NCBI RefSeq assembly: GCF_055900595.2
Contig: NZ_CM148325.1
DNA: 64,000 bases
Direction: 5' to 3' (one strand)
In this document: in pieces, positions 1 through 64,000 of the stretch
How positions within the stretch are numbered: position 1 is the stretch's first letter
Layout of the letters: each line of letters opens with the position of its first letter
Notes under the pieces: generated by a model
Told to the model about the DNA's origin: nothing
Databases searched by the model: none
The model's input: the letters and a program-made list of their open reading frames with translations, nothing else
Position numbers and translations under genes: made by a program

Positions 1-183
1 CTCCATTCTCGAAAAATTCATACTCTCAGCGAAACCATCATCAATCACTCATCCAGGCGTTTATGGGAGCGTCGCCAATGGCTGCTAACAATGCCAGACT
101 TCCCCGTTGCCGAAATTCCACATACCACAAATGGTCACAGGGATTGGGTGTTGAAATGATCCGGATGAGCATGTATCTTTATA

Positions 184-201
184 GTTATGTTATAACATAA
201 C
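184..201. promoter_or_regulatory. Zur-box-like perfect palindrome GTTATGTTATAACATAAC upstream of ykgM
   Basis: 18-bp perfect inverted repeat 12 bp upstream of the ykgM start; ykgM-ykgO is a known Zur-repressed operon. Confidence 0.6.
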
Positions 202-212
202 AGGTAAAAATG

Positions 213-476
213 ATGAAACCCAATATCCATCCTGAGTATCGTACTGTGGTGTTCCATGACACCAGTGTTGATGAGTACTTTAAAATCGGCTCGACTATCA
301 AAACAGACCGTGAGATTGAGCTGGATGGCGTAACGTATCCGTACGTGACAATTGATGTCTCTTCGAAATCGCACCCGTTCTATACAGGGAAGCTGAGAAC
401 AGTGGCATCAGAAGGAAATGTTGCACGGTTCACCCAACGTTTTGGTCGTTTTGTTAGCACGAAAAAGGGGGCGTGA
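213..476 (+). CDS. ykgM: 50S ribosomal protein L31 type B (zinc-independent paralog)
   Basis: 87-aa translation [16 protein letters not shown]... matches YkgM/RpmE2; second in-frame ATG chosen. Confidence 0.9.
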
Positions 477-616
477 TGAAAGTCCTTAACTCTCTGCGTA
501 CCGCAAAAGAACGCCATCCAGACTGTCAGATTGTGAAGCGAAAAGGACGGCTGTATGTGATTTGTAAATCTAATCCACGTTTTAAGGCCGTTCAGGGGCG
601 TAAGAAAAAGCGTTGA
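476..616 (+). CDS. ykgO: 50S ribosomal protein L36 paralog
   Basis: 46-aa [34 protein letters not shown]..., ATGA overlap with ykgM stop. Confidence 0.85.
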
Positions 617-1134
617 TTCATAATTCGCCGGATTAACGATATTTGTCTGATTAATAATCAGACCGGATTAATGTTGGTGTGTTTATAACACCAACATTAA
701 TTTCCTGGGGATATATTCTTCCTGTTCATTTAAAGCCAACTGCCTGACGTTTCTCTCCGAATATTCCATTATATTAATGTTGATTTGTTGACCAGCTTCG
801 CCCCTGTATGCTGGTATCAACTCTCTTTTAGACTGAACAAGCCACTCCGCCCCCTCCCTTTGCGGAGCAGCCTGCATTTACACTCAAACTGTTAAGATGA
901 TAAATGTGGTAAATCTGTTGGTACTAACATAAAAACGTTTACGCCACAGGAACAGCCTGATCCACCAGTAACCCCATCGCCGACGTTCGAGTGCCAGTTA
1001 GAGTAACGCGCACAGATGACTGCACGCAGTGCCCTGTCAAAGAGGCCATCGTTCCTGTGACAGCTGGCAGCCTTCGTTTAACTTCACTTAATTTGGCTCT
1101 TGGGGGGCTTACCGAACAGGGTAATGACTCCAAC

Positions 1135-1638
1135 TTATTGATAGTGTTTTATGTTCAGATAATGCCCGATGACTTTGTCATGCAGCTCCACCGATTTTGA
1201 GAACGACAGCGACTTCCGTCCCAGCCGTGCCAGGTGCTGCCTCAGATTCAGGTTATGCCGCTCAATTCGCTGCGTATATCGCTTGCTGATTACGTGCAGC
1301 TTTCCCTTCAGGCGGGATTCATACAGCGGCCAGCCATCCGTCATCCATATCACCACGTCAAAGGGTGACAGCAGGCTCATAAGACGCCCCAGCGTCGCCA
1401 TAGTGCGTTCACCGAATACGTGCGCAACAACCGTCTTCCGGAGCCTGTCATACGCGTAAAACAGCCAGCGCTGGCGCGATTTAGCCCCGACATAGCCCCA
1501 CTGTTCGTCCATTTCCGCGCAGACGATGACGTCACTGCCCGGCTGTATGCGCGAGGTTACCGACTGCGGCCTGAGTTTTTTAAGTGACGTAAAATCGTGT
1601 TGAGGCCAACGCCCATAATGCGGGCAGTTGCCCGGCAT
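1135..1638 (-). CDS. insB: IS1 InsB frame (transposase made as InsAB' by frameshifting)
   Basis: 167-aa ORF overlapping insA 3' end in -1 frame, typical IS1 organisation. Confidence 0.85.
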
Positions 1639-1832
1639 CCAACGCCATTCATGGCCATATCAATGATTTTCTGGTGCGTACCGGGTTGAGAAGCGGTGTA
1701 AGTGAACTGCAGTTGCCATGTTTTACGGCAGTGAGAGCAGAGATAGCGCTGATGTCCGGCGGTGCTTTTGCCGTTACGCACCACCCCGTCAGTAGCTGAA
1801 CAGGAGGGACAGCTGATAGAAACAGAAGCCAC
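1557..1832 (-). CDS. insA: IS1 protein InsA
   Basis: 91-aa translation [37 protein letters not shown]... Confidence 0.9.
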
Positions 1833-1949
1833 TGGAGCACCTCAAAAACACCATCATACACTAAATCAGTAAGTTGGCAGCATCACCAAAACCTGCAAAA
1901 ACTCTTAGATCTTTTACAGAGCGAAGATGGATTCAGTAGCAATAAGAAG

Positions 1950-4949
1950 TTGATTGGCAAATTTCGTTTGTTACCGAAAAAATTAACCACAAAGAAAAAA
2001 CATGAATCCCAAAATGGACACGTCCACTTTTCTAATCCTAAACGAGCAGCCGACCATTTATTTAATAATTTTGATCTGATACCAGAGTTTCGTATTATTG
2101 GTGACTTCCCGGTTGATAGTCACATTATCTCTGCACTATGGATTAACATGGTCGGGCATAAATTTGATGCCAGCTTAGATAACTGTTGCTATGGCGCGCG
2201 GCTAAAGCGTATTCGTAATGATGAATTATTTAGCAATGAGCAGGATAATCCATTCCATATCAGTGCAGTGGGTTCTTTTAGCCCCTACTTCCAGCCCTAC
2301 CAAAAATGGCGTGGTGATGGCTTAAAAGCTATACGTGACGAGTTGGAAAAAGATCGTGACATTATCGCCGCCTCACTGGATTTAAAAAGTTACTATCATT
2401 TTATTGATCCACTGGCTATAACCTCTGATGATCTCTATAACACACTAAACATAAAACTGACTGAGGATGAAAAAGCGTTTACTGCACAGTTAGCAGTATT
2501 CTTAAAGCACTGGTCTGACGGCGCAGCGGCATTTGGAAAGAAAATAGCGTACAAAACACCTGTTATTAATGGTGGTCTGGTCATTGGATTAACAGCCAGT
2601 CGGATCATTTCAAATATATTGCTACACCATTGGGATAAATTAGTCATTGAAAAACTATCACCAATTCACTACGGTCGTTATGTCGATGATATGTTCCTTG
2701 TAATACGCGATACAGGGAAAATTACTAATAATCACGAATTTATGTTATTGCTGCAAGATAGGCTTGGCAATGATTGCGTTTATTTGAAAAACGAGCAAAA
2801 ACAAATATGGCAAATACAGCAGGGCGAGCATTTCCAGGGTAAGACCACCATCCAGTTACAATCCGATAAGCAAAAACTTTTCGTGCTTCAAGGGAGGGCT
2901 GGAATAGACCTGCTCGACAGTATCGAAAAGGAGATCTACGAGCTTTCTAGTGAACACCGCTTGATGCCTTCACCGGATCAACTGGAACACTCAACCGCAG
3001 CTAAAGTCCTTTCCGCTGCCGGTAGTGTAGGTGAAAATGCCGATACTCTGCGCCGTGCAGATGGATTAACCATTCGTCGTTTGGGCTGGTCACTGCAATT
3101 ACGCTACGTTGAAACACTGGCACGAGATCTGCCTCCAAGTGAATGGAAAGAACAGCGGGAAGAGTTTTATCAGTTTGCCTACAACCATATTCTTAGGGCT
3201 GATAATCTATTTGCACATTTTAGTTATCTGCCAAGGCTGCTTGGCTTTGCTATCAGTATGAATGAATGGCAGCACGCGGAAACAATTGTACTTAAAGCTT
3301 ACGAATCCATCAACCTGTTGGCATCGGTGATTACTTCAGGTAAGGAAGTGAATATAAATGGTTGCAAAACTCGAGCAGTAAATGATCTTTGGCGCTGTAT
3401 AAAAGGCACATTAAGCTGGCTATTTGTTGATGCAGCGACACGATATTACAGTCCTGACAGATTATTTCTTGATAAACGTTCAAAGAAAGAAGAGTGCCTT
3501 GCGGATACATTTTTTAATCATATTTCACAAAGTCTGACGAATCTAAAGGATTTACTGGATCTTCGCTTTGATTCAGCAGATTTTTATTTAAAAGCGCCAT
3601 TGGTAGCTCGAGCTGATTTAGCAAAGGAACCTTATAAACAGATCGTAAAGAGTCAGTCGGCAGAAAAACTTGTTAATCAGCGTGATAGTAAAAAAGAAGT
3701 TAAAATACTGAAATTAATGAGCGACTCATCGCTTATTGATATTGACGTTATTAAGCTATTTTTGAAATCAACCAAGAATACCCGACTGGAAAAAGTGGCT
3801 AAAGGAAATCGTAAGAACGAAAGTTACCTACCTTACATTTTCCCTACACGTCCTTTAACACCCGCTGAAATATCAGAACTGGCCCCCGAATGTGTTGGAT
3901 TACCCTCCACATCCGACAAAAAACCAGATGAGAGACCGTCCACCATTTGGGCAAAATATACTCAAGCATTACGCGGAGTATGGATCAAACCGACGTTGCT
4001 AGCATCGGAGCAGGACTCAGATGAAGCGACAAAAAAAGCTCGGCCTAAGAAATTCATTCATATTGGCACAGACAGGAAACATAAAGTTGTCGTTGCGCTA
4101 ACCAGCATTAAAACAGAGGAGGACGACTGGGCTAAAATGGCCTGCAATAAATCTAACTTGTCCCGTTCAAGGTACCAGCGGATTTCTGAACTGGTTAATG
4201 CAACATTGAAACTATCTCCTAAACCTGATTATGTTTTATTCCCTGAGCTTTCAATCCCGTTACGCTGGGTTAACAGTATTGCTGATCGTTTGAGTTCGGC
4301 GGGTATCAGTCTAATTGCGGGAACAGAATACCGCCACTTAGACGATAATCAACTGAAGAGTGAGGCCGTACTTGTCCTTTCAGATAACAGACTCGGCTAT
4401 CCAGCGAGTGTCAAAATATGGCAACCCAAGCTGGAACCCGCCGTAGGTGAAGATGAGGCATTATTTTCAACTTATGGTAAGTCTTGGGACTCGACACTTA
4501 ATGTTAAACAACGTAAGCCGGTATATATTCATCATGGCGTCAATTTTGGCGTTATGATTTGCTCTGAACTCCAGAATAGTAAAGCGAGGATCCGTTTTCA
4601 GGGCGCACTCGATGCATTAATGGTATTGAGCTGGAATAAAGATCTAGATACGTTTGCATCGTTGATTGAATCAGCAGCGCTGGATATTCATGCCTATACT
4701 ATTTTAGTGAATAACCGAAAATACGGCGATAGTCGCGTACGTTCCCCGGCAAAAGAACCCTTTATGCGTGATATTGCTCGTGTGAAGGGCGGTGATAATG
4801 ACTTTGTGGTCGCTGCAACGCTGGATATCGACTCGTTAAGGGCATTTCAGAGCAGGGCAAAACGCTGGCCTAAAGGCGGCGATAAATTCAAACCGTTACC
4901 TGAAGGATTCCAGTTGGCAAAGAACCGCAAAAAGCTACCGCCAAAATAA
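1950..4949 (+). CDS. Reverse transcriptase fused to C-terminal nitrilase/C-N hydrolase domain (DRT type 1 / UG1-like); 5' end probably truncated by IS1
   Basis: RT motif A ASLDLKSYYHFID and motif C RYVDDMFLV; C-terminal FPELS...GVMICSELQ (Glu and Cys of nitrilase triad); first start is TTG and frame stays open back to IS1 edge. Confidence 0.7.
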   Translation: MIGKFRLLPKKLTTKKKHESQNGHVHFSNPKRAADHLFNNFDLIPEFRIIGDFPVDSHIISALWINMVGHKFDASLDNCCYGARLKRIRNDELFSNEQDNPFHISAVGSFSPYFQPYQKWRGDGLKAIRDELEKDRDIIAASLDLKSYYHFIDPLAITSDDLYNTLNIKLTEDEKAFTAQLAVFLKHWSDGAAAFGKKIAYKTPVINGGLVIGLTASRIISNILLHHWDKLVIEKLSPIHYGRYVDDMFLVIRDTGKITNNHEFMLLLQDRLGNDCVYLKNEQKQIWQIQQGEHFQGKTTIQLQSDKQKLFVLQGRAGIDLLDSIEKEIYELSSEHRLMPSPDQLEHSTAAKVLSAAGSVGENADTLRRADGLTIRRLGWSLQLRYVETLARDLPPSEWKEQREEFYQFAYNHILRADNLFAHFSYLPRLLGFAISMNEWQHAETIVLKAYESINLLASVITSGKEVNINGCKTRAVNDLWRCIKGTLSWLFVDAATRYYSPDRLFLDKRSKKEECLADTFFNHISQSLTNLKDLLDLRFDSADFYLKAPLVARADLAKEPYKQIVKSQSAEKLVNQRDSKKEVKILKLMSDSSLIDIDVIKLFLKSTKNTRLEKVAKGNRKNESYLPYIFPTRPLTPAEISELAPECVGLPSTSDKKPDERPSTIWAKYTQALRGVWIKPTLLASEQDSDEATKKARPKKFIHIGTDRKHKVVVALTSIKTEEDDWAKMACNKSNLSRSRYQRISELVNATLKLSPKPDYVLFPELSIPLRWVNSIADRLSSAGISLIAGTEYRHLDDNQLKSEAVLVLSDNRLGYPASVKIWQPKLEPAVGEDEALFSTYGKSWDSTLNVKQRKPVYIHHGVNFGVMICSELQNSKARIRFQGALDALMVLSWNKDLDTFASLIESAALDIHAYTILVNNRKYGDSRVRSPAKEPFMRDIARVKGGDNDFVVAATLDIDSLRAFQSRAKRWPKGGDKFKPLPEGFQLAKNRKKLPPK

Positions 4950-5201
4950 GAAACTGATTTTCGCTATTAATAATCAGGGTATTTTTGCGTGAGATGTCGG
5001 TAAACATGATGTAGCTCTTGCCACTCATGACCAATCGCAGTATCTTTCTCCCGCGTCTGCAAAATCAGGCGTCGGGATTAGCCTCCTGAAGAAATCTTAT
5101 CGGCGACACATGACGCGCCAGCGTCTTTTTTTGTGTTGTTCGCACGGTTACACCTCAATGGTGGGCCGGGCGGGGGCGTCGCAAGACGCGCCAGTGTCCG
5201 A

Positions 5202-5295
5202 TAAGGCTGGTAAGGCTAACCCTGCCCGGTTCCACCACCCGCGAGATTAGCCTCTCCGGTGGTGGCTTGAACACCCACTTATCGGAGGTTGCCCT
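5202..5295 (+). promoter_or_regulatory. Conserved leader upstream of paralogous gene (second copy 51929-52022) with two mutually exclusive hairpins
   Basis: About 80 percent identity between the two leaders; stems GGCTAA/TTAGCC and CCACCACC/GGTGGTGG; one compensatory A-T to G-C change in copy 2. Confidence 0.35.
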
Positions 5296-5766
5296 ATGGC
5301 TACAATCCTCACCACTGACAGCGATTTACTCGATCTATTGACCGTCCCCTTCAATGCCACCACGGATTTCACTGTCCTTGCTGACTACTGCGCCCGCTTT
5401 GCCGAAACCCTGATTGAAACCGACGATCCCGCGCTACGACTGGCGCTCTGCGGGCGGCTTCACGCGGCTCTTGCGCTATTGCAACCCACACTACACGACC
5501 CCATCCCACCGCATCTTACCGAAAGCCTGACCGTGGATACCCTTCCCGCCACACCAGAGCACTTTATTTCCGAACCTGATTCCTTGTGCGAATACTGCCT
5601 CGCACTACTCCAGCTTCTGCTGGAACGTCCGGCGGAACCAAAAATGGAGCAAACCCTGACCGGGCTGCTGTGTGAGCTGGTCTGGTATTTCACGGAAGGA
5701 CTCAAAGCCCCGCGCTGGATGCGTACCGCCGACGGCGTAAAATTTATCAGCGAGGTGGCCGCATGA
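5296..5766 (+). CDS. Hypothetical acidic protein (paralog at 52023-52487)
   Basis: 156-aa ORF with GGAGG RBS 7 nt upstream; second diverged copy in window. Confidence 0.6.
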   Translation: MATILTTDSDLLDLLTVPFNATTDFTVLADYCARFAETLIETDDPALRLALCGRLHAALALLQPTLHDPIPPHLTESLTVDTLPATPEHFISEPDSLCEYCLALLQLLLERPAEPKMEQTLTGLLCELVWYFTEGLKAPRWMRTADGVKFISEVAA

Positions 5767-5903
5767 TGCAACAGGACTGGCATTCCGCCGACATTATTGC
5801 GGTGCTGAAAAAGCGGGGAACGCCTCTGGCGGCACAGAGAAAAACTCATTGCGGAAGCGCTGTAAATATCGCCAGAAATCATCTGGTCCTCAAGGTACTT
5901 TGA
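5763..5903 (+). pseudogene. Ner/Nlp-like DNA-binding protein, N-terminal remnant
   Basis: MMQQDWHSADIIAVLKKRGTPLAA resembles the Ner/Nlp N-terminus, then frame degenerates; overlaps integrase fragment. Confidence 0.35.
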
Positions 5904-6103
5904 TAGCAAAGGCAAGCTGGCTGGTTCAGTCCGGAGTCTCTCTTCTTGCACTTAAAGAGATGGGAGGATGGGAAACTCTCAAAAAGGTTCAGAGATACGC
6001 TCACCTTTCAGCCGGGCATCTCACCGAGCACGCAAGCAAAATCGGCACGATCATAAGTCGCAATGGCACAAATACGGCACAGGAGGAAGCGTGGTGTATT
6101 TAA
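5849..6103 (+). pseudogene. Tyrosine integrase C-terminal fragment
   Basis: LLALKEMGGWETLKKVQRYAHLS is a typical recombinase C-terminus with catalytic Tyr region; no N-terminal domains upstream. Confidence 0.6.
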
Positions 6104-6126
6104 ATATGGGGTAACTACTTGATTTA

Positions 6127-6145
6127 AATGGTGCGATAATAGGAA
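6127..6145. repeat. att core repeat: partial direct copy of thrW 3' end (matches 26845-26864)
   Basis: AATGGTGCGATAATAGGA vs AATGGTGCCGATAATAGGA at the tRNA 3' end, 18 of 19 identical. Confidence 0.6.
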
Positions 6146-6206
6146 CAATACACATAGGCGATAAGCTTTGTTTTTGTTGCCTTTTTTATTGTTCATTTTT
6201 TATAGA

Positions 6207-6227
6207 TACCCCCAAAAGTACCCCCAT
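6207..6227 (+). repeat. TACCCCCAAAAGTACCCCCAT motif near attR (copy also at 26714-26734 near attL/int promoter)
   Basis: 21-bp motif present once near each end of the element in the same orientation; possible integrase arm-type site. Confidence 0.4.
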
Positions 6228-6345
6228 ATCTTTTTCCGCCCCTGAAATTTGGTTGTTATTCATACAGCATATCAGGCGGTAACGCTCTCCCTTTAACCCA
6301 CTTATTGTATGATAGTGCTATCCCACAATAAGGAATCAGCCAGCC

Positions 6346-6705
6346 ATGAGAATGACCAGCCGTAAAAAAGAGATACTCAGTTATTTTGAGCCGGATAACC
6401 TAGAATGGGTGACAGGTGAGATTGGTGCGCCGCCGTTCGATGTGTCGGGCGTGGCCTACCTGCTTCATGGCATGGTGTCGTTCGATAAGCGCCACCAGCT
6501 CGAATCAACCCGGCGCACACTGGAAAGCATGGTTGCTGGTGGACTGCTTGAGCGGGTGACAGTGTATGAATCGCGTCAGGTACGGCGCGGCGGTGAGACT
6601 AACGCAACGGTCGTGCGCTACGGTTTACCCGGTCACTGCGCTGTTATGCGCGATACTGGCGGCGCTGATAACGCAATATCAGGCGAATACATGCGGGTCA
6701 GTTAA
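6346..6705 (+). CDS. Hypothetical protein
   Basis: 119-aa ORF, AAGGAA RBS 8 nt upstream; inverted repeat TTATTGT(N16)ACAATAA in promoter region. Confidence 0.5.
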   Translation: MRMTSRKKEILSYFEPDNLEWVTGEIGAPPFDVSGVAYLLHGMVSFDKRHQLESTRRTLESMVAGGLLERVTVYESRQVRRGGETNATVVRYGLPGHCAVMRDTGGADNAISGEYMRVS

Positions 6706-7240
6706 GAGCCTGCAATCTGTCGTTAATGTTGTTCAGGTCGTAAACCCGGCGTTCAATATCCAGCATCAGGAAATCGTGGATCTCGGCCTGTTCAGGATTA
6801 TCAGACTCTCTGGCCTGTAAGAGCAATTCATTGTAACCATGCAAACCACCCGAATTTTCCGCCGGGGTAGTGCCCTTCCCGCGCAAACAGCTAACAGGCT
6901 GGATACTGGTATCATGTGTTTGCTTCTCCAGCACAACAAGGCAATCCCACCAGTCGCCAAAGTCATACGTGTAAACCAGCTTGTCACCCTCATTCTGGAG
7001 CGCCGCCCATAGTGGCGTGATTGCCGCGTTACCCATGCTTTCATCCTCACCCCATACGCGATACTCGCTACCTGGATCACCTTTACGCCCTTTCTCGAAC
7101 ATATACAGGTGTTCGTCATTCCAGCCAAAAGCTAACTGGATCACGGCATGAAGTTTACTAAAGGGGATTTGCTCTGGAACCAGCACACGCCGCCATATTG
7201 GTGGTTTGCTGTCTCGGATGGTTATCTTTATCTGGTACAT
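6698..7240 (-). CDS. pRiA4b ORF-3-like family protein
   Basis: N-terminus MYQIKITIRDSKPPIWRRVLVPEQIPFSKLHAVIQLAFGWNDEHLYMF matches the characteristic start of this family. Confidence 0.6.
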   Translation of the reverse strand: MYQIKITIRDSKPPIWRRVLVPEQIPFSKLHAVIQLAFGWNDEHLYMFEKGRKGDPGSEYRVWGEDESMGNAAITPLWAALQNEGDKLVYTYDFGDWWDCLVVLEKQTHDTSIQPVSCLRGKGTTPAENSGGLHGYNELLLQARESDNPEQAEIHDFLMLDIERRVYDLNNINDRLQALN

Positions 7241-7283
7241 GCGTCGTGAACCAATAGTGTACGTTTAGGTGGGTATTTTTCTG

Positions 7284-7718
7284 CTACTGACCAGGATAGA
7301 GCTGATGTGCCGGGTCAAGCCAGACAATATGGAATACATTACCGATGAAAAATCCATGTATGCGACCATATTCATTGCGCGATATGGCAAATTGATAAGG
7401 TGTATAACTCTGAAACTGTTCATTCAAATGCTGAAATCCCTTAGGTTCAGATGTAGTTTGCCAATCAATCGGATGTGACTTCAACGAACCACCGCGATCG
7501 GTGGTGAACTCTCGTTCAGTCATAGTGGAAAGGTCTTTGAGGCGGTCTAACACCTTGCAAAAATAAACAGGATTCTGAGCGCTGAAAGTAAATTTCTCAT
7601 GCGCCGCATCGATATACCGAAAAGAAAAGTTGATGGTCGTTATGCCTGAACCTGTTCCCCCAGGCACTATTTTTGTTTGCGAGGGTGCAATCTTCGACGC
7701 CCTGATTCTTTTCGCCAT
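7284..7718 (-). CDS. Hypothetical 144-aa protein, candidate toxin/effector partner of Panacea-domain protein
   Basis: ORF starts 2 nt after the stop of the upstream Panacea gene; no recognisable motif. Confidence 0.5.
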   Translation of the reverse strand: MAKRIRASKIAPSQTKIVPGGTGSGITTINFSFRYIDAAHEKFTFSAQNPVYFCKVLDRLKDLSTMTEREFTTDRGGSLKSHPIDWQTTSEPKGFQHLNEQFQSYTPYQFAISRNEYGRIHGFFIGNVFHIVWLDPAHQLYPGQ

Positions 7719-7720
7719 AT

Positions 7721-8176
7721 TTAGGAAGCCATCGAACGATAAAACTCAGCCGTTACACTTTTATCAATAACATTCTTGCACGGCGCATCTGATGGAACCC
7801 CTTCACGGGCCTCCAGCCACGGCTTTTCTTGGTGCGTCATCTGCTCCAGCTCATAAGCTGTATAACCGCCAAATACCTCATAGATTTCCTTTAGATGCTT
7901 TGACACATTCGCAGGTAACTCAGGGCAGGCAATCTCTTCGTCTATTGAGCGCCATTTGTAATCTGCAAATCTGGTATACAAATCTCTGGCTACAGGGCCA
8001 TGTACCCATGCTTCAAACTTGTCAGCAACCAGTTCTTCGCCATCATTCAGCGCCATGAACCAAGCATCAGCATAGAACACCATTTTTTGCAGTTTCAGCG
8101 GCGTCATAACATCCCCATGCTCTTGAGCAAAGCAAAGCAGGTAATCCGCTACGCTGTTAAGGGTTGTAACTGCCAT
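7721..8176 (-). CDS. Panacea-domain protein (DUF4065, GepA/SocA-like antitoxin family)
   Basis: MTPLKLQKMVFYADAWFMAL...EAWVHGPV...YELEQMTHQEKPWLEAREG pattern; start moved to internal ATG at 8176 with AGGAG RBS. Confidence 0.75.
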   Translation of the reverse strand: MAVTTLNSVADYLLCFAQEHGDVMTPLKLQKMVFYADAWFMALNDGEELVADKFEAWVHGPVARDLYTRFADYKWRSIDEEIACPELPANVSKHLKEIYEVFGGYTAYELEQMTHQEKPWLEAREGVPSDAPCKNVIDKSVTAEFYRSMAS

Positions 8177-8497
8177 TATCCAATCTCCTGCCGTATGTTT
8201 TCGTCTATAACTGTCCACTACCGTTAATAATCGCATATAACCACGGGTATTGCCCATCGTAAAATGCCATTTAAAGATTCTGCGTGATGGCTCACCATCC
8301 ACCGCGCAAGATACCCGGTGCGTTTGGCTGATAATCCGCAATTTGGTTGAAACCGTCCTGGAAACCTCAAGTTTGGAAACCAGCGACTTGCATCGTAGCT
8401 TTGCCATTCGGCGGTCATAGTTACTGCTATATCCCTTTATTGGCGAGACCTGCGAGAGGTTTTGTTGTTCGAATATATAAAGGTGAATAAAGGTAAT

Positions 8498-8683
8498 CTA
8501 CCTGCGCGGCGCAGGCTTCTTCCACTGGTAGGCGGGTGATCGCATCATTTCGCGAAATTTGTCACGCCGGGCTATATTGGCATTAACTGAGCGTTCTATC
8601 TCCCGTTGATCTGCCGGGGTTAGCTGGTGGCCTTCGTGCTCCAGTTTGGCGGTGGTCAATAAAGCTATTTCGCGTGGTGTCAT
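8498..8683 (-). CDS. Small hypothetical protein
   Basis: 61-aa ORF, charged and helical-looking, no family recognised. Confidence 0.3.
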   Translation of the reverse strand: MTPREIALLTTAKLEHEGHQLTPADQREIERSVNANIARRDKFREMMRSPAYQWKKPAPRR

Positions 8684-8911
8684 ACGTCATACCCTCTGGA
8701 AGGATGAAACACGCCCGGATTAAATTTCATTTTTCGCGGGTATAAAAAAACGATGGGGCGGGCAGTCCCGGATAGTCAGGGCTGTAGAGATTTGACTACC
8801 CCCTCCCCACTGGATTCAGGTTACTGCTATTCCGTTAAGCGCTGCTTACGGGGATAGCTGCGTTGTGATTTTGACCATTCAGGTCGCCGCTATTTCCTCA
8901 CCGATTGGGTG

Positions 8912-8938
8912 CTACGCGCGCGCGTACTTGTCCCGAAA
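8912..8938 (+). repeat. CG-palindrome motif copy 1: TACGCGCGCGCGTA + CTTGTCCCGAAAT
   Basis: One of three direct copies (8912, 10305, 10591) of the same roughly 25-bp motif. Confidence 0.6.
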
Positions 8939-8980
8939 TACCAGAAACCGCCAGCCAGAGGATGATTTCCCTCTGGTGGT

Positions 8981-9262
8981 CTACCTTTGCCTCTTGCCGC
9001 CATTTAACCGGAAGGCGTTACCGTTCGGTTGCGCTATCCCCATGCGGTGTTGCGTTTCGGTAACAGCTTTATGCAGGTCGCCAAATTCCTCAACCTTCAC
9101 GGGCGGGCGCTTCACGTTCTCCAGACACGTTTCACGGCGGCGCTTTATCCATTCCCGATCATCGTCCTCGCTGCATAACAGCATGACTTCCATCCATCGT
9201 GCGGCAGCTCTCCGGTATAGCCCTTTTGACACCAGCTCTTCAGCTTTCCTGTCCCTTATCAT
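8981..9262 (-). CDS. PerC-like small transcriptional activator
   Basis: 93-aa ORF; AEELVSKGLYRRAAARWMEVM resembles the PerC family N-terminus as I recall it. Confidence 0.45.
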   Translation of the reverse strand: MIRDRKAEELVSKGLYRRAAARWMEVMLLCSEDDDREWIKRRRETCLENVKRPPVKVEEFGDLHKAVTETQHRMGIAQPNGNAFRLNGGKRQR

Positions 9263-9298
9263 TTCTGCCTCTCAGATTATATAGATAAGCAAAAAGGT

Positions 9299-9419
9299 GT
9301 TGGTTCAGTTGGTTCAGTTGGTTCAATTTGTAAAGATCGTTGTTTTTATTATGTTTTTTCTAAAATATTGAACCAACATCAACTCATTTTGAACCAACAC
9401 AGCCCAGCTCTGAACCAAC
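9299..9419. repeat. Iteron cluster A: 3 tandem GTTGGTTCA then 3 spaced TGAACCAAC (crr/ori-like)
   Basis: Exact 9-mers at 9299, 9308, 9317 and inverted copies at 9369, 9390, 9411. Confidence 0.8.
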
Positions 9420-9521
9420 AACACAGCGATAGCTTTGTGATTGGCCCGTTATTTTCTGGCTGATATTTGAGCGTATAACAGTGTTATACAGTGATATACT
9501 GTATGGATATTACTCACTGAT

Positions 9522-9977
9522 ATGGTCTTTGCAATGAGCAAATCTAATCTGGTCGCGTTCCGCATCCCATCTGAATTGCAGGATGAGTTTAATCGGTCTG
9601 TTCTCGCTTCTGGAGGGGATAAAACCTCCTGGCTTGTTGATGCGATTCGCATGAAGCTGGGACAGCCGGAAAAGTCTATTGATTCACGAATGTTTGGGCT
9701 GGTGGAGCGCATGGAAAAAGCTGCTGCGTCGCTTATTGCCGGAAAGCCGAACATCCCACCAAAGCCATATAACGAAACGGCAGTTATAAAGATCATTGCC
9801 GATACCATCCGACAGGGATTTGATAATGGGCGTGTGATAGCTGAACGGATCAATGAAGCAGGCTATCAAACAAAAGCTGGTAAAGCGTGGGATAAAGATA
9901 TTTACAGCGCGTGGAAGCGTCAGGGAAGCAATGCTGAAAAGTTAAAAGCGGTGATTGATTGTAAGGTCAGCGTATAA
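9522..9977 (+). CDS. Putative DNA-binding protein (ribbon-helix-helix-like N-terminus)
   Basis: 151-aa ORF; N-terminal VAFRIPSELQDEFNRS...WLVDAIRMKLG resembles RHH regulators. Confidence 0.5.
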   Translation: MVFAMSKSNLVAFRIPSELQDEFNRSVLASGGDKTSWLVDAIRMKLGQPEKSIDSRMFGLVERMEKAAASLIAGKPNIPPKPYNETAVIKIIADTIRQGFDNGRVIAERINEAGYQTKAGKAWDKDIYSAWKRQGSNAEKLKAVIDCKVSV

Positions 9978-10056
9978 ACATGAGTGCCCATTGGAAAGCT
10001 GCTTGGGCCAATACCTTTATACACCAGCAGGTGGTGACGATAGGTGAGGATCAGGA

Positions 10057-10278
10057 ATGAAAGGCAGAACGCCACACATTGAACATCAAGCCAACCACTT
10101 CTCGGATGTTCGCAATGAGATGATTGCCATTCGCGGTGATATGCACGGCTTGGAGCGTCGAATTATTGATAAGATTGATGAAAATAGAGATAAGGCCAGT
10201 GAAAATCAAAAGTGGATCATCGGCCTGTTGATTTTATCAATTCTTATCCCGCTACTTATCGCATTGGTCACAAAATGA
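10057..10278 (+). CDS. Small membrane protein, XhlA-like (C-terminal transmembrane helix)
   Basis: 73-aa ORF with charged N-terminal region and C-terminal WIIGLLILSILIPLLIALV helix. Confidence 0.4.
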   Translation: MKGRTPHIEHQANHFSDVRNEMIAIRGDMHGLERRIIDKIDENRDKASENQKWIIGLLILSILIPLLIALVTK

Positions 10279-10304
10279 ATATCCAATGTGTATGCTGTCG
10301 ATGC

Positions 10305-10329
10305 TACGCGCGCGTACTTGTCGCAAAAT
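10305..10329 (+). repeat. CG-palindrome motif copy 2: TACGCGCGCGTA + CTTGTCGCAAAAT
   Basis: Direct repeat of motif at 8912 and 10591. Confidence 0.6.
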
Positions 10330-10590
10330 ATCAGGCAAAGGCCAGATTCAGAACGTCGTGATAACCACCAGCACAACATGAGATGTCATGTAACGCGATT
10401 TATCACGTCAGATACATGTGATTGGTGTACCCGCATAAAACATTGTCATAGCGCGTCCTGTGCGCATATACGCCGATAATCAACACATCACCACCACTCT
10501 GTCTCATGTAGAGAACACTTTTATGGTATCCCCCGCCATCGTGTGCGTACTGGTCGGACGCAGTTGCAAAAAATTTTGCAACTGATACCC

Positions 10591-10615
10591 CTCGCGCGCG
10601 TACTTGTCTCGAAAT
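10591..10615 (+). repeat. CG-palindrome motif copy 3: CTCGCGCGCGTA + CTTGTCTCGAAAT, preceded by perfect hairpin 10561-10583
   Basis: Direct repeat; adjacent 11-bp-stem hairpin CAGTTGCAAAA/TTTTGCAACTG. Confidence 0.6.
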
Positions 10616-10822
10616 TGGTGTTTTGCTGTGGCAGTGATATCAGAAAAATCTTCCTGTTTCACATAAAGCGGATATGCGCGTACTGTAACGGCCCCATCAA
10701 CTGGGAGCGGATTTGAGCCCCGAATGTGTAGGCAATGTCACTTAACGTTTGTCGCATACCTTCCAGAAAAAGCGATTCATGAATAATAGGGGCATGAATG
10801 CCCGGCGTACCGGGCTTATTAG

Positions 10823-11521
10823 TTAATTTGGTGCTTTAGGGTCAACATTAAAAGTTATATCACCTTCTGTATTTTTCCCGGCATAGCTAGCGGCTATTCT
10901 CGCCAACCCTTTGTAATCAGCAATTCCATCAGACTGTTGCGAGACGACTGAGCTACCAACTTTCCATAACATATTAATCTGCCGATTATTGAGATAAGCC
11001 TTGGCATCAAACGACTGGAGTATCACCCCTGCGCCGTAGAACGTGTCCGTCACAGTTGTGTTATACGCGCCAGTAATTCCATAAGTAGGCGTATAAACTG
11101 TTGTTGCCGTTCCAGTGGTATTAGCTGTACCGTAGCCACCACCATAACTATTGAACGTGGTGTTCGAGTTTCCGTACGTTGTTGCTGAGCTCACACCAGT
11201 TTGCCCGTATATTGGGATGGTTACATTACGAGTATTTGAAATGGCCCCGCTTCTCAAAAAGTTCAAGAGAATTACCTGGTCAGCCAATTTTTCATCTTTA
11301 ACTTGTGTATATCCTTGGCTTGATAAACTGGCGGCTACTACCGTAGCTATTTGAGTGTATTCAATCTGTTTGGTGTTCCAAAGTTCTTGGCTTGCGGGGA
11401 TGATCAAGAACTTCTTACCGACAGATTGCCCGGAAGATAAAGCATTGACCGTTACTAACGGTTTTTGTACGCATCCAGCCAATAATGACAGGGATAATAT
11501 TAAAAGAAGATTTTTAATCAT
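10823..11521 (-). CDS. Lipoprotein (signal peptide with lipobox LLAGC)
   Basis: MIKNLLLILSLSLLAGCVQ... lipobox; Gly/Thr/Tyr-rich mature region. Confidence 0.7.
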   Translation of the reverse strand: MIKNLLLILSLSLLAGCVQKPLVTVNALSSGQSVGKKFLIIPASQELWNTKQIEYTQIATVVAASLSSQGYTQVKDEKLADQVILLNFLRSGAISNTRNVTIPIYGQTGVSSATTYGNSNTTFNSYGGGYGTANTTGTATTVYTPTYGITGAYNTTVTDTFYGAGVILQSFDAKAYLNNRQINMLWKVGSSVVSQQSDGIADYKGLARIAASYAGKNTEGDITFNVDPKAPN

Positions 11522-11671
11522 GATAATCTCACCTAAGAATTGCGTGGTTATAAATTATCATCACTGTAAGCGAATGTAAGCCACAGACTCGTAATGTGAT
11601 ATGGAATTTTGATAGTTGGCTCAATATCAGTATGCCGTCCTTGGCTATTATGGTTTTGTTAGTTAGAGCGT

Positions 11672-14398
11672 CTATTCCCATTCGCTAACATCTTTCATGC
11701 CACTGAGGGTAGCTACAATCCCGGCCCTTGTCAGTTTCACGAATTCTTCAGCCCCAACGGCATCACGAATTGCTTTCATGGCAATTTTATTGGCCGAAAA
11801 TCGTTTCTCTGCTGCGGCGATCGCTGCTGGTGATGCCCCTGCGCGCACTGCTTTTGTAGCTTCCTGAACGGCTTTCTCTATCGCATATCGACCACTTCTT
11901 GTCGCCCCAATCTTAGCCACAGCATTTCTTAGCGCGCCACCAGCAACCAAACCACTAATCGAACCAATTACACCACCGCCAAAGCCTCCAGCGATCGCAC
12001 CTGACTGTTGAACACCGTTCATAATCACGCCGACGATCTTTGGAAGGCCTGAATCGAGCGTTTTGAGAGCCTCAGTTGTTCTTCCCGTGCGCTCTACGTA
12101 TCGCTGCGGTCTGGTACTGGCTTTAGCGAGTACACCGAACTCTTTCATCATTCTACCGAGATCTGGCGCATGACGACTGATGGCGTTTACATTCTGCTGG
12201 GTCATGAGCTTGGCAAAATACTGGATACCTGACTCTTCACCGATTCCTCCCTTCTCTCCCTGCGCCACAGCATGCTGAAGAATAGATGCTATTGCAGGTT
12301 GGCGTTCTGCTTCCGGCAGCGCGGAGATAAGACGGTGAAAAGCTCCCGTTCCAGTGTTTGCGGATGCCTTAAGCGTATCGGCACCTTTTCTTACCATAGC
12401 GTCTGATGCGAGATCTCGACCAAAAACAGATTCGGCATTTTGTTTGGCGATAATGTAACTTTTAGAGAGATCGTTAGCTTTCTGCCATTCTGTGAGGAAG
12501 TTTCCTTTTTCAGCCATGATGCGCATGTCATCAGTGATAGCTCTGCGCATTTCTCCGGCAATCCGGGCGGCATTGGCCTTACCTGCCCGGGTGTTTGCTT
12601 GTTCAGCATCAGCAAACTTAGCACGCCATGCCTTCATCCCGTCGAAGGTTATGCCGCCACCTTGGTTGTTGGCAGCCTGAAACTGTTTCATCTCCGGGCT
12701 GAGTGGAACATTGGCTGCTTTTTCTGCTTGGACGACAGCCATTCCATTACTCATTTTCATCCTTTCGCGTGGCATCGTGCTTCGCAGTTCTGCCCATGCC
12801 ATATTCTCTGCTGTTTTCATATCACTGAGGCTCGCGATGATGCGCTCTTTAATTGCTGCGCTTTTTTCTGATGCGCTTCCAGACTCAGCACCGAAATCAG
12901 ACAACTGCTTATTCAACTTTGAGGATATTTCATTGAAGGCCGTAAGGTGAGCATCCTGAACATTCCCAGGAGTTGATGCCAGAACACCTTCTGCTTGGGC
13001 AATTCCACGACTACCTGAGCGCATTCCAGGCGTCAGGGTGTTGATATTAATACCAGTGATTTTCGCCGCCTTAGCGACATCATCTCTGACGTTTGATGCC
13101 TGCGATGCGATATGCTCTCGGCCTACGGCAGAACGCGCTGCTTTCGATACATCATTGGCGGTTTCCAGAGTATTTGCTGCCCCTAACACATGGCCTGATT
13201 GATTTGTATTACTCCGCAATACATCTCGCATTACGTCACTGGCTGTCTGTCCGCTCTTTATTAAAGCGCGTGCTCCTAGCGATCCTGCTAGGCCAATACC
13301 TGTCTCTTTTGCTAGGTCTTCTGGGCTGATCTGCCCGTTCTTTTGGGCGTTCACCAATGTACCTGGCAGGTTTTCTGCCAACATACTAGCCACCTTTGTG
13401 GCCGCACGTTCAGCACGTGGAGCGTTGGCAACTGAAGAAGCTGCGGTAGCTGCCTTTCCTGCACCTAATCCTGTAATAAGGTAAGGTGCTAGCTGCTCAC
13501 CAGCCTGCGCGTATGGATCTGTAGGTTGGTCTACTGGGCGAAAGACAGGTGATATGGGCGTGTATGTGCCATCACCCACACCAAGCTTCTGAGCTGCCCA
13601 TGCTCCGGCTGATTGCGCCGCATTGACTACCCCCACGCCTGCGTCCATTACATCAAACGGTATATTAGCAATCCCTCTGGCCATCTGCTCTGGCGCAGCT
13701 TTCAGTCCTGGCGAAAGATATTCCATCTCAGGATTAAGGTTAGACTTGGCTACTTGCTGCTGCGGTTCCCCGGCATTTTCATCGGCGAGAAACTGAGCTC
13801 TTTTCTGCTCCCATGAACTGGCTGTTGGTAGTCCTGCTTCTATGTTCTTAAATTGCTGACGTTTTGCTTCCCATGCAGAAATATCTCCCACCTGAGAGAT
13901 TTCTTTATCAAGCTCTGAGTAGTCAGGCTGCTGAAGATTGCGATGTTGACTGGTTTGTGCAAACTGCAAGATTTCACTGTCATCAGGGATTATTCCGGCA
14001 TCTGCAAATTTACTTACGTAATTAGCCGTTTCATCTGGCAGTGTAGATTTACCGTTTCTGACGGCATTAATACGAGCATAGCCAGAATTATACCCAGCCA
14101 ATGCCATACCTATATCACCAAATCGCTTCATTCCTTTATTGAGATGGTTTGCTGCGATATCCATTTGCTTTTCAAATGGCAGTGAGCGCGGATCTGTTCC
14201 ACGATAACCAGCATCACTCATTACTGAGGGCATCAGTTGAGCAAATCCTCTAGCTCCTTTCGGTGACTCGGCACTTCCGTTACCACTAGATTCATTGCCA
14301 ACTAATGTTTCCATCGTCCCTGATGGGAAACCATATTTTTCATCGAGATGACGGGAATAGGCTTTCTGTTTTTCTGTCAGTTGTGCCATCATTGCCAT
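11672..14398 (-). CDS. Phage internal virion/ejection protein with N-terminal lytic transglycosylase (SLT) domain
   Basis: 908 aa; SLT motifs ES(catalytic)...GARGFAQLMP...AGYNSGYAR near the N-terminus. Confidence 0.8.
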   Translation of the reverse strand: MAMMAQLTEKQKAYSRHLDEKYGFPSGTMETLVGNESSGNGSAESPKGARGFAQLMPSVMSDAGYRGTDPRSLPFEKQMDIAANHLNKGMKRFGDIGMALAGYNSGYARINAVRNGKSTLPDETANYVSKFADAGIIPDDSEILQFAQTSQHRNLQQPDYSELDKEISQVGDISAWEAKRQQFKNIEAGLPTASSWEQKRAQFLADENAGEPQQQVAKSNLNPEMEYLSPGLKAAPEQMARGIANIPFDVMDAGVGVVNAAQSAGAWAAQKLGVGDGTYTPISPVFRPVDQPTDPYAQAGEQLAPYLITGLGAGKAATAASSVANAPRAERAATKVASMLAENLPGTLVNAQKNGQISPEDLAKETGIGLAGSLGARALIKSGQTASDVMRDVLRSNTNQSGHVLGAANTLETANDVSKAARSAVGREHIASQASNVRDDVAKAAKITGININTLTPGMRSGSRGIAQAEGVLASTPGNVQDAHLTAFNEISSKLNKQLSDFGAESGSASEKSAAIKERIIASLSDMKTAENMAWAELRSTMPRERMKMSNGMAVVQAEKAANVPLSPEMKQFQAANNQGGGITFDGMKAWRAKFADAEQANTRAGKANAARIAGEMRRAITDDMRIMAEKGNFLTEWQKANDLSKSYIIAKQNAESVFGRDLASDAMVRKGADTLKASANTGTGAFHRLISALPEAERQPAIASILQHAVAQGEKGGIGEESGIQYFAKLMTQQNVNAISRHAPDLGRMMKEFGVLAKASTRPQRYVERTGRTTEALKTLDSGLPKIVGVIMNGVQQSGAIAGGFGGGVIGSISGLVAGGALRNAVAKIGATRSGRYAIEKAVQEATKAVRAGASPAAIAAAEKRFSANKIAMKAIRDAVGAEEFVKLTRAGIVATLSGMKDVSEWE

Positions 14399-15708
14399 CC
14401 CTTAAGTTTTGCCTGATAGTAACTTTCCGGCAGATAGCCATGTGCGGTCACATAATCCTTAACCAGTGAAGGATCCTGCAACAGCATTTTGGTATCAGTT
14501 TCTTCGTCCTTAGATTTGGTTACAGGAATACCGAGCCCGGCAATCTGTCGTTTCTGCATTCGAATAATTACGTCCTGCGCTTTATTCAACTCTCGCAAAA
14601 ATGCCTCATTGCTGGTTGCTGACTTAATGCCATTTTGAGATTGCATAAGGGCAGCCCTTTCCCCTTCGGTTGGGTTAGAGCCAAAAGTCCCTTTGAGGCT
14701 AGGCAGAATAACCTTTAGGTTGTATTCATCAGCTTTGGCGCGTAGGCTTCGTGTGTCTTCTGCTACATCAGGAAGGAATCCAAACCCCAGCGTCAGGGGG
14801 TTATAGTTCTGCGAGCGGGTAACGGCCGAAGGATGTTTCCCTACAATTCCCGCCAGTTCATGACCCACTTCAAGCGCAGAGTTCAAGGAGTCGATGTTAC
14901 CTGCAACAGTATTAATTTTATCGTTCATCTTCTCCACTTTCGCCTGCTGTATCTTGCTCAGTTCAGCATTGAGCTTGTCTCTCTCGATGTCATTTTGAGC
15001 ACGTCCAAGTCGTGCTTTCAGAACCATTTCTCTCGTGCGTAGTTGGTTATCGGATAGGACTTTGAACTGCTCCATATCGAGACGTCGATTACCCTGTTCC
15101 GCATTAACCTGAGCATTATATGCGGATGTATCTGCGTTCTGCTGTGCAATGCTCTGCCCTTGCTGCTTCTCTTGAACACTAAAGTAACTATTTGGATCAG
15201 CATGGAGGTGGATGAGGTCAGTGATTCTGTTGAATTCCTGTGGGTCATTCTGCCAAGACTGATAAACCTCTTCAGCAGGAAGACCAAATCGCTGTAATAC
15301 TGGATTTGCCTGCTGAATGGCCTTCTGCATGGTCAGTGGATCTCCAGTTTGTGACGCAAGACGCAGATTCATGGCAGCGTCAGCGGTCTGTCGATTTTGC
15401 TCAGCATCAATGAATCCCATCTGTTTTTGAGAATCAGCCATAAACTGGGGATACTGGGCCATTAACTTCTGCACGCCAACACGATCATTATTAGCTACCG
15501 CACTACCCAACCGTGCCTGATATTCTTTTAACTGCTGGGAAATTTGCGCCTGCTGATTAATCTCAGCAACGCCTCTTAGCCCCTGTAGCGCCATTAAACC
15601 TACGTTTGGCTGCTGCTGATACTGCACAGGCTGAGGAACGGAAGAACGAGGAGCATTATCATTTTGCGGTGCCATGCTAGGCAGCCCGCCAAGTTGCCAT
15701 GTCGCCAT
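14389..15708 (-). CDS. Phage internal virion/ejection protein (Gln-rich, coiled-coil)
   Basis: 439-aa ORF with start/stop overlap to neighbours in the same operon. Confidence 0.6.
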   Translation of the reverse strand: MATWQLGGLPSMAPQNDNAPRSSVPQPVQYQQQPNVGLMALQGLRGVAEINQQAQISQQLKEYQARLGSAVANNDRVGVQKLMAQYPQFMADSQKQMGFIDAEQNRQTADAAMNLRLASQTGDPLTMQKAIQQANPVLQRFGLPAEEVYQSWQNDPQEFNRITDLIHLHADPNSYFSVQEKQQGQSIAQQNADTSAYNAQVNAEQGNRRLDMEQFKVLSDNQLRTREMVLKARLGRAQNDIERDKLNAELSKIQQAKVEKMNDKINTVAGNIDSLNSALEVGHELAGIVGKHPSAVTRSQNYNPLTLGFGFLPDVAEDTRSLRAKADEYNLKVILPSLKGTFGSNPTEGERAALMQSQNGIKSATSNEAFLRELNKAQDVIIRMQKRQIAGLGIPVTKSKDEETDTKMLLQDPSLVKDYVTAHGYLPESYYQAKLKGWQ

Positions 15709-16385
15709 TAGAATCCAAGCCCCCCAACAAGACCAATAAGCCCACCACCAATAGCGCCGGCCGCAGTTCCTATTCCAGGAACAACGGAACCAAGTTGCGC
15801 ACCCGCTAAAGCGCCTGATGCTGCCCCACCAATACCACGCGCAAGACTGGATGGCTGCTGCGCCTGACCTGCACGAATAGCGCCAAGCCCCTGCAAGAGT
15901 TGTCCGGTATTATTGGCGTAGTTTTGCCCTGCCGTTGCCTGCCCTGATGCCGCATTCATCCCGACATTTAGCAGGTTTCCATAATTTTGCATTTGCCCAC
16001 TGAGCCAATTGTTATAAAGCATGGGCGCAATGGAAGATAACTGGTTACTGGTAGCTGTTGAGCCAAGCCCCCCGGTAGCTTCTGCTGAGACAAGGTTCTG
16101 ATAACGGGCCTGATCTGCCTGTGTTTTATATAAACCAGAACCAAAGAAATCATTCGCGGCTTTATTCTGCCCTTCCAGAGTCATCAGTCCTTGTAGTTGT
16201 TGTAAAGCAGGCAATCCGACTTCTGCATACGGCTTGAGATTATTCATCACCGTATTCCACTGCTCGCGCTGCAAATCAATTGCCTGCTGCTGGGCCTTCG
16301 CCTGAGCTTTAGAGGCACCACCATCACCGCCTTTTTCGTATACGGCACGATTGAGATGTTTATGAGCTATGTGGGTAATTAACAT
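15708..16385 (-). CDS. Phage internal virion/ejection protein with Gly-rich hydrophobic C-terminus
   Basis: 225-aa ORF, overlaps neighbours by 1 and 7 nt. Confidence 0.6.
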   Translation of the reverse strand: MLITHIAHKHLNRAVYEKGGDGGASKAQAKAQQQAIDLQREQWNTVMNNLKPYAEVGLPALQQLQGLMTLEGQNKAANDFFGSGLYKTQADQARYQNLVSAEATGGLGSTATSNQLSSIAPMLYNNWLSGQMQNYGNLLNVGMNAASGQATAGQNYANNTGQLLQGLGAIRAGQAQQPSSLARGIGGAASGALAGAQLGSVVPGIGTAAGAIGGGLIGLVGGLGF

Positions 16386-16840
16386 TCGCTGAATTCCTTA
16401 TATTGTTGCCGAGTTAACTGATAAAGCGTTACGCCGACGGGTTTACCACATCTGATATAAGCATCATCAAGGTGACCAACACGGGTAGCGCCAAGCAAAC
16501 GGATAATTGCCCGTCCGTATTTGGTGGTGTCAGGAACCATGGTAATGCTGTTAAGGAATGGTGAGTTTTCGAGAAGCCATTTGCAGAATAATCGATGCCC
16601 TTGCAGTGCATATTCACCACGGAATCCGGGGTCGTACACCGCATGGCATTCAACAACGCTATGCCAGAAGTTACGCACTTCATGAACGCCAGCCAGCACT
16701 AATCCTTCGTAGATGCCGAGATATACCGCATCAGGCTTGATGTAGTACGTGTGCCCCGGCTCAACAATATTTTCGGTATTGCCTGGCTCGTTAAGAAAGG
16801 CCTGTAATCGCACAGGGTTATCAATAAATTTTAGTTCCAT
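16379..16840 (-). CDS. Hypothetical phage protein, first gene of ejection-protein operon
   Basis: 153-aa ORF. Confidence 0.55.
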   Translation of the reverse strand: MELKFIDNPVRLQAFLNEPGNTENIVEPGHTYYIKPDAVYLGIYEGLVLAGVHEVRNFWHSVVECHAVYDPGFRGEYALQGHRLFCKWLLENSPFLNSITMVPDTTKYGRAIIRLLGATRVGHLDDAYIRCGKPVGVTLYQLTRQQYKEFSEC

Positions 16841-16856
16841 GCGATGCCATCCATTT

Positions 16857-17018
16857 TCACATACAGCCTGCCAGCGCCTTATCTATTAACCCTCGTGCAA
16901 TTTCATGCAGAGTTGGCGCTACTCCAATTCCTGATTTTTTACGCTGCTCTTCCTGAATTTTCTTTATCGCTTCCATTTGCTTCTCACTTATCAATACCGG
17001 CTTTACTGAAATAGCCAT
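16857..17018 (-). CDS. Small hypothetical protein (53 aa)
   Basis: Hand-translated ORF below the track length cutoff, AT-rich promoter upstream. Confidence 0.3.
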   Translation of the reverse strand: MAISVKPVLISEKQMEAIKKIQEEQRKKSGIGVAPTLHEIARGLIDKALAGCM

Positions 17019-17466
17019 AACGCCCCCTTAGAACTGTATAAAACAACAGTTATTATAGTTTCACAAATCGCAATATTCATCATCGTAATTGCAAAATATG
17101 AAACAAATAGCACAAAAAAATGCCACCGCTCAGTAGCTGGTGGCATCGTTCTGTGTGTCAGGTTTTGACAGGTTTTTTATGGACTCTAAAAACTATATTT
17201 ATGGTGTCGCATTACTCTTCACGGCAGGCGCTTTTCAGTTCTGCCCTTGCTTCTGGCTCCATTGGTAATTTGATTCGCGATCAGCTATGCGGATGGTTTG
17301 CTGAACAGGCATAACAACTTCTCAGAGGCTGTTTTTTGAACTACGAAAATTTCGTAGTGCTCACTTTCAAAAACGTCACGCCCTTGTACACAGGATTTTA
17401 CGAAAGTCTCGTAAAACACTCTCTGATGCCAGCCAGGTGTTGTGCGCATCAATTCAGTCACATTGT

Positions 17467-17577
17467 GTTGGTTCAAAATACCGTGTTGTTGGTTCAGTGT
17501 TGGTTCAATAAAAAGAATAAAATCCTTATAAAACAATACTCTTTACAAATTGAACCAACTGAACCAACTGAACCAAC
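17467..17577. repeat. Iteron cluster B: 3 spaced GTTGGTTCA then 3 tandem TGAACCAAC; inverted image of cluster A
   Basis: Reverse complement shares a 45-nt near-identical block with 9295-9340; lies just downstream of the primase gene. Confidence 0.8.
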
Positions 17578-17602
17578 ACCTTTTCTACGCACATGAAGAA
17601 GC

Positions 17603-20362
17603 TCATTCTTCAGATGAGTTATAATCTCCTGGCTGGTAATTGAGTACATAAACGTTTATTTGTCGTCCCTGAATACGTGGTGATTTTCTTTGGTATCCAC
17701 GACCGCTGTTTGGTGGGGTTAGCATCCCGGCTTTTTTCAACACTTCAGCAAACTGTTTTGCGTTGAAACCACATGCGATCTCCTTTTCAAATGTGGCCGG
17801 GAATGTGTAGAAAATCATTGGGCTTTCGTCATGTTCTCCACGCTGACGGTATCCGGCTAAATCTTTGATGGGCAAATCTGCCGGGCTGTATGGAAATGGT
17901 GCAAAACGGCTAAGCCCATAGGCATTAAGAAATGCCTCCGTTTGTTCAATAATCTGCTGATGTTCTTTGTTACCTGTGCCGAACTCGCGCAACCATGCGT
18001 TATAGCTGTGCTGTATCGCATCACGGCATGTCTGAGCATCCCAGCCTGTTACAACCTCGCCTAACAGCAATGCGGCCTCCAGAATGGCAAATCGCGCGGC
18101 TACACGGTGAACCTGCTCACCATAATCGGATGGGATCAGGCTTCTCCATCTGCTTTCGCAATCACGAACGGTTTTAATAGCCTGTTGCTGGTGGTCTGCC
18201 AGCCATTTAATCCACTCACGCCCGGACGCGCCGTGGTGATGCTGGTAAGCGTCTTTCAGTGCGTCTGCGTGCTGTTTTCCGTTCTGGTAATCGTGAAAGC
18301 GTACTGCTTTACTCAACGGAATATTCAGCAGTCGCACCAGTTGCCCGGCTTTGGTTTTTCGCCCGGAAGTAGCGATAAATGTTTCTAAATCCATTTCTCC
18401 GGTGCTGATTGCCACTGTACGCCAACGTTTTAGATCCCGGTTTCCACCATCTTTAGCGCCTTGCAGTTTCCCTACACCGTTAAATAACGCATAGGCAGAC
18501 TGTGAAACGCTGACAGGATCAGCGCCCTGACCAACTTCATCAAGCGGCATTAGTCCGTCATTGTGGGCGGCGGCCTCATTTGCCAGCCCCAGCGCGGTTC
18601 CGTACCACGTCAGCCGCAGTAAATCAGGGTTGCCGTATAAGCTGCTCGCCACGTTTGCCGTGGTGGTCTTACCTGCGCTCGACTGCTCATAGAAATGAAT
18701 GCCGAACCCGTCAGCGCCCACCAGCCCAATCAATGGCGCTGCCAGTGCTGCGCCGATCCCGGTCATCATTGAATAGTTACCAAAGGCCAGACGCGCCACG
18801 TTATCACGCCAGCTTTTCGCGCTCCCTGAGACGGTATATCCGGCTGCGGCTGAGCTTCTCCCGCTGAACAGCACAGGATTTTCAGGTGTTCCGATGATTT
18901 CCCCATCAGGCATGATGTACGCTCCGCATTGCCAGCCAGTGGCATGAGCAACACGCCACAATTCACGAGAGCCACTGCGTTGTAGCCAGTCTGCCAGTAT
19001 TGCTCTGAGGCTGCTTTTGGTCGTGACATTTACCCCACCAGCTTTAAGTGTGCGCCATCCTTCACGTTCACCAATATCAGCCAGTGGAATGGCAGCGGTT
19101 GTCGGCGTTTCAGAACCAAACGACAGCCAGCGAAGAATGAGATACTGGTCTTTATCGTCTCTGCCAGTACCGATAACGCTTAACGGAGAACATAACCAGC
19201 TTTCGTTATTGATGATTTCTCCACTCTGGCTGTCAGCTCTCGGAGATACCCAATAAATACCATCCTCGCGGCTTTCTATTCTTGGTTTCAGTGGGTCGGT
19301 ATCCATAACCTTAAAATCGCTTCCCTCAATGGTCTGTGGCTCCTGTTTCACGCCATTACCCTGTGGTTGGTACATTGACTTATTGAACGCTTCTGTGGCG
19401 CATTTAATGCCGTGTTTTTGGTGGTAATCATTCCAGTCTGCTTTGTGATCTGTCGGGGGTAATGCCACCCATCCAGAAACAGATAAAGCTGCTTTTTCTG
19501 CTGCTATTCTCCCCGTGTTTTGTCTTCCTTCGCTGTGGTCGTTATCCGCAGCAATGATGATTTGTGCTGAAGGATATTTATCCCGCAGTACCTGGGCGAC
19601 ATATAACAGGTTCCCGGCATCAATCGCCGCCACTGTCAGCGCCTCTGGACGAATTAAATGGGCAGATAATGCCGTTGCCAGCCCTTCTGCGATTAAGATG
19701 CTCTGTGTTGTTTCTGGTGCGTTTATGGCGTGATATGCCCCCCGCTTTGCTGAACCTGTCAGGAGTCTTTTTTCACCATGTGAGGTAATAGTCTGTGCTG
19801 CTGTGACTGCGCCGGATTTATCCACCAGCGCCAGCAACAGAGATCCATCGGGCAACACGGGGAATGTAAAATCACCTACCCCTTTCGCAACCAGATAATC
19901 AGATTTGCCGTTTACAGCCTTTCTGCGCATGTCATCAAACTGACGGGAAAACGTATCCCGTCTTTGTTGTTCGTCCTTCTCTGCCCTTTTCAGGCGCTCC
20001 TGTTCGCGTCGCTGGCGCTCGGTTTCCAGTTGTTCCCGTTTCTGGCTGGTGGCTTCTGGTGTTTCCGTTGTCCGGTAATCAATACCCAGAACATCAGCGG
20101 CAAGAAGCGCCGCCTCTGTTGTGTCGCAGTTATTTACGCGTTTAATTAAATCCAGCCCATCACCAGCGCCGCACTGATTACAGATGAAGCTACCGCGCCC
20201 GTTGTCATCGAACCGGAATCGATCTTTGCCCCCACATGCAGGGCAGGGAGCATGACGGCGCGGAGAGTCAGGGACATTTATGTTCAGGCAGCCCAGCACA
20301 TGAGGCCAGTTGTTTTCAGACGCACTGATAACCTGACGGATAAGATCAATGTTTCGCATCAC
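17603..20362 (-). CDS. P4 alpha-like DNA primase-helicase
   Basis: 919 aa; zinc-finger CPACGG...CNQCG, TOPRIM-like acidic core IIIAADNDH, Walker A SSAGKTT. Confidence 0.85.
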   Translation of the reverse strand: MMRNIDLIRQVISASENNWPHVLGCLNINVPDSPRRHAPCPACGGKDRFRFDDNGRGSFICNQCGAGDGLDLIKRVNNCDTTEAALLAADVLGIDYRTTETPEATSQKREQLETERQRREQERLKRAEKDEQQRRDTFSRQFDDMRRKAVNGKSDYLVAKGVGDFTFPVLPDGSLLLALVDKSGAVTAAQTITSHGEKRLLTGSAKRGAYHAINAPETTQSILIAEGLATALSAHLIRPEALTVAAIDAGNLLYVAQVLRDKYPSAQIIIAADNDHSEGRQNTGRIAAEKAALSVSGWVALPPTDHKADWNDYHQKHGIKCATEAFNKSMYQPQGNGVKQEPQTIEGSDFKVMDTDPLKPRIESREDGIYWVSPRADSQSGEIINNESWLCSPLSVIGTGRDDKDQYLILRWLSFGSETPTTAAIPLADIGEREGWRTLKAGGVNVTTKSSLRAILADWLQRSGSRELWRVAHATGWQCGAYIMPDGEIIGTPENPVLFSGRSSAAAGYTVSGSAKSWRDNVARLAFGNYSMMTGIGAALAAPLIGLVGADGFGIHFYEQSSAGKTTTANVASSLYGNPDLLRLTWYGTALGLANEAAAHNDGLMPLDEVGQGADPVSVSQSAYALFNGVGKLQGAKDGGNRDLKRWRTVAISTGEMDLETFIATSGRKTKAGQLVRLLNIPLSKAVRFHDYQNGKQHADALKDAYQHHHGASGREWIKWLADHQQQAIKTVRDCESRWRSLIPSDYGEQVHRVAARFAILEAALLLGEVVTGWDAQTCRDAIQHSYNAWLREFGTGNKEHQQIIEQTEAFLNAYGLSRFAPFPYSPADLPIKDLAGYRQRGEHDESPMIFYTFPATFEKEIACGFNAKQFAEVLKKAGMLTPPNSGRGYQRKSPRIQGRQINVYVLNYQPGDYNSSEE

Positions 20363-20717
20363 CGTACCCCACGTGGTCTATAGCGTTTGCGATATGGCTA
20401 ACCAGCATCTGCCACTTGGTTATTCCGTAATCAGTCAGCATGCCATCATTGTTTAGCCACATATCAAATTCAGCGGTTGTCGCAAGTTTCCACTTATCGC
20501 CGTGGGCAGTCCTCATTGCTGGGTACATGAATGCGCAAATCAGATCACAAACATCTGACGGCTTCAGAGATGTAGTAATGATGCGTCCCTCTGGCGTCTG
20601 AATTGCCATTTTCTCTTCACCAGTAGAATGAAGGTTATGAATCCACACAGCACCAGCAATCTTTGCCACCTGCTCTCCGATTGCGGAGCTAAGCGCCATT
20701 TCTGCATTTTCACGCAT
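20346..20717 (-). CDS. Hypothetical protein
   Basis: 123-aa ORF in operon with primase. Confidence 0.45.
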   Translation of the reverse strand: MRENAEMALSSAIGEQVAKIAGAVWIHNLHSTGEEKMAIQTPEGRIITTSLKPSDVCDLICAFMYPAMRTAHGDKWKLATTAEFDMWLNNDGMLTDYGITKWQMLVSHIANAIDHVGYGDAKH

Positions 20718-21051
20718 GAGAACCTCCCGCTACAGTTGCGCCCATGTCATTAACCATGCTTTGCCATATCTCACGCCCGACGTCAGTCAATCCGTCCTTA
20801 GTGACGCAACGATCAAGAAGCTCGATCCCCACGGTTTCCCACTGCGGGTAGAACACTTTCATGGCTGCCAGTGTGTAGCTATCGATCAGGCTGCGAACGC
20901 CTTTTACTCCATTGACGATTTCCACACGGACGGCCTCGCCGTCCGCATCAACCATGAAATAGTCCCCGCCGCTGGTGGAGGTAATGTGGTTATACAGTGC
21001 CGACGCATACTTATTTGCCAGCGCATTCAGTCGGAAATTTTTAGTAATCAT
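20710..21051 (-). CDS. Hypothetical protein
   Basis: 113-aa ORF, 8-nt overlap with downstream gene. Confidence 0.45.
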   Translation of the reverse strand: MITKNFRLNALANKYASALYNHITSTSGGDYFMVDADGEAVRVEIVNGVKGVRSLIDSYTLAAMKVFYPQWETVGIELLDRCVTKDGLTDVGREIWQSMVNDMGATVAGGSHA

Positions 21052-21061
21052 GGTTCCATCC

Positions 21062-21664
21062 TCAGTGCGTCACTGGTTCCGCTGGCATGCCGTTTTCATT
21101 CAGTTCAGCTATAAAGCTGTTGTGAAGTTCAGCAAGCGTTTCACGACCAAATGGAGTCAGTGCTCCTTGTTCCACATCCATCATGGCTCTGTAGAAAATG
21201 ATGGCGCGTTCTGTGCCAGACTCGATGCCAAAACGTTCTATCATCGCGCCCTCAATGTTGTTTGCCATAGCGAGGCGCTCTGCTACTGGATACAGCGGCA
21301 TGGCGACGATGCCGTTGGAATAAACAGCCACTTCGGAAGGGTTGCCAGTATCATCAATGATGCTGACAGTGCCGTTTTCCTCTCTCATTTCCAGCATGAA
21401 TACTGTTGCGATCAGCCATCTCCACATAATGACGTTATGCTGTGATGTGTAATCGAAATATCCCTGGTTGCCGCCATCGGCTATAGCGAGATGTATTGAC
21501 ATACCTTCATCTGGTTTATCGTCATAATCCCCGGCATCCAGACGATTTACGGCATCAATATATGAGACGGCCTCAACGCGTTCTGTCATGCCATCGTTGC
21601 TGCGGTACATGATGTTTACGCCGTCAGGCGTTGCTTCTGCATGGAAAGTTAAGAAATTATTCAT
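21062..21664 (-). CDS. Hypothetical protein
   Basis: Start moved to internal ATG (MNNFLTF...) giving ATG/TGA overlap with upstream ORF. Confidence 0.5.
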   Translation of the reverse strand: MNNFLTFHAEATPDGVNIMYRSNDGMTERVEAVSYIDAVNRLDAGDYDDKPDEGMSIHLAIADGGNQGYFDYTSQHNVIMWRWLIATVFMLEMREENGTVSIIDDTGNPSEVAVYSNGIVAMPLYPVAERLAMANNIEGAMIERFGIESGTERAIIFYRAMMDVEQGALTPFGRETLAELHNSFIAELNENGMPAEPVTH

Positions 21665-21878
21665 GTTTCGCCTCGCCTGAATGATTCTGTAACTCATATT
21701 TGCCCAACAATTCGTCTGCTTCCTGAATAGCTTCTGGTACGCCATTGAGCAGTGACATAACCGCGCCAATCATTAACTTGTCTCTGTTGCTGGGGCTGGC
21801 CCCTTCAAGCCAGAACCCTAAAACAGTCTGAACCTGTTCGATGCGACATTGTGCTTCAATGAGCTGGATGTTGGTCAT
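21657..21878 (-). CDS. Hypothetical protein
   Basis: 73-aa ORF, overlapping start/stop chain. Confidence 0.4.
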   Translation of the reverse strand: MTNIQLIEAQCRIEQVQTVLGFWLEGASPSNRDKLMIGAVMSLLNGVPEAIQEADELLGKYELQNHSGEAKHE

Positions 21879-22138
21879 TTCGCACTCTCCGCATCGATTA
21901 AACTGATATCTATCAGAGAGGTAACTTTTTGTAGCCAGCTAGTGATTACTGTCGCCTGTTCCCCTCCCACCGATGGAAGAATCTCATTCATCACATGAAG
22001 CAGACCTGTGCGCGCCCTGGTAAGCCGTTCAGTCGTGCGATCTGCAAGAGTGAATGTGTCTGGATATGGCTCTTCACGGCTCAGCAATGATTCAATTTCC
22101 AGCTCACACGGATGACGATAAATTAAGTTGATATTCAT
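21875..22138 (-). CDS. Hypothetical protein
   Basis: 87-aa ORF, overlapping start/stop chain. Confidence 0.4.
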   Translation of the reverse strand: MNINLIYRHPCELEIESLLSREEPYPDTFTLADRTTERLTRARTGLLHVMNEILPSVGGEQATVITSWLQKVTSLIDISLIDAESAK

Positions 22139-22386
22139 TTTTCACCACCAAGAATTACCAGCTCTGCACGAGCATCGTTAACCAAAGATGAGCACGCTTT
22201 AATCGCATCCACGACATCAGCAGCGTCCATTTCTTCAGCCGAAAGACTGACAGCAACCAGGACAGCCGCTGCTTGCTCGATTAATTGAAGTGCGGACGTA
22301 AGTCGAGGGGCATTAATTGAGTTATTCATTGGTTGCCCCCGTTTTTCCTGGCATTTCGCCACCTTCCAGCAGGAAATGAACGTCAC
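22135..22386 (-). CDS. Hypothetical protein
   Basis: 83-aa ORF; true start may be internal. Confidence 0.35.
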   Translation of the reverse strand: MTFISCWKVAKCQEKRGQPMNNSINAPRLTSALQLIEQAAAVLVAVSLSAEEMDAADVVDAIKACSSLVNDARAELVILGGEK

Positions 22387-22540
22387 GAACGGCGAGATCC
22401 AATATCGCGAGTAACGCCTTCAGTCTTTCGTCTCGTGAGGGAGAGTTGCTCACCAGAATGTCGTTAATCACTTCTGTCAGTGTGATGATCTGGCTTGTGC
22501 GTTCGAGGGGATCCATATGCACATCGTAGGTTTTAATCAT
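22322..22540 (-). CDS. Hypothetical small protein
   Basis: C-terminal 72 aa of the long 355-aa track ORF; GGAGGTG RBS before ATG at 22540. Confidence 0.35.
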   Translation of the reverse strand: MIKTYDVHMDPLERTSQIITLTEVINDILVSNSPSRDERLKALLAILDLAVRDVHFLLEGGEMPGKTGATNE

Positions 22541-22874
22541 GTGCCACCTCCATGCGGATACGACCAGCAAAAAAGCAGACGTGATCGCGCACCAGAGAAC
22601 GGCGAGCATCGCGTTCAGACTCGGCAGCAATATGATGAATTTTGGCGGTAATTGTCGGGCAATCGCGGCGAACTGCGGCGATAATCCAGATAAATTGCGG
22701 TTTTTGGGTAGGGGTAGTAGCCAGCATGTGGCAGCCTCCTTGTACTGGGAATTCTTCCCACCACCGGAGCTGCGAAACTCGCTGGTGGTGGACTGAACAG
22801 AGTTCGCAGTACCGGCGTACAAGGAAACCGGCCAGCCTTTCGGCTGCCCTGTCCAGCCCACCATAATTTTGCAA
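22533..22874 (-). CDS. Hypothetical protein
   Basis: 113-aa ORF with ATG/TGA overlap at 22533-22540. Confidence 0.35.
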   Translation of the reverse strand: MQNYGGLDRAAERLAGFLVRRYCELCSVHHQRVSQLRWWEEFPVQGGCHMLATTPTQKPQFIWIIAAVRRDCPTITAKIHHIAAESERDARRSLVRDHVCFFAGRIRMEVAHD

Positions 22875-23385
22875 GCGACGCGGATTATAACCACATCACT
22901 GAAAAAAGTGTGAGTCTGGCTAACGGCACAAAAAAAGACGCTCGGCGCGTCATGTGTCGCCTCGTACATTTCCGGGCTGCGAAACCCGGCACCCGTTTTA
23001 TGAGGTGCCTTATAACCATAAACCGTGTTGCCGCATAACGGCAAGCTCTTTTTTATGGACTCCGAAAACTCACTATTGGAAGAACCAGAAGCACAGTACA
23101 TCGCGCTCATTTCGTTAACGTCACGCGCGTGGACGAATGTTTTTGTGGAGTCACTACACGAGCGGAAGACATCATCTACGACCAGAAATTTTCTGGCGCA
23201 GCCGCTGACCTTCTCAAGGCTAATATCATCGCCCGAGATTTCTGGTATGGTTAAGGCATCCGTTCCGGCCACCAGCAAATGATAAACTTTGCTTGTATCT
23301 GCTGTATTAATGCCTGACTTTGCCGTCATATTTCTGGATTTTGGCGACATACCAGCCAGTGAAAATGTCTTCTTCTGGATGGGTA

Positions 23386-23565
23386 TCATTGGTTAACCTC
23401 CGCGAACTCCTTCATGAAACGCGCCAGCGGTTGTACGCATGGCGATTGATACCCGTCGCGATAAAACGTCACTCGGTTGTGAGACACGCTTTCGACAGTA
23501 ACGAGTGCTCCGTGGGCATCTTTGTAGCGTTTTTGAGGTTGTGGTGTTCCTGTCGGCTTAAACAT
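23386..23565 (-). CDS. Small hypothetical protein
   Basis: 59-aa ORF from internal ATG overlapping antirepressor stop. Confidence 0.35.
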   Translation of the reverse strand: MFKPTGTPQPQKRYKDAHGALVTVESVSHNRVTFYRDGYQSPCVQPLARFMKEFAEVNQ

Positions 23566-24391
23566 GGACCGCCTCCAGACGCTTGGCGAGCCAGCGTTGC
23601 GACAGGCGGGTGAGTTCTCCTTTACGCTGCTCATATTCCATGCCCATATCAATTAACGTGATATTGGTGCTTTCGAGATATGAGAGGTGCTCAAGCTGTT
23701 CTGCGTTCATATGGTCGCGAGGTTCGCCAGAATAGCCATTTATCCGCGCCCACTGTTTAGCAGTTAGCCCACCAAGAACGATACGAGAAATCATATTGCT
23801 CTCGTTTGTGTAGTGGTGTTGCTGCGTCGTTTTACCCATCTCGGCACGGGCCATATTCAGCGCATCGCACATTGGCTTAAAGTTGTTTGCGGCACTGATA
23901 CGGGCTTTTAGCTGGCGACGATAGCGGGCGGCGATTTCAGGCACGCTACGCTGTAATTCTTCCTCGCACTGGATGAAATAACGGCGGATAGCGCGCCCCT
24001 GATCATTGCGTTCGATCATTGCCAGTTCTTTCGCCATTCCGACACTTAACAGATAGTCTTTGCCGGGTCTGCCAGACTGCTTAATCTTGCTGTAAGCCGC
24101 GTCATTCGGGCTTTTCCCCAAATTTGGGGAAATTGTTTTATGGACTGAGTAATCGTGCCCAATGGTGAAGTCATATTCAGAGATGCGATCAGTGATCCAT
24201 GTAGAGAAGTCTTTTCCCACGCCCAACGCTTTGTGTAACGCTTTTGCGCTAACAATATTGGTTTCACGCCCACCGATATGACCAGGAATAACCGGGACAA
24301 TTGCGGCAAATTCATTACCGTTAATTGTGCCCAGAGAGGCGTTCAGATGAGGGGCAGCCTCAGAAATTAATCTGCTTTTTTCGATGTTCAT
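23558..24391 (-). CDS. Phage antirepressor-like protein
   Basis: 277 aa; KALHKALGVGKDFSTWITDRI...LLSVGMAKELAMIERNDQGRAIRRYFIQCEE resembles AntA/KilAC-type antirepressors. Confidence 0.5.
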   Translation of the reverse strand: MNIEKSRLISEAAPHLNASLGTINGNEFAAIVPVIPGHIGGRETNIVSAKALHKALGVGKDFSTWITDRISEYDFTIGHDYSVHKTISPNLGKSPNDAAYSKIKQSGRPGKDYLLSVGMAKELAMIERNDQGRAIRRYFIQCEEELQRSVPEIAARYRRQLKARISAANNFKPMCDALNMARAEMGKTTQQHHYTNESNMISRIVLGGLTAKQWARINGYSGEPRDHMNAEQLEHLSYLESTNITLIDMGMEYEQRKGELTRLSQRWLAKRLEAVHV

Positions 24392-24403
24392 TTTCAGTCT
24401 CCG

Positions 24404-24835
24404 TTAGGCGGCGTTAAACGCGTCCGGGTAGAGTTTCAGAATGTCGGCAATTTCCTGCTGAGAAAGTCCGTTGTGATCATTTATGTTCGCAAGATGGTTA
24501 ACATGAGTGATCACTTTCAGAACATCACCACGGCAGGAGAAACGGTAGCGAAGGTGTGTTCCGATACCATCAGGATTCTTTTCGTCGATACGCTCCAGAG
24601 TGATTCCAAGCTGGCGTTCTAACTCTGTTGCATAGTTACGACCAGAAGACAGACGGCAGTAGCGAAGAATGTCATTTTCTGTCCATCCCTCTATACCAGT
24701 ACGCAGCATATAGACTCTGGCACGATGCTTTTTCGGTGTGCGCTTTGGTGCTTGAAGGGATTTTGTAAGGGGCGTAACATCAGATACACGAATATCTGAA
24801 TTAGCCGCCTGTAATGGGCGGTTTTTCTTTTCCAT
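24404..24835 (-). CDS. Hypothetical protein
   Basis: 143-aa ORF between antirepressor and alpA. Confidence 0.45.
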   Translation of the reverse strand: MEKKNRPLQAANSDIRVSDVTPLTKSLQAPKRTPKKHRARVYMLRTGIEGWTENDILRYCRLSSGRNYATELERQLGITLERIDEKNPDGIGTHLRYRFSCRGDVLKVITHVNHLANINDHNGLSQQEIADILKLYPDAFNAA

Positions 24836-25038
24836 CAGGCCACCTCGTCTCTAGATTCTAATATACACTTCTCAATCCATTCATCTATTTCAGACTCAAC
24901 AAAAGCAATTGCCCGACTTCCAATTTTTACCTGTTTAGGGAACCTCCCCTGACTAATAAGACGATAAATCCATGCTTTGCTATAACCAGTTCGCCTTTGA
25001 ACTTCAGAGAGACGAATTAATGAATTGTAATTAGCCAT
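24835..25038 (-). CDS. alpA: AlpA-family transcriptional regulator / excisionase-like
   Basis: 67 aa; LIRLSEVQRRTGYSKAWIYRLISQGRFPKQVKIGSRAIAFVESEIDEWI is the AlpA HTH pattern. Confidence 0.8.
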   Translation of the reverse strand: MANYNSLIRLSEVQRRTGYSKAWIYRLISQGRFPKQVKIGSRAIAFVESEIDEWIEKCILESRDEVA

Positions 25039-25466
25039 TTATTAATATCCTGTACTAATGACGCAATAACCCCCTCCTGCAACGAATGGCGAGAGTTTTA
25101 TTTGCGTCAAATGTCGAATACGCCAAAGACCACAATATGAAAAACATATTGCGGTCTTTTATAAAAGATAGTCAGATTGTTTTGGTTTGTTTGCTCCACA
25201 AGGGTAGAGCTACCCTGCATTTCGGCAGGATCACGCTATTAGGCGTGACATCCAGTAGTTTTAAAGAACAATTGCGCTTTGTCAGCGCCAAAGCCTGTTA
25301 AAGAACATTCCGCTTTGTCAGCGACGTAGAAGGCTCAATACACCTTCGTTTATAAAAGAGCGATTGCCCTTCTCCAGGGCTAACTGTTAAATAGCAATCC
25401 TCTGTGAGTTTTTATCAATCTACTCCCCTATACTTTAGTAAACCTCTGTATACTTGTCCAGTTGTT

Positions 25467-26681
25467 TCATGCGTGTTTTTCAAACACCATATGCACCACA
25501 TTTCCGCCATGCTCGAGAGAATCCATATAGTCGGCATACCATTGAAGCATCTCCCGCCTTCCATCCAGATATTGCGCATGGTTGTATGTGCCACGAATTG
25601 AGTTCTTATCAACGTGAGCGAGCTGCGTTTCTATCCACGCGGTGTTATAGCCCTGCTCATGCAAAATCGTACTCATAGTGTGCCGGAACCCATGACCAGT
25701 TACACGTCCAGCGTAGCCAATGCGCTTAAACACTTGGTTTATGCTGGCCTCGCTCATTGTTTTCCTTGGATCATTGCGCCCGGGAAACATAAGAGGGTAA
25801 TTGCCTGTTATTTCTCTAATCTTCCCAATAAGCGAAAGAGCCTGCTCAGACAATGGCACAATATGAGGCCGCCGCATTTTCATACGTGAAGCGGGTATCT
25901 CCCAGATAGCCTTGTTGAAATCAATTTCATCCCATAATGCGCCACGTAGTTCGCCAGTCCGCAAGCCGGTGATAATCAGTAGACGAGCCGCCATAACAAC
26001 CAATGCGCTTCCTGAGTAACTGGACAATGCCTTGAAAAAATCAGGTAATTCTTTGGCTGTAAGGAAAGGGTAATGATTAGATTCATGGCCTTGCATCGCG
26101 CTAGTAAGGTCTGGTGCAGGGTTATACTCTGCGCGACCAGTGACTATTGCATAGCGGAAAACTTCCCCGCACCGTTGCCTCACTTTTTTGGCTTTTTCTG
26201 TAGCACCGCGCCCCTCGATGCGACGCAGCACATTCAGAAGTTCAAGTGGTTTGATTTCGGCGATGGGTTTTTTGCCAATGTAAGGGAACACATCTTTGTT
26301 GAAGGCTTCGAGGATGTCTGAAGCATAACCAGCAGACCATTTTTTTAATTTGCTGCTGTGCCACTCAAGGGCAATATCTTTGAAGGTGTTGTTTAACTGC
26401 GTTTCCCGGGCAATCTTTTCCTCTCGTTTCGCTTCCATCGGATCGATACCACCAGCGATACCTCTTTTCGCATCTTCACGTTTTGCCCGAGCATCGGCTA
26501 GAGTAACCTCAGGATAAACACCTAGTGCCAATAGCTTCTCTTTACCAGCTACACGATATTTAAGTCGCCAGTATTTACCTCCATTAGGTTTTACCAAGAG
26601 ATACAAACCGCCACCATCGGCCAGCTTGTAAGCCTTCTCTTTTGGCTTGGCTGTGTCTATTTGACGGGCATTGAGTTTCAC
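25467..26681 (-). CDS. P4-type tyrosine integrase
   Basis: 404 aa; MKLNARQIDTAKPKEK... N-terminus, C-terminal HGFRHT...H..Y catalytic region; adjacent to tRNA. Confidence 0.9.
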   Translation of the reverse strand: MKLNARQIDTAKPKEKAYKLADGGGLYLLVKPNGGKYWRLKYRVAGKEKLLALGVYPEVTLADARAKREDAKRGIAGGIDPMEAKREEKIARETQLNNTFKDIALEWHSSKLKKWSAGYASDILEAFNKDVFPYIGKKPIAEIKPLELLNVLRRIEGRGATEKAKKVRQRCGEVFRYAIVTGRAEYNPAPDLTSAMQGHESNHYPFLTAKELPDFFKALSSYSGSALVVMAARLLIITGLRTGELRGALWDEIDFNKAIWEIPASRMKMRRPHIVPLSEQALSLIGKIREITGNYPLMFPGRNDPRKTMSEASINQVFKRIGYAGRVTGHGFRHTMSTILHEQGYNTAWIETQLAHVDKNSIRGTYNHAQYLDGRREMLQWYADYMDSLEHGGNVVHMVFEKHA

Positions 26682-26713
26682 TTGGGGGTACCTCCACTAA
26701 ACCGAACAGCAAA

Positions 26714-26734
26714 TACCCCCATAAGTACCCCCAT
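26714..26734 (+). repeat. TACCCCCATAAGTACCCCCAT motif in int promoter/attL region
   Basis: Second copy of motif at 6207-6227. Confidence 0.4.
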
Positions 26735-26846
26735 CTGACCGTAGATTTTGAGGGACTTTAGTAGACGTCAAAAGACGAACGGGGCTTTAATACGCGGATT
26801 ATAAGGGGTTTTGAAAGACTTTAGTAGACTTGGGGAGATGTTTGAA

Positions 26847-26922
26847 TGGTGCCGATAATAGGAGTCGAACCTACGACCTTCGCATTACGAATGCGCTGCT
26901 CTACCAACTGAGCTATATCGGC
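26847..26922 (-). tRNA. thrW: tRNA-Thr (anticodon CGU)
   Basis: Reverse complement GCCGATATAGCTCAGTTGGTAGAGCAGCGCATTCGTAATGCG...TATCGGCACCA; anticodon loop TTCGTAA. Confidence 0.9.
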
Positions 26923-27036
26923 CCTGAAAGGACATGTTCACGAACGTGAATCACGGTGGACAAGGTTAAAACTAACCGGGCGATGCGTCAATGGCCTTGT
27001 GAATCAAATGGCTACTTTTGCATCACCCGGTTTTAT

Positions 27037-28290
27037 TTATGCACGAATGGTGTAATCACCAATGCCGATCCACTTGTAGGTGGTCAGAGCTTCCAGCCCC
27101 ATTGGGCCGCGCGCGTGGAGTTTTTGTGTGCTTACCGCAACTTCCGCCCCCAGACCAAACTGGCCGCCGTCGGTAAAACGCGTAGAGGCGTTAACGTAAA
27201 CAGCGGAGGAATCCACTTCGTTAACAAAACGCTGGGCGTTGCGCATATCGCGGGTCAGGATCGCATCGGAATGTTGCGTGCCGTGTTCACGAATATGGGC
27301 GATGGCATCGTCAAGATCGCTGACGATTTTAACGTTCAAGTCTAATGACAGGAACTCATCGTCATACTCTTCGGCTTTAACAGCCACCACCTTCGCTGGG
27401 CCTGCCTGCAACTGCGCCAGCGCAGTTGCGTCAGCGTGTAATGTCACGCCGCTTTCCGCCATTTGCTTGCTTAATGCGGGCAGGAAGCTATCTGCGATGT
27501 TTTTATTTACCAGCAACGTTTCTACCGTATTACACGTGCTCGGGCGCTGAGTTTTCGCGTTGACAATCACTTTCAATGCTTCAGCGATCTCTGCACTTTC
27601 ATCAACGTAAATATGGCATACGCCTATACCACCTGTGATTACCGGAATCGTCGACTGCTCGCGGCACAGTTTATGCAACCCAGCCCCGCCGCGTGGGATC
27701 AGCATGTCGATGTATTTATCCATACGCAGCATTTCACTGACCAGCGCACGGTCAGGATTATCAATCGCCTGCACGGCACCCGCCGGTAAGCCACAGGATT
27801 TCAGGGCGTCCTGAATCACCGCCACCGTTGCCGCGTTAGTGCGACACGTTTCTTTGCCGCCGCGCAGGATCACCGCGTTACCTGTTTTCAGGCACAGCGA
27901 AGCAACATCTACCGTCACGTTCGGGCGCGCTTCATAAATCACGCCAATCACCCCCAGCGGCACGCGACGGCGTTCCAGACGCAGGCCGCTGTCCAGCACC
28001 CCGCCATCAATTACCTGCCCCACTGGATCGGCGAGGTTACACACCTGGCGCACATCATCGGCAATGCTTTTCAGCCGTGCGGGCGTCAGTGCCAGGCGGT
28101 CAAGCATCGCTTCGCTAAGGCCATTGGCACGCGCGTCAGCAACATCCTGGGCGTTAGCATTGAGGATGCTTTCGCTTTGTGCTTCCAGTTCATCGGCGAT
28201 TTTTTCCAGCACGCGATTTTTTTCGCGGCTGGAGAGTTGCGCTAATTTATACGAGGCTTGCTTCGCGGCAATGCCCATTTGTTCCAGCAT
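27037..28290 (-). CDS. proA: Gamma-glutamyl phosphate reductase
   Basis: 417-aa translation matches ProA. Confidence 0.95.
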
Positions 28291-28301
28291 CGGCCTGCTC
28301 C

Positions 28302-29405
28302 TTAACGGGTAATCATATCATCACGGTGAACGGCAACCGGGCCGTATTCATATCCCAGTATTGCATCAATTTCTTGCGAGTGGTGTCCGGCAATACGGCG
28401 TAATGCATCGCTGTTGTAACGACTAACGCCGTGGGCGATATCGCGACCTTCGAGGTTGCAAATGCGGATGACTTCACCACGCGAGAAATTGCCAGTCACG
28501 CTTTTAATGCCTTTCGGCAACAGGGAGCTGCCGCGTTCAAGAATGGCGGCGGTTGCCCCTTCATCTACCGTGATTTCACCCGCAGGCGGCGCACCGAAAA
28601 TCCAACGTTTGCGGTTTTCAAGCGGAGTCGCCTGGGCATGGAACAGCGTACCGACGGAAATACCTTCCATCACATCACCAATGACACCCGGCTTACTGCC
28701 CGCGGCAATAATGGTGTCGATACCCGCACGGCAAGCCACGTCCGCGGCCTGCAATTTAGTGCTCATGCCGCCGGTTCCAAGACCTGAAACGCTGTCACCA
28801 GCAATCGCGCGCAGAGCGTCATCAATGCCGTACACATCTTTAATCAGTTCTGCCTGCGGATTGCTACGCGGATCAGCGGTATACAAACCTTTTTGATCGG
28901 TCAGCAACAACAGTTTATCGGCACCCGCCAGAATCGCCGCCAGCGCCGAAAGGTTATCGTTATCGCCGACTTTAATCTCTGCAGTAGCGACAGCATCGTT
29001 CTCATTGATTACCGGAACGATGTTGTTATCGAGCAGCGCACGCAAGGTGTCGCGGGCGTTCAGGAAGCGTTCACGGTCTTCCATATCAGCACGAGTTAGC
29101 AGCATCTGCCCGACGTGAATGCCATAAATCGAAAACAGCTGTTCCCACAGTTGAATCAGTCGACTCTGCCCTACCGCCGCCAGAAGTTGTTTCGAGGCAA
29201 TAGTCGCTGGCAGTTCCGGGTAACCCAGGTGCTCACGTCCGGCGGCAATCGCCCCCGACGTCACAATTACAATCCGATGCCCGGCGGCATGTAGCTGCGC
29301 GCACTGGCGAACAAGTTCAACGATATGGGCACGGTTCAGGCGGCGCGATCCGCCTGTTAGCACACTGGTGCCGAGTTTTACCACCAGCGTCTGGCTGTCA
29401 CTCAT
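28302..29405 (-). CDS. proB: Glutamate 5-kinase
   Basis: Start moved to [16 protein letters not shown] (367 aa). Confidence 0.95.
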
Positions 29406-29692
29406 GATTCTCTGCCATTCAATTTTAGGGAAAATGATATCAAACGAACGTTTTAGCAGGACTGTCGCCGGTTGCCAACCATCTGCAAGCAAAGCATGGC
29501 GTTTTGTTGCGCGGGATCAGCAAGCGTAGCGGCAGTTGTTTACGCTTTTATTACAGATTTAATAAATTACCACATTTTAAGAATATCATTAATCTGTAAT
29601 ATATCTTTAACAATCTCAGGTTAAAAACTTTCCTGTTTTCAACGGGACACTCCCGCTGAATATTCGCGCGTTAATTAAAATCAGGAATGAAA

Positions 29693-30748
29693 ATGAAAAA
29701 GAGCACTCTGGCATTAGTGGTGATGGGCATTGTGGCATCGGCATCCGTACAGGCCGCAGAAATATATAACAAAGACGGTAATAAACTGGATATCTATGGC
29801 AAAGTTAAAGCCATGCATTATATGAGCGATAATGACAGTAAAGATGGCGACCAAAGTTATATCCGTTTTGGTTTTAAAGGCGAAACACAAATTAACGATC
29901 AACTGACCGGTTATGGTCGCTGGGAAGCAGAGTTTGCCGGAAATAAAGCAGAGAGTGATACTGCTCAGCAAAAAACGCGTCTTGCCTTTGCCGGGTTGAA
30001 ATATAAAGATTTGGGTTCTTTCGACTATGGTCGTAACCTGGGGGCGCTGTATGACGTGGAAGCCTGGACCGATATGTTCCCGGAATTCGGCGGCGATTCC
30101 TCCGCGCAGACCGACAACTTTATGACCAAACGCGCCAGCGGACTGGCAACGTATCGGAACACCGACTTCTTCGGCGTTATCGATGGTCTGAACTTAACCC
30201 TGCAATATCAAGGAAAAAACGAAAACCGCGACGTTAAAAAGCAAAACGGTGATGGCTTCGGCACGTCATTGACATATGACTTTGGCGGCAGCGATTTTGC
30301 CATTAGTGGGGCCTATACCAACTCCGATCGCACCAACGAGCAGAACCTGCAAAGCCGTGGCACGGGCAAGCGTGCAGAAGCATGGGCAACAGGCCTGAAA
30401 TACGATGCCAATAATATTTACCTGGCAACTTTCTATTCTGAAACGCGTAAAATGACGCCAATCTCTGGCGGCTTTGCCAATAAGACGCAGAACTTTGAAG
30501 CAGTCGCTCAATACCAATTCGACTTTGGCCTGCGTCCATCGCTGGGTTATGTCTTATCGAAAGGGAAAGATATTGAGGGCATCGGTGATGAGGATCTGGT
30601 CAATTATATTGATGTCGGTGCTACATATTATTTCAACAAAAATATGTCAGCGTTTGTTGATTATAAAATCAACCAACTGGACAGCGATAACAAATTAAAT
30701 ATTAATAATGATGATATTGTCGCGGTTGGGATAACCTATCAGTTTTAA
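29693..30748 (+). CDS. phoE: Outer membrane phosphoporin PhoE
   Basis: [31 protein letters not shown]...; second in-frame ATG chosen. Confidence 0.95.
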
Positions 30749-30786
30749 TGGAGATTGCCGGATGCGGCGCATCCGGCACTTTTCAC

Positions 30787-31245
<459 letters not shown>

Positions 31246-32490
31246 TTAACACAATCGTTTTTCGATCCAGCTCGTGATTTCCTGAAGACCTTTGTCAAAA
31301 TTCCGATACACCGGATTAAACGGAATCTCTAACAATTTACCATCAGCAGATGATGAGGTGATTAAGCGTGAGTCCTCTTCCGGGCTGAACGGATCGTTCT
31401 TCCAGTAGCCTGATAACATTGGCGTTGGGCAGCGACGGCCCAGCAATCCTTGCACTTTTAATGAATAACGATTCAGTTCCACACGCAACGCTTCATCGGA
31501 AGCATCATGCATCCCCAAACGACTCGCCAGAACGTCAAGATACATTTCCGGCACCTGTTGCTGGCACTTAAAATCACTCAACAGGGTATGAACTACCGGA
31601 CCAAGACAGGCAACCGCTTTCAGACGCGGCGATTCAAGATATGCCAGACGCACAGCAACGTTAGAGCCAAAACGGAAACCAAAGGCCGCGACACGGGTGT
31701 GATCCACCCACGGGACGTTAGGCAGCGCCTTTAAGACGTGCTGATGCAACAGGCTGGAGTCCTGGGTGAGCTTCCATTTTGAAGAAAAGCCCACCGACGG
31801 CATATCAATAGTCAGCATCGCAATGCCGCGCGGGGCAAAATAACGTTCATACAGACTGTAATAATCCGTCTGCATCGCATCCAGACCACCACACATTAAT
31901 ACCGTCGGGAACGGGCCATCGCCTTTCGGCATATGCAAAAAGCCGGTGATGGGCGCACCGCCTGGTACGGTAAACTCCATCTGCCGCATCGTGCCCGGCA
32001 GACGTTGGGCGGCCTCTTCATAGGCACGGTTTGACAAAGCCTGCGCTTGCTCGGCCAGGTCATCCCCTTTCAGATGAGGATAGGCGGCAATGTTGTACAA
32101 CGTGGCCGCATGCAGCCAGTGACGACCACTGAGTTGTGGATCTTCTTCCGCACAAGCTTTTTGTTGCCACACCATCGCCTGGGTGGCCCATTCATAAATC
32201 CAGTTGCCGCCGCGGTAGCCAATCACCGTATCGTATAAATCATCGTCGGTACGTTCAGCATCGCTCATCACAATACGCGCCTGAACGTCGAGGATTTCAC
32301 GTGGGTCAATGCCGCGCCAGATCCACATCAGACGGTTTATCATGCGATACCAGTGGGGGATGGTTTTACCATCAAGGGCCGACTGCACAGGCGGTTGTGC
32401 GCCGTGATTAAAGCGGCGGACTAGCGTCGAGGTTTCAGGATGTTTAAAGCGGGGTTTGAACAGGGTTTCGCTCAGGTTTGCCTGTGTCAT
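31246..32490 (-). CDS. frsA: Esterase FrsA (fermentation/respiration switch protein)
   Basis: 414-aa translation [27 protein letters not shown]... Confidence 0.95.
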
Positions 32491-32581
32491 GGATGCAGCC
32501 TCCAGAATACTTACTGGAAACTATTGTAACCTGCCTGAAGTTAAAAAGAACAACGCCCGGCAGTGCCAGGCGTTGAAAAGA

Positions 32582-33040
32582 TTAGCGCCCGGAGATTGGC
32601 GGGACGAATACGACGCCCATATCCCACGGTTGTTCAATCCAGGTATCTTGTGGGATATCAACAACATAATCATCAACCAGCGGACGACCTGCCGGTTTAG
32701 CGAAGATGGTGACAAAGTGCGCTTTTGGATACATTTCACGAATCGCAACCGCAGTACCGCCGGTATCCACCAGATCATCAATAACGATGAAGCCTTCGCC
32801 ATCGCCTTCTGCGCGTTTCAGCACTTTAAGCTCGCGCTGGTTGTCGTGATCGTAGCTGGAAATACAAACGGTATCGACATGACGAATACCCAGTTCACGC
32901 GCCAGTAACGCACCCGGTACCAGACCGCCACGGCTTACGGCAATAATGCCTTTCCATTGTTCAGAAGGCATCAGTCGGCTTGCGAGTTTACGTGCATGGA
33001 TCTGCAACATGTCCCAGGTGACGATGTATTTTTCGCTCAT
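32582..33040 (-). CDS. gpt: Xanthine-guanine phosphoribosyltransferase
   Basis: 152-aa translation [23 protein letters not shown]... Confidence 0.95.
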
Positions 33041-33300
33041 GTGAAGTGTCCCAGCCTGTTTATCTACGGCTTAAAAAGTGTTCGAGGGGAAAATAGGTTG
33101 CGCGAGATTATAGAGATCTGACGCACTAAAAACCAGTATTTCACATGAGTCCGCGTCTTTTTACGCACAGCCTCTCCCTGACGCGGGATAAAGTGGTATT
33201 CTCAAACATATCTCGCAAGCCTGTCTTGTGTTGACAACATTTTCTGCTAACCCTGTGACCTGCAATACTGTTTTGCGGGTGATCGACAAGGAGACTTAAC

Positions 33301-34758
33301 GTGTCTGAACTGTCTCAATTATCTCCACAGCCGCTGTGGGATATTTTTGCCAAAATCTGTTCTATTCCTCACCCGTCCTATCATGAAGAGCAACTCGCTG
33401 AATACATTGTTGGTTGGGCAAAAGAGAAAGGTTTCCATGTCGAACGCGATCAGGTGGGTAATATCCTGATTCGTAAACCTGCTACCGCAGGTATGGAAAA
33501 TCGTAAACCAGTCGTCTTGCAGGCCCACCTCGATATGGTGCCGCAGAAAAATAACGATACCGTGCACGATTTCACTAAAGATCCTATCCAGCCTTATATT
33601 GATGGCGAATGGGTTAAAGCGCGCGGTACCACGCTGGGTGCGGATAACGGCATTGGTATGGCCTCTGCACTGGCGGTTCTGGCTGACGAAAACGTGGTTC
33701 ACGGCCCGCTGGAAGTGCTGCTAACCATGACCGAAGAAGCCGGTATGGACGGGGCGTTCGGCTTACAGAGCAACTGGTTGCAGGCTGACATTCTGATTAA
33801 CACCGACTCCGAAGAAGAAGGTGAAATCTACATGGGTTGTGCTGGGGGTATCGACTTCACCTCCAACCTGCATTTAGATCGTGAAGCGGTTCCAGCTGGT
33901 TTTGAAACCTTCAAGTTAACCTTAAAAGGTCTGAAAGGCGGTCACTCCGGCGGTGAAATCCACGTTGGCCTGGGTAATGCCAACAAACTGCTGGTGCGCT
34001 TCCTGGCGGGTCATGCGGAAGAGCTGGACCTGCGCCTTATCGATTTCAACGGTGGCACACTGCGTAACGCCATCCCGCGTGAAGCCTTTGCGACCATCGC
34101 TGTCGCAGCTGATAAAGTCGACGCCCTGAAAACGCTGGTGAATACCTATCAGGAGATCCTGAAAAACGAGCTGGCAGAGAAAGAGAAAAATCTGGCATTG
34201 CTGCTGGACTCTGTTGCGAACGATAAAGCTGCCCTGATTGCGAAATCTCGCGATACCTTTATTCGTCTGCTGAACGCCACCCCGAACGGTGTGATCCGCA
34301 ACTCCGACGTGGCAAAAGGCGTGGTTGAAACCTCACTGAACGTCGGTGTCGTGACCATGACCGACAACAACGTAGAAATTCACTGCCTGATCCGTTCTCT
34401 GATCGACAGCGGTAAAGACTACGTGGTGAGCATGCTGGATTCGCTGGGTAAACTGGCAGGCGCGAAAACCGAAGCGAAAGGCGCATATCCTGGCTGGCAG
34501 CCGGACGCTAACTCTCCGGTGATGCATCTGGTACGTGAAACCTATCAGCGTCTGTTCAACAAGACGCCGAACATCCAGATTATTCACGCGGGTCTGGAAT
34601 GTGGCCTGTTTAAAAAGCCGTATCCGGAAATGGACATGGTTTCTATCGGGCCAACCATCACCGGTCCACACTCTCCGGATGAGCAAGTTCACATCGAAAG
34701 CGTAGGCCATTACTGGACACTGCTGACAGAACTGCTGAAAGAAATTCCGGCGAAGTAA
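33301..34758 (+). CDS. pepD: Cytosol non-specific dipeptidase (aminoacyl-histidine dipeptidase)
   Basis: 485 aa, GTG start, MSELSQLSPQPLWDIFAKICSIPHPSYHEE... Confidence 0.95.
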   Translation: MSELSQLSPQPLWDIFAKICSIPHPSYHEEQLAEYIVGWAKEKGFHVERDQVGNILIRKPATAGMENRKPVVLQAHLDMVPQKNNDTVHDFTKDPIQPYIDGEWVKARGTTLGADNGIGMASALAVLADENVVHGPLEVLLTMTEEAGMDGAFGLQSNWLQADILINTDSEEEGEIYMGCAGGIDFTSNLHLDREAVPAGFETFKLTLKGLKGGHSGGEIHVGLGNANKLLVRFLAGHAEELDLRLIDFNGGTLRNAIPREAFATIAVAADKVDALKTLVNTYQEILKNELAEKEKNLALLLDSVANDKAALIAKSRDTFIRLLNATPNGVIRNSDVAKGVVETSLNVGVVTMTDNNVEIHCLIRSLIDSGKDYVVSMLDSLGKLAGAKTEAKGAYPGWQPDANSPVMHLVRETYQRLFNKTPNIQIIHAGLECGLFKKPYPEMDMVSIGPTITGPHSPDEQVHIESVGHYWTLLTELLKEIPAK

Positions 34759-34814
34759 TTTTTTGATTTGCTGCCGGATGGCGTTTGATCGCCTTCCGGC
34801 AGTTTCATCCTTTC

Positions 34815-35429
34815 TTATCCTTCGATAAAAGCCATCCCTGTAAACGTCCGTCGCGGGTTGCCACGTTCAATCTGGTGATGGAACATTCGCCGCTGCGATT
34901 TCAGCGCCGCGCTATTTTCCTGTTGCTGTTGCTCCAGCTTCCAGGCAATCAGCAATCGCGCCAGCCGTTTGTTGGCATGTTGGCTGCGCTCTGACTGAAC
35001 CTTCACGCTAATCCCGGATGCCAGATGCGTGGCGCGTACCGCCGAGTCGGTTTTATTGACATGTTGACCGCCCGGCCCCGACGAACGCAGCGTCTCATAA
35101 TGGATCGCATCGGATTGCTCCTGCTCATCTGCAGTAAAACGCCCAATGCCCAGAAACCAGTTTTTGCGCCCATGATGAGGGCGATACGGACTCGGACAAA
35201 TCCACTGGATAGTGCCACACCAGCTTTCGCTTAGTGCCCATGCGTTGTCGCCATCAAGTGAAACCAGCGCCGAACGCAGTGTGTCAGAGTAGCGACCCGT
35301 TTCTGTTTCCAGCACCGTTACCGCGACGTCTTGTCGGGCAGCTTCTTTAATCAGCCTGTCCAGTGCCTTTTTCACTGCGAGACAACATTCTTCCGGCCCC
35401 TGAGCTGAGGAGAGTTGTAGCAAGATCAT
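34815..35429 (-). CDS. prfH: Peptide chain release factor homolog PrfH (apparently intact)
   Basis: GGQ motif [10 protein letters not shown]; start MILLQL... overlaps upstream RtcB stop (ATGA). Confidence 0.85.
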
Positions 35430-36565
35430 CCTTTTTTCCCTCCACTGTTTTTGAGCGTCAGCACCGGACGCAGTCGCGCGACAGGAATAATTAAACCGGC
35501 CTGCACCAGACATTGCACCACACTTTCAGCCGATTTATAGGCTTGTGGCGCTTCTTCAAAGATGAGTTGTTTATCGCGACAAATTACCCGACTGCCAAGT
35601 TCAGTACGTGAGAGTTGCGTCGCCGTGTATTTCGCTGCCAGACGCCCTTTACACTCGGTGCGCCCCCATTTACGCCCTGCCCCATGCGCCAGTGAGTGAA
35701 GCGTTTTTTCGTTCGCAACAGGTTTAACCAGCCAGGAGTAATCACCGCGTGAACCGGGAATAATCACCAGACCGTTGTCATCCGGCGTAGCCCCTTTACG
35801 GTGTAACCATCCTTGTTGATCGCCGATTCGACATGCGCTAACAAAGTTATGCGCCACATCCAGAACCGAATTTCCGTTGGCCTTAACTTGTTGCATTATG
35901 CGCAAAGCGATCAGCTGGCGATTAATACGCGCAAACGCCAGCGCATCATCATGTTCCGCAATATAACTTAGCGCGTCGTCACTGCCTTCCGGCAAACCAT
36001 GATGCGAAAACGAGGCAATATGCCGCTGTAAAATAGACTGCCCTAAACCACGCGAGCCGCTATGGACCAGCAGTTGCAGATGCTGCGCATCCAGACCTGA
36101 CAGTGCAAACAGTTCCGCGTCGATGATTTGATCAATCTGTTGCAGTTCTGCAAAGTGGTTACCGCCACCGATAGAGCCAAGCGCGCAGCGCCACGGATGC
36201 TGTGCAAACGCTGACGGCAGGTTTTCCTCCAGCCAGCTTTCTTCAGCAACGTCATCCAGCGCAGATAATCGCTTTTCAAACTTATCGGCGTTGTATTTAC
36301 GCGCGAGAATATCTGTTTGCCATAGCGCCATACCGCAGCCGATATCATTGCCGACCAGTGCCGGGTAAAAACGGCCTACGGAGAAGAACGCTGCGCCAAT
36401 CGGATAGCCGCGTCCGGGGTGCAAATCTGGCATCCCCACTACGCGCTGCATGTTGGGTAAATTTGCCGTGGTGTGTAATTGTTGGATCGCTGAACTCTCG
36501 ATCCACAGGTCATCAGATGCGATGGTAAATACCGCATCGGATAAGGGACGAATATATTTGCCCAT
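35426..36565 (-). CDS. RtcB-family RNA ligase homolog (prfH partner)
   Basis: 379 aa; position immediately upstream of prfH; RtcB-like GGNHFAE region. Confidence 0.75.
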
Positions 36566-36810
36566 GTATCATTCCATTTATACTCGTCATACTTCAAGTT
36601 GCATGTACTGCGACTCGAATTATTTAGAGTATATAAATATAAAAATCAGGAAATGGCAGACGAATCCAGGGCAAGAAAAAAAGAATTAATCCTGGAAAGG
36701 TCTGCAAAGAGTCATTGATAAAGGATTTTTCATGATTTACCTCCTTGCAGTTTGTGGAATAAGAAAACGCGCACATATTAGGCGGGCGTTATTTTCATTG
36801 CAAGCTGGAT

Positions 36811-37263
36811 TTAATGTTGCGGTTTATATCGCATATGAAAATTAGTAAACCACGCTCCCCGGCATTCAACGCGTTGCTGCTTAACTGTCTGAAAACCATA
36901 ACGTTCAAAAAAGGGTTTTGCGGTTATGCTGGCGTCCACCGTAAGTTCGGATTCAGACTTAATCAAAGGTTTTAACAAAGCGCTGGCAACCCCACGGCGA
37001 GTATATTCAGGGTCAACAAATAACATATCGATATAATGTTCAATGCGGGAAATAAAACCAACCGGTTGTGCATTAATCACAGCAACTCGCACTTGTGATT
37101 TCGCGAGTTGCTCTTTCCAGCGAGATTCGTCAATCTGCGCCCAGGCGGCAATTTGTTGTGGTGAATAATGCTGACTGGCGGTCATCGTAACCGCTCTAAT
37201 GAAAATAGCGCATAGTTGCTGAAAATCGCAAGGCTGATAGTTTCTTATTTGTATGTTATTCAT
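36811..37263 (-). CDS. yafP: GNAT-family acetyltransferase YafP
   Basis: 150 aa, overlaps dinB stop; yafN-yafO not present between dinB and yafP. Confidence 0.85.
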
Positions 37264-38315
37264 AATCCCAGCACCAGTTGTCTTTCCATTTGCGGATCCA
37301 GCAACGTCACATGCAGCCCCACCAGCCGCACACCGCGCCCGCCACGGCGTTCATCCCAGGTTTTACGCGCAGTGGCGATCAAGTCAGCTTTATTCAGCCG
37401 CGGCCAGACGTGTTCCTGGGTGGTTTGCTGAAAATCGTCGAACTTTAATTTCACCCCCTGGCGGGCAATCAGTAAATCAGGTTTTACCTTTGCCAGACGA
37501 CGTTCAAGTTCCGGGTACAACCGCTCGATGATCGCTTCACATTCAGACCAGTGATGAATATCTTCCGCCATGGTGCGTTCTACACCGACGGATTTTCGCA
37601 ACCTTTCGCTGTTAACGTCGCGCTCGTCAATGCCCTGGCTACGCTCCCACAAAATGCGGCCAAATTTGCCAAAGCGTTTAAGCAACGTCACCAGATCACA
37701 CTTTTGTACATCGCCACAGGTTCGTAGCCCCATCGCTTCCAGTTTTGCCGCCGAGACTTTGCCGACACCGGGAATTTTTGCCAGCGGTAAGGTTTGCAGA
37801 AATGCCGGAACTTCTGCCGGCGTAATCACAAACTGACCGTTGGGTTTATTCATGTCTGAGGCGATTTTGGCGAGAAACTTGACCGGCGCAACGCCCGCAG
37901 ACGCCGTCAGTTGCAGCTCGTTGAAGATCGTCTGGCGGATTTCCTGAGCGATAAGGGTCGCAGAGCCGTGGCAATGGACACTATCGGTGACGTCGAGATA
38001 GGCTTCATCCAGTGACAGCGGCTCAATACGCGATGTGTAGCGAGAGAAGATTTCGCGGATATGATTTGACGCTTCTTTGTAGGCGTCAAAGCGCCCTGGA
38101 AGCAAGGTGAGATGCGGACACAGTTTGAGCGCCATGCCGGTTGGCATTGCGCTACGCACGCCAAATTTACGCGCGGGATAATTGGCGGTGCTGATCACCC
38201 CCCGGCGTTCGCGGCTGCCGCCAATAGCAATAGGGATATCGCGCAGGGCGGGATTGTCGCGCATCTCCACCGCGGCGAAAAAGCAGTCCATATCCACATG
38301 AATGATTTTACGCAT
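37260..38315 (-). CDS. dinB: DNA polymerase IV
   Basis: 351 aa [33 protein letters not shown]... Confidence 0.95.
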
Positions 38316-38385
38316 TGCTCACCTCTCAATACTGGTAAAGTATACAGTGATTTCAGAGTTTGAGAAAAGCGTAAAGATTCAGCAT

Positions 38386-39170
38386 TTAACGCGTTCGCTG
38401 CGAAAGCACCTGCTGCTTATCCAGCTTTTTCACCAGCGGCTGCACCACCTTATCCCCATGCTGACCAAAATATTGATACAACGTATCGGACGCGCTTTTG
38501 GTGAGCACCATAATCTCAATGCGCCGGTTACCCGCGCTTTGTGGGTTTTTGGCATCCAGCAGCATCTGGTCCGCCATCGCGCTTACCTGCATCACTTTAT
38601 CTTCCGGCATCCCGGCGTCTTCCAGCACCCGACGGGCCGAGAGCGCGCGGTCACCCGAAAGGTTCCAGTTGTTGTAGATATTGCTTTTATAGGCCATCGC
38701 ATCGGTATGCCCGGTAATAATAATTTTGTTGTCGAGCGAGTCGAATACCGGCGCGAGTTCCACCAGCAGCGTTTTAAAGAACGGCATAATCTTCGCGCTG
38801 CCGCGTTCAAACATATTGCGGTTCTGGTCATCTTTAATCAGCACGCGTAATCCCTGCGGGACAATCTCCATCTCCAGATTGGCTTCCATATGCGCATCGC
38901 GGGCGATGGTGTTGATACTGGTCGCCAGCTCGCCAAGCTCAGTGGCAGACTTCTTCTTCACTAGCGCCGTTTTCTCGTTGACGTCGCGGGCTTTTTTCTC
39001 CGTCTCTTCCGGCACCGCCACGGTGGCAGGTTTCGGCGGATGCGTCGGGCTGATTTTATTTAACGGCGACAGCCCGCCGCCATTGAAAATCGACTGCCCG
39101 TGCAGCGCGGCGATAATGCTTTCACGCTCAGATTTACTAACACTGTTGACAATCAACTTTATTGTCGTCA
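38386..39170 (-). pseudogene. lafU: Flag-2 MotB-like protein LafU, 5'-truncated remnant (approximate boundary)
   Basis: OmpA/MotB C-terminal domain ITGHTDAMAYKSNIYNNWNLSGDRALSARRVL...; N-terminal region overlaps lfhA fragment. Confidence 0.65.
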
Positions 39171-40855
39171 CCAAAGGGGCCGAGCGTATTTCCGAGGTTT
39201 CTGCCCGTTTTACCCTGGACGCGATGCCCGGCAAGCAGATGGCGATTGACGCCGATCTTAACGCCGGGTTGATCAACCAGGCGCAGGCGCAGACCCGCCG
39301 CAAAGATGTTGCCAGCGAGGCCGATTTCTACGGCGCGATGGACGGGGCATCGAAGTTTGTGCGCGGGGATGCCATCGCCGGGATGATGATTCTGGCGATC
39401 AACCTGATTGGCGGCGTTTGTATCGGGATCTTCAAATACAACCTGAGCGCCGATGCCGCCTTCCAGCAGTATGTGCTGATGACCATCGGTGACGGCCTGG
39501 TGGCGCAGATCCCTTCCCTGCTGCTCTCCACCGCGGCGGCGATTATCGTCACCCGCGTCAGCGACAACGGCGATATCGCCCATGATGTGCGCCACCAGCT
39601 GCTGGCAAGCCCGTCGGTGCTCTACACCGCCACCGGGATTATGTTCGTGCTGGCGGTGGTGCCGGGAATGCCGCACTTCCCGTTCCTGATGTTCAGCGCC
39701 TTGCTTGGCTTTACCGGCTGGCGAATGAGCAAACGCCCGCAGGCGGCGGAGGCGGAAGAGAAAAGCCTCGAAACGCTGACCCGCACAATCACTGAAACCA
39801 GCGAGCAACAGGTCAGTTGGGAAACCATTCCGCTGATCGAGCCCATCAGTTTAAGCCTCGGTTACAAACTGGTGGCGCTGGTGGATAAAGCGCAGGGCAA
39901 CCCGCTCACCCAGCGTATTCGCGGCGTGCGGCAGGTGATTTCCGACGGCAACGGCGTGCTGCTGCCGGAGATCCGCATTCGCGAAAACTTCCGCCTCAAG
40001 CCCAGTCAGTACGCCATTTTCATCAACGGCATTAAGGCCGATGAAGCGGATATTCCGGCGGATAAGCTGATGGCTCTGCCCTCCAGTGAAACCTACGGTG
40101 AGATTGACGGCGTGCTGGGGAACGACCCGGCGTACGGGATGCCGGTGACCTGGATCCAGCCTGCGCAGAAAGCGAAGGCGCTGAATATGGGGTATCAGGT
40201 GATCGACAGCGCCAGCGTAATTGCCACGCATGTGAATAAGATTGTGCGCAGCTATATTCCTGATTTGTTTAACTATGACGATATTACTCAGCTGCATAAC
40301 CGTTTGTCGTCGATGGCACCGCGCCTGGCGGAGGATTTGAGTGCGGCGCTGAATTACAGCCAGTTGCTGAAAGTGTACCGGGCACTGCTGACCGAAGGCG
40401 TTTCCCTGCGCGATATCGTCACCATCGCCACCGTGCTGGTCGCCAGTAGCACCGTCACCAAAGATCATATTCTGCTGGCGGCCGATGTGCGCCTGGCACT
40501 GCGGCGCAGCATTACCCATCCGTTCGTTCGCAAGCAGGAGCTGGCGGTGTATACGCTGAATAATGAACTGGAAAATCTGCTGACCAACGTGGTGAATCAG
40601 GCGCAACAGGGCGGCAAAGTGATGCTTGATAGCGTGCCAGTGGACCCGAATATGCTCAACCAGTTCCAGAGTACGATGCCGCAGGTAAAAGAGCAGATGA
40701 AAGCGGCGGGGAAAGACCCGGTGCTGCTGGTGCCGCCGCAGCTGCGCCCGTTGCTGGCGCGTTATGCGAAGTTGTTTGCGCCGGGGTTGCATGTGCTGTC
40801 GTATAACGAAGTGCCGGATGAGCTGGAGTTGAAGATAATGGGGGCGTTGATGTAG
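39171..40855 (+). pseudogene. lfhA: Flag-2 FlhA-like export protein LfhA, 5'-truncated remnant (approximate boundary)
   Basis: FlhA motif GAERISEVSARFTLDAMPGKQMAIDADL begins mid-ORF; no membrane N-terminus. Confidence 0.65.
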
Positions 40856-40857
40856 GT

Positions 40858-40990
<133 letters not shown>

Positions 40991-41000
40991 AACCTGCGCG

Positions 41001-42981
<1,981 letters not shown>

Positions 42982-43106
42982 AAATCGCGGAAGGGATGAA
43001 ACAACAGCGCCTGACGGCGCTGTGTCTGGCATGCCTGCAATCCGGGAGACTGGACCAGGAAAAAACTTGCAGGCCGTAACAGTATCTACTGTTAAAGCAC
43101 AGATTT

Positions 43107-43247
<141 letters not shown>

Positions 43248-43250
<3 letters not shown>

Positions 43251-43745
43251 TAAAATGATACGCTCTCCGGCACTAAAATCCGTTACGTCCCCCGCCCAAT
43301 CGATGGGATATAACCCTTTCGCGACATCACGATGGAACGTTGAGAATGGCCAATCACTTACCTGCTTTACCCAGCCATGTTTTACTGGATTTATATAAAT
43401 ATAATCAACATGATGGCGATAATCTTTGGTGTTGCGGATGGCATGCTCCCAAAAACGCGGTTGCCAGATATTTTTCAATCCGCAAACATGGGTGAATTGC
43501 TTTTTAATCTCCCGCCAGCGCGAGGAAAAATCATCATCGCTTTCGGGTAATGTCCAGATACAGTGCATATGCTCCGGCAAAACGACCCAGGCGTTAATTT
43601 CAAAAGGCCTGTCTCGCTTAACGTTAATAATGGCGTTACGGAGCATCTGTAACTGAGCGGTCAAAAGTTGGCTTCGACGATTCCGTAAATTTACCGTGAA
43701 AAACCATGTTCCCCCCTTTATATAAAAACGACGATATTCAGACAT
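43248..43745 (-). CDS. rayT: REP-associated tyrosine transposase
   Basis: 165 aa MSEYRRFYIKGGTWFFTVNLRNRRSQLL...; flanked by REP clusters. Confidence 0.9.
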
Positions 43746-43834
43746 AGCGACTCCTTTTTCTCAACGGTAAGAAGAAAAGGAAAAGTCGACAATGCGGGTG
43801 TGTTATATCGGGAAAGCGGCTCGCAAAATATTCG

Positions 43835-43926
43835 CAGACTCGTAGGCATGATAAGACGCGCCAGCGTCGCATCAGGCATCGGCGCATAACCGCCGGATGC
43901 GGCGTACACGCCTTATCCGCCCTACA
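43835..43926. repeat. REP cluster flanking rayT
   Basis: GTAGGCATGATAAGACGCGCCAGCGTCGCATCAGGC and CCGGATGCGGCGTACACGCCTTATCC units. Confidence 0.8.
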
Positions 43927-44680
43927 AAATCGTCTCTTCTGTCAAAATCCTGCGCGCGCCCAAAAAGTGATCCTGCCAGAAAGGTTCAGCTAACCGACTT
44001 ACCCGAATGGTTTCCCCGGTGCGCGGCGACTCGATAAACTGACCGTCTCCCAGATACACGCCCATATGGTCGGCAATCTCGCGGCTGTGAATATGGAAAA
44101 ACAGCAAATCTCCCCGGCGCAGGTCGTTATTTGCCACAATGGTTGCCCGACGGTAGTGATACATCTCATTGGCCGTGCGCGGGAGTTTCGCCTCGAGGAT
44201 CTTGTTGTAGGCATAAAAAACCAACCCGCTACAGTCGAAGCCTTGATCGGGTCGCGTGCCACCCCAGACGTATGGCTTGCCAAGCTGCTGCTCCAGACGG
44301 TGAATCGCCACTTCGGTGATATTATGCAGGTGGTTACTGCTGAGGAAATGATTGTTTTCCGCCAGCGCCTGCCAGCGTCTGTCACTCGCCTTGAGCGGCG
44401 CAGGAAACCATTCTGGATGCTGTTTTATCTGTTCGCGGTTGTGTTGCCGCAGTGCCCTTCTGCTTTCAGCATTGCCTTCCACAATATAGCTGGCCTGCTT
44501 TTTCAGATGAATTTGGTACTGTTTTAATAAACGCGCACGGTTTTGCATCCGCTGGCGGGCGGCGTAGCTGAAAGAGATATGTGATGTGGTGGCGCTGGCG
44601 AGTAAAGGGAGCAAAACGCATAACGAAAACACGCCTGGATGCAGAAATCTGCCGAGCAAGAACGAAGACATGAAGGACAT
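43922..44680 (-). CDS. yafL: NlpC/P60-family peptidase YafL
   Basis: Signal peptide plus Cys-containing DCSGLVFYAYNKIL motif. Confidence 0.85.
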   Translation of the reverse strand: MSFMSSFLLGRFLHPGVFSLCVLLPLLASATTSHISFSYAARQRMQNRARLLKQYQIHLKKQASYIVEGNAESRRALRQHNREQIKQHPEWFPAPLKASDRRWQALAENNHFLSSNHLHNITEVAIHRLEQQLGKPYVWGGTRPDQGFDCSGLVFYAYNKILEAKLPRTANEMYHYRRATIVANNDLRRGDLLFFHIHSREIADHMGVYLGDGQFIESPRTGETIRVSRLAEPFWQDHFLGARRILTEETIL

Positions 44681-44971
44681 AAACCGGCTGAATGAAGGTG
44701 AGAATTTTAAAAGACCGGAGGAGTAAACGGGATTATTAATTGCTTATTTGCATATTACTATTGAGGTTTCATAATCTTAGGAAATAAATGATACATGCGC
44801 TTTTCGGACTAATGAAAACTGCCCTTGTGCTAAATTTGTAAACCCTGCGCCGACAGGCTTGCGTAAAACTCTTTTGGTGATAATGTGAGCCTTCCAAATC
44901 CAGACTATTCCGATTTGGGATCCATTTTGCCGTCCTGGCGTGTGTAACCGTTTTATCAAGGAATAAGCAGT

Positions 44972-45712
44972 ATGCGTAAAATCGCATTAATTCTTGCGAT
45001 GTTGTTGATCCCGTGCGTTTCGTTTGCCGGTTTGCTGGGCAGCAGTAGCTCGACCACGCCAGTGAGCAAAGAGTATAAGCAGCAGTTGATGGGATCCCCT
45101 GTCTACATCCAGATCTTCAAGGAAGAACGTACGCTCGATCTCTACGTCAAAATGGGCGAGCAATATCAACTGCTCGACAGCTATAAAATCTGTAAATATT
45201 CCGGCGGCTTAGGGCCAAAACAGCGTCAGGGCGATTTCAAAAGCCCGGAAGGGTTTTATAGCGTCCAGCGTAATCAGTTAAAACCAGACAGCCGTTACTA
45301 CAAAGCGATTAATATTGGATTCCCCAATGCCTATGACCGTGCGCATGGTTATGAAGGGAAATACCTGATGATCCACGGCGATTGTGTTTCCATCGGCTGC
45401 TACGCGATGACCAATCAAGGTATTGATGAGATCTTCCAGTTCGTTACCGGCGCGCTGGTGTTTGGTCAGCCGAGTGTGCAGGTAAGTATTTATCCGTTCC
45501 GCATGACCGACGCCAACATGCAGCGCCATAAATATTCCAACTTTAAGGACTTCTGGGAGCAACTGAAGCCGGGCTACGACTACTTTGAACAGACCCGTAA
45601 GCCACCGACCGTTTCTGTGGTCAATGGCCGTTACGTCGTCAGCAAACCGTTGAGCCATGAAGTGGTGCAGCCACAGCTGGCATCAAACTACACGCTCCCC
45701 GAGGCAAAATAA
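44972..45712 (+). CDS. yafK: L,D-transpeptidase-family protein YafK
   Basis: 246 aa [20 protein letters not shown]...; [14 protein letters not shown] catalytic region. Confidence 0.9.
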
Positions 45713-46450
45713 GCGCCATTCGCCTGGCATAATCTTTTGCCAGGTTTCATTGCCCGTCAGCGGCTGTGTCGCAATCACCGTGACCACATCATTCGGTGTG
45801 GTCTGCGAGCTGAAGTCGATTTCCACATCCTGATCCAGCAACGTTGCCACGCCAAACGGCGCGCGGCGGGTGATCCAGTGCAGATTGGTCGAGCAATACG
45901 CCATTACATAGCGTCCGTCCGAAAGTAGCATGTTGAAAACGCCCTTCTGCCGCAGTTCATCCGCCAGTGAGGCGATATATTTAAACACTGCCGCCATGTT
46001 GCCCGGTGTGCGCGGGTAACGCTGCGTTAATTTATTCAGGAGCCAGCAGAAGGCTTTTTCGCTGTCGGTTTCGCCTACCGGGCGGAAGTTGCCAGTTTCC
46101 AGTGATTTGTAGCCCGTCAGTTGTCCGTTATGGGCATAAGTCCAGTTACGCCCCCATAACTCGCGGGTAAACGGATGAGTATTTTCCAGTGCCACCTCGC
46201 CCCGATTCGCCTGGCGAATATGAGCAATTACCGAGCAGGATTTGATTGGATAGTCCTGGACCAGTTTGGCGATAGGGGAATTAAAGCTGGGTTGCGGATC
46301 TTTAAATGTGCGACAGCCTTTACCTTCGTAAAAGGTAATGCCCCAGCCATCTTTATGTGGCCCGGTTCCACCACCACGCTGCACCAGACCGGTGAAACTA
46401 AAGCAGATATCGGTAGGGACGTTAGCGCTCATCCCGAGCAATTCGCACAT
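45683..46450 (-). CDS. yafJ: Class II glutamine amidotransferase YafJ
   Basis: Start set at MCELLGM (N-terminal Cys nucleophile), GGAGG RBS. Confidence 0.9.
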
Positions 46451-46510
46451 GGGTAACCTCCACAACAGCGAGGGCGCATGGCCCCCGGCGAAGATTGATT
46501 TAAGAATTTT

Positions 46511-46655
46511 CAGGTCGGATGCGGCGTGAACGCATTATTCGGCCTACGGTTCGGGTACAGATTTGTAGGCATGATAAGACGCATCAGCGTCGCATCAGGC
46601 ATCAGCGCACAAGTGCCGGATGCGGCGTAAACGCCTTATCCAGCCTACGCCAGAC
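46511..46655. repeat. REP cluster
   Basis: GGATGCGGCGTGAACGC and GCCGGATGCGGCGTAAACGCCTTATCC units. Confidence 0.8.
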
Positions 46656-47234
46656 TTACTTAACCATCTCTTTTTCAATTAACTGGATCAGGATATGGAT
46701 CACTTTAATGTGAATCTCCTGAATGCGGTCGGCATAACCAAAGTGTGGAACGCGAATTTCGATATCCGCCGTGCCAGCCATTTTGCCGCCGTCTTTACCG
46801 GTCAGGGTGATCACTTTCATCCCCTTCTCACGCGCCGCTGCGATCGCTTTGATCACGTTCGCAGAGTTACCGGAAGTGGAGATCCCCAGCAGTACATCGC
46901 CTTCGCGACCTACCGCTTCAACGTAACGGGAGAAAATATCGTTGAAACCAAAATCGTTACCGACGCAGGAAATATGACTAACGTCAGAAATGGCAATCGC
47001 CGGATAGCCCGGACGGTTTTCACGGTAGCGCCCCGTCAACTCTTCGGCAAAGTGCATGGCGTCGCAATGGGAACCGCCGTTGCCGCAGGAAAGCACTTTG
47101 CCACCGGCTTTAAAGCTGTCTGCTAACAGGACCGCCGCGCGCTGAATGGCGTGAATATTGGCGTCATCTTTTAAAAAGTTAGCCAGCGTTTCCGCCGCTT
47201 CGTTCAGTTCGTTACGAATAAGATCCTGGTACAT
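46656..47234 (-). CDS. gmhA: Phosphoheptose isomerase
   Basis: Start set at [21 protein letters not shown] (192 aa), GAAGGA RBS. Confidence 0.95.
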
Positions 47235-47473
47235 GAGGATATCCTTCAGCATAAATGTAATAGACAAAATGCAGTGTACCGGATACCGCCAAAAGCGAGA
47301 AGTACGGGCAGGTGCGATGACCAGGACTTTTTGACCTGAAGTGCGGATAAAAACAGCAACAATGTGAGCTTTGTTGTAATTATATTGTAAACACATTGCT
47401 AAATATTTTTACATCCACTACAACCATATCATCACAAGTGGTCAGACCTCCTACAAGTAAGGGGCTTTTCGTT

Positions 47474-49918
47474 ATGATGATTTTGAGTATTCTCGCTACG
47501 GTTGTCCTGCTCGGCGCGTTGTTCTATCACCGCGTGAGCTTATTTATCAGCAGTCTGATTTTGCTCGCCTGGACAGCCGCCCTCGGCGTCGCTGGTCTGT
47601 GGTCGGCGTGGGTACTGGTGCCTCTGGCCATTATCCTCGTACCGTTTAACTTTGCGCCTATGCGTAAGTCGATGATTTCTGCGCCGGTATTTCGTGGATT
47701 CCGTAAGGTGATGCCACCGATGTCACGCACTGAAAAAGAAGCGATTGATGCAGGCACTACCTGGTGGGAAGGCGACTTGTTCCAGGGTAAGCCGGACTGG
47801 AAAAAGCTGCATAACTATCCGCAGCCGCGCCTGACCGCAGAAGAGCAAGCGTTTCTCGACGGCCCGGTAGAAGAAGCCTGCCGGATGGCGAATGATTTCC
47901 AGATTACTCATGAGCTGGCGGATCTGCCGCCGGAGTTGTGGGCGTACCTTAAAGAGCATCGTTTCTTCGCGATGATTATCAAAAAAGAGTACGGCGGGCT
48001 GGAGTTCTCGGCTTATGCCCAGTCTCGTGTGCTGCAAAAACTCTCCGGCGTGAGCGGGATCCTGGCGATTACCGTCGGCGTGCCGAACTCATTAGGCCCG
48101 GGCGAGCTGCTGCAACATTACGGCACTGATGAGCAGAAAGATCACTATCTGCCGCGTCTGGCGCGTGGTCAGGAAATCCCTTGCTTTGCACTGACCAGCC
48201 CGGAAGCGGGTTCCGATGCGGGCGCTATCCCGGATACCGGGATTGTCTGCATGGGCGAGTGGCAGGGCCAGCAGGTGCTGGGGATGCGACTGACCTGGAA
48301 CAAACGCTACATTACGCTCGCGCCAATTGCGACCGTGCTTGGGCTGGCGTTTAAACTTTCCGACCCGGAAAAACTGCTGGGTGGCGCAGAAGATTTAGGC
48401 ATTACCTGTGCACTTATCCCGACCACCACGCCAGGCGTGGAAATTGGTCGTCGCCACTTCCCGCTGAACGTACCGTTCCAGAACGGACCGACGCGAGGTA
48501 AAGATGTCTTCGTACCGATCGACTACATTATCGGCGGACCAAAAATGGCCGGGCAAGGCTGGCGGATGCTGGTGGAGTGTCTCTCCGTGGGCCGCGGCAT
48601 CACCCTACCTTCCAACTCAACCGGCGGCGTGAAATCGGTAGCACTGGCAACGGGCGCGTATGCGCACATTCGCCGTCAGTTCAAAATCTCTATCGGTAAG
48701 ATGGAAGGGATTGAAGAGCCGCTGGCGCGTATTGCCGGTAATGCCTACGTGATGGATGCTGCGGCATCGCTGATTACCTACGGAATTATGCTCGGTGAAA
48801 AACCTGCCGTGCTGTCGGCTATCGTTAAGTATCATTGTACCCACCGTGGGCAGCAGTCGATTATTGATGCGATGGATATCACCGGGGGTAAAGGCATTAT
48901 GCTCGGTCAGAGCAACTTCCTGGCACGAGCTTACCAGGGCGCACCGATTGCCATCACCGTTGAAGGGGCCAACATTCTGACCCGCAGCATGATGATCTTC
49001 GGTCAGGGAGCGATTCGTTGCCATCCGTACGTGCTGGAAGAGATGGAAGCGGCGAAGAACAATGACGTTAACGCGTTCGATAAACTGCTGTTCAAACATA
49101 TTGGCCACGTCGGCAGTAACAAAGTTCGCAGCTTCTGGCTGGGCCTGACGCGCGGTTTAACCAGCAGCACACCAACCGGCGATGCCACTAAACGTTATTA
49201 TCAGCACCTGAACCGCCTGAGTGCCAACCTCGCCCTGCTTTCTGATGTCTCGATGGCTGTGCTGGGCGGCAGCCTGAAACGTCGTGAGCGTATCTCGGCA
49301 CGTCTGGGGGATATTTTAAGCCAGCTTTACCTCGCCTCTGCCGTTCTGAAGCGTTATGACGACGAAGGCCGTAATGAAGCCGATCTGCCGCTGGTGCACT
49401 GGGGCGTACAGGATGCGCTGTATCAGGCTGAACAGGCGATGGATGATTTACTGCAAAACTTCCCGAACCGCGTGGTTGCCGGGCTGCTGAATGTGGTGAT
49501 CTTCCCGACCGGACGTCATTATCTGGCACCGTCTGACAAGCTGGATCATAAGGTGGCGAAGATTTTACAAGTGCCGAACGCCACCCGTTCACGTATTGGT
49601 CGCGGTCAGTACCTGACCCCGAGCGAGCATAACCCGGTTGGTTTACTGGAAGAGGCGCTGGTGGATGTGATTGCCGCCGACCCAATTCATCAGCGGATCT
49701 GTAAAGAGCTGGGTAAAAACCTGCCGTTTACCCGTCTGGATGAACTGGCGCATAACGCGCTGGCGAAGGGGCTGATTGATAAAGATGAAGCCGCTATTCT
49801 TGTGAAAGCTGAAGAGAGTCGTCTGCGCAGTATTAACGTTGATGACTTTGATCCGGAAGAGCTGGCGACGAAGCCGGTAAAGTTGCCGGAGAAAGTGCGG
49901 AAAGTTGAAGCCGCATAA
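47474..49918 (+). CDS. fadE: Acyl-CoA dehydrogenase FadE
   Basis: Start set at [21 protein letters not shown] (814 aa). Confidence 0.95.
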
Positions 49919-49960
49919 TTGAATAACGGAGCCGAAAGGCTCCGTTTCTTTATCCGCTAA

Positions 49961-50434
49961 TTATTTAAAATTAAAGCCATCCGGATGATTTTCCAGGCTG
50001 CCGGTCAACGCCGCGAATAGCACCGTTTTACCATCAATCGAAAGCGCATCATTCACATTCAACCAGGTGAGTTTCTCTTGCGAGGTTTTCTCATCAATGG
50101 TCGAGAACAGCCCCGTCATCTGATTAGATTTCTCGGACCACATCACAGCGATACGTTGCGAGCCACAGTCATGCGGTTTGCACGCGCTCATCACCTGATA
50201 CGTCTCATCTCCCAATGTCACGGTTTGTGCGGGGGTATAAGTACCGCCTTTCATCACCCAGGCAGGCAGCTTATGCCCTTGCACCATCTGACTAAACGCA
50301 GCTTTGGTGGTTTCGCCCTTTGCAAGGCTGCTAATGGTTAAATCATCCTGCGCCATTGCACTGGTGGCGATGACCAGTGCGGCGACTGTCGTTATTGCCT
50401 TAAACATCATTCCTCCCGAGCTTATCCTGCCCAT
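49961..50434 (-). CDS. ivy: Inhibitor of vertebrate lysozyme
   Basis: 157 aa with signal peptide and CKPHDCG motif. Confidence 0.9.
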   Translation of the reverse strand: MGRISSGGMMFKAITTVAALVIATSAMAQDDLTISSLAKGETTKAAFSQMVQGHKLPAWVMKGGTYTPAQTVTLGDETYQVMSACKPHDCGSQRIAVMWSEKSNQMTGLFSTIDEKTSQEKLTWLNVNDALSIDGKTVLFAALTGSLENHPDGFNFK

Positions 50435-50587
50435 GTTATTAACCTCCTAAAGCCTGGCGATAACACGATAATTTGCAAATCAGATATTTCCAATATCAGC
50501 ATTTGTTATCAATTTATTCTGCGCTAAGGCAACTGCCTGATAAGGTGTTAGAGTTATAAAACCCTTCGCATAAAGGAGTTGTACACC

Positions 50588-51343
50588 GTGCCTGGTTTGA
50601 AGATTACGCTTTTACAGCAACCACTGGTGTGGATGGATGGTCCTGCCAACCTGCGTCATTTTGATCGTCAACTGGAAGGTATTACCGGGCGCGATGTGAT
50701 CGTTCTACCGGAGATGTTTACCAGCGGCTTTGCCATGGAAGCGGCAGCTTCGTCGCTAGCACAAGATGACGTAGTGAACTGGATGACAGCTAAAGCGCAG
50801 CAGTGCAATGCGCTGATTGCAGGCAGTGTTGCATTACAAACGGAGTCTGGTTCGGTTAACCGCTTTTTGCTGGTTGAGCCGGGCGGCACGGTACATTTTT
50901 ATGATAAGCGTCATCTGTTCCGAATGGCAGATGAGCATCTGCATTATAAAGCGGGCAATGCGCGAGTGATTGTGGAATGGCGCGGCTGGCGTATTTTGCC
51001 GCTGGTGTGCTACGACTTACGTTTTCCGGTGTGGTCGCGCAATCTCAACGATTATGACCTCGCCCTGTACGTTGCCAACTGGCCTGCTCCGCGCTCTCTG
51101 CACTGGCAGGCATTGCTGACAGCCCGCGCGATTGAGAATCAGGCGTATGTAGCGGGATGTAATCGCGTCGGCAGCGATGGCAACGGCTGCCATTATCGCG
51201 GTGACAGCCGGGTGATTAATCCACAGGGCGAGATTATCGCTACTGCCGACGCGCATCAGGCAACGCGCATTGATGCGGAGCTGTCGATGGCGGTGTTACG
51301 GGAATATAGAGAAAAGTTTCCGGCATGGCAGGATGCGGATTAG
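50588..51343 (+). CDS. yafV: Omega-amidase/C-N hydrolase YafV
   Basis: GTG start 9 nt after AAGGAG; LPEMF (Glu) and [11 protein letters not shown] (Cys) nitrilase-superfamily motifs. Confidence 0.9.
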
Positions 51344-51389
51344 TTTAGGTTGTGGTGAGTGGGGGTTGTGTTTAGGGCCGGGGAGAGTT

Positions 51390-51784
51390 GGGGTATGACT
51401 ACGAAAGCCCGCTCTCCTGCGACCACTTTTATCATAGGAGTGTGGAAGTGCTTTTCCATCAATCGCGATGACGTCTTTGTCATCTGAAGAATGACATTCA
51501 CGCATCCGGTTAATAAAGCATTCGTGAAATTTTGCAGGACTGATACATGATACAACTCTGGCAATAGTATCGTGAACAGGAATACCATTTTCAAAATCAC
51601 CATATTGCTTCAAAAAATCGAGATGAGTTTCCCCGAAATCCTCTATATATTCCCAACCTTCTGCTCCAGAAATAACGGCACAAATAGTCAACAGTAGAAT
51701 ATCCGATAATTTATGTTCCACTTTCCAGGCTTGTCTGTAATCGGGGATAATAGAAATATGTTCCATCAATTTTTTAAGTTCCAT
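51390..51784 (-). pseudogene. H-repeat-associated (ISAs1-family) transposase, N-terminal fragment (yafF-like)
   Basis: [45 protein letters not shown]... then frame degenerates after about 130 aa. Confidence 0.7.
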
Positions 51785-52022
51785 TTTGTTCTCCTTAATT
51801 ATGTAAGGAGTATTTGATCATGTATAAGCAATAAAAAACAGCTTCAGGTAATGAGGAATATCTCAATTTTTAAACATAAAATGCGAATTGTTTAGTACAA
51901 AAAAGCAGCGTTACGTGATCTTTCCCTGCTAAGGCCGGTAAGGCTAACCTCGTCTGGTTCCGCCACCCGTGAGATTAGCCTCTCCGTTGGCGGTATTAAA
52001 ATCACTTAGTGGAGGTTGCCTT

Positions 52023-52487
52023 ATGGCTACAATCCTCCCCCCTGATTATGATTTACTGTCCATTCCTTTCAGTTCTGCCACCGATTTAACTGACCTGGCC
52101 GATCACTGCGATCGTTTCGCTGAAACTCTTATAGAGTGTCACGATCCGGCGCTGAAAATGGCGCTATATGGGCGTCTTCGCGCCTGTCTCGCCATTCTGC
52201 ATCCCACGCTGAACGAGCCGATTCCGTCCCATCTGGTGGACAGCCTGACGCTTGATGATTTGCCGACGTCGTTTCCGCGCTTTGAACCAGATGCAGAACA
52301 GTTGTGTCAGTATTGCCTGACGTTGCTCCAGCTTCTGACGGAACGGGCGCAGGGATCGGAAACACAACAATCCCTTACTGGATTACTGTGCGAACTGGTC
52401 TGGTTCTTTGCAGCAAAACTGAAAGCACCACGCTGGCTGCATACTGCTGATGGCGTGGTCTTTATCGAAGATCTGATCGAACCATAA
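52023..52487 (+). CDS. Hypothetical acidic protein (paralog of 5296-5766)
   Basis: MATILPPDYDLLSIPFSSATDLTDLADHCDRFAETLIE... with GGAGG RBS and conserved leader. Confidence 0.6.
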   Translation: MATILPPDYDLLSIPFSSATDLTDLADHCDRFAETLIECHDPALKMALYGRLRACLAILHPTLNEPIPSHLVDSLTLDDLPTSFPRFEPDAEQLCQYCLTLLQLLTERAQGSETQQSLTGLLCELVWFFAAKLKAPRWLHTADGVVFIEDLIEP

Positions 52488-52653
52488 GATGGATATCCCC
52501 GGATTCTCGCCTGTAAGTGCAGGCAGAGATCCGGGAGAATACCCGCATACATTCAGCGCAAACATTCCTGCCAGACCATCCGCGCGCGGTTCCTCTGTCA
52601 GTCACAGTCCGCATCGTAGATAAACTGATGTTCCGTAGCTGATGTAATTAAAC

Positions 52654-53268
52654 TCATATATCCGTAAGTGATTTAAAATCAGCAACACGGGCAAATTCCT
52701 TTTTCGGTAGTACCAAAGACTCTAGTCGTGCTGATAGCAGTTCAACCATAAACTCTGCCCACCCTAAGTCAAATTCATCACAAAGAGGTCCACGACTTTC
52801 ATTTATAACTATTTTCCAATTACAATTTTTTTCTAATTTCCAGAATAAAACCTCTCCACTATCAGTTATACCAAACGGGAGAACACCATCTTCCGATGGA
52901 AAAAAATTGTATGGGAATTTTTCGCCATGAAGTTTGACCTCAGCAAGAGCCGAATTTATTTCCTTTGCTTGCTCGATTAAATTAATATATGGATTATCAA
53001 CAAACGGGCTAAAGATCCAAAGGAACCCATTTATTCGTCCTATCCCATATTCATCAATAAAGGATTTATAATCTTCTGGCAACAAAATACCTAGCCTAGA
53101 CTCTGCTTTCCGCCAGTCATTGACGCCATTATAATCGTCAATAAGGTTTTTATAATCATTAGACAATTGAATACCGAGTTCAGATTCTAACCGTCCCCAA
53201 TAAGTAGTTATTTTCTCATTAATAACTGCTGGTGGCGGAATTATTTTCTTTATCATATCAATAGACAT
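52654..53268 (-). CDS. SMI1/KNR4 (SUKH-1)-like orphan immunity protein
   Basis: Two LxxDYKxxIDxYxG-type repeats (LSNDYKNLIDDYNG, LPEDYKSFIDEYGIG); downstream of Rhs gene. Confidence 0.6.
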   Translation of the reverse strand: MSIDMIKKIIPPPAVINEKITTYWGRLESELGIQLSNDYKNLIDDYNGVNDWRKAESRLGILLPEDYKSFIDEYGIGRINGFLWIFSPFVDNPYINLIEQAKEINSALAEVKLHGEKFPYNFFPSEDGVLPFGITDSGEVLFWKLEKNCNWKIVINESRGPLCDEFDLGWAEFMVELLSARLESLVLPKKEFARVADFKSLTDI

Positions 53269-53313
53269 TGTCAGTTCCCTATTGGATTCAGTATAGAATC
53301 ATTAAGCACAGTT

Positions 53314-53511
53314 TCAATTTTCATAATCCAGAATTGGCTCATCTAATGCTTCTGAATAACGAAGAAGATTCTCTCGCAAATCTTCAAGGGATTCACCTCG
53401 CGGAGACACTGGTTTTTCACTATATCCACAAACCTTACCTGCTTCATTATAATATACCTCATAGATAGCAAGCTCCCCTTTAAATTGCATAACTCTATAA
53501 TTCCAAGTCAT
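53314..53511 (-). CDS. Small protein immediately downstream of Rhs C-terminal toxin domain, candidate cognate immunity
   Basis: 65-aa ORF starting 8 nt after the Rhs stop. Confidence 0.45.
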   Translation of the reverse strand: MTWNYRVMQFKGELAIYEVYYNEAGKVCGYSEKPVSPRGESLEDLRENLLRYSEALDEPILDYEN

Positions 53512-53519
53512 ATCTCCTC

Positions 53520-54383
53520 CTATTTTTTATGATAATCAACAATATCATGAATAATTATTTCATTTTCTGTTTCAGAATATAAAACTCTATCTCCCCCTCT
53601 TCCTTTACCACTTCCTGGTAAGTCGGCTGCTGATTTCCCTTTTAAATCACCATGTAAAGAATGCTGGTTTTTTCCTGACTCACCACGAGAAAGCATAATT
53701 TTAATAGCATCATAGGCTTCAGCTTGTTTTCCTTTGAGCGCATCCCCCTTCTTCGCCGCCAAATCCTCCTCTATGATGGTTTTCATTTGGGTAGGACATT
53801 TTTCACCTGCCAGCCCCCACGGGTCGCACCAACCCACCGGATTATGCACATAAGACTGCGTATCCAGCCCGCCGCTCAGTTTCAGCGGATCCTGGCTTAA
53901 ATACTGCCCCGTCCCGGCGTCGTAGTAGCGGTGTAAATTATACCACAGCCCGCTCTCCTCATCCTGCCACTGGCCCATGAAGCCCGCATCGCAGCTTTCA
54001 CGCTCACTGTCCGGCGAGTCGTTTGCAGCCAGCCCCCACAGGCTGCGGTGTTTCGTCCACACCTTCCGCCCGTTCGCGCAGTACATCTCCTGCGGCGCGC
54101 CGTCCGGGCCGGTCACTACCGGGTAAAAATAACTTCTGTCATCATTCGCCGCCCGGCTTTCCTTCGCCAGCAGTTCAAATCTGCCCCCGGTAGTGCCACT
54201 GCTCCCGTAGCGCCGGGCTGCCGTCTGCATAGCGTTTCTCACTTGTGGAAAGCGCCATCCCAAGCCACTGGTAGCGTACTTCGCTGATGGCGTGCGGGCT
54301 TCGTTTCCACGCTGCCCGGATAACGCAGCGTTTTGCCGTTCGTCTGCCAAAGGCGTCGTAGCTGTACTGCCACACTTCACCAT
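53520..54383 (-). CDS. Rhs C-terminal segment: end of core (PxxxxDPxGL) plus about 100-aa variable toxin domain; separated from core ORF by frameshift
   Basis: GLWYNLHRYYDAGTGQYLSQDPLKLSGGLDTQSYVHNPVGWCDPWGL then divergent C-terminus ending RVLYSETENEIIIHDIVDYHKK. Confidence 0.75.
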   Translation of the reverse strand: MVKCGSTATTPLADERQNAALSGQRGNEARTPSAKYATSGLGWRFPQVRNAMQTAARRYGSSGTTGGRFELLAKESRAANDDRSYFYPVVTGPDGAPQEMYCANGRKVWTKHRSLWGLAANDSPDSERESCDAGFMGQWQDEESGLWYNLHRYYDAGTGQYLSQDPLKLSGGLDTQSYVHNPVGWCDPWGLAGEKCPTQMKTIIEEDLAAKKGDALKGKQAEAYDAIKIMLSRGESGKNQHSLHGDLKGKSAADLPGSGKGRGGDRVLYSETENEIIIHDIVDYHKK

Positions 54384-57300
54384 CTGGTGTCTTTATCTCG
54401 CGCAGACGGTCGAAGTCATCCCAGCGGTAGCGCCACTCCTGCGGGCGAAAGCCGAGTTTTTGGTCGGTGCGCTTTGTCACCCTGCCGCAGGCGTCGTATC
54501 CGTAGCGGCTGTCACCGGCCTGGTTCACACATTCATTATTGTACTGGTGCTGCGACAGAATACCGTTTATCCGGCTTTCCGCTATCTGCTCATTGACCGT
54601 ATAGCGGTAGCGCTCTTCCTGTGCCGGACCACTGGCGTCCAGCCGCAGTACGCTGGTTATCTGGTCGCGGGCATCGTACTGGTAGCGCGTTTCCCGCTCC
54701 GTACGCGTTTTCGACCACACTTCATGCCCGGTCAGGCGGCCCGATTTATCCCACGCGTAACGGTGTTCGCCCAGCGGTCGCCACGATGCCACGCTCTGGT
54801 GGCTGCCTGCCAGCCGCTCTGCGCCCTGTTTTTGCCATGCCGTACGTCCGCAGGTGTCGTATCCCTGCTCCTGCATATAGACCGCATGGTTCAGCGGCGT
54901 CTGCGCCAGCCAGCTTTCCTCATCCTCCGGGCGGTAACGCCGATTTTTTTCAAGGCCCGCGGGGGAATGACTGAAGTCCATCCGGTGACCGTTGCTGCGG
55001 TAGCCCGTCAGAATGCCCGAAGCGTCGTATTCTCTCTGTGTTTCCCCGTCCGGCGTTGTGGTGCCAGTCAGCCTTCCGGCTTCGTCGTAACGGTACTCCG
55101 TGCGCTGGCCGTCCTGCTCTTCCGCCACCAGACGATGGCGTTCGTCCCACTCCAGTTTTACCTCACTGGTGAGCGTATAGCCTGCTTCACTGCCGTCGCT
55201 GCGCTCATACACCTGCGCACTCACCATCCGGTCATGGCGGTCGTACTGATAGCTGAGTTTCTGATGCTCGCCGCTGATGGTCGCCACCCGGCCATATTCA
55301 TCCCTCGCATAGCGCCATACGCTGCCGTCCGGGCGGTGTTTTTCTGCCAGCCGGCCCTGTTCATCACGGATATAGACGGTTCTGCGTCCCGACCAGTCCT
55401 CCTCCCCGGCCATCTGGCCCGCCGCATCGTAGTACAGCCGCCACTGCTGGTTGCCGCTGCGCGTAAGCTGCGTGAGCCTTGCGGCACCATCGTAGTCGCA
55501 AAGTATCCGCTGCCCGCCCGCGTCCTCCACTTCCCGCAGCAGGTCAAATGCCCCGTGGCGGTAGCGCGTGGTCTGGCCCATGGCCCCGGTGTGGAGAGTG
55601 ATTTTGCCTTCACCATCATAGCGGAAGGTTTCAGCGCCACCGTCGGCCCGGATTACTGCGCTCAGTTTCTCATGCGGGTTATCGGCACCGGGGCGGTACT
55701 GCCAGTTCACGCTGCGCCCTTCAGCATCCACCAGCCCCGTCAGCCGCAGCCAGCGGTCTTCCGTGTAATGGGTTGTGCGGCCTTCACCATCGGTATGGGA
55801 AAGCAGGCCACCGTGAGCGCTGTAGCTCCACTGTTCGTGGCTGCCGTCCGGGTACTGTATCTCCTTGAGCAGACCGTCTTCGGTATGACGGTACTGCCAG
55901 TTCTGCCCGTTCACCTCCCGGCGGATAAGATTCCCTTCGGCGTTATAATGGTACGCCGCCGTGGTGCGGTGGTCCTGGTATGCCGTAACCTGACCAAATT
56001 CATCCCACTGCCATTCACGTTTACGCCCGTTCTCGTCCGTTTCGCTCAGGATACGCCCGGCATAATCGCGTTTTATCTGAGTAATGCGCCCACCCGGCTG
56101 GCGAATACACAGCGGCTGGTCGTATTCGTTACGCTCCCATTCAGTGATACGCCCCAGCGGGTCACGCTGTTTTTTCAGCAGCCAGGACTCATCGAACCAC
56201 AGCGTGGTGGTGGCTCCGGTGGCATCGGTGTAATCGGTTCTGCGCTCCTCCGGGAAGTAGCGGAAGGTGTCGTTATACAGGCCTTCCTGTGTGCCTGTGG
56301 CAGTCACCCGGCCTTCATCGTCATAGCGCAGGTGGAAGTGCGTCGGGCCGTTGTCGCGCCAGGAACTCAGCCAGCCCTGTTCGGTATAGGTATAATGCAA
56401 CGCGCCATTAAAGCGGGTCTGCACATCGCTCAGTCGCTGTTCATCGCCGTGACTGATATAGTCATAGCGCACCAGCTCGCTGCCGTCTGACTCGTCGATC
56501 ACACGGAATATCTGCCCCTGCGGGCCACACATCACCCGCAGATTCAGGCCGCTGCTGTGGGTTACGTTTGTCAGTTGGCCGATGACGTTATAGGTGAAGC
56601 GAATTTCGTTGCGGTTGCGGTCTTTTATTGCCGTTAGCCGCAGGCGGCGTGCGCCGGGGGAGATGGGCGTAAAGATATAACCCAATTGTGAGTATTCGTC
56701 GAAGATAATAGCCCGCTCACGGTTTCCCAGGAGGCGATAGTGCGGGACAAGCAGGTTACGGCTACTGTATGGTGCCTGCTCCGTGGAGTAGGCCAGACAT
56801 AGCCCCTCAGCATCAAAGTAGGTGACGTTTTTCCCGTTGCAATCGAACTCCAGAAACTGCGACCAGTTACACAACCAGCGACTGCCCAGCAAACCACTAA
56901 CCGGATGTCGGCCTGTATAAGCACGTTTCAGCGTCAGCGGTAAAATATGCGGATAGTTGAAATCAGTTCGGTAATCCAGATATTCACCCGTTCCGGTATC
57001 CACCGGATCGCTGAACCCCTGACTGATACGCTCATTTGCGGCTCTGTTTAACTGCTTTGCTCCCCATAGAGCTGTTAACACTTCCAGACTTGATACAACA
57101 GATTGCTCCAGCACCGTCATATCGGCATTAATCGGCCCATACTGTCCGGTCGTCTTATCAGCCGTAATGGTTTTACATCCTTCCTGAATAACTGCCGAGC
57201 AGGTAATTTTATGGCCCTTACGCGCCAGCGGCAGGCTGTTGACGGAAATAATTTTGCTCCCTTCCACTATCTGTGGAGGAGGACTGCCCGGATCCTTACT

Positions 57301-57942
57301 ACATTCAACCGGATCAGTGACGCGAGCTACCGCTTTTCCTTCAAAAAAAACATTAGGAGAGCCTTCTACAATCTGTCCGGTTTCAGATGCCCAGCGGGAA
57401 CCAATTACCATCGCTGCGCCACCGACAAATCCACCAGCTAATCCCCCGGCCCCGGCAGCAACGGTGGCAGCCAGCACACCCAATGCCGCGCCCCCTGTAG
57501 CGACAACCAGAGCTCCCACTGCAATCCCTACAATAAGTCCACCGATTAACCCACCAATAGCACCCAGAAAGGAATTGTTATGAACAATGTGATGACCCAC
57601 ACACGCAGGTATATCTGTTGGGCCGGAAACTGCGTGATCTTTACCCCAGGTATCCATGAACCAGTCACCTGCTTTGGTGCCCAGCCATCCCCCCAGCATC
57701 CCGCCAACCAGTCCGGCAATCAAAGGGCCTCCAAATCCTGCAACAGCTTTGGCTATTCCGGCTGCACAGGTGTTTGCTGCTGCGGCTGCCAGTCCTACCT
57801 TTGCCGTTGCTCCCACCATACTGACAGCCATTATTCCAGTACTGGCAATATGTCCTGTGGTAGCAATACTCTCCACTGTTTCGGCATTACTGTCCCGTTG
57901 ATCCAGCTCCGCTAACTTCTCCTGCGCGCTTTTTTCCGTCAT
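54175..57942 (-). CDS. PAAR-Rhs protein, N-terminal and YD-repeat core (frameshifted relative to C-terminal segment)
   Basis: Gly-rich hydrophobic N-terminus, PAAR-like GSPNVFFEGKAVARVTDPVEC, many YD repeats (RYDDEGR, RYDGEGK, YRYDEAGRL). Confidence 0.85.
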   Translation of the reverse strand: MTEKSAQEKLAELDQRDSNAETVESIATTGHIASTGIMAVSMVGATAKVGLAAAAANTCAAGIAKAVAGFGGPLIAGLVGGMLGGWLGTKAGDWFMDTWGKDHAVSGPTDIPACVGHHIVHNNSFLGAIGGLIGGLIVGIAVGALVVATGGAALGVLAATVAAGAGGLAGGFVGGAAMVIGSRWASETGQIVEGSPNVFFEGKAVARVTDPVECSKDPGSPPPQIVEGSKIISVNSLPLARKGHKITCSAVIQEGCKTITADKTTGQYGPINADMTVLEQSVVSSLEVLTALWGAKQLNRAANERISQGFSDPVDTGTGEYLDYRTDFNYPHILPLTLKRAYTGRHPVSGLLGSRWLCNWSQFLEFDCNGKNVTYFDAEGLCLAYSTEQAPYSSRNLLVPHYRLLGNRERAIIFDEYSQLGYIFTPISPGARRLRLTAIKDRNRNEIRFTYNVIGQLTNVTHSSGLNLRVMCGPQGQIFRVIDESDGSELVRYDYISHGDEQRLSDVQTRFNGALHYTYTEQGWLSSWRDNGPTHFHLRYDDEGRVTATGTQEGLYNDTFRYFPEERRTDYTDATGATTTLWFDESWLLKKQRDPLGRITEWERNEYDQPLCIRQPGGRITQIKRDYAGRILSETDENGRKREWQWDEFGQVTAYQDHRTTAAYHYNAEGNLIRREVNGQNWQYRHTEDGLLKEIQYPDGSHEQWSYSAHGGLLSHTDGEGRTTHYTEDRWLRLTGLVDAEGRSVNWQYRPGADNPHEKLSAVIRADGGAETFRYDGEGKITLHTGAMGQTTRYRHGAFDLLREVEDAGGQRILCDYDGAARLTQLTRSGNQQWRLYYDAAGQMAGEEDWSGRRTVYIRDEQGRLAEKHRPDGSVWRYARDEYGRVATISGEHQKLSYQYDRHDRMVSAQVYERSDGSEAGYTLTSEVKLEWDERHRLVAEEQDGQRTEYRYDEAGRLTGTTTPDGETQREYDASGILTGYRSNGHRMDFSHSPAGLEKNRRYRPEDEESWLAQTPLNHAVYMQEQGYDTCGRTAWQKQGAERLAGSHQSVASWRPLGEHRYAWDKSGRLTGHEVWSKTRTERETRYQYDARDQITSVLRLDASGPAQEERYRYTVNEQIAESRINGILSQHQYNNECVNQAGDSRYGYDACGRVTKRTDQKLGFRPQEWRYRWDDFDRLREIKTPDGEVWQYSYDAFGRRTAKRCVIRAAWKRSPHAISEVRYQWLGMALSTSEKRYADGSPALREQWHYRGQI

Positions 57943-57972
57943 CTGTTCGTCCTTCCCGCTGAACTGGCTGGG

Positions 57973-58404
57973 TTATTTATCCTGTGGCATTCCAAAACAA
58001 AAATTCAATAATGCTCCCCGCATCGCTTTACGATCCTCCTCTGCCAGCGCCTGCGTTGAGGAATAGGTCAGCGTCAGTACTTGTCGCTCGTTCAGGATTA
58101 CCAGCAGCAACTGCTGTATCATCACCCCCTTGTTATCCCAGCTAAATTCCCAGTATTCCGCCGGGCGCTCCTGCACATGACAGCGTTCTTCTACGGTGAA
58201 CACCATTTTCGACAGTTCGGTACGGAATTTCTTTTTCTGCACCGCCAGATAGTCATCAAACTGCGCGCCTTCCGGCAATATTTCACGAGTGACAACTACA
58301 TTTGCTCCGGCAACCGCACTTAGTACTGGCGTCAGAATATTCATACTGCTGTCCTGCCAGTTTCCCGGCAGAGTGAAATGCCCTTCATTAATGAGATATT
58401 GCAT
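57973..58404 (-). CDS. DUF1795-like (Eag-family) T6SS effector chaperone
   Basis: 143-aa ORF in the canonical position between vgrG and the PAAR-Rhs gene. Confidence 0.6.
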   Translation of the reverse strand: MQYLINEGHFTLPGNWQDSSMNILTPVLSAVAGANVVVTREILPEGAQFDDYLAVQKKKFRTELSKMVFTVEERCHVQERPAEYWEFSWDNKGVMIQQLLLVILNERQVLTLTYSSTQALAEEDRKAMRGALLNFCFGMPQDK

Positions 58405-58436
58405 TGTTATTTTTCCCTGAAAATTAATGAAATGGA

Positions 58437-60656
58437 TTACTGTGGATTTAGCGCCAGATGGGTGGGTCCATCGAGGGTGATAGTGCCGTCTGAATTCATA
58501 ACAAGAGTGCTTTTTCCGACAGTCAACTTTATCTGCGTTGCTGCGGTAAGGTGTATCGCCCCGGTTTTTGACGTGATGGTGATATTCCCTTCTACCGTCT
58601 CCGTGCAGGTTCCCGTTTCTACCGTCACCTCGCGTTTACCCGTTTTCACCGTCAGAGACTGGTCGCCTTCCGTTACGGTAATATTCCGGTTGCCTTTGAT
58701 GGTTTCGGTATGCTTACCATCAACAAATTCCGTGCGGTCGATTTTTACCGTGGATGTTTCGTTATGAATGATGGTTTTCGTCCGATCTGCCTTTACCGTG
58801 TGTGTTTCGTTATTTTTCACGACGGTATTCAGATCTTTCTCCGCAAGAAACCTCACTTCTTCCGCCCCCGTTTTATCGTCAAAGCGCAGCATGTTTCCGT
58901 TGGTCGCCCCCCCCTGTAACGAGTGGCTGAATATCCCGCTCTGCGACGCCATGCCCGGTAGCCCCCACGGCGGCATGGTGTCCTGGTTGTAGGTGCGCCC
59001 CACGATAATCGGTAGATCCGGGTCGCCATTTTTGAAATCCACCAGCACTTCCTGGCCGATGCGCGGGATCTGGATCATGCCGAATCCTTTACCCGCCCAC
59101 GGATAGCTGACGCGGATCCAGCAGGAGCTGTTTTCGTCATTATTACCGTAACGATCCCAGCCAAACTGCACCTTCACCCGGCCATATTTATCCGTCCAGA
59201 TTTCCTGCCCTACCGGGCCGGTGACGATGGCGCTCTGCGGGCCTTTGGTGTGGGGTTTGCTCAGGGTTCGTTGTGGGCGGTAAACTTCGCGGGTGGGATG
59301 CAGTTCAAACGTGGTGACATAGGTAAAATGCTGATCCTGGCCGCTGTGCTGCGCGTTGTCCCGTAAAAACAGCGTGGTTTGTACCAACAGATATTCCTGA
59401 TTAATTTCTGCCGTCGGGTGATTCATCAACGTAAAGGTGTACCCGGTCATGAGGGTACGGATATGACCGGCCCCATGTGCCCGGCTGCCGGGGCTGCGCT
59501 GCGCTTCCATACGAATGCGCGTCAGCATCTCACCTTCGCCCGTAGTGAAGTAATCACCAGGCCATTCATAATGCTCATATTCAGCATGACCGGTATTACG
59601 CGGACTAGCCACGGTACTTTTAAGCAGCGAACGAGGCTTCATAAAATCAAAATCGTCCATCACCCACTTTCCAGTACGCAGTCTCTCACTGGCCGTAATG
59701 GTGTGGATAAATTCTTTGTCCAGTTTCAGCCCTTCCTGGTGCCACTCCACCAGTGGCGAGTCAGGGCACGCTTTATGACCATTGATGGCATCCGTCAGCA
59801 CCAGCGTATGGCAGTTCTCGCTGTGCTCAAACCACCAGTAGATTCCCCACTCCTGCATCAGGCGCTGGATGAAATCGAAGTCGGTTTCACCATACTGCAC
59901 CTGCCAGACGCGGGGTGGATAATTTTCCACCAGCCGCTTTTCCACCGGAAAGGAATATTCATCCAGTACTTCATCGAGAATATCCACCACGGTTTTGTTC
60001 TGGAACGCTTTGTAGTCGCTGGTATGGGTCAGCAGCTTCAGCCATGGCTCAATGCGTAATTCATACGTTACCGAACGGCCCTCATGGCCGACCACCCTCG
60101 CCGCCGTCACCAGCCCGCTGATATACCGTTTTCCGCCACCGTCCAGTTCGATACTGACGCACAGGTCTTTGCCTACCATGGGCTGAAGCGGCAGGTTGGC
60201 CGCGGGGGAAACGTATCCCAGGTTCAGGGCGTCCGGCGTTTTAAGCTGTACTGTGTAGGAAAACAGATTCCCAAGCCCTTCCGAACCATTCATGCCTGCG
60301 AACAGCAGCATCTGCGGCGGCACCGAACCACCACTTACTGTGACGTTATGCGCCCCCGGACCACCGGCTGCAAGCGACGCCGCCGCATCCTGAACTGCAC
60401 CAGCCATATCCGATATCCCTGCTGCTGCGGCGGCGGCTTGCGCAGCGGCTACTGCGGCTTTAACCAGACCTGACGGTTCCGGCAACGCACCAAACAGGTC
60501 CGCCACTGCCTGTTCTGCCATCTGCTCGGCGGCATCAGCTACATCGGTTGCGGCTGAACCTGTGCTCATACTGCCACTTTCGCCAGCTATTGGTGGTGTG
60601 GTGATGACGGGTCCACCGTTTCCAACTGGTTTATTACCCGTAGATACAAAACTCAT
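58437..60656 (-). CDS. vgrG: T6SS spike protein VgrG with about 110-aa Ala/Gly-rich N-terminal extension in frame
   Basis: gp27/gp5-like regions: [22 protein letters not shown]..., [46 protein letters not shown]. Confidence 0.9.
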
Positions 60657-60680
60657 GATATTTGCTCCTTTAATACCGGA

Positions 60681-61067
60681 TTAAAATCTAGCCCCTGGTG
60701 GCCAAAAAATATAAGTAATCACTCTCCATTGCCCGTCTTTATAATGAAACCAACATGTCAGATTCAAATCCCCCTGCAAATTCCAGAACATTTCCTTAAT
60801 AGGAACATTTTGAAATTCAGGATCTGTTATGCGATAAGTTTGATTCAAGCCGATATAATACTCACCAACAAATTTATATCGTGGCCTCACGAACTCATGA
60901 GCAGGCGGCCCATATTTCTTCATAAAAAAGATGTCATTACTTCCATCATGTATATCATTTTCTTCATAATATTTGGTGGATTGAGCAACTGCAGAAGGCG
61001 AGAAAACATTCACTGTAGTTATGTAAGTTATTGAAAGGAAAATCACTATAATACAGAAAAATTTCAT
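60681..61067 (-). CDS. Secreted protein (signal peptide), candidate immunity for metallopeptidase effector
   Basis: 128 aa MKFFCIIVIFLSITYITTVNVFSPSAVA...; conserved C-terminal half shared with 62776-63147. Confidence 0.55.
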   Translation of the reverse strand: MKFFCIIVIFLSITYITTVNVFSPSAVAQSTKYYEENDIHDGSNDIFFMKKYGPPAHEFVRPRYKFVGEYYIGLNQTYRITDPEFQNVPIKEMFWNLQGDLNLTCWFHYKDGQWRVITYIFWPPGARF

Positions 61068-61765
61068 TTGGTTACATTCAATAAAGTAAATTTAGTTTCA
61101 GGCATTATGACATTCAACGTTATAGTTGCGTTTTTAAGGTATCGTTCCCGAAGCTCCATTCCCACATTCATCAACCCACTAATATCTCCAACATACGGAG
61201 ACGAAGAATCATAATCATCATCTAAGTAACCAAGTACATGTCCGGCTTCATGAGGTATATTTACTTGCAACGTATTATTACAGTTAATACATTTCGCTAC
61301 TTTTTCCAGGTCCGCTGAATCAACATGAACCGTACTGTTTTTAAAATCAACATATGTTCTTAAATCAGCACCAGGCAAAACCTTTGTTGCAATAACCAAC
61401 CAGTCTTCATTCTGAGATGCAGAAATTATTCTTACATCAAAAGGCAAAGCTTTACCCTGAAATTTTTTAGCGAACTCAGATTCACCGGAAACAGAATAAG
61501 TTATTTTCCCATTCCATGCCTGCTGAACAGATAAATATATCGCTCGCATAAAAATAGCTTTTTCCCATATAATCCAGTCATCTGTAACGGTATTATCTTT
61601 ATACCACTCATACTTCCATCTTATCACAGCCGTAATCGAACCAGTATTTTGATTTAATAAATACGTCCTCCTACCATCCTTATGTATAATGATATCGCCA
61701 TCAATATTTGTTTTTTCATAGTATTCGGCCAGCAAACTATTCTCATCATATTTAAGCTTGGTCAT
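61064..61765 (-). CDS. Putative zinc metallopeptidase (HExxHxxGxxD), candidate T6SS cargo effector
   Basis: 233 aa with HEAGHVLGYLD motif; overlaps downstream gene by 4 nt; directly upstream of vgrG. Confidence 0.6.
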   Translation of the reverse strand: MTKLKYDENSLLAEYYEKTNIDGDIIIHKDGRRTYLLNQNTGSITAVIRWKYEWYKDNTVTDDWIIWEKAIFMRAIYLSVQQAWNGKITYSVSGESEFAKKFQGKALPFDVRIISASQNEDWLVIATKVLPGADLRTYVDFKNSTVHVDSADLEKVAKCINCNNTLQVNIPHEAGHVLGYLDDDYDSSSPYVGDISGLMNVGMELRERYLKNATITLNVIMPETKFTLLNVTK

Positions 61766-61831
61766 TTTACTCTCATTAAATACTAATTGTTTGTATCGAA
61801 AATATTATCTGGAAAAATATTATTTTATATA

Positions 61832-61977
61832 TTACGAGTATTGCCCCTTCAGCCGCAGCGCATCCACATACCGTCCTTCACTGCAGGGCAAGATTACGAA
61901 AGCCCGCCCCGCAAGGACTGACGCGAGGTAGTTTCTGTCCATGGCTGCTTTTATCATCTTACGTCTTAACCCTGCCT
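61832..61977 (-). pseudogene. H-repeat-associated (ISAs1-family) transposase 3' remnant fused in frame to truncated vgrG
   Basis: [24 protein letters not shown] matches the H-rpt protein C-terminus. Confidence 0.6.
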
Positions 61978-62419
61978 TGGTTTCGCCGTACTGCACCTGC
62001 CAGGCGCGGGGTGGATAATTTTCCACCAGCCGCTTTTCCACCGGAAAGGAATATTCATCCAGTACTTCATCGAGAATATCCACCACGGTTTTGTTCTGGA
62101 ACGCTTTGTAGTCGCTGGTATGGGTCAGCAGCTTCAGCCATGGCTCAATGCGTAATTCATACGTTACCGAACGGCCCTCATGGCCGACCACCCTCGCCGC
62201 CGTCACCAGCCCGCTGATATACCGTTTTCCGCCACCGTCCAGTTCGATACTGACGCACAGGTCTTTGCCTACCATGGGCTGAAGCGGCAGGTTGGCGGCG
62301 AGGGAGACATATCCGAGGTTCAGGGTGTCCGGGGTTTTAAGCTGTACTATGTAGGAAAACAGGTTTCCAAGCCCTTCCGAACCATTCATGCCTGCAAACA
62401 AAAGCAGCTGCGGCGGCAC
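61978..62419 (-). pseudogene. Truncated second copy of vgrG (first about 147 aa only)
   Basis: Near-identical to the N-terminal gp27-like region of the vgrG at 58437-60656 up to QVQYGET. Confidence 0.8.
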
Positions 62420-62430
62420 CGCACTACCAC

Positions 62431-62751
62431 TTACTGTGACGTTATGCCCCCCGGACCACCGGCAGCAAGCGACGCCGCCGCATCCTGAACTGCACCAGCC
62501 ATATCCGAGATCCCTGCTGCGGCGGCTGCGGCTTGCGCAGCAGCTACTGCGGCTTTAACCAGACCTGACGGTTCCGGCAACGCACCAAACAGGTCCGCCG
62601 CGGCCTGTTCTGCCATCTGCTCGGCTGCATCAGCTACATCGGTTGCGGCTGAACTGGCGCTTACAGCACTACTTTCTCCGGCTATCGGTGGCGTGGAGAT
62701 AGCTGGCCCACCGTTACTGCCAGATTTATTACCCGTAGATACAAAACTCAT
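62431..62751 (-). CDS. Ala/Gly-rich 106-aa ORF equivalent to the N-terminal extension of the intact vgrG, here separate because of a 1-nt indel
   Basis: [27 protein letters not shown]... about 85 percent identical to vgrG residues 1-105. Confidence 0.45.
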
Positions 62752-62775
62752 GATATTTATTCCTTTAATATCGGA

Positions 62776-63147
62776 TTAAAATTTTGCGCCCGGCGGCCAG
62801 AAAAAATAAGAAATAACCCGCCACTGTCCATCTTTATAATGAAAAAAACATGTCAGATTTAAATCCCCCCGCAAATGCCAAAACATTTCTTTGATGGGGA
62901 TATTTCTGAATTCAGGATTCGTTGAGCGATAGACATTTTCAATCTCTATATAATACTCACCGACTAATTTATAACGAGGCTTTATAAATTCATACGCTGG
63001 CTGACCATAGTTATTTAATAGAACATTCTCTTCAACTCCATTATACACACCACTCGCATTCAGATAAGCATACCCAGGAATATCAGACATGCTATTTTTC
63101 GCCCCACCCACTATCAAAAAAATAATCACAGCGTATATTAGTTTCAT
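62776..63147 (-). CDS. Secreted protein (signal peptide), paralog of candidate immunity at 60681-61067
   Basis: Conserved C-terminal half KPRYKLVGEYYI...PIKEMFWHLRGDLNLTCFFHYKDGQWRVISYFFWPPGAKF. Confidence 0.5.
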   Translation of the reverse strand: MKLIYAVIIFLIVGGAKNSMSDIPGYAYLNASGVYNGVEENVLLNNYGQPAYEFIKPRYKLVGEYYIEIENVYRSTNPEFRNIPIKEMFWHLRGDLNLTCFFHYKDGQWRVISYFFWPPGAKF

Positions 63148-63160
63148 TTTTTTACGCTTT

Positions 63161-63882
63161 TCACAAAAAATTAGAACCCGGAACCATTCTATTTAACCGC
63201 TCAATGACATTTCCCATATAACGAGAGCGCAGTTCCATACCAATATTCATTAACGCACTGGCATCCCCGGAGAATGGTGTAGTTGCTTTATCTGCATCAT
63301 CACTATAGTATTCATCGGTAAGATATCCAATAATATGCCCAAGCTCATGAGACAGCCCCATTTGCTTAGAGCAAACTTTTGATGAACCAAGACATTTAGC
63401 TGCTGCAACTATATCTTTAGAGTCAAGTTCAACGTATCGACTATTCCAGACAATGGAACTCTGACGAAAACTATTTGGATCATCATTATCAATTTTAAAC
63501 ACCACCACATCCCAATACCCATGACGATCAGTCTGAATTATTTCTATTGTGAAAGATAAATCCTTACCATTAAACTTACTGACAAACTCAGACTTCCCAG
63601 AAACGGATAAAAAAACCTTATTATTCCATGTTTGATTAATGACAAAAATAACTTTTCCATGAAAGGCTTTTTTTCCATATCTGTCCAATCAGTTTTTGCA
63701 TCCCATCTTTTTATCCAATTATATTTCCATCTCAGCAACAATGAGATTGCACCATTTTCACGGTCAATTCTTAAATCTCCCCAGGCATCATTGTCCCTGA
63801 TATATCGTTTATCCAGCATTAAGTCGTCATAAGCATCGTATGCCTGCTGAATAGCCTCATCATGAGAGTCACCCATGTTCAC
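63161..63882 (-). pseudogene. Paralog of metallopeptidase effector (HELGHIIGYLTDEY), split by a frameshift at a T7 run near 63668-63674
   Basis: Two overlapping ORFs (63544-63882 and 63161-63688) jointly align to 61064-61765. Confidence 0.6.
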
Positions 63883-64000
63883 CTCCTTATATTGCTATAT
63901 ATCCAATAAACCTGAAGATGCTTGCTTACCCACCAACGCAGACGGGACCAAGGGTAGCCTGAAGTCAACAGATAGCAATCAACTTGAAGTTCATGGGGAT

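Follow-up and report, generated by a model that had tools for sequence, protein, structure and literature searches.

We conclude that positions 6145-26844 of the window (the whole 64-kb stretch of DNA that was analysed) are very probably a phage-inducible chromosomal island (PICI) of the EcCIMP1 type, which was put into the 3′ end of thrW by its own P4-type integrase and which lies in tandem with the decayed end of an earlier lambdoid prophage. The preliminary description of an element at thrW is correct, and the biology is already known: thrW is well known as a hotspot of integration, mobility of the element family was demonstrated in 2025, and annotations of the P4 arm layout are decades old.

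The boundaries of the element are set by the tRNA gene and two att copies:
26847..26922, minus strand: thrW, tRNA-Thr(CGT), the integration target (ARAGORN; Rfam tRNA, 71.8 bits)
26845..26863, no strand: integrase-proximal att core AATGGTGCCGATAATAGGA, which rebuilds the tRNA 3′ end (from the sequence)
6127..6144, no strand: distal att core AATGGTG-CGATAATAGGA, a displaced copy minus one C (from the sequence)

Read directly, 26845-26864 is AATGGTGCCGATAATAGGAG and 6127-6145 is AATGGTGC-GATAATAGGAA; the two copies have 18 identical bases, with one C absent from the distal copy and the final base mismatched. The match of 18 of 19 originally reported holds if a single-base gap is allowed and fails without one. 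An ungapped search with the thrW end matched the tRNA copy alone and missed the distal copy (3 mismatches), because a 1-base gap is needed. The distance from repeat to repeat is 20,719 bp. In two E. coli genomes from which the element is absent, AST85 and FDAARGOS_1281, an integrase stump leads into AATGGTGCCGATAATAGGA and then into the body of thrW, and the left flank in the window is the same as theirs up to the 6127-6144 core, where it diverges into the element. Judged by its sequence, the AST85/FDAARGOS_1281 junction is the true empty site (attB) in E. coli. Since these genomes join the same left flank to thrW, 6127-6145 is a displaced tRNA end and not backbone. The claim that a 19-bp repeat bounds an element of ~20.7 kb at thrW is thus borne out; it was to be given up if relatives carried 6127-6145 as ordinary backbone, and the two genomes show an element-free junction instead. 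It is true that the repeat is short and needs a gap, as might be expected of a chance match or of ordinary backbone. Such an origin is exceedingly improbable, however, and is rejected as contradicted by the empty-site genomes: the same junction is present there and in four other elements, and the 10-mer GATAATAGGA, preceded by AATGGTG in both instances, has exactly two copies in the 64-kb window against 0.12 expected by chance.

The integrase and its putative arm sites are arranged as follows:
25467..26681, minus strand: intact P4-type tyrosine integrase, 404 aa (Pfam Arm-DNA-bind_3, Phage_int_M and Phage_integrase; phrog_1)
26683..26690, minus strand: inverted arm-type repeat TACCCCCA abutting the integrase start codon (counterpart of P4 arm repeat 3915-3926)
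26714..26734, plus strand: tandem arm-type repeat pair, 12-bp period, in the integrase-proximal arm, 111 bp from the core
6207..6227, plus strand: tandem arm-type repeat pair, 12-bp period, in the distal arm, 62 bp from the core
26755-26766 and 26818-26829, plus strand: two copies of ACTTTAGTAGAC between arm pair and core, conserved in relatives

That an intact P4-type integrase lies beside the tRNA, as first described, is confirmed by its three Pfam domains and by 42% identity to P4 Int over the full length. Its score against NCBIfam PRK09692 is 301 bits, under the cut-off of 434. Its start faces the tRNA and integration is at the tRNA 3′ end, as is characteristic of the P4 type. The sequence TACCCCCAWAAGTACCCCCAT matches exactly at 6207-6227 and 26714-26734, on the plus strand at both, where shuffled sequences give an expectation of 0; TACCCCCA octamers number seven in the window, five of which are within 165 bp of an att copy. 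The five-site arm layout around the core is the one annotated in the attP of phage P4, and the motif and its spacing are kept in a different satellite despite a diverged spacer. In THO-008, as in MS1170 with its P4-like satellite, every arm copy on either side of the core reads TGCCCCCA, and the A-to-G change in the arm repeat is concerted in thrW elements with diverged integrases. On these sequence grounds, TACCCCCA is the P4-type attP arm repeat and marks putative integrase arm sites. The earlier proposal of an arm motif near the att copies is thereby strengthened. A third, inverted TACCCCCA lies at 26683-26690. The Arm-DNA-binding domain of the integrase would bind the T(A/G)CCCCCA arm repeats, and the catalytic domains would bind the core. 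An attachment-site account with five arm repeats co-varying with the integrase is absent from the EcCIMP1 paper, and is a modest addition to it.

We infer that strand exchange would take place within AATGGTG, that is, the last tRNA bases and two downstream bases, because the CC of attB is still present at the proximal junction, while the distal one shows a single C. This single-C form of the distal junction is seen again in four element/host combinations; at the same spot NGF1 lacks 4 bases and MS1170 lacks none. Alternatively, recombination could have spread a later mutation that removed the C, in which case its absence would not be a feature of attP. The core proposed for EcCIMP1 by its authors is GATAATAGGA (PMC11773190), and a crossover set in AATGGTG would be a further modest addition to that paper.

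The assignment to the EcCIMP1 type is based on both relatedness and gene content. EcCIMP1 is a PICI of E. coli MP1; work published in 2025 demonstrated that it excises, forms a circle and is transduced by Kapi1, a P22-like phage (Pick, Stadel and Raivio, ISME J 2025; PMC11773190). Its excision and circularisation occur only on induction of this helper, excision needs int and alpA, and transduction by Kapi1 is of low frequency (PMC11773190). The window element is 98.9% identical over 16.6 kb to a copy in NGF1, which measures 19,963 bp from repeat to repeat, the published length of EcCIMP1, and which has EcCIMP1's proA/yagU site and MarR/vat neighbour island; the NGF1 element was identified with EcCIMP1 from its length, site and layout, with OR778291 itself outside the alignment. 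At least 80% of the element is present in 45 complete E. coli genomes. The preliminary description did not identify the element as a phage satellite, one that had already been published as EcCIMP1. Its genes include:
24835..25038, minus strand: AlpA/excisionase-like regulator, in the canonical satellite position
23558..24391, minus strand: AntA/AntB-type antirepressor (phrog_5817; PGAP annotation of a homologous copy)
22781..23008, minus strand: isrK (22931-23008) and C4 antisense RNA (22781-22868) (Rfam gathering-score matches)
17603..20362, minus strand: TOPRIM-DUF927 primase/helicase, for replication (phrog_1139, E 6e-179)
16379-16840, minus strand: gp14-like gene of a P22-type module (11672..16840)
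15708-16385, minus strand: gp7-like gene of the same module
14389-15708, minus strand: gp20-like gene of the same module
11672-14398, minus strand: gp16-like gene of the same module, fused to an N-terminal lytic transglycosylase
8981..9262, minus strand: PerC-family regulator (cargo)
7284..8407, minus strand: Panacea/SocA-like antitoxin and 144-aa partner, strain-variable cargo absent from NGF1/EcCIMP1

This is the architecture of a PICI: int, alpA and the primase/replicase run in the same direction and are bounded by att repeats (family size ~10-20 kb). The isrK/C4 pair at 22781-23008 is a P4/P1-type RNA immunity region, lying under an annotated 'ash family' ORF. No capsid, terminase, portal, tail or lysis genes were found in the element, either in the PGAP annotation of a 99.8%-identical copy or in PHROG scans. 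Ejection-protein genes are not anticipated by the Gram-negative PICI definition. Those of the P22-type module, recognised by phrog_651, 598, 917 and 770 and by tblastn against phages, are intact, with pN/pS of 0.08-0.43 (the primase is comparable at 0.15), and would be functional satellite genes. That the 'hypothetical' packaging-module genes of the satellite are a complete, selected P22-type gp14/7/20/16 set is again a modest addition; the literature, when searched, gave no specific result for satellites that encode ejection proteins.

Four P22-type virion genes in the phage order gp14-7-20-16, together with a piece of a terminase gene, might instead be what is left of a decaying P22-like prophage that keeps only its ejection-protein genes, and the EcCIMP1 region was itself initially classed as an incomplete prophage. 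We consider this very unlikely and reject it, given the incomplete virion-gene set and the satellite architecture. Among the genes sought for a P22-like prophage (Lederbergvirus), including scaffold, coat and tailspike, only homologues of gp14, gp7, gp20 and gp16 and a 107-bp terS fragment are present; capsid, portal, terminase, tail and lysis genes are lacking, and there is an int-alpA-primase arrangement with a C4 RNA immunity region. The start of the P4-type integrase faces the tRNA, whereas it is the 3′ end of the integrase that faces attP in thrW phages. The same 20 kb is kept in 45 genomes with its genes intact under purifying selection, and identity of the ejection proteins to their Kapi1/P22 counterparts is no more than 26-58%, with the exception of gp14 (84% to Kapi1's). 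Finally, helper-dependent excision and transfer have been demonstrated for EcCIMP1 (PMC11773190). No helper prophage lies within the 64-kb window. Nothing in the window shows mobility of the present copy.

The piece of a terminase gene raises the question of how such a satellite is packaged:
23135..23241, plus strand: P22-type small terminase gene fragment (nt 268-374), candidate pac mimic (homology to terS)

Our tentative suggestion, possible but short of probable, is that EcCIMP1-family satellites may be packaged via this stolen piece of helper terS, with two alleles tracking two phage terS alleles, that they may also equip virions with ejection proteins of their own, and that their efficient helpers may be P22-like phages with P22-type terminases. 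The last point follows from the type of the fragment (P22/IME10), to which the Sf6-type TerS of Kapi1 is unrelated. As a concrete candidate for the packaging signal, the fragment is a third modest addition to what is known. If true, helpers with P22-type terminases would account for the very low frequency at which Kapi1 was reported to transduce the element, and the candidate signal would identify the real helpers of a satellite family found in ~1/10 of complete E. coli genomes.

On balance we lean slightly towards the fragment being either a neutral recombination scar or a template for antisense RNA against helper terS mRNA, and not a packaging site. The fragment is least phage-like over the 22 bases of the pac position, 15-16 of which match P22, and it is 14% diverged between two satellite copies that are otherwise ~99% identical. 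Its orientation in the leader, immediately upstream of isrK and C4, is antisense, which means that transcripts of the satellite would include antisense terS, and the proven helper, Kapi1, has its unrelated Sf6-type TerS. At the homologous position, the published 17-position pseudo-pac pattern fits P22 and Bas106 at 17/17 positions, NGF1 at 16/17 and the window at 15/17. Matches of such quality are common by chance; with 1-2 positions failed and 45 other window sites scoring equally, the pattern does not set the fragment apart. Points against a scar or antisense template are that the fragment begins within a few bases of the P22 pac-site position (gene nt 268), that its boundaries and the 22-mer at that position are conserved in all satellite copies examined, that it is found in the satellites of several hundred E. 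coli genomes, and that the element is packaged (PMC11773190) although it encodes no terminase itself. The fragment is absent from the primase relatives at ≤80% identity, and is therefore not a family-wide feature. A P22 pac sequence used as query gave no window match at ≤3 mismatches, and the relation between fragment and pac emerged solely through terS homology. A mimic of a Kapi1-type pac site by homology is rejected, because the DNA that Kapi1 shares with the element is limited to the gp14/gp7 region.

To the left of the distal repeat lie the following features:
5849..6103, plus strand: C-terminal stump of an SfX/mEp213-type lambdoid integrase, 3′ end toward the att copy
5763..5903, plus strand: N-terminal stump of a Ner-like HTH gene (weak phrog_769 match)
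5053..5242, plus strand: second isrK-C4 RNA pair, in the remnant (Rfam)
1888..4949, plus strand: UG5-nitrilase reverse transcriptase (RT; DRT class), first 148 nt missing (padloc PDLC03780)
1114..1891, no strand: IS1 copy truncating the RT gene and abutting the ykgM/ykgO/ykgL backbone (window 1-1119)

The integrase stump is 93% identical to the C-terminus of the SfX/HK75/mEp213 lambdoid integrases and has the same orientation, 3′ end to att, as the intact prophage at that position in ARS-C101. An older, eroded element in tandem, as had been supposed, is supported to the extent that the different, lambdoid integrase stump and the Ner-like stump are confirmed; since there is no far boundary, the RT-nitrilase gene cannot be assigned to that element. 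The full-length RT in AST85 has 1069 aa and scores 1034 bits with padloc RT_UG5-nitrilase, against 956 bits for the window ORF; it was padloc that identified the RT, as Pfam found no domain in the full-length protein. The window gene matches the RT and nitrilase domains of DRT UG5-nitrilase and lacks the 5′ 148 nt of a full-length gene, and its product is probably inactive. The truncation of its 5′ end by IS1 had gone unnoticed in the preliminary description.

It is rather doubtful that a single older element left behind the RT-nitrilase gene, the Ash/isrK-C4 piece, orf156 and both stumps, the Ner-like one and that of the integrase. The block 1888-6144 does travel together at 99-100% identity in many genomes, where it always abuts thrW or the next att copy. 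Against a single origin, no locus examined has a second displaced thrW copy as a far end (a search of the window and eight related loci gave only chance-level 10-11-mers), the integrase stump is of lambdoid type while the match to the isrK-C4 pair is found in the window satellite itself, and some genomes share the block only to 6006 and then have a different stump allele. The block may thus be composite. A second integrase stump, left of AbiE in Z1323CEC0003, was rejected as a far end, being unrelated and having no att-like sequence.

The closest parallel for the attachment site is phage P4 (NC_001609), whose core, AATGGTGCC, likewise begins at the tRNA 3′ end, and whose attP annotation reportedly goes back to Pierson and Kahn (1987). 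Both have five 12-bp arm repeats, with one inverted at the integrase start, and tandem pairs at ~112 bp and, on the other side, 54-62 bp; the P4 repeat TGCCCCCA is one base from TACCCCCA. The two differ in target (leuX for P4, thrW here) and in helper, which is P2 for P4 and would be a P22-like podovirus for the window element. The P4-like satellite at thrW in MS1170 has psu, sid, delta/ogr and epsilon, whereas the window element has none of these in its annotation or in the PHROG hits of the scanned ORFs (a set without the small ORFs of 20346-22386).

Other occupants of thrW, a recognised integration hotspot, include the vat pathogenicity island, PAI-536-thrW and GI-thrW of ST131, which carry virulence cargo, unlike the window element. 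In NGF1 and MS1170 the vat island and a satellite stand in tandem, and the island retains the stump of a related integrase together with an arm; it did not excise in the EcCIMP1 study (PMC11773190). The thrW phages P22, SfI/SfIV/SfX, mEp213 and HK75 have an integrase C-terminus 93% identical to the window stump, in which only ~60 integrase codons are left, and an attP containing ~54 nt of thrW; in the P22 annotation the 3′ end of the integrase faces attP. Satellites of the SaPI type with their own small terminase, represented here by the primase relatives L053, L054, L061 and L068, have the same primase family (60-70% identity) and, like the window element, a variable module downstream of the primase. 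They encode a near full-length Sf6-type TerS, whereas the window element has none and carries ejection-protein genes instead.

Compared with EcCIMP1 itself, the window copy is longer (20,719 versus 19,963 bp), has the Panacea toxin-antitoxin pair and no alpA_1, adjoins the RT remnant rather than the vat island, and has a Bas106-like, not P22-like, allele of the terminase fragment. The two share the tRNA-Thr site next to proA and the gene order int, alpA, antirepressor, 'Ash', primase, DUF2824/DNA-transfer genes and PerC, and the published core of EcCIMP1, TCCTATTATC, falls inside the att repeat of the window.

The window covers the E. coli proBA-thrW region, and every open reading frame named in a preliminary description of the sequence is present in it. 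That description bounded an integrative element of about 20.7 kb by the 3′ end of thrW and a second copy of the repeat at 6127-6145. Read directly, positions 26845-26864 are AATGGTGCCGATAATAGGAG and positions 6127-6145 are AATGGTGC-GATAATAGGAA; the proximal and distal repeats share 18 identical bases, with one C absent and the last base mismatched. The distal copy was not recovered by an ungapped search with the thrW end, and GATAATAGGA occurs exactly twice in the 64 kb (0.12 copies expected by chance). The tRNA gene is as follows.

26847-26922, minus strand: tRNA-Thr(CGT), the sole tRNA found by ARAGORN

Related genomes identify 6127-6145 as an element boundary rather than ordinary backbone. 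Approximately 45 complete E. coli genomes have 80% or more of the 20.7-kb block beside thrW, and in many other genomes the left-hand block (window 1888-6144) joins thrW directly; in AST85 and FDAARGOS_1281, for example, the gene order is reverse transcriptase, small ORFs, integrase stump, thrW, proA. In alignments of the junctions, empty-site strains pass from the left flank through AATGGTGCCGATAATAGGA into the body of thrW. The distal junction of the window shares their left flank and core and then continues into element DNA, and its proximal junction runs from element DNA through the core into thrW. At least five element types share the crossover point at thrW. One locus of E. coli Z1323CEC0003 (L095, 8240-9700) has the same att core followed by a different element, with a plus-strand tyrosine recombinase and a phage baseplate gene.

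The junctions also bear on the position of the crossover. The empty site, attB, carries CC, and the window, APEC E19025, ARS-C101 and THO-008 all have a single C at the distal junction and CC at the proximal one; at the same spot NGF1 lacks four bases and MS1170 lacks none. Because site-specific recombination conserves sequence, attP should carry one C (AATGGTGCGATAATAGGA), and the exchange would therefore lie to the left of that C. We infer a crossover within AATGGTG, which comprises the last five tRNA bases and two downstream bases, and not in GATAATAGGA, the sequence that had been proposed as the core.

A motif found near each att copy had been suggested to be an integrase arm site. The sequence TACCCCCAWAAGTACCCCCAT occurs exactly at 6207-6227 and 26714-26734, with no such match expected, and it contains tandem copies of the octamer TACCCCCA, of which there are seven in the window, five of them flanking the att site. 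These five are listed here with a second repeat, ACTTTAGTAGAC.

26683-26690, inverted: TACCCCCA at the integrase start
26714 and 26726: tandem pair of TACCCCCA with a 12-bp period, 111 bp from the core
6207 and 6219: tandem pair of TACCCCCA, 62 bp beyond the distal core
26755-26766 and 26818-26829: ACTTTAGTAGAC in the integrase-proximal arm
25432-25443: ACTTTAGTAGAC with one mismatch, just beyond the integrase stop

The identical five-site layout is annotated in P4 (NC_001609) as 'attP arm sequence repeats', the repeat there being TGCCCCCA and the core starting AATGGTGCC. The integrase of the element is 42% identical to P4 Int over its full length and has an Arm-DNA-binding domain. In ARS-C101, a different satellite at thrW with 92% identical integrase DNA retains TACCCCCAAAAGTACCCCCA at a distance of 63 bp from the core despite divergence of the spacer, and an element with 83% identity in its integrase DNA preserves each of the three proximal-arm sites. 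In THO-008 (a 47-kb island) and MS1170 (a genuine P4-like satellite), with integrase DNA 71% and 68% identical, TGCCCCCA stands at every proximal-arm position and in the distal arm, the latter occurrence having been predicted before inspection. Such concerted change in both arms is expected of a recognition site that co-evolves with its protein, and thus provides comparative support for function. From the P4 layout, the conservation and the concerted change, we infer that the integrase would bind the arm repeats. The two copies of ACTTTAGTAGAC between the proximal arm pair and the core are conserved in relatives as ACTTNARTAGAC, and are candidate excisionase or host-factor sites.

It had further been proposed that an older element, integrated in tandem and later eroded, lies to the left of the distal repeat and includes the reverse transcriptase gene. 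The first part of this proposal holds up well. The 84-codon ORF at 5849-6103 ends in a tyrosine-recombinase C-terminal motif and is 93% identical to the integrase C-terminus of SfX, HK75, mEpX2, mEp043 and mEp213; the thrW segment serves as attP in phages of the SfX/HK75/mEp213 group, and in P22 the 3′ end of the integrase gene likewise faces attP. ARS-C101 has an intact prophage, in tandem with its satellite, whose integrase occupies the position of the stump, and the strains examined retain, to the left of their thrW islands, the stump or at minimum its final 66 bp. Given this identity, orientation and recurrence, the end of an older lambdoid prophage at thrW is well supported by comparison of sequences. 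The Ner-like stump is also real.

Membership of the reverse transcriptase in that prophage is unproven. The gene encodes a UG5-nitrilase defence-type enzyme and has lost 148 nt to an IS1 (1114-1891), which joins the truncated gene to the ykgM/ykgO/ykgL backbone (1-1119). That backbone and the reverse transcriptase are separated in other strains by the ecp operon, ykgJ, yagU, paoABCD and an AbiE pair, and the window therefore reflects an IS1-associated deletion in this strain. No far att copy was found for the older element in the window or in eight related loci, the stump alleles vary independently of the reverse transcriptase block (1888-6144), and the block holds an isrK-C4 RNA pair resembling the satellite's own; for these reasons gene and stump may derive from different elements. 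The two RNA pairs, from Rfam at gathering score, are as follows.

5053-5242, plus strand: isrK and C4 antisense RNA pair
22781-23008, minus strand: isrK and C4 antisense RNA pair

The element encodes a P4-type integrase, an AlpA/excisionase-like regulator, an AntA/B antirepressor, an 'Ash' region, a TOPRIM-DUF927 primase, homologues of P22 gp14, gp7, gp20 and gp16, a PerC regulator and variable cargo. EcCIMP1 (GenBank OR778291; CP139039 3565708-3585670), which Pick, Stadel and Raivio (ISME J 2025, PMC11773190) described in MP1, a mouse commensal, is a phage-inducible chromosomal island of 19,963 bp. It lies at the tRNA-Thr between proA and yagU, adjoins a 7-kb MarR/vat island and has TCCTATTATC repeats at its flanks. 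It excises and circularises only on induction of the P22-like helper Kapi1, requires int and alpA for excision, and is transduced by Kapi1 at low frequency (PMC11773190). NGF1, likewise a mouse commensal, has exactly the EcCIMP1 layout with a repeat-to-repeat distance of 19,963 bp, and the window element is 98.9% identical to the NGF1 copy over 16.6 kb, with differences confined to the vicinity of the distal end. Because of these matches in layout, length and sequence, the element can be classed as an EcCIMP1-type satellite. It carries a Panacea toxin-antitoxin pair that the NGF1 copy does not have, and is without the alpA_1 of that copy. Cargo at 7243-8495 and 9400-10297 is missing from the NGF1/EcCIMP1 copy, which has alpA_1 in place of 9400-10297; the former segment encodes a Panacea/SocA-like antitoxin and a 144-aa MAG6450-family partner, likely the two halves of a toxin-antitoxin pair.

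The homologues of gp14, gp7, gp20 and gp16 (11672-16840, minus strand) form a complete P22-type ejection set, intact in both copies compared, and the gp16 homologue bears an extra lytic transglycosylase domain. In the EcCIMP1 paper the ejection-type genes were treated as hypothetical proteins and the packaging mechanism was left open (PMC11773190). Their pN/pS values of 0.08-0.43, like those of the primase, indicate purifying selection, and they appear to be maintained satellite genes rather than debris. Identity to the Kapi1 or P22 proteins is only 26-58%, but gp14 reaches 84% with that of Kapi1; for gp16 the best phage matches give 46-52%. Among IMG/VR relatives (L015-L019), identity is 97-100% for gp14 and gp7 but approximately 49% for the first 187 residues of gp20, and gp16 has no match; the module is therefore mosaic.

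A 107-bp segment at 23135-23241 (plus strand) is homologous to nt 268-374 of the P22-type small terminase gene and approximately 91% identical to Bas106 and IME10. In P22 the annotated pac site spans nt 268-289 of this gene, and the fragment therefore begins at the pac position. All EcCIMP1-like copies agree in where the fragment begins and ends, and all have one satellite-specific 22-mer at the pac position; downstream of the 22-mer there are two alleles, Bas106-like and P22-like. Of 5,426 complete E. coli genomes, 686 have the fragment, usually in a satellite and usually within an 'ash family protein' annotation. It is a candidate pac mimic and packaging signal. P22-like phages with a P22/IME10-type TerS include IME10, E212 and Bas106. 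The TerS of Kapi1 is of an unrelated type, that of Sf6, which could explain the low reported transfer.

Several observations weaken a pac role. At one or two positions the 22-mer departs from the pseudo-pac pattern in the literature, and chance alone yields many sites that match as well. Divergence is faster in the fragment than elsewhere in the element, and the fragment is absent from more distant primase relatives, some of which have Sf6-type TerS instead. In the 'ash' frame the fragment clearly does not code for protein, and given its antisense position in the leader that precedes isrK and C4 it may instead act as RNA or have no function. Both isrK-C4 pairs sit under ORFs annotated 'ash family protein', and in the element the part of the 355-aa ORF that matches the Ash domain (residues 106-233, nt 22690-23071) falls on the isrK and C4 genes; this ORF is therefore probably not a real protein. 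Satellites on four IMG/VR contigs (L053, L054, L061 and L068), whose primases are 60-70% identical, encode after the primase a transglycosylase and an almost complete homologue of the Sf6/Kapi1-type small terminase, a different packaging strategy within one primase family. In the more distantly related loci L030, L044, L046 and L054, the slot matching window 23000-23400 holds, where the fragment sits, several GCGCGTACTG-N5-GAAAACTC-like repeats that could be iterons or another recognition site.

Overall, the tandem organization described at thrW is confirmed and its interpretation supported, except for the assignment of the reverse transcriptase. Only the terminase fragment and the ejection module merit experiment. 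A near-identical copy, EcCIMP1, has already been subjected to the circularisation PCR suggested earlier, and the thrW hotspot, EcCIMP1 itself and the P4-type attP are already known biology.

Follow-up and report, generated by a model that had tools for sequence, protein, structure and literature searches.

The last gene of an approximately 20.7-kb island at thrW encodes a 119-aa protein (6346-6705, + strand), points inward and is preceded by an inverted repeat, which raises the question of what this repeat does and what, if anything, binds it. Within the window, by which we mean the whole 64-kb stretch of DNA analysed here, the motif TTATTGT-N16-ACAATAA was confirmed on the + strand at 6302-6331 (TTATTGTATGATAGTGCTATCCCACAATAA), where an earlier sequence-only reading had placed it, and the repeat was found to be larger than that reading had noted. 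The repeat finder returned arms of 15 nt each (6301-6315 and 6318-6332, 13 of 15 positions complementary), giving a 32-nt dyad at 6301-6332, CTTATTGTATGATAG-TG-CTATCCCACAATAAG, composed of two 13-nt half-sites around a 4-nt centre with a flanking C/G pair. The left half-site (6302-6314, + strand) reads TTATTGTATGATA, for which the family consensus is TTAWTGTRKGATA, the right half-site (6319-6331) reads TTATTGTGGGATA on the minus strand, and the centre (6315-6318) is GTGC in the window. Read from the sequence, the left arm contains a -10-like hexamer, TATGAT (6308-6313, + strand), as a putative promoter element, whilst the Shine-Dalgarno sequence AAGGA (6330-6334, + strand) shares its first bases with the outer end of the right arm; the 3' end of the dyad thus lies inside the ribosome-binding site, 14 nt 5' of the ATG at 6346. 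TTATTGT-N16-ACAATAA occurs only once in the 64-kb window and was recovered in 0 of 100 dinucleotide-preserving shuffles, and neither further copies of the dyad nor an excess of half-sites was found elsewhere in the window. With a single dyad present, there is no sign of the 119-aa protein controlling other island promoters through such a site, an absence that fits a self-contained unit of gene and site. The dyad is predicted, and in our judgement probably serves, as the operator of the 119-aa protein encoded downstream of it, through which that protein would repress its own gene.

A complete tRNA-Thr(CGU) gene lies at 26847-26922 on the minus strand, a P4-type integrase gene at 25467-26681, and an imperfect copy of the thrW 3' end, with one C missing, at 6129-6145. 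The assignment of the latter as attR by the sequence-only reading is correct, since an island-free strain has the same flank abutting thrW directly. Between the att core and the dyad, the attR arm contains a terminator-like stem-loop and T-run (6156-6192, + strand), which would keep transcription entering from the left flank from reaching the 119-aa gene. The island itself (6129-26922) is a mosaic, in which a P4-type integrase, AntA, Ash and a DUF927/Toprim primase-helicase occur together with P22-type DNA-ejection proteins (11672-16385: gp7, an injectosome translocase and a 908-aa SLT-domain protein), a mix that is unusual for a satellite-like island. Outside the island, a C-terminal integrase fragment (5849-6103; PF00589, E = 8.8e-05, below the Pfam cut-off) is situated 26 nt before the attR copy and, with an uncharacterised 156-aa ORF (5296-5766), may be a remnant of another element. 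Between the ykgM/ykgO paralogues and the island, beside an IS1 copy (IS1-like ORFs at 1135-1832), lies a gene for a 999-aa reverse transcriptase-nitrilase fusion (1950-4949, + strand), which PADLOC assigned to RT_UG5-nitrilase, a DRT defence system (E = 7.7e-288).

Alignment of the upstream regions of 18 genome loci and 19 viral-contig loci revealed that the dyad opens a conserved 45-nt leader block (6301-6345, + strand), whose 5' end is exactly where islands inserted at different sites become homologous. This block was retained in about 40 related loci, even where the encoded protein shared only 52-67% identity, and its 45 nt, from dyad to ATG, were nearly invariant in sequence. The DNA 5' of CTTAWTGT was unrelated between insertion-site types (thrW, dinD and others), and the dinD-inserted islands resemble the window from 6301/6302 onward, where the dyad has its first base. 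The dinD-inserted islands (L001 and L002, 3911-5910) lie between two 825-nt dinD genes and appear to carry a replacement copy of their target gene. Across 25 distinct block sequences, and in the distant loci L053, L055, L061 and L062, dyad span and spacing were identical, whilst among 18 distinct dyads the four central bases varied freely at constant length, with no insertions or deletions. In these 18 sequences the left half-site was variable only at positions 4 (A/T), 9 (T/G) and 13, and the right half-site at positions 4, 8, 9 and 11-13 independently of the left arm, with either of two bases chosen per arm at positions 4, 8 and 9. The stronger conservation of the left arm points to a constraint on it beyond symmetric binding; of the 18 distinct blocks, 14 have TATGAT as the hexamer within this arm and 4 have TAGGAT. 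Of 5,426 complete E. coli genomes, 372 contain both block and gene, and relatives occur in islands across Enterobacterales and in some temperate phages. A scan of viral contigs with the 17-mer TATCCCACAATAAGGAA gave 27 matches, eight of which lacked both the left arm and the family gene, consistent with chance. The sequence-only reading had held that a repeat not conserved in homologous loci would argue against its regulatory role; the repeat was kept at every homologous locus examined and in distant homologues as well.

A profile search of 1.8 billion representative proteins returned only 90 clusters with members of the 119-aa family, which is therefore small, and DNA was examined for ten distant members (HMM E-values 1e-12 to 1e-28). 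Within 200 nt upstream of these genes, exact TTAWTG-N17/18-CAWTAA was present at 4 of the 10 loci compared to an expectation of 0.0025, and at 8 of the 10 compared to 0.68 when up to two mismatches were allowed. The proximal copies start 32-57 nt before the start codon, mostly at 40-44 nt, in line with the -44 of the window. L053 carries TTATTGCA-N14-TACATTAA in the same 30-nt geometry, abutting the ribosome-binding site, with a good promoter (TTGACA-N17-CATTAT) overlapping the left arm. In L061 the dyad is TTATTGTAGGATA-GTTC-TCACCTACATTAA, again with a 4-nt centre, and a weaker repeat of it lies about 64 nt further upstream. TTAATGTACAA-N7-TTGTACATTAA occurs as two perfect copies 41 bp apart in L052 and as one in the related L056. 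In L055 and the Klebsiella phage vB_KpnP_ZX1 (L062), CTTATTGAC-N14-GTTGATAAG occupies the same 32-nt span and TTGACC-N18-TAAGAT lies inside the dyad arms. Fusion of the right arm to the Shine-Dalgarno sequence, as ..CAWTAAGGAG, recurs in L052, L053 and L061, and in these distant homologues the outer dyad and its spacing were kept whereas TATGAT was not. No recognisable dyad was detected at the most distant homologues, L057 and L058. The dyad travels with the 119-aa family through unrelated genomic contexts. In vB_KpnP_ZX1 (record 10040-11264), L055 and L058 an anti-repressor gene directly follows the family gene, and in the first two of these the family gene stands behind the dyad-overlapped promoter, with a terminator-like hairpin just upstream of that promoter.

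The 119-aa protein had no match in Pfam, PHROGs, PADLOC or NCBIfam, none to curated MarR, ArsR, PadR or Fur family models, and none below E = 1 in a PDB profile search. Structure prediction gave a moderate model of a winged-helix DNA-binding fold, with a helix-turn-helix followed by a beta-hairpin wing, and its structural matches included MarR (5h3r), FabT (6jbx) and ArsR (6j0e). All family-invariant residues named here (E53, S54, R56, R57, T58 and L59) fall within helix 49-64, in the place of the recognition helix, and the RRTL motif persists in those distant homologues that retain the outer half-site, making the RRTL helix and the outer half-site a candidate cognate protein-site pair. In the mechanism that we propose, a dimer of the 119-aa protein would bind the two TTAWTGTRKGATA half-sites, the 30-nt span also leaving room for two dimers. 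Bound protein would cover the DNA between a point slightly 5' of the -10-like TATGAT and the opening bases of the ribosome-binding site and, at a sufficient level, would thereby shut off its own transcription, a case of negative autoregulation. We infer that the 119-aa protein is the binder and that binding represses, and likewise the position of the transcription start. The suggestion of the sequence-only reading that the repeat is an operator is supported by the conserved arms, the free 4-nt centre, the fixed spacing and the lack of compensatory changes.

The same reading had set the repeat in a promoter and over a possible -10 region. TATGAT does lie inside the left arm, yet no -35 element accompanies it in any context; a strict sigma-70 scan of both strands across 5800-7400 returned 0 promoters, leaving the placement of the repeat in a promoter conjectural, and a search for a -35 upstream of TAKGAT gave no signal in 21 contexts (mean 2.33 matches, compared to 2.50 at random positions). 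A canonical sigma-70 promoter was looked for and not found by the strict scan or by this relaxed -35 search. In the relatives L053, L062 and L055, overlap of dyad and promoter is plausible from their sequences. It is improbable that the block is promoter and leader only, its symmetry arising from AT-rich promoter sequence or persisting as a relic with no bound regulator. The retention of TATGAT/TAGGAT in the close subfamily, the left arm as the best-conserved part and the resemblance of the arms to weak -35 and -10 hexamers (TTAWTG-N16-YACAWT) would all be explained by such a reading, but the distant homologues keep the outer dyad and spacing rather than TATGAT, promoter composition does not account for perfect 11-nt arms occurring twice in L052, and the 21 contexts lack a -35. 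Unlikely too, though to be taken more seriously, is that the palindrome acts as an RNA hairpin that masks the first bases of the ribosome-binding site or stabilizes the 5' end, possibly as a protein-bound translational operator, or that serves in termination or stabilization of minus-strand antisense transcripts arriving from the convergent genes. The fusion of the right arm to the Shine-Dalgarno sequence in nearly all family members accords with this, as does a terminator-like hairpin on the minus strand (6337-6362). The minus strand also folds better than shuffles (-21.3 kcal/mol, z = -2.95), because the A.C mismatch of the + strand becomes a G.U pair and the second hairpin forms across the start codon. 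The + strand, however, is no more stable than shuffles (z = -1.24) and has no U-run after the dyad, and diverged loci have lost the second minus-strand hairpin with no compensating changes. Among 20 distinct dyads, 80.8% of cells were paired compared to 80.2% in shuffles; the covariation score was 0.044 compared to 0.047, with 289 of 500 shuffles reaching the observed score; half of the distinct dyads lacked a pair at position 4, and no compensation accompanied the changes at positions 11-13. Such arms, varying independently without compensatory changes, disfavour a hairpin, and independent two-base variation in each arm is expected if a protein reads each arm, not of a conserved stem. The region had no Rfam match. 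The tandem copies further upstream in L052 and L061 are remote from ribosome-binding sites, a position that also favours DNA operators. The minus-strand hairpin at 6337-6362 consists of 11 pairs followed by ATTCCTTATT and spans the start codon of the 119-aa gene. Strong among close relatives (-11 to -14 kcal/mol) but absent from diverged loci, it may serve to halt antisense transcripts that run on from the convergent genes, or be fortuitous.

If the dyad is a protein-binding site on DNA, its reader might still be another regulator from the island or a helper phage (PerC-like, RHH-like or other), leaving the 119-aa protein with a different job. PerC (8981-9262), the 61-aa protein and an RHH-like ORF (9522-9977) are encoded near the dyad in the window, and the winged-helix assignment of the 119-aa protein rests on a moderate model, yet we give this option little probability. 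At the block-keeping loci L009, L011, L013 and L015-L017, 2-4 kb of flank showed neither PerC nor the 61-aa gene; both are absent as well from the dyad-keeping distant loci L052, L053, L055, L056, L061 and L062, and the window holds no second dyad, contrary to what the operator of a regulon would predict. The PerC-like and RHH-like binders that the sequence-only reading had put forward were absent from the fetched flanks at many dyad-keeping loci and from all distant phage loci, and no gene except the family gene downstream is found with every dyad. Least credible is a recombination or architectural role at the island end, with the dyad as an integrase arm, an excisionase-type site or a junction of module exchange. 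Its position 156 nt from the attR core, the start at its outer edge of homology between islands with different insertion sites, and the coordinates, by which the 119-aa gene would be divergent from int across attP in the excised circle, are what such a role would lead one to expect; against it, the identical dyad is shared by islands whose att arms and targets are unrelated (thrW, dinD and others), and it is also found in the midst of phage early operons, far from any att site. An att-arm or recombination directionality site was accordingly rejected, the dyad being independent of att type. Sites of the CRP, IHF and Ogr/Delta types were set aside as misfits in spacing or sequence, judged by eye against their consensus sequences.

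The reading that we prefer, an operator read by the product of its own gene, also bears on how the island end is organized. The 119-aa gene is convergent with a pRiA4b ORF-3 family gene (PF07929, 6698-7240), the two overlapping by 8 nt; beyond it follow a Panacea-domain pair (7284-8407), the 61-aa ORF and the PerC gene. The overlap is of 3' ends (6698-6705) with no terminator between them, such that transcripts of the 119-aa and pRiA4b ORF-3 genes would be mutually antisense. The Panacea-domain gene recognized by the sequence-only reading was verified at 7721-8407 (PF13274, E = 2.7e-17); counted from the first ATG that follows the preceding stop codon, this minus-strand ORF has 228 aa, but the identical gene of strain Survcare253 is annotated in RefSeq with 151 aa, and the Pfam match begins at residue 106, so the start codon is putative. 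Its 144-aa partner (7284-7718) gave weak matches only (PHROG 8366 and, below cut-off, NCBIfam MAG6450). Comparison of loci overturned the view of the 119-aa gene as cargo: block and gene form the constant unit of the island end, and it is the adjacent genes that change. Depending on the locus, these are pRiA4b ORF-3 (accompanied or not by a Panacea-domain pair), an M78 peptidase pair, DUF2280, an integrase or uncharacterized genes. The 61-aa gene and PerC often went undetected in the flanks of related loci. The pRiA4b ORF-3 gene was rejected as an obligate partner, as it is adjacent only in close relatives. The 119-aa, pRiA4b ORF-3 and Panacea-pair proteins of the window had no match in PADLOC, and for the 119-aa and pRiA4b genes a defence-system assignment was dropped on that basis; the literature searched on pRiA4b with phage, or on thrW, satellite and PerC, held nothing relevant.

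Between the winged-helix gene and the 61-aa and PerC genes lies a slot whose gene content differs by locus (6698-8407 in the window; L008-L018), and which looks like a cargo hotspot. The 119-aa gene marks the fixed edge of this variable slot, occupied in the window by the pRiA4b ORF-3 gene and a Panacea toxin-antitoxin pair, which helps to delimit cargo in such islands. A bolder and unlikely extension is that the operator and winged-helix gene form a fixed "bookend" of the cargo slot in integrase-bearing islands (thrW, dinD and other targets), with the protein tying the expression of neighbouring cargo or int to whether the island is integrated or excised and whether a helper phage is there. 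It draws on the predicted divergence of gene and int across attP in the excised circle and on the phage relatives that precede anti-repressor genes. If true, this would make the protein a previously undescribed master regulator for the island family. Autoregulation, for its part, provides a testable function for a family annotated only as "hypothetical", namely that of a predicted autoregulated DNA-binding regulator with a defined 32-nt site.

Three known arrangements invite comparison with this locus. The late promoters dependent on P2 Ogr and P4 Delta carry a TGT-N12-ACA dyad near -55, and the dyad described here likewise has TGT...ACA and occurs in a P4-type island. Unlike those sites, its spacing is N16 and it is also found outside P2/P4-type elements; as it ends 14 nt before the ATG, it cannot sit at -55 of the 119-aa gene. 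In the immI region of phage P22, the Arc and Mnt repressors act at the ant promoter. In vB_KpnP_ZX1, L055 and L058 the family gene is similarly a small unit immediately followed by an anti-repressor gene, and by analogy the layout in vB_KpnP_ZX1 and L055 would let a small autorepressor gate the anti-repressor. The 119-aa family, modelled as winged helix, differs in fold from Arc and Mnt, which belong to the ribbon-helix-helix proteins, and the gene in the window stands alone, followed by a convergent gene rather than an anti-repressor. Autorepressors of the MarR/ArsR winged-helix type have palindromic operators in their own promoter-leader regions, as E. coli MarR does at marO. The locus described here resembles them in pairing a small protein, winged-helix by its model, with an inverted repeat directly upstream of its own gene and reaching the ribosome-binding site, and the 119-aa protein would follow the same negative-feedback logic. 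It differs from them in that the 119-aa protein has no Pfam, NCBIfam, PHROG or PDB-sequence membership and shows no evident ligand-binding or MarR-type dimerization helices, and its dyad is longer than a typical MarR site (30-32 nt, with 13-nt half-sites). Overall, the arrangement is most likely a conventional autoregulatory regulator-operator pair, here belonging to an uncharacterized family of phage and island proteins.

Follow-up and report, generated by a model that had tools for sequence, protein, structure and literature searches.

A predicted PanA-PanT toxin-antitoxin module in the cargo slot of a thrW-integrated element

Identification of the module

Positions 7243-8495 of the window (the whole stretch of DNA analyzed, which is 64,000 nucleotides long) probably correspond to a self-contained PanA-PanT module, a predicted type II toxin-antitoxin (TA) system occupying the slot between the orf61 and orf119 genes of a thrW-integrated element, from which the neighboring pRiA4b ORF-3 family gene is separate. 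The probability we assign to this joint reading is about 0.7. The pair is regarded here as an ordinary, predicted member of the known PanAT class, in which the mechanism is likely to be the direct neutralization of a putative ribosome-dependent RNase.

The panA gene (7721-8176, minus strand) encodes the putative antitoxin, a stand-alone Panacea (DUF4065) protein of 151 aa, and the panT gene (7284-7718, minus strand) encodes the putative toxin, a 144-aa protein with a predicted RelE/ParE-superfamily fold classified in PanT cluster T1. These two genes are separated by 2 nt, and panT is separated by 43 nt from the pRiA4b ORF-3 family gene (6698-7240, minus strand; 180 aa), which is a neighbor and an independent piece of cargo. 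The three minus-strand open reading frames and the two gaps listed in the preliminary description of this region were all found to be present, and the RefSeq annotation of identical E. coli loci contains the same three CDSs. The panA gene starts at an ATG located behind a GGAGA Shine-Dalgarno sequence, the open frame itself extending to 8407. Along with a 319-bp upstream leader (8177-8495, minus strand), which is the presumed promoter region, panA and panT make up a segment of 1,253 bp (7243-8495) that is inserted or replaced in comparison with the sister E. coli strain EC931. A scan of this leader for consensus sigma-70 promoters detected no site on the minus strand, and a weak inverted repeat is present in the leader region (8421-8440/8477-8496).

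The PanA sequence matched the Pfam profile PF13274 SocA_Panacea (2.8e-17) from residues 29 to 120, covering model positions 1-112 of 113, as expected from the Panacea signature previously recognized in this gene, and no domain besides PF13274 was found in Pfam. The protein, which is named Panacea domain-containing protein in RefSeq, scored 59 bits (4e-16) against the NCBIfam model SocA_antitoxin (NF047745), which is below the 190-bit cut-off. Neither PanA nor the pRiA4b protein nor the products of orf119 and orf61 had any match in PADLOC-DB 2.0. An orphan PanA is present in a cyanophage (Cylindrospermopsis virus), where it could be involved in counter-defence.

Pairing of panA and panT across genomes

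A Panacea gene was found directly upstream, on the same strand, of a full-length PanT homologue in 102 of the 103 other loci identified in genomes and viral contigs: this is the case in 88 of the 89 genomic loci, which span Cyanobacteria, Gammaproteobacteria, Bacteroidota, Sulfobacillus, and Fraserbacteria, and in all 14 complete viral-contig (IMG/VR) loci. Across loci, PanA identity and PanT identity to the respective window proteins co-vary (r = 0.80). The distances between the two genes are mostly in the -26 to +12 nt range, with overlaps of 17-26 nt in most of the relatives. No third gene was found to be conserved with the pair across the 89 genomic and 15 viral-contig loci. Among the features used by Kurata et al. 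(2022) to define PanATs, a Panacea partner, a gap of at most 100 nt, conservation of the arrangement in at least two species, and the lack of a conserved longer operon were observed. The initial proposal that a Panacea-based TA-like module, with the 144-aa protein as the likely toxic partner, is present among the cargo of the mobile element is supported.

When PanA, a linker, and PanT were modeled as a single fused chain (31 paired rows), a pTM of 0.77 was obtained, with a disordered linker; this value, an indirect indicator for a fused chain, suggests that PanA and PanT may form a defined complex.

Predicted fold and candidate active site of PanT

The 144-aa protein did not match any Pfam family even at E ≤ 10, and 56 members of the PanT family, compared one by one with Pfam, gave no match at E ≤ 0.001. 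Nothing significant was found in the PDB with phmmer or hmmsearch, which yielded only spurious beta-secretase matches, or in phage genomes with tblastn, and the hhalign comparisons with HigB and YoeB, based on approximate sequences, gave probabilities of less than 1%. In PADLOC-DB 2.0, only a marginal match with NsnC (E 0.027) was obtained. The NCBIfam model NF046006 MAG6450 was matched by the C-terminal part of PanT only (30.3 bits, E 4.9e-7; cut-off 40 bits); the cyanobacterial relatives and the PanT of phage Emek scored 26 and 14 bits, respectively, against the same model, and the literature on MAG6450 was found to be uninformative.

The AF2 model of PanT (pLDDT 84.5, pTM 0.75) has a predicted beta-alpha-alpha-beta-beta-beta fold which can be superposed on the solved structures of RelE, HigB, YoeB, and ParE, with Foldseek E-values of 0.13 or worse. 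Based on this model, PanT is likely to have a RelE/ParE-superfamily fold of the RelE/HigB/YoeB type. The family alignment showed that the residues H82, W86, R119, H121, H138, and Y141 are invariant in the PanT subfamily, and the invariant His, Arg, and Tyr residues are located in strand beta-3 and in the C-terminal tail. In view of their positions, H82, R119, H121, H138, and Y141 are candidate catalytic residues. The PanT family comprises 1,269 clusters at 50% identity, consisting almost entirely of stand-alone proteins of approximately 140-150 aa. In Salmonella, Proteus, and Klebsiella, alleles encoding a truncated PanT are frequently found, as would be expected of a costly toxin.

Proposed mechanism and alternative readings

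Judging from the 2-nt gap and from the overlaps of 17-26 nt present in most relatives, panA and panT would be co-transcribed and translationally coupled. PanA, which consists of a Panacea domain only, would then bind PanT and keep it inactive, as the published work on Panacea proteins and the fused-chain model suggest. The fold and the conservation pattern point to PanT most likely cleaving mRNA on the ribosome via H82, R119, H121, H138, and Y141. The loss of PanA, or the perception by PanA of a signal such as infection by a phage, might allow PanT to stop translation, and this arrest might in turn abort the infection or stabilize the element; this last step is speculative.

Three members of cluster T1 have been tested previously (Kurata et al., 2022; PMC8832971): that of Clostridium cadaveris was toxic, and no toxicity in E. 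coli was recorded for the other two, from E. coli MOD1 and phage Emek. Together with the location of the pair in moron or cargo slots belonging to prophages and satellites (in Emek, in an E. coli prophage, and in the element studied here), and with the counter-defence role which the orphan PanA of the cyanophage could play, the two non-toxic members lend some credit to the idea that the pair may not be a classical growth-arresting TA, PanT being either latent until a phage cue is perceived via the Panacea protein or responsible for a non-toxic, regulatory function in the element. This reading seems unlikely, however, as one T1 member was toxic after all, and as the non-toxic PanT of Emek lacks the putative catalytic residues which are invariant in the subfamily and was tested in the form of a 161-aa annotation, whereas a near-identical E. 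coli gene is annotated in RefSeq at 139 aa, with a start located 22 codons later. In addition, type II TA systems typically show this antitoxin-first order and tight coupling, and truncated alleles such as those mentioned above would be expected of a costly toxin. The tested E. coli MOD1 pair (WP_077635758/WP_089622957) was not found among the complete-genome E. coli loci examined, and none of the three tested T1 members can be assigned to the PanT subfamily of the window.

A more specific conjecture, which we consider doubtful, is that the subfamily defined by H82, W86, R119, H121, H138, and Y141 might be a distinct group of latent, strictly Panacea-coupled RelE-like nucleases triggered by a phage cue which the stand-alone Panacea domain perceives, and countered by orphan PanA copies of phages such as that of the Cylindrospermopsis virus. 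If this were true, the cargo slots of prophages and satellites would harbor a trigger-activated abortive-infection system and not a classical addiction module.

The RelE/ParE fold is also that of gyrase poisons. It is quite improbable that PanT puts this fold to a use other than that of an RNase, such as ParE-like DNA gyrase poisoning.

Status of the pRiA4b gene

The pRiA4b protein matched PF07929 PRiA4_ORF3 in Pfam (6.5e-42; model positions 3-167 of 173), in agreement with the pRiA4b ORF-3 signature reported previously in 6698-7240, and 2i1s in the PDB (1.7e-21), a "hypothetical protein". It is a member of the pRiA4b ORF-3 family, which is recognized by PF07929 or by an MM3350-like structure. 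Nothing relevant was found in the literature on the function of pRiA4b ORF-3 proteins.

The preliminary description had grouped this gene with panA and panT in a three-gene cassette. The three genes are indeed located on one strand with gaps of 2 and 43 nt, and with gaps this short and no terminator-like site separating panT from the pRiA4b gene, the strain carrying the window could co-transcribe them by read-through. Twenty complete E. coli genomes keep the arrangement with at least 99.5% identity, as do two more with 98.2%; these 22 genomes carry near-identical copies of one element and therefore provide no independent evidence for a cassette. No pRiA4b homologue was detected within 3-4 kb of the panAT pair in any of the 89 genomic and 15 viral-contig loci, that is, in any of the 104 other panAT loci, among them the sister element L109, and the gene is also missing beside the four diverged panAT copies present at other sites in E. 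coli. Conversely, EC931 and five Enterobacter/Citrobacter-type loci have pRiA4b together with orf61 and orf119 but no panAT. The homology with EC931 (96-98% identity) ends at 7242 and resumes at 8496, with 116 unrelated bp in between; in this comparison, panAT is a clean indel beside an otherwise 96%-identical pRiA4b gene. The synteny and the boundaries of the 1,253-bp indel rule out the three-gene cassette: as a conserved system it is refuted, and it is hardly conceivable that the Panacea system includes the pRiA4b-ORF3 protein as a third component, be it a toxin, an accessory protein, or a regulator. In practical terms, the pRiA4b-ORF3 gene should be neither annotated nor tested as a part of the module.

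Host element and cargo slot

The tRNA-Thr(CGT) gene is located at 26847-26922 and the integrase gene at 25467-26681, and the panAT/pRiA4b cargo lies at the opposite end from the integrase in an element of approximately 20.7 kb. Repeats of the GTACCCCCAT type are clustered at 6206-6227 and 26682-26734; they were the only ones seen, and no classical tRNA-derived attR repeat of at least 15 nt was found. The location at the cargo end of a thrW element, as initially described, is correct, and the adjacency to attR proposed at the same time is plausible at most since no such tRNA-derived repeat was found. This prophage- or satellite-like element of E. coli encodes the integrase, a C4/isrK immunity RNA, a TOPRIM-DUF927 primase, P22-like ejection proteins, and PerC, and panAT sits downstream of the ejection-protein genes and PerC. 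The contents of the cargo slot vary between elements: some hold only pRiA4b, some only panAT, and others panAT along with further cargo.

The slot opens with the backbone gene orf61 (8498-8683, minus strand), the product of which matched phrog_7271 (3.3e-5). In the elements devoid of panAT, orf61 is located directly upstream of pRiA4b, and in L109 it precedes panA. The slot closes with orf119 (6346-6705, plus strand; 119 aa), which is convergent with the pRiA4b gene and overlaps its 3' end by 8 nt. The inverted repeat located upstream of orf119 (6301-6332), a possible operator, has 15-nt arms which are 87% complementary, a 2-nt spacer, and a distance of 14 nt from the ATG; both the convergent gene and this operator-like repeat had been noted previously beside the cassette. 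The Orf119 protein gave no match with Pfam, NCBIfam, PADLOC, or PHROG. Its homologues are convergent to slots containing pRiA4b only, panAT only, or other cargo. The possibility that orf119 might be a specific partner of pRiA4b or panAT was rejected, as the gene is present at the border of the slot whatever the cargo; it belongs to the backbone of the element and is not a partner of the cassette.

Comparison with known systems

PanT cluster T1 heads the table published by Kurata et al. (2022, PNAS; PMC8832971), who predicted mRNase activity for this cluster. The pair of Flavihumibacter petaseus NBRC 106054 overlaps by 8 nt, exactly matching its T1 entry in this table (PMC8832971), and the T1 genomes CCP2 and Nostoc carneum carry the panAT pair. 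The PanT of the window and that of Emek are remotely related (BLASTP 2e-5; approximately 24% identity over 45 residues; hhalign probability 95%) and have a match with phrog_8366 in common. In terms of its sequence, the PanT of the window is a member of cluster T1 (phrog_8366-like). The toxin had been thought at first to be possibly undescribed, which is right insofar as it has no Pfam family, but it already falls within T1 with its predicted mRNase activity (PMC8832971).

As in the T1 PanATs of phage Emek, F. petaseus, and the cyanobacteria, a stand-alone Panacea gene comes first in the window pair and is followed by a coupled or overlapping gene encoding a toxin of approximately 140 aa. The T1 toxins and the PanT of the window have in common a basic tail at the N-terminus, a strand with the sequence FSF(K/R)Y, and the motif (V/I)WLD..(L)Y at the C-terminus, and both kinds of pairs reside in cargo slots of prophages. 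The pair of Salmonella phage vB_SemP_Emek (YP_006560565/YP_006560566) is located downstream of a DNA-transfer protein in this P22-like phage, as is the pair of an E. coli prophage; the Emek PanT differs in that it lacks H82, W86, R119, H121, and H138, which are invariant in the subfamily of the window PanT. Panacea antitoxins are known to bind and neutralize toxins directly, and stand-alone Panacea domains suffice for this purpose (PMC8832971, PMC10440598).

Cluster T1 spans many phyla, has neither a Pfam family nor a solved structure, and has given mixed toxicity results in the few members tested (PMC8832971). The E. coli copy is a native-host representative with clear candidate catalytic residues, and the sister strains missing exactly the 1.25-kb module are natural controls, EC931 being one that lacks it and Survcare253 one that has it. 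With this copy, toxicity, neutralization by a stand-alone Panacea protein, and any anti-phage role would become easy to test, and the outcome would refine the existing PanAT class and not open another one.

The toxins of RelBE, HigBA, YefM-YoeB, and DinJ-YafQ are ribosome-dependent mRNA endonucleases belonging to the RelE/ParE superfamily. The sequence and profile similarity between these systems and PanT is not significant, and PanT differs from the RelE-type toxins in that it is approximately 50 residues longer, its N-terminus is basic and disordered, and it contains an additional conserved HP(I)xW loop. PanA is a globular Panacea domain, whereas RelB, HigA, and YefM are DNA-binding proteins with a disordered tail wrapping the toxin.

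SocAB of Caulobacter crescentus is a type VI TA system, and its SocA protein is the founding member of the Panacea proteins. The SocA/Panacea domain is matched by PanA, but the score of PanA against the SocA equivalog is far under the cut-off (59 vs. 190 bits), and PanT shows no relationship to SocB. In the degradation of its toxin, SocA serves as an adaptor for ClpXP, whereas PanA proteins were shown to bind their toxins directly.

Gene content of the locus

The three minus-strand ORFs named in the preliminary description were found exactly as reported at 7721-8176 (panA, 151 aa), 7284-7718 (panT, 144 aa) and 6698-7240 (the pRiA4b-ORF3 gene, 180 aa), separated by gaps of 2 nt and then 43 nt. 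The Panacea signature read in the first protein and the pRiA4b ORF-3 signature read in the third were both recovered by Pfam (SocA_Panacea, 2.8e-17, and PRiA4_ORF3, 6.5e-42, respectively), and the 144-aa partner, in which no motif had been recognized, likewise gave no Pfam match. PanA is a Panacea domain without any HTH, PAD1 or zinc-binding extension (Pfam). The convergent 119-aa gene (orf119, 6346-6705, plus strand), which overlaps the pRiA4b gene by 8 nt, and the inverted repeat (6301-6332, 15-nt arms) located 14 nt 5' of it are also both present. RefSeq annotates identical gene calls in the E. coli genomes bearing the stretch, which is kept at ≥99.5% identity in 20 of the 5,426 complete genomes and at 98.2% in two more.

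Synteny of the panA and panT genes

The module is bipartite, consisting of PanA and PanT, and the pRiA4b gene is a bystander. The loci analyzed were 80 from species-representative genomes (mostly Cyanobacteria, the rest belonging to Gammaproteobacteria, Bacteroidota, Sulfobacillus and one Fraserbacteria MAG), plus nine that came from exact-protein look-ups or from searching E. coli. Co-occurrence of the three genes elsewhere was borne out only for the first two: a Panacea gene lies directly upstream of the 144-aa homolog on the same strand in 88 of the 89 loci (about 400 bp upstream in the single exception), whereas no pRiA4b homolog was found in the 3-4 kb flanks of any of them (0/89). PanA was likewise upstream in all 14 complete loci among the 15 from IMG/VR bearing PanT, and none of the 15 carries pRiA4b. 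The three-gene cassette initially proposed therefore has to be abandoned, since the pair also occurs without pRiA4b and pRiA4b without the pair. The identities of PanA and PanT to the window proteins covary across loci (r = 0.80), and the two genes mostly show a 17-26 nt overlap or a 1-12 nt gap.

A variable cargo slot between orf61 and orf119

At the same chromosomal place in E. coli EC931, orf119, pRiA4b, orf61 (8498-8683, minus strand, in the window) and PerC are present and the Panacea pair is absent: the 96-98% identity with the window ends precisely at 7242 and picks up again at 8496. The 1,253 bp in between are specific to the window, and EC931 has 116 unrelated bp in their place. Five Enterobacter/Citrobacter-type elements carry orf61, pRiA4b and convergent orf119 without the pair, while the viral contig L109 carries orf61, PanA, PanT and convergent orf119 without pRiA4b; the pair and pRiA4b are therefore independent occupants. 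In L103-L108, PanT is separated from orf119 by other cargo, namely an IS3 transposase, an unknown protein of 229 aa and a KilA-N-like protein. Since the contents vary in this way (pRiA4b alone, PanAT alone, PanAT with pRiA4b, PanAT with IS3, the 229-aa unknown, the KilA-N-like gene), the region bounded by orf61 and orf119 is a variable cargo slot (8498-8683 to 6346-6705; compared loci L002, L096-L100 and L103-L109), a possible hotspot in which to look for defence genes. The slot is located at the end of an integrase-primase-PerC element family in Enterobacterales. The pRiA4b-ORF3 protein (6698-7240, minus strand) is a very common cargo of it: the 90% cluster (n = 426) is hosted by E. coli, Shigella, Enterobacter, Citrobacter and Klebsiella, and the sole solved relative, PDB 2i1s, is labelled "hypothetical protein".

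The thrW element and its ends

The cassette is located at the end farthest from the integrase in a mosaic element about 20.7 kb long, the integrase gene of which adjoins a tRNA-Thr(CGT) gene (26847-26922). From the integrase to the cassette, the gene content comprises an Ant-like protein, C4 antisense and isrK RNAs and a TOPRIM-DUF927 primase, along with a head-morphogenesis protein, three P22-type DNA-ejection/transfer proteins and a PerC-like regulator. Repeats of the GTACCCCCAT type cluster at both ends (6206-6227 and 26682-26734): ATACCCCCAaAAGTACCCCCAT and ATACCCCCAtAAGTACCCCCAT agree in 21 of their 22 positions, there is an inverted copy at 26682, and the whole window contains 8 matches with ≤1 mismatch versus 2.6 expected. 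These repeats may be integrase arm-type sites marking both element ends. A search for tRNA-derived repeats of ≥15 nt found none.

Two isrK and C4-antisense RNA pairs (Rfam RF01394, RF01695) were observed, one within the element (22781-23008, minus strand) and the other (5053-5242, plus strand) in a left-hand remnant beside a C-terminal integrase fragment (5849-6103), which points to two immunity regions of the P4/P1 type and to mobile elements that are nested or arranged in tandem at this locus. This neighboring remnant also contains a 999-aa ORF (1950-4949, plus strand), at a distance of 2.3 kb from the PanAT module, that combines a reverse-transcriptase motif (YVDD) with a nitrilase domain at its C-terminus and matches PADLOC RT_UG5-nitrilase (DRT class; 7.7e-288). 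Coverage of positions 1-6100 reaches ≥80% in just two complete E. coli genomes.

Features of the PanT protein

A large protein collection yielded 209 relatives of PanT, all unnamed and without Pfam domains. By profile search the family comes to 1,269 clusters (50% identity), almost all of which are stand-alone proteins 140-150 aa long. The residues invariant in an alignment of 56 relatives are F31, S32, Y52, R59, H82, W86, T89, F95, Q109, F110, G118, R119, H121, G122, F123, F129, V132, W133, D135, H138 and Y141. In the confident AlphaFold2 model (mean pLDDT 84.5, pTM 0.75), roughly the first 27 residues form a basic, disordered tail, and the rest has a beta-alpha-alpha-beta-beta-beta topology. 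Families of the RelE/ParE superfamily ranked first in Foldseek, albeit with weak statistics (E ≥0.13, target-normalized TM 0.45-0.57); no RelE-type relationship was detected by sequence methods, including Pfam and PDB searches and hhalign against HigB/YoeB. The Arg and His of beta-3 and the His and Tyr of the C-terminal tail occupy what we take to be the places of the catalytic residues in RelE, YoeB, YafQ and HigB. Since this placement of invariant residues is catalytic-like, the modeled PanT would more likely be an RNase than a gyrase poison of the ParE kind.

Shortened alleles of the family (61, 79, 89 and 93 aa; protein clusters P0008, P0027, P0031, P0035 and P0052) are found repeatedly in assemblies of Salmonella, Proteus/Providencia and Klebsiella, a pattern that would be compatible with a costly toxin often being inactivated.

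Possible mechanism and role

Stand-alone Panacea antitoxins neutralize toxins through the domain itself, and Panacea has been proposed as a possible additional sensor (Ernits et al., 2023, PMC10440598). When PanA and PanT were modeled as a single chain, PanA-(G4S)5-PanT (31 paired rows), the pTM was 0.77 with a disordered linker. Two domains positioned independently of each other would be expected to give a lower value, although this is no more than indirect evidence that a complex forms. The most probable scenario is one in which panA and panT would be coupled in expression, PanA would neutralize PanT directly, and loss or triggering of PanA would release PanT, the putative effector, as a RelE/HigB-like ribosome-dependent RNase. 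Of the toxin-antitoxin or anti-phage module first suggested, a Panacea TA-like module thus stands, in bipartite form and with pRiA4b excluded as a member. The module lies downstream of the ejection-protein genes and PerC, and a T1 pair follows a DNA-transfer protein gene in the P22-like phage Emek and in an E. coli prophage; such a setting would be compatible with a role in defence or exclusion. PADLOC contained no model matching the PanA-PanT pair.

Cylindrospermopsis raciborskii virus RM-2018a (MH636380) encodes a PanA (1483-1941) 46% identical to that of the window. No PanT gene is annotated downstream of it, and tblastn of the phage collection gave no match to PanT. A CRISPR array is annotated 180 bp downstream of this PanA. 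T1 PanAT pairs are present in the genomes of Cylindrospermopsis hosts (Kurata Dataset S1, PMC8832971), and the orphan phage antitoxin could serve as counter-defence.

Comparison with the published PanAT systems

PanAT systems were defined by Kurata et al. (2022, PMC8832971), who grouped the partner toxins into 88 clusters. T1, the first cluster in their table, spans many phyla, has stand-alone ("noNTD") PanA proteins in antitoxin-first order and is labelled a predicted mRNase. Its Flavihumibacter petaseus NBRC 106054 entry has an 8-nt overlap, which we also found between PanA (2433-2918) and the 144-aa homolog (2911-3342) in our locus from that strain; the T1 genomes of "filamentous cyanobacterium CCP2" and Nostoc carneum NIES-2107 likewise bear the pair. 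The Salmonella phage Emek T1 member matches PanT over the C-terminal 45 residues in BLASTP (2e-5), aligns with it in hhalign at 95% probability, shares a phrog_8366 match with it and is, judging from these alignments, a remote homolog. In view of these ties, the PanT family is already catalogued. The toxic component, earlier thought perhaps undescribed, is thus a putative toxin still lacking characterization, but one that belongs to PanT cluster T1 and has a predicted RelE-like fold.

Among the T1 members assayed, that of Clostridium cadaveris was toxic and was not rescued by its PanA, and those of E. coli MOD1 and Emek were not toxic (PMC8832971). The Emek PanT assayed follows a 161-aa annotation, and a near-identical E. 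coli gene is 139 aa long in RefSeq, so the published negative result may have been obtained with a protein bearing 22 extra N-terminal residues. The Emek gene (1883-2368) overlaps panA by 62 nt, and that of E. coli W4 (1055-1474) starts with MARKSK. The window module is a tractable native-host representative of the large cluster T1, and its PanT, unlike that of Emek, has R119, H121 and H138.

What the first reader, a model, noticed from the sequence alone, without database searches (positions are those of the whole stretch)
9299..17577. Two mutually inverted iteron clusters 8 kb apart, resembling P4 ori/crr
Each cluster has three GTTGGTTCA and three TGAACCAAC 9-mers, and cluster B is the reverse complement of cluster A, including a 45-nt near-identical block. 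Cluster B lies just downstream of the alpha-like primase-helicase gene, as the ori does in P4, so cluster A would be a crr-like cis element. Unusually, the 8-kb segment bracketed by the two clusters is full of virion genes rather than replication genes.
Basis: partly seen in the sequence, partly recalled or inferred. Interest (0 to 1): 0.6.

Follow-up and report, generated by a model that had tools for sequence, protein, structure and literature searches.

The report
Satellite replication origin split by cargo genes
The two inverted repeat clusters are the two halves of the replication origin of a phage-parasitising island (a PICI) in E. coli, pulled 8 kb apart by a cassette of phage DNA-injection genes; this is an unusual layout of a known kind of origin.

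Summary
All 12 exact GTTGGTTCA copies in the 64-kb window lie in two clusters, 9299-9419 and 17467-17577. The clusters are mutually inverted and share a 45-nt identical block.

They sit in a ~20.7-kb PICI-type phage satellite integrated at tRNA-Thr. Cluster B starts 25 nt after the stop of a 919-aa Pri-Rep protein. Its N-terminal primase resembles P4 alpha; its helicase and C-terminal domain resemble SaPIbov1 Rep.

Each cluster has the published SaPI/PICI origin anatomy: 3+3 opposed iterons around a 43-bp, 84% AT core.

In 48 relatives from other Enterobacterales:
- Iterons follow the primase stop in 46.
- Eight iteron sequence classes co-vary with the last ~45 residues of the primase.
- Twenty-three relatives carry both units side by side (about 170-320 bp).
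- Eleven are split by 0.4-8.8 kb, always with the tandem triples outermost and inverted.

Clusters A and B are therefore the two units of one composite origin, with a cargo slot between them. The cargo here is P22-like ejection proteins; elsewhere it is tape-measure or baseplate-hub genes.

The P4 ori/crr analogy is only partly right, and no inversion of the segment is seen. Whether Rep binds both units, and whether they cooperate, is inferred and untested. Verdict: a new variant of a known kind.

The parts
17551..17577 (-). Unit B (primase-proximal): three tandem 9-bp iterons GTTGGTTCA, outermost, 25 nt after the pri-rep stop
17508..17550 (.). Unit B AT-rich core (43 bp, 84% AT; island average 52%). 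It carries the TTTATAAGG motif seen in most, though not all, proximal units, including several other iteron classes. Inferred melting site.
17467..17507 (+). Unit B: three dispersed iterons in the opposite orientation; start-to-start spacing 11 and 21 bp counted from the AT core (starts 17499, 17488, 17467)
17427..17437 (-). CCTGGCTGGCA motif, which marks the centre of the compact origins of relatives; here it sits on the cargo side of unit B
   Evidence: function unknown
9299..9325 (+). Unit A (distal): three tandem iterons, outermost, inverted relative to unit B. The flank 9270-9298 matches the conserved right end (..ACCTTTTTGCTTATATAG) of compact origins.
9326..9368 (.). Unit A AT-rich core (43 bp, 84% AT); begins with the ATTTGTAAAGA shared with unit B
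9369..9419 (-). Unit A: three dispersed iterons, spacing 21 and 21 bp. This spacing is conserved in the distal units of other genera and differs from unit B.
17603..20362 (-). Pri-Rep initiator, 919 aa: Zn-ribbon and Toprim primase (P4 alpha-like), DUF927 helicase, and a C-terminal domain with the fold of the SaPIbov1 Rep CTD. The last ~45 residues (about 17650-17785) co-vary with iteron class.
11672..17018 (-). Cargo operon between the units: a conserved 53-aa ORF (16857-17018); P22 gp14-like (16379-16840); gp7-like (15708-16385); gp20-like (14389-15708); gp16-like protein fused to a lytic transglycosylase (11672-14398)
9522..11521 (.). Rest of the bracketed segment: ORF o151 (9522-9977 +), found just inside the distal unit wherever it was detected in a split relative (L016, L017, L020, and L002 in E. 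coli); o73 (10057-10278 +); hypothetical protein (10823-11521 -)
8981..9262 (-). PerC-family regulator gene, the first gene after the origin. In cargo-less relatives it follows the compact origin directly.
6147..26846 (-). The whole island (~20.7 kb): int 25467-26681, AlpA-type regulator 24835-25038, antA/B 23558-24391, 'ash' 22322-23389. It is bounded by copies of the tRNA-Thr 3' end (6129-6146 and 26847-26864).

Best explanation
Clusters A and B are the two units of the composite replication origin of a Gram-negative PICI-type phage satellite. Each unit has three tandem iterons, a 43-bp AT-rich core and three dispersed iterons in the opposite orientation, which is the SaPI/PICI origin design. 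The island's Pri-Rep protein recognises the 9-bp iteron through the winged-helix-like end of its C-terminal domain, assembles on both sides of the AT-rich core, melts it and loads itself as the replicative helicase, while its own primase domain supplies primers. In most relatives the two units abut, forming a ~170-320-bp imperfect palindrome right after pri-rep with the tandem triples at its outer ends. In this island, and in at least 11 relatives from other genera, an accessory cassette sits in the centre of that palindrome, so the units lie 8.2 kb apart.

My committed mechanism is this. Unit B is the primary start site, because it keeps the AT-core motif found in most proximal units. Unit A is a second Rep assembly site that works with B through DNA looping, so the split origin behaves like the compact one.

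Shown here: anatomy, homology, covariation and conservation. Inferred: Rep binding, melting, looping, and whether unit A fires.
For: The iterons are non-random and confined to the two clusters.

The initiator is Zn-ribbon + Toprim + DUF927. Residues 403-814 match SaPIbov1 Rep, PDB 8tch, by sequence. A model of the last 190 aa (pLDDT 82) has 8tch and SCCmec Cch as its only significant fold matches.

Published SaPI and Gram-negative PICI origins lie immediately 3' of rep. They have iterons in opposite orientation on each side of an AT-rich centre, and the Rep CTD binds them (PMC9371898; PMC6092414).

In 46 of 48 related loci an iteron cluster starts roughly 20-60 bp after the primase stop, and it falls into eight sequence classes. 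The class tracks the C-terminal tail of the primase. At matched body identity (0.70-0.85), tail identity is 0.80 within a class and 0.53 between classes.

Both units always carry the same class, in compact origins and in split origins of three classes: GTTGGTTCA, TTATCCC in L059, and AACCGAC in L037.

In alignment A1, unit B aligns with the left part of compact origins and unit A with the right part, including the conserved outer flank.

In the nine GTTGGTTCA-class split loci scanned, the proximal triple has orientation a and the distal triple orientation b. L059 and L037 show the same layout by eye. Proximal and distal units keep different iteron spacings across genera.

E. coli islands with different cargo, att site and integrase keep both units. 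Unit B is in 364 and unit A in 334 of 5,426 complete E. coli genomes.

The experimentally validated EcCICFT073 origin has the same layout, with inverted tandem iterons about 190 bp apart just after its primase gene.
Against: There is no experimental evidence for this element. Binding, melting and the need for unit A are all inferred.

Unit A's AT core lacks the TTTATAAGG motif of the proximal units, so it may not be a melting site.

Twelve relatives show only the proximal unit within the sequence available; nine of them had ~10 kb downstream. The distal unit may therefore be dispensable or lie further away.

In many compact origins the second unit has a G+C-rich spacer instead of an AT core.

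Nine of the eleven split loci belong to one iteron class.

The related loci were collected by primase homology, so co-occurrence with a primase is partly by construction. The position, class covariation and architecture are not.
Confidence: 0.72

Rival explanations
1. P4-style division of labour. Only one cluster is the start site. The other is a crr-like cis enhancer or a copy-control ('handcuffing') site that binds the initiator but never melts.
For: P4 has the same iteron at two sites 4.7 kb apart, with crr just 3' of alpha. The primase domain is homologous to P4 alpha. Unit A lacks the AT-core motif of proximal units, and many compact origins have a G+C-rich second spacer.
Against: Unit A in the split loci has a full 43-bp, 84% AT core and 3+3 opposed iterons, the same as unit B. 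The DNA-binding/helicase part of the initiator is SaPI-Rep-type, not alpha-type. P4 crr consists of direct 120-bp repeats, not an inverted copy.
Confidence: 0.3
2. Unit A is a functionless by-product. A cassette was acquired by recombination between two satellites at their origins, leaving a duplicated origin copy that is simply tolerated.
For: The region after pri is a known accessory hot spot in Gram-negative PICIs (PMC11364771). Cargo differs between otherwise near-identical E. coli islands. Twelve relatives show no distal unit in the sequence available.
Against: The distal unit is conserved, with its own characteristic 21/21 spacing, ATTTGTAAAGA box and outer flank, across Escherichia, Cedecea, Leclercia, Rosenbergiella, Chimaeribacter, Serratia and Enterobacter. 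It co-varies with the primase class in L059 and L037. Compact origins with no cargo also contain the second unit. Its orientation is invariant.
Confidence: 0.1
3. The 9-mers are operators of a transcription factor (PerC, the o151 product or AlpA). Both clusters are regulated promoter regions driving the two convergent transcription units of the bracketed segment.
For: Both clusters point the same way relative to the genes just inside them. Cluster A precedes o151/o73 on the + strand, and cluster B precedes the 53-aa ORF and the ejection operon on the - strand. A TATAAT lies in the outer flank of unit A, facing PerC.
Against: No sigma-70-like promoter is found in either cluster. Iterons are present in relatives where neither PerC nor o151 was detected by tblastn at at least 50% coverage, for example L007, L010, L013. 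The iteron class tracks the primase tail. The layout equals that of validated PICI and SaPI origins.
Confidence: 0.06
4. The inverted repeats are recombination sites of an invertible (switchable) 8-kb segment.
For: There are 55-nt inverted arms at 95% identity.
Against: A synthetic inversion junction is covered at 80% or more in 0 of 655 E. coli genomes that carry the sequences. No invertase gene is present in the island. The orientation is the same in all genera.
Confidence: 0.02

Closest known systems
SaPI / PICI Rep-iteron origins (SaPIbov1, SaPI1, SaPI5 PriRep; Gram-negative PICI EcCICFT073)
   Same: A self-loading DUF927/MCM-like Rep with a C-terminal iteron-binding domain, fused to a primase as in SaPI5. 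The origin starts right after the rep stop. Iterons lie in opposite orientation around an AT-rich core. Iteron specificity is matched to the Rep C-terminus. The element has the PICI gene order int-alpA-...-pri-rep-ori-PerC.
   Different: The origin is double, with two iteron/AT units. Here its two units are 8.2 kb apart, with a gene cassette in between. I found no description of this in the papers searched. The primase domain is P4-alpha-type.
Satellite phage P4: alpha protein with ori and crr
   Same: One primase-helicase-initiator polypeptide. The N-terminal primase is homologous (33% identity). The same short iteron occurs at two loci several kb apart, one of them directly 3' of the initiator gene. 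That both P4 sites are needed in cis is from my own knowledge of the P4 literature.
   Different: The helicase/origin-binding part is not homologous. The P4 iteron TGTTCACC is absent. P4 crr consists of two direct 120-bp repeats, and P4 ori lies upstream of the alpha operon, so the P4 interval holds the replication genes. Here the units are inverted copies and the interval holds cargo.
Iteron plasmids with distant initiator sites (e.g. R6K gamma/alpha/beta origins; P1/F incA-type handcuffing) - from my own knowledge, not tested here
   Same: Initiator molecules bound to iterons kilobases apart are brought together by looping, either to activate a distant origin or to control copy number.
   Different: Those initiators are Rep/pi-type proteins that recruit host DnaB, not self-loading helicases. 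They show no palindromic two-unit design.
PICI accessory hot spot downstream of pri (Tai defence systems, PMC11364771)
   Same: A variable accessory region directly after the pri gene of Gram-negative PICIs.
   Different: In the passages retrieved (keyword look-ups), that paper places the hot spot next to pri and I saw no mention of it lying inside the origin. The cargo here is homologues of virion DNA-delivery proteins, not Tai.

Membership tests
SaPI/PICI-type Rep-iteron origin | Origin lies immediately 3' of the rep (pri-rep) reading frame | tested here: met
   Unit B starts 25 nt after the stop; the same holds in 46 of 48 relatives. Unit A does not meet this on its own (8.2 kb away), but it is contiguous with unit B in 23 relatives.
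SaPI/PICI-type Rep-iteron origin | At least two iterons on each side of an AT-rich centre, pointing in opposite directions | tested here: met
   Both units have 3+3 iterons around 43 bp of 84% AT. Definition taken from PMC9371898 and PMC6092414.
SaPI/PICI-type Rep-iteron origin | Initiator is a DUF927/MCM-like self-loading helicase with a C-terminal DNA-binding domain | tested here: met
   Pfam DUF927, E 5.6e-47. PDB 8tch by sequence, E 1.4e-11. The C-terminal 190-aa model matches 8tch (SaPIbov1 Rep) and 5dgk (Cch), probability 1.00.
SaPI/PICI-type Rep-iteron origin | Iteron sequence is specific to the cognate Rep | tested here: met
   Eight iteron classes co-vary with the primase C-terminal tail: 0.80 versus 0.53 identity at matched background. 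This is comparative evidence only.
SaPI/PICI-type Rep-iteron origin | Rep binds and melts the origin and drives autonomous replication | not testable with these tools
   Needs EMSA or footprinting and a plasmid maintenance assay.
Gram-negative PICI (element level) | int, alpA-type regulator and pri-rep followed by ori; mostly unidirectional genes; 10-20 kb; own att site; no complete virion or lysis gene set | tested here: met
   int, AlpA-type regulator (phrog_66/2790), pri-rep, about 20.7 kb at the tRNA-Thr 3' end. No capsid, terminase or tail genes were found, only ejection-protein homologues. Helper dependence, induction and packaging were not testable.
P4 ori/crr system | Alpha-type initiator: primase + P4-type helicase + C-terminal domain binding TGTTCACC | tested here: not met
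   Only residues 8-362 align with alpha. The remainder is DUF927/SaPI-Rep-like. TGTTCACC occurs twice in the window, at chance level and outside the island.
P4 ori/crr system | crr = two direct 120-bp repeats 3' of alpha; ori on the far side of the alpha operon | tested here: not met
   P4 annotation. Here the two units are mutually inverted and both lie 3' of the primase gene.
P4 ori/crr system | Both sites required in cis for replication | not testable with these tools
   Needs deletion analysis.
Invertible DNA segment | Both orientations occur in populations; a dedicated recombinase is present | tested here: not met
   0 of 655 genomes carry the inversion junction. No invertase is annotated or detected.

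The most novel reading that the evidence does not exclude
The centre of the composite origin is a dedicated cargo slot. Two Rep-bound units loop together, so that whatever lies between them is replicated first, amplified in situ before excision, or easily exchanged between satellites that share an initiator. The slot preferentially holds helper-matched DNA-delivery proteins: P22-type ejection proteins here; tape-measure, internal lytic or baseplate-hub proteins elsewhere. The satellite would build these into the hijacked virions to control its own DNA entry or to sabotage the helper's.
Probability: 0.15. Interest if true: 0.8.

Novelty: new variant of a known kind. Interest (0 to 1): 0.5.

Why it matters
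PICI and SaPI origins are described as compact sites just after rep. This family shows that the two iteron/AT units of such an origin can be kept 0.4-8.8 kb apart across many genera, always in the same inverted layout. If the units cooperate, a self-loading MCM-like initiator acts over distance, as P4 alpha and R6K pi do. That can be tested directly with the existing PICI plasmid assay. The layout also locates the recently reported 'accessory region next to pri' inside the origin. Finally, it shows a satellite lineage carrying its own versions of the virion proteins that deliver DNA into the next host. This bears on how satellites hijack or block different helper morphotypes.

Tried and rejected
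(1) Invertible segment. I built the junction expected after recombination between the 55-nt arms and searched 5,426 E. coli genomes. No genome covers it at 80% or more. Rejected.

(2) Promoter/operator reading. The sigma-70 scan found nothing in either cluster, and the iterons occur in relatives where PerC and o151 were not detected. Rejected as the main function.

(3) True P4 family membership. P4's own iteron is absent, only the primase domain is homologous, and the ori/crr positions differ. Rejected as membership; kept as an analogy.

(4) Recent duplication. Proximal and distal units have distinct spacings conserved across genera. Rejected.

(5) Defence-system annotation of the right-arm and cargo ORFs with PADLOC: no hits.

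(6) Pfam for o151: no hit. My impression that it has a ribbon-helix-helix N-terminus remains unverified.

(7) Literature searches for satellites carrying ejection or tape-measure proteins, or for split PICI origins, found nothing specific.

(8) NCBIfam on the left-arm ORFs: only the integrase and a weak Cch1 match for the primase.
Full report
OBSERVATION. The 9-mer GTTGGTTCA occurs 12 times in the 64-kb window, against 0.5 expected, and no shuffle reaches 12. All copies lie in two clusters. Cluster A has three tandem copies on the + strand (9299-9325), then 43 bp, then three dispersed copies on the - strand (9369, 9390, 9411). Cluster B is the mirror image: three dispersed + copies (17467, 17488, 17499), 43 bp, then three tandem - copies (17551-17577). 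The repeat finder reports 55-nt inverted arms at 95% identity.

CONTEXT. The window is E. coli chromosome. The clusters lie in a ~20.7-kb island bounded by copies of the tRNA-Thr (thrW) 3' end at 6129-6146 and 26847-26864. The island's genes run mostly on the - strand, starting from the tRNA end. In order they are:
- a tyrosine integrase and an AlpA-type excisionase/regulator;
- an Ant-like and an 'ash' gene;
- small ORFs, then a 919-aa primase-helicase at 17603-20362;
- cluster B;
- a 53-aa ORF, then homologues of P22 gp14, gp7, gp20 and gp16, the last fused to a lytic transglycosylase;
- three ORFs without virion matches;
- cluster A;
- PerC and a few accessory genes.
This is the Gram-negative PICI layout (int, alpA, pri-rep, ori, PerC) described in PMC6092414.

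THE INITIATOR. Pfam finds a primase Zn-ribbon, a Toprim domain and DUF927. Residues 8-362 are 33% identical to P4 alpha (E 9e-42), and nothing beyond that aligns. Residues 403-814 match PDB 8tch by sequence. An AlphaFold model of the last 190 residues (pLDDT 82) has only three significant PDB fold matches (two structures): 8tch, the SaPIbov1 replication initiator/helicase, and two chains of 5dgk, SCCmec Cch. The protein is therefore a P4-alpha-type primase fused to a SaPI-Rep-type self-loading helicase. For SaPI Reps it is published that a winged-helix domain in the C-terminal domain binds iterons. Six to twelve iterons lie immediately downstream of rep. An AT-rich region sits in the middle, with at least two iterons on each side pointing in opposite directions (PMC9371898). 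The same design is reported for Gram-negative PICIs, where the EcCICFT073 rep-ori segment was shown to drive plasmid replication (PMC6092414). Each cluster here fits that description on its own: 3+3 opposed iterons around 43 bp of 84% AT, in an island that is 52% AT.

COMPARATIVE EVIDENCE. A scan of one genome per species returned 64 loci, and I analysed 48 loci with Enterobacterales primase homologues at 54-100% identity.

(i) In 46 of the 48, a cluster of short repeats begins roughly 20-60 bp after the primase stop.

(ii) The repeat sequence falls into eight classes: GTTGGTTCA, GAGACAACA, ACGGGTTAC, GTGGGTTAT, GTCGGTTCA, AAACCGACC, ACTTATCCC and TGGGCTAAA. Each goes with its own version of the last ~45 residues of the primase. 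For example, GRGYQRKSPRIxGRQ goes with GTTGGTTCA, GRGYQGRVREGGRQ with GAGACAACA, and GKNWQIRTPRLKHLNNAR with ACTTATCCC. For pairs whose upstream 145 columns are 70-85% identical, the tail is 80% identical within a class and 53% between classes. This is the signature expected of a specificity determinant and its site.

(iii) Twenty-three loci have a compact origin. Most span ~260-320 bp; L008 spans 171 bp. Its layout is: [tandem iterons, orientation a] - AT core - [dispersed, b] - CCTGGCTGGCAG - [dispersed] - spacer - [tandem, b] - ACCTTTTACTTATATAG. In some of them (L014, L046) the second half is a full mirror unit with its own AT core.

(iv) In alignment A1, the reverse complement of cluster B aligns with the left part of these compact origins. 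The reverse complement of cluster A aligns with the right part, including the conserved outer flank.

(v) Eleven loci are split like the window, with the distal unit 0.4-8.8 kb away: L012, L016, L017, L020, L025, L030, L037, L050, L054, L058 and L059. In all nine GTTGGTTCA-class loci the proximal tandem triple is in orientation a and the distal one in b. L059 and L037 show the same layout by eye. The triples are therefore outermost and inverted, with the cargo inside.

(vi) Two of the split loci belong to other iteron classes: L059 (TTATCCC, 7.8 kb) and L037 (AACCGAC, 0.4 kb). In both, the distal unit carries the class of its own primase.

(vii) Proximal and distal units are not recent copies of each other. 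Proximal units have dispersed-iteron spacing 11/21 and mostly a TTTATAAGG motif in the core. Distal units have 21/21 spacing. These differences hold across Escherichia, Cedecea, Leclercia, Rosenbergiella, Chimaeribacter, Serratia and Enterobacter.

(viii) Within E. coli, islands at another att site, with another integrase and different cargo, keep both units. Unit B is present in 364 and this version of unit A in 334 of 5,426 complete genomes.

(ix) Relatives without cargo read pri - compact origin - PerC - the same right-arm genes (L009 and L011; L045 and L028 in part).

(x) The validated EcCICFT073 origin belongs to a different primase type. It also starts ~14 nt after the primase stop and is bounded by inverted tandem iterons (TGTCTACC x2 ... 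GGTAGAnA x2) 190 bp apart.

INTERPRETATION. The two clusters are best read as the two units of one PICI-type composite origin, with an accessory cassette in its centre. [quoted passage not shown] The present data place that region between the two origin units in a sizeable subset of islands.

How it works is inferred by homology, not shown here. Pri-Rep would bind the iterons through its C-terminal domain, assemble hexamers on both sides of an AT core, melt it and load itself. I take unit B as the primary start site, because it keeps the AT-core motif found in most proximal units. I take unit A as a second assembly site acting with B through looping, so that the split origin behaves like the compact one.

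There are grounds for caution. Unit A's core lacks the proximal motif. Many compact origins have a G+C-rich second spacer. Twelve relatives show no distal unit in the sequence I could see.

It is partly right. The primase domain is truly alpha-like, and one initiator with sites kilobases apart does recall ori/crr. But the P4 annotation shows that crr, not ori, lies 3' of alpha, and that ori sits 4.7 kb away beyond the alpha operon. P4's iteron is absent here. The DNA-binding/helicase part is SaPI-Rep-like. The separation is variable, and zero in nearly half of the relatives.

REJECTED ALTERNATIVES. No genome carries the junction expected from inversion of the segment (0 of 655). No sigma-70-type promoter is predicted in either cluster, and the iterons persist in relatives where PerC and o151 were not detected. 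A recent, functionless duplication does not fit the conserved differences between proximal and distal units or the class covariation.

CARGO. The cassette between the units differs by island. In the islands sampled, its largest gene is a virion DNA-delivery protein. Here it is the P22-type gp14/7/20/16 set. L017 and L058 carry tape-measure proteins, L016 and L020 a lytic internal or tail protein with a transglycosylase domain, and L025 a baseplate hub. A conserved 53-aa ORF usually heads the cassette. I found no paper describing satellites with such cargo. This is a lead, not part of the finding.

VERDICT. The feature is real, non-random and evolutionarily conserved. It is a known kind of element, a PICI/SaPI Rep-iteron origin, in an undescribed split two-unit arrangement: a new variant of a known kind. 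Interest is moderate (0.5). It offers a clean test of long-range cooperation by a self-loading MCM-like initiator, and it ties a satellite accessory hot spot to the origin. The basic biology of the iterons, however, is already understood.

Noticed in passing
window 11672-17018; L016:14448-16250, L017:14632-18042, L020:16258-18012, L025:13918-15021, L058:16198-18912: The cassette between the two origin units differs by island, but in the islands sampled its largest gene is a virion DNA-delivery protein. These are P22-type ejection proteins (window), tape-measure proteins (L017, L058), lytic internal/tail proteins with a transglycosylase domain (L016, L020) and a baseplate hub (L025). I found no literature on satellites carrying such genes.
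   Followed up: partly
window 22781-22868 (-) and 22931-23008 (-); also 5154-5242 (+) and 5053-5131 (+): Rfam matches above gathering score to C4 antisense RNA and isrK sRNA lie inside the ORF annotated as 'ash family protein'. A second isrK-C4 pair lies in the neighbouring island remnant. This suggests a P1/P7-c4 or P4-CI-like RNA immunity module and may mean the 355-aa 'ash' ORF is over-called.
   Followed up: partly
window 1-6146: To the left of the PICI lies the remnant of an older thrW island: a 999-aa hypothetical ORF at 1950-4949, a small HTH gene and an integrase fragment. In other E. coli strains this remnant abuts tRNA-Thr directly, so the PICI inserted between the tRNA and an earlier island (tandem occupancy of thrW).
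   Followed up: partly
window 9465-9515; the corresponding stretch just inside the distal unit in L012, L016, L017, L020: Short repeats lie between unit A and the o151 start: TATAACAGTGTTATACAGTGATATACTGTAT in the window, and TGTCTTAC-N2-TGTCTTAC followed by GATAAAAT in other genera. They look like operators for o151, whose N-terminus resembles a ribbon-helix-helix motif to my eye. Pfam finds nothing.
   Followed up: partly
window 17330-17420: Two palindromes of similar design (CTACGAAAATTTCGTAG and TTTTACGAAAGTCTCGTAAAA) lie between unit B and the cargo operon. They are possible operator sites for control of cargo expression. Parts of this stretch also resemble 23049-23144 (repeat families D4 and D13).
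   Followed up: no
window 17427-17437; centre of the compact origins in L007, L009, L014, L019, L021, L038: A CCTGGCTGGCA(G) motif is conserved at the centre of the origin across several different iteron classes, so it is not an initiator-specificity element. Its function is unknown.
   Followed up: no
window 9270-9298 (- strand reading) and the right end of all compact origins: The conserved outer flank ACCTTTTTGCTTAT(C)TATATAAT follows the distal tandem triple and contains a perfect TATAAT facing PerC. It may be an activator-dependent promoter for the right-arm genes. The simple scan found no -35 element.
   Followed up: partly
L004 (NZ_CP076305.1) and L005 (NZ_CP031912.1): Some E. coli genomes keep only unit A together with the PerC-pRiA4b arm, fused to unrelated prophage DNA. 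These are decayed islands that have lost the primase and unit B.
   Followed up: partly
L032 (Yersinia pekkanenii), 5.7 kb and 1.1 kb upstream of the primase stop: Two extra full iteron clusters lie upstream of, or within, the primase region of this locus, in addition to the normal one after the stop. The cause could be tandem islands or an assembly duplication.
   Followed up: no
window 7284-8407: A Panacea-domain protein with an adjacent small ORF lies in the right arm. This is a possible toxin-antitoxin pair, and PADLOC gives no hit.
   Followed up: partly

Follow-up and report, generated by a model that had tools for sequence, protein, structure and literature searches.

A P22-type DNA-ejection gene set forms the late operon of an EcCIMP1-like phage satellite in E. 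coli

What are genes for phage DNA-ejection proteins doing in an element that has its own integrase and primase? The genes in question, six on the minus strand at 17018-10823, lie in a 64,000-nt window (the whole stretch of DNA that was analysed). A preliminary description of the locus offered two readings, a satellite supplying its own ejection proteins or a prophage remnant. Here the first reading fits and the second does not: 10823-17018 holds the late operon of an integrated close variant of the phage satellite EcCIMP1, and a full P22-type DNA-ejection set makes up the only virion-related genes of this element.

The satellite, in E. coli, comprises 20,729 bp (20.7 kb, 6135-26863) and is integrated in a tRNA-Thr gene. 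Its att core, TCCTATTATC, has two exact matches in the window (0.05 expected), which mark the two ends (Table 1). The element type is already known through the near-identical EcCIMP1 of E. coli MP1 (GenBank OR778291), a published PICI regulated by AlpA (Pick, Stadel & Raivio 2025, PMC11773190). Identity to EcCIMP1 is 98.5% over window positions 10298-29183, and the two elements have in common the proA/tRNA-Thr site, the att core, the backbone and an identical cassette layout. They differ at the accessory end, where MP1 has nothing corresponding to 7243-8495 and 9400-10297. Excision of EcCIMP1 occurs only with the P22-like phage Kapi1 and requires the element's own int and alpA; Kapi1 also transduces it (PMC11773190).

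Table 1. Features of the satellite in window coordinates (., no strand assigned).
Feature	Position	Strand	Evidence or remark
Distal att core repeat TCCTATTATC	6135-6144	.	one satellite end; same core sequenced for EcCIMP1
Hairpins on both strands, terminator-like, poor T-tracts	10790-10815	.	operon end
Outer-membrane-type lipoprotein, 232 aa	10823-11521	-	lipobox LSLLAGC
SLT domain + P22 gp16 homologue fusion, 908 aa	11672-14398	-	phrog_770 'DNA transfer protein', E 5e-121, residues 189-864
P22 gp20 homologue, 439 aa	14389-15708	-	phrog_917/2534 'released from the phage upon host infection', E 4e-44
P22 gp7 homologue, 225 aa	15708-16385	-	phrog_598 'DNA ejection', E 3e-70
P22 gp14 homologue (DUF2824), 153 aa	16379-16840	-	phrog_651, E 1e-66
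'p53', 53 aa, first operon gene	16857-17018	-	satellite-family marker
Conserved operon promoter	17034-17094	-	inverted repeat + -10 + LexA-box pattern
LexA-box pattern CTGT-N8-ACAG, exact	17034-17049		directly after -10; predicted site, pattern only
-10 TATAAT of operon promoter	17052-17057		
Promoter inverted repeat TTGCAAT-N13-ATTGCGA	17068-17094		
Intrinsic terminator-like hairpin with T-run	17122-17137	-	between replication unit and ejection operon
Putative replication origin	17467-17577	.	three TGAACCAAC iterons 9 nt apart + three inverted GTTGGTTCA copies around AT-rich spacer
Primase/replicase, 919 aa	17603-20362	-	zinc ribbon, TOPRIM, DUF927; phrog_1139, E 6e-179
Ash-family ORF region	22322-23389	-	RefSeq name for ORF: 'ash family protein'
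C4 antisense RNA, inside Ash-family ORF	22781-22868		Rfam RF01695, 81 bits
isrK, inside Ash-family ORF	22931-23008		Rfam RF01394, 69 bits
Ant/Bro-type antirepressor-like protein, 277 aa	23558-24391	-	phrog_5817, E 1e-37
AlpA-type HTH regulator/excisionase, 67 aa	24835-25038	-	phrog_66/2790
Tyrosine integrase, 404 aa	25467-26681	-	phrog_1, E 1e-77
tRNA-Thr(CGT), integration target	26847-26922	-	second att core copy 26854-26863 inside

All the ORFs of the minus-strand operon first described (53, 153, 225, 439 and 908 aa plus a lipoprotein) are present. Their spacing is operon-like, neighbouring genes abutting or sharing a few bases, and the order is that of P22: the 53-aa gene, then gp14-, gp7-, gp20- and gp16-like genes, then the lipoprotein gene. 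Profile matches identify the 153-, 225-, 439- and 908-aa ORFs as genuine genes, not chance ORFs. The profile searches proposed in the preliminary description placed all four products in families of the P22 ejection cassette (phrog_651, 598, 917/2534 and 770), with the largest aligning to the DNA transfer protein family, so that its suggested likeness to P22 gp7/gp20/gp16 is now a gp14-gp7-gp20-gp16 series in canonical order (PHROG E 4e-44 to 5e-121). The Pfam families PF25688 (gp7 homologue) and PF01464 with PF26808 (gp16 homologue) are those recorded for orthologues, as are those of the 919-aa primase, and PF16928 (gp20 homologue) is that recorded for a 99%-identical cluster representative.

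The four proteins are related to those of known phages to very different degrees. The gp14 homologue is 84% identical to Kapi1_055 and 23% to P22 gp14; the gp7 homologue is 56% identical to P22 gp7 and 58% to the Kapi1 protein, and has a Gly-rich hydrophobic C-terminus (residues 198-225). Identity of the gp20 homologue to the Kapi1 and P22 proteins is 26–28%. The gp16 homologue is of the HK620 type (48% identity) and has a hydrophobic segment at 800-828; in RefSeq its identical copies are 906 aa long, against 908 aa for the ORF. The N-terminal lytic transglycosylase seen earlier in this protein was recovered as PF01464 at residues 17-119 (Pfam E 3.8e-12), with the motifs GNES, GFAQLM and AGYNSG all readable in the translation. 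By contrast, the 53-aa protein had zero matches in PHROG, Pfam and NCBIfam. Its AF2 model has an extended N-terminus followed by two helices, with no significant fold match, and in 26 of 54 enterobacterial loci a homologue follows the primase.

No capsid, portal, terminase, tail, tail-fibre or lysis genes were found within 6135-26863 in PHROG scans of the ORFs examined and in the RefSeq annotation of identical copies. P4 sid, psu, delta and epsilon were likewise missing from the PHROG matches in the att-bounded element; the first impression that structural genes and sid/delta/psu are lacking therefore holds for the element as a whole. Neither a pac site nor a small terminase was found in the satellite.

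The operon has a conserved promoter of its own, with a predicted LexA site. Among 32 family loci, 11 have the LexA pattern upstream of the 53-aa gene, compared with 0.5% of control windows. The exact box is missing from the other 21 promoters.

The dN/dS values of all six genes are 0.04–0.09, with dS above 1, indicating that the cassette is kept by selection and is not a remnant. In several genera, satellites carry the same cassette behind a primase of one of two types; in E. coli the cassette is also found at a second att site, there with a different integrase. Its gp20 lineage is remote from known phages: the best match among 50,697 phage records has 28.5% identity, and the first true P22-like prophage with this lineage only 45%. 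E. coli satellites have mosaic alleles, type B with another gp20/gp16 pair and type C with gp20 and gp16 only. These mosaics fit a published rule by which gp7 can be exchanged but gp16 and gp20 have to be adapted to each other (PMC10461980). In relatives, the slot behind the 53-aa gene holds tape-measure proteins, injection transglycosylases or a baseplate hub. SatelliteFinder counts tail profiles as forbidden for PICIs, so relatives carrying tape-measure genes would be rejected as PICIs.

The last gene of the operon follows gp16, at the position of sieA in P22. In the sister type B this position holds a SieA homologue, and an exclusion-type gene lies beside the cassette in every case. In the 232-aa lipoprotein, a DUF4136/PelC/TraT-like domain is accompanied by a beta-hairpin whose strands are ~40 residues long. 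The protein's Pfam matches are marginal (TraT E 0.13, DUF4136 E 0.11); in predicted fold it is similar to PelC, TraT and DUF4136, outer-membrane lipoproteins that form rings. P22-like and lambdoid prophages carry homologues as morons. From the sieA slot, the moron positions and the predicted fold, the lipoprotein is a plausible candidate for an exclusion factor, and in the resident state it would probably act at the level of the envelope.

We propose, with a probability of roughly 60%, that the satellite loads hijacked helper particles with its own ejection proteins and thus brings its own DNA-entry machinery. DNA damage would induce a P22-like helper prophage, of which Kapi1 is the demonstrated example, and the helper would switch on satellite AlpA. 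Excision would be followed by replication from the satellite's own primase and iteron origin, and the ejection operon would be transcribed from its own promoter; given the LexA-box pattern there, the operon would fire while the helper builds procapsids. Satellite ejection proteins would then enter these procapsids. P22 hybrids tolerate very divergent ejection sets if gp20 and gp16 are a matched pair (PMC10461980). Packaging of satellite DNA into the heads would fall to the helper terminase. At 41.5 kb, two satellite genomes approximate one Kapi1 headful; packaging as a dimer, an idea from lengths alone, would let the satellite do without a capsid-resizing gene. In the next cell, satellite gp7, gp20 and gp16 would form a trans-envelope conduit while the SLT domain cuts peptidoglycan, and with the conduit encoded by the satellite, entry would be independent of the helper's type of ejection proteins.

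If this is true, the satellite would probably gain access to cells closed to helper-type ejection proteins, for example through SieA-like exclusion, and helper lysogens belong among them. Escape from SieA has been traced to gp16 and gp20, and the HK620 set shows partial resistance (PMC10461980); the satellite's gp16 is of that type. Bypass of injection blocks is perhaps what the satellite's own ejection set is for. Several points weigh against the proposal. Ejection proteins enter procapsids before DNA does, so the satellite has no means of confining them to particles with its own DNA. A mixture with helper proteins might even do damage, since gp16 and gp20 do not function when mismatched (PMC10461980). 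Kapi1 transduces EcCIMP1 poorly, at ~5e3 per ml (PMC11773190), and so may not be the natural helper. Further points are that neither a pac site nor a small terminase was found, that DNA similarity to Kapi1 is confined to gp14/gp7, that just 2 of 21 EcCIMP1 strains have a Kapi1-like prophage (PMC11773190), and that 21 of 32 family promoters lack the exact LexA box.

Other uses of the same genes can be envisaged. EcCIMP1 is reported to confer superinfection immunity, and no known defence system was found in it by PADLOC and DefenseFinder (PMC11773190) or in the present element by PADLOC. An interference or immunity module, which we consider unlikely, would give this immunity: the ejection proteins and the envelope protein would act against phages and not for satellite entry, with mismatched gp16/gp20 poisoning the conduit of the helper or incoming phage, or with conduit assembly jammed in the resident cell. 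Particles with mismatched gp16/gp20 are indeed non-infectious (PMC10461980), the satellite proteins share just 25–26% identity with Kapi1 gp20 and gp16, and the adjoining exclusion-type gene is constant. Yet EcCIMP1 neither lowered Kapi1 titres on induction nor affected infection of non-lysogens (PMC11773190), poisoning would strike the satellite's own particles equally, and strong purifying selection over the whole length of four genes is more than a decoy needs. The cassette could also be insurance, serving helpers whose ejection genes are defective or unsuited to the envelope of the local host; this would widen helper range, with no part in exclusion evasion. A parallel exists in the second AlpA-like gene of EcCIMP1, which can replace Kapi1 xis and which its authors regard as insurance against decayed helpers; few EcCIMP1 strains (2 of 21) have a Kapi1-like prophage (PMC11773190), and type C satellites retain the gp20/gp16 pair alone. 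We nonetheless rate such complementation as quite unlikely, as ejection genes sit in the middle of the helper's late operon with no sign of preferential loss, and the pairing with exclusion genes would be left unexplained.

A role in packaging or capsid morphogenesis, redirecting helper packaging or capsid assembly, was suggested for the EcCIMP1 cassette (EcCIMP1_017-019), whose genes were read as possible packaging genes (PMC11773190). Its position downstream of the primase is where PICIs keep packaging genes, and the label of DUF2824/phrog_651 is 'head morphogenesis'. Homology instead recasts the products as P22-type DNA-ejection proteins, and P22 mutants in gene 7, 16 or 20 still make DNA-filled particles that are merely injection-defective (PMC10461980). 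With terS, rpp and cpm-like genes not found among the PHROG matches in the element, and with the same slot in relatives given to tape-measure proteins or a baseplate hub, which have no packaging role, we find this reading very improbable. Scarcely credible is a decayed P22-like prophage fused to an integrative element, with the ejection genes as functionless leftovers. It would account for the P22 gene order and for a 400-bp stretch of 82–91% nucleotide identity to Kapi1 in gp14/gp7, to which DNA similarity between satellite and Kapi1 is limited. It is contradicted by the precise att borders, by the intact int, alpA, primase and origin, by an architecture shared among several genera and two att sites, by the low dN/dS, and by the mobility of near-identical EcCIMP1 (PMC11773190).

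As delivery machinery of a satellite, the cassette can be set beside several known systems. In P22, genes of the same families stand in the order 14-7-20-16-sieA, gp7 and gp16 both have hydrophobic C-terminal segments, and the moron slot directly follows gene 16, as in the satellite. The satellite lacks the coat, portal, terminase, needle and tailspike genes of P22, and its gp14, gp20 and gp16 are only 23–46% identical to the P22 proteins. P22 gp16 has no N-terminal SLT domain, unlike satellite gp16; some true P22-like prophages carry the fusion. The likeness to T7 gp13-16 raised earlier is reduced to analogy: T7 gp14, gp15 and gp16 have an analogous role (outer-membrane pore, periplasmic tunnel and inner-membrane part) and the largest protein likewise has an N-terminal SLT domain, while the PHROG search gave no T7-type homology beyond that domain (phrog_342 and phrog_669, residues 9-217). 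In mycobacterial EPIPs and in the PLE11 proposal, a satellite carries just one tail or DNA-conduit gene, a situation that the authors call unusual; the backbones and hosts are unrelated to those of this element, EPIPs also encode capsid, scaffold and terS, and no ejection-protein cassette is reported for them.

The label P4-like, given at first to the integrase/primase element, applies in part. As in P4-like satellites there are a tRNA-linked integrase, an AlpA-type regulator, a large primase and an Ash region with C4 and isrK RNAs (P4/P1-like), and some relatives of this satellite have a P4-alpha-type D5_N/DUF5906 primase. The primase here is instead of the TOPRIM+DUF927 type, sid, psu, delta and epsilon are absent, the helper is a P22-like podovirus and not a P2-like myovirus, and EcCIMP1 is classed as a PICI. 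With classical Gram-negative PICIs (EcCICFT073 type) and SaPIs the element shares an integrase gene, regulation by AlpA, a primase next to its origin and excision on helper induction. A further common feature is that the replication module is followed by a late operon whose LexA-type box recalls that of SaPI operon I, which is LexA-controlled (PMC5052747). The element differs from both in that terS, rpp, ppi and cpm are absent and its late operon instead encodes DNA-delivery proteins.

The window has two copies, and only two, of TCCTATTATC, the published att core of EcCIMP1, so the element they bound is 20,729 bp long; EcCIMP1 is the published phage-inducible island of E. coli MP1. From the tRNA, the minus strand encodes an integrase, an AlpA-type regulator, a 143-aa protein and an Ant/Bro-like protein, then an Ash-family region with isrK and C4 antisense RNAs, several small ORFs, and a 919-aa primase of the zinc-ribbon/TOPRIM/DUF927 type. 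There follow an iteron origin (three TGAACCAAC copies and three inverted copies flanking an AT-rich spacer), a terminator, the ejection operon, and an accessory end, where a PerC/ANR-like gene and a SocA/Panacea-like pair lie. Phrog scans and annotation revealed no lysis genes in the element and, in keeping with the preliminary description, no capsid, portal, terminase or tail genes; that description had also called it P4-like. That likeness held for the C4/isrK RNAs and the Ash region but failed on sid, psu and delta; in induction and replication the element resembles a PICI. It is a satellite of the EcCIMP1 family, and most of it aligns closely to the MP1 locus (see table).

Positions of the features discussed, in the window unless a relative's locus is named
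Feature	Position	Strand	Remarks
Reverse transcriptase (DRT) gene	1950-4949	+	999-aa defence-type reverse transcriptase-nitrilase fusion; PADLOC DRT RT_UG5-nitrilase, E 8e-288
Second isrK and C4 antisense RNA pair	5053-5242	+	between DRT gene and satellite att site
att core, first copy	6135-6144
Accessory pair	7284-8407	-	228-aa SocA/Panacea antitoxin-like domain protein and 144-aa MAG6450-family protein
PerC/ANR-like small regulator	8981-9262	-	orthologue of EcCIMP1 gene reported to silence LEE expression
Alignment to E. coli MP1 EcCIMP1 locus	10298-29183		98.5% identity, flanking proA and proB included
Kapi1-like stretch	15900-16840		matches Kapi1 L003:27948-28536
LexA-box pattern CTGT-N8-ACAG	17034-17049		exact; immediately after -10
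Inverted repeat TTGCAAT-N13-ATTGCGA	17068-17094		then -10 TATAAT, then CTGTAT...ACAG
Hairpin with T-run	17137-17122		follows origin
att core, second copy	26854-26863		within tRNA-Thr(CGT)
vgrG, then PAAR/Rhs toxin gene	53520-60656	-	GC-rich, strongly skewed
SieA homologue, type B satellite (E. coli EC0430)	L004:8002-8616	+	directly after gp16, opposite strand

The accessory pair within the satellite is missing from EcCIMP1 and may be a toxin-antitoxin or defence pair. Outside the satellite, the low-GC DRT gene lies just past the distal att copy. The second isrK/C4 pair appears to be left over from a related P4/PICI-like element that had the DRT gene as cargo; at the corresponding position MP1 carries a truncated integrase. 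The GC-rich stretch further along consists of an unremarkable type VI secretion vgrG gene and the PAAR/Rhs toxin gene next to it, and has no relation to the ejection cassette.

Excision and circularisation of EcCIMP1 take place only in the presence of induced Kapi1, a P22-like temperate podovirus, and depend on the island's own int and alpA; the island is transduced by Kapi1 at low frequency and increases superinfection immunity against Kapi1 (Pick, Stadel and Raivio, PMC11773190). Those authors saw a resemblance of EcCIMP1_017-019 to 'DNA transfer' and DUF2824 proteins and suggested that they act in packaging (PMC11773190). The locus is a new copy of this published satellite and not itself new, so novelty lies in two points relative to the literature searched: reading the cassette as a full ejection-protein set, and finding other DNA-delivery proteins in the same slot of relatives. 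No description of a satellite with ejection proteins was found in that literature.

The six minus-strand ORFs, of 53, 153, 225, 439, 908 and 232 aa, lie where the preliminary description had placed them, and adjoin or overlap by a few bases. The 153-aa protein is a DUF2824 member of the P22 gene 14 family (phrog_651, E 1e-66), the 225-aa protein belongs to the gene 7 family ('DNA ejection', phrog_598, E 3e-70), the 439-aa protein to the gene 20 family ('released from the phage upon host infection', phrog_917/2534, E 4e-44), and the 908-aa protein to the gene 16 family ('DNA transfer protein', phrog_770, E 5e-121, residues 189-864). The lytic transglycosylase (SLT) domain proposed for the N-terminus of the 908-aa protein was recovered by Pfam at residues 17-119 (E 3.8e-12), with readable ES, GLMQ-like and AYNxG-like motifs. 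Both the gp7 and gp16 homologues have a Gly-rich hydrophobic segment in their C-terminal part, and the 232-aa protein has a lipobox. A resemblance to the T7 core had also been suggested; the homology test to that core failed, and we reject it. The cassette comprises a full set of P22-type ejection proteins, and every feature of such proteins that was tested is present. Searching all PDB chains by sequence with the four cassette proteins gave no match at E 0.01 or better, an NCBIfam scan of the cassette added nothing, and PADLOC assigned no defence family to the lipoprotein or the satellite's other accessory proteins. The 53-aa protein resembled a ribbon-helix-helix protein by eye, a candidate dropped when Pfam and hhalign against Arc and CopG came back blank; its good AF2 model had no Foldseek match below E 7.

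Identities of the cassette proteins to P22 and Kapi1 were 23% and 84% for the gp14-like protein, 56% and 58% for gp7, 28% and 26% for gp20, and 46% (over 76 residues) and 25% for gp16. The nearest phage gp16 proteins are of HK620 type, at 47–51% identity; for one of these, from phage Dewey, the alignment starts at residue 21, so the SLT domain is present there too. The best match to gp20 among 50,697 phage records was 28.5% identical. DNA similarity to Kapi1 is confined to a 590-bp stretch spanning gp14 and the start of gp7 (82% identity, with a 400-bp core at 91%), and this stretch was all that was recovered when a helper pac site or terS was sought by DNA similarity to Kapi1. Restriction of the similarity to the gp14 end suggests either recombination with helpers or constraint at that end.

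The preliminary description had offered a prophage remnant as an alternative, which the distribution and conservation of the cassette contradict. The unit of 53-aa gene, gp14, gp7, gp20, SLT-gp16 and lipoprotein stands behind a satellite primase in other Enterobacteriaceae contigs (the lipoprotein being named for Kluyvera, Pluralibacter and multi-species Enterobacteriaceae), in one copy behind a D5_N/DUF5906 primase. Satellites of Pectobacterium and Serratia marcescens carry the cassette with gp20 at 69–73% identity; no lipoprotein was seen at these loci. E. coli also has this cassette at the yicC/dinD site, in a satellite whose integrase is different. Among true P22-like prophages, the first found to have this gp20 lineage is one in Klebsiella electrica, at 45% identity; its genes include terminase, portal, scaffold, coat, gp4, gp10, needle and tailspike. 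Between the window and satellites of other genera, dN/dS was 0.04–0.09 for all six genes, with dS >1; the cassette is under purifying selection.

Two further cassette alleles were found on the same backbone in E. coli. In type B, gp14 and gp7 are joined by a different gp20 (473 aa) and by a 701-aa gp16 that lacks the SLT domain; type C consists of gp20 (488 aa) and gp16 alone. Among 5,426 complete E. coli genomes, the segment with the 53-aa gene and origin is present in 328 (about 6%), the window's type A cassette in 66–71, and the type B gp20/gp16 pair in 301. The mosaic of cassette types recalls an arms race.

In P22 the genes run needle(26)-14-7-20-16, and sieA comes immediately next on the other strand. 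The gene at that place in type B encodes a multi-pass membrane protein homologous to P22 SieA (phrog_7745, E 4e-4; BLASTP 29% identity over 108 residues, E 8e-8; shared C-terminal RYPGEA), so the type B satellite has the whole P22 block 14-7-20-16-sieA. In the window the lipoprotein gene occupies this slot. As for its homologues, in a Serratia P22-like prophage they sit just behind gene 16 and in a Rouxiella lambdoid prophage within the tail cluster, both typical moron positions.

Upstream of the 53-aa gene, 100 bp are kept across the family whatever the cargo. Upstream of that gene, 11 of 32 family loci had an exact LexA-box pattern, compared with 0.5% of control windows; the enrichment suggests that the ejection operon is under SOS control. 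Operon I of SaPIs is under LexA control (PMC5052747).

Cargo behind the 53-aa gene was surveyed by a primase-based scan, with one genome per species, covering 54 enterobacterial loci. A 53-aa homologue followed the primase in 26; roughly half of the primase-related loci lack it and have different modules. Next after the 53-aa gene, an Escherichia sp. (L016) has a P22-type cassette and Lelliottia (L058) a divergent one. Klebsiella michiganensis, Chimaeribacter, Pantoea, Erwinia and Leclercia instead have a 108-aa protein and an 857–1188-aa tape-measure protein (phrog_1538/1107/3519, E down to 0). Other loci have single proteins of 584–863 aa, tape-measure-like or of 'lytic tail' or 'tail injection transglycosylase' types, and Rosenbergiella has a baseplate hub (phrog_196). 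The Chimaeribacter element is complete, with int, AlpA, pRha, DUF4222, Ash, primase, PerC, the 53-aa homologue, the 108-aa protein and a 1136-aa tape-measure protein (PF20155, PF06120), host ligB/gmk being next; it has no other virion genes, and its tape-measure gene is 66–69% identical in DNA to its counterparts in temperate siphoviruses such as ES18. Other virion genes were likewise absent downstream of the primase at the loci with non-ejection cargo (L018, L022, L024, L026-L030, L033, L034, L037, L039, L041, L048-L050, L068, L080). Every cargo type is a part of the virion that penetrates the envelope or forms the lining of the DNA channel. According to a 2025 preprint, satellites otherwise lack tape-measure proteins. 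SatelliteFinder treats tail profiles as forbidden components for PICIs, and tools with such a rule would probably miss the relatives with tail cargo. The Tai tail-assembly-inhibition systems of PICIs proved unrelated to ejection or tape-measure genes.

We propose, with a probability of roughly 0.35, that EcCIMP1-like elements are a satellite class not recognised as such in the literature searched. Their hallmark cargo would be the genome-delivery conduit of the hijacked virion. It would be swapped by helper type and always follow the conserved 53-aa gene and a common promoter, often with a LexA box; the E. coli types examined pair it with an exclusion gene, SieA-like or TraT-like. Stolen particles would be re-armed with the satellite's own entry proteins and cross injection blocks that stop the helper, while the satellite carries a block of its own. 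In the satellite of the window, ejection proteins made at induction would probably enter helper procapsids and later form the conduit for transduced DNA, so that neither the helper's ejection-protein type nor blocks directed at it would constrain the satellite. P22 particles lacking gp7, gp20 or gp16 fail to inject, and P22 virions accept working ejection sets taken whole from highly divergent P22-like phages, with gp7 interchangeable and the gp16-gp20 pair having to match (PMC10461980). SieA blocks injection; gp16 and gp20 are where escape from it maps, and the HK620 ejection set resists it in part (PMC10461980). Twice the satellite length is 41,458 bp (39,926 bp for EcCIMP1), against 39,436 bp for the Kapi1 genome; from lengths alone, satellite dimers may be packaged by headful without capsid resizing, and a dimer of about one Kapi1 headful would explain why capsid-resizing genes are missing.

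Against this mechanism, the satellite is unable to direct its proteins to its own particles, Kapi1 transfers it poorly, and no pac site was found by Kapi1 DNA similarity. A role of the cassette in interference or immunity agrees with the superinfection immunity reported for EcCIMP1, but helper titres are unchanged. Complementation of the helper by the cassette is possible. The packaging role is at odds with the known action of ejection proteins and also with relatives whose cargo is a tape measure or hub. The proposal that satellites supply their own delivery conduit can be tested directly in the existing MP1/Kapi1/EcCIMP1 system, and the strategy it implies would surprise satellite specialists. 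Known satellite tactics are capsid theft, capsid resizing, terminase redirection and the making of own heads; a satellite lineage carrying DNA-entry proteins alone points to another pressure point, the crossing of the next cell's envelope, where SieA-type exclusion acts.
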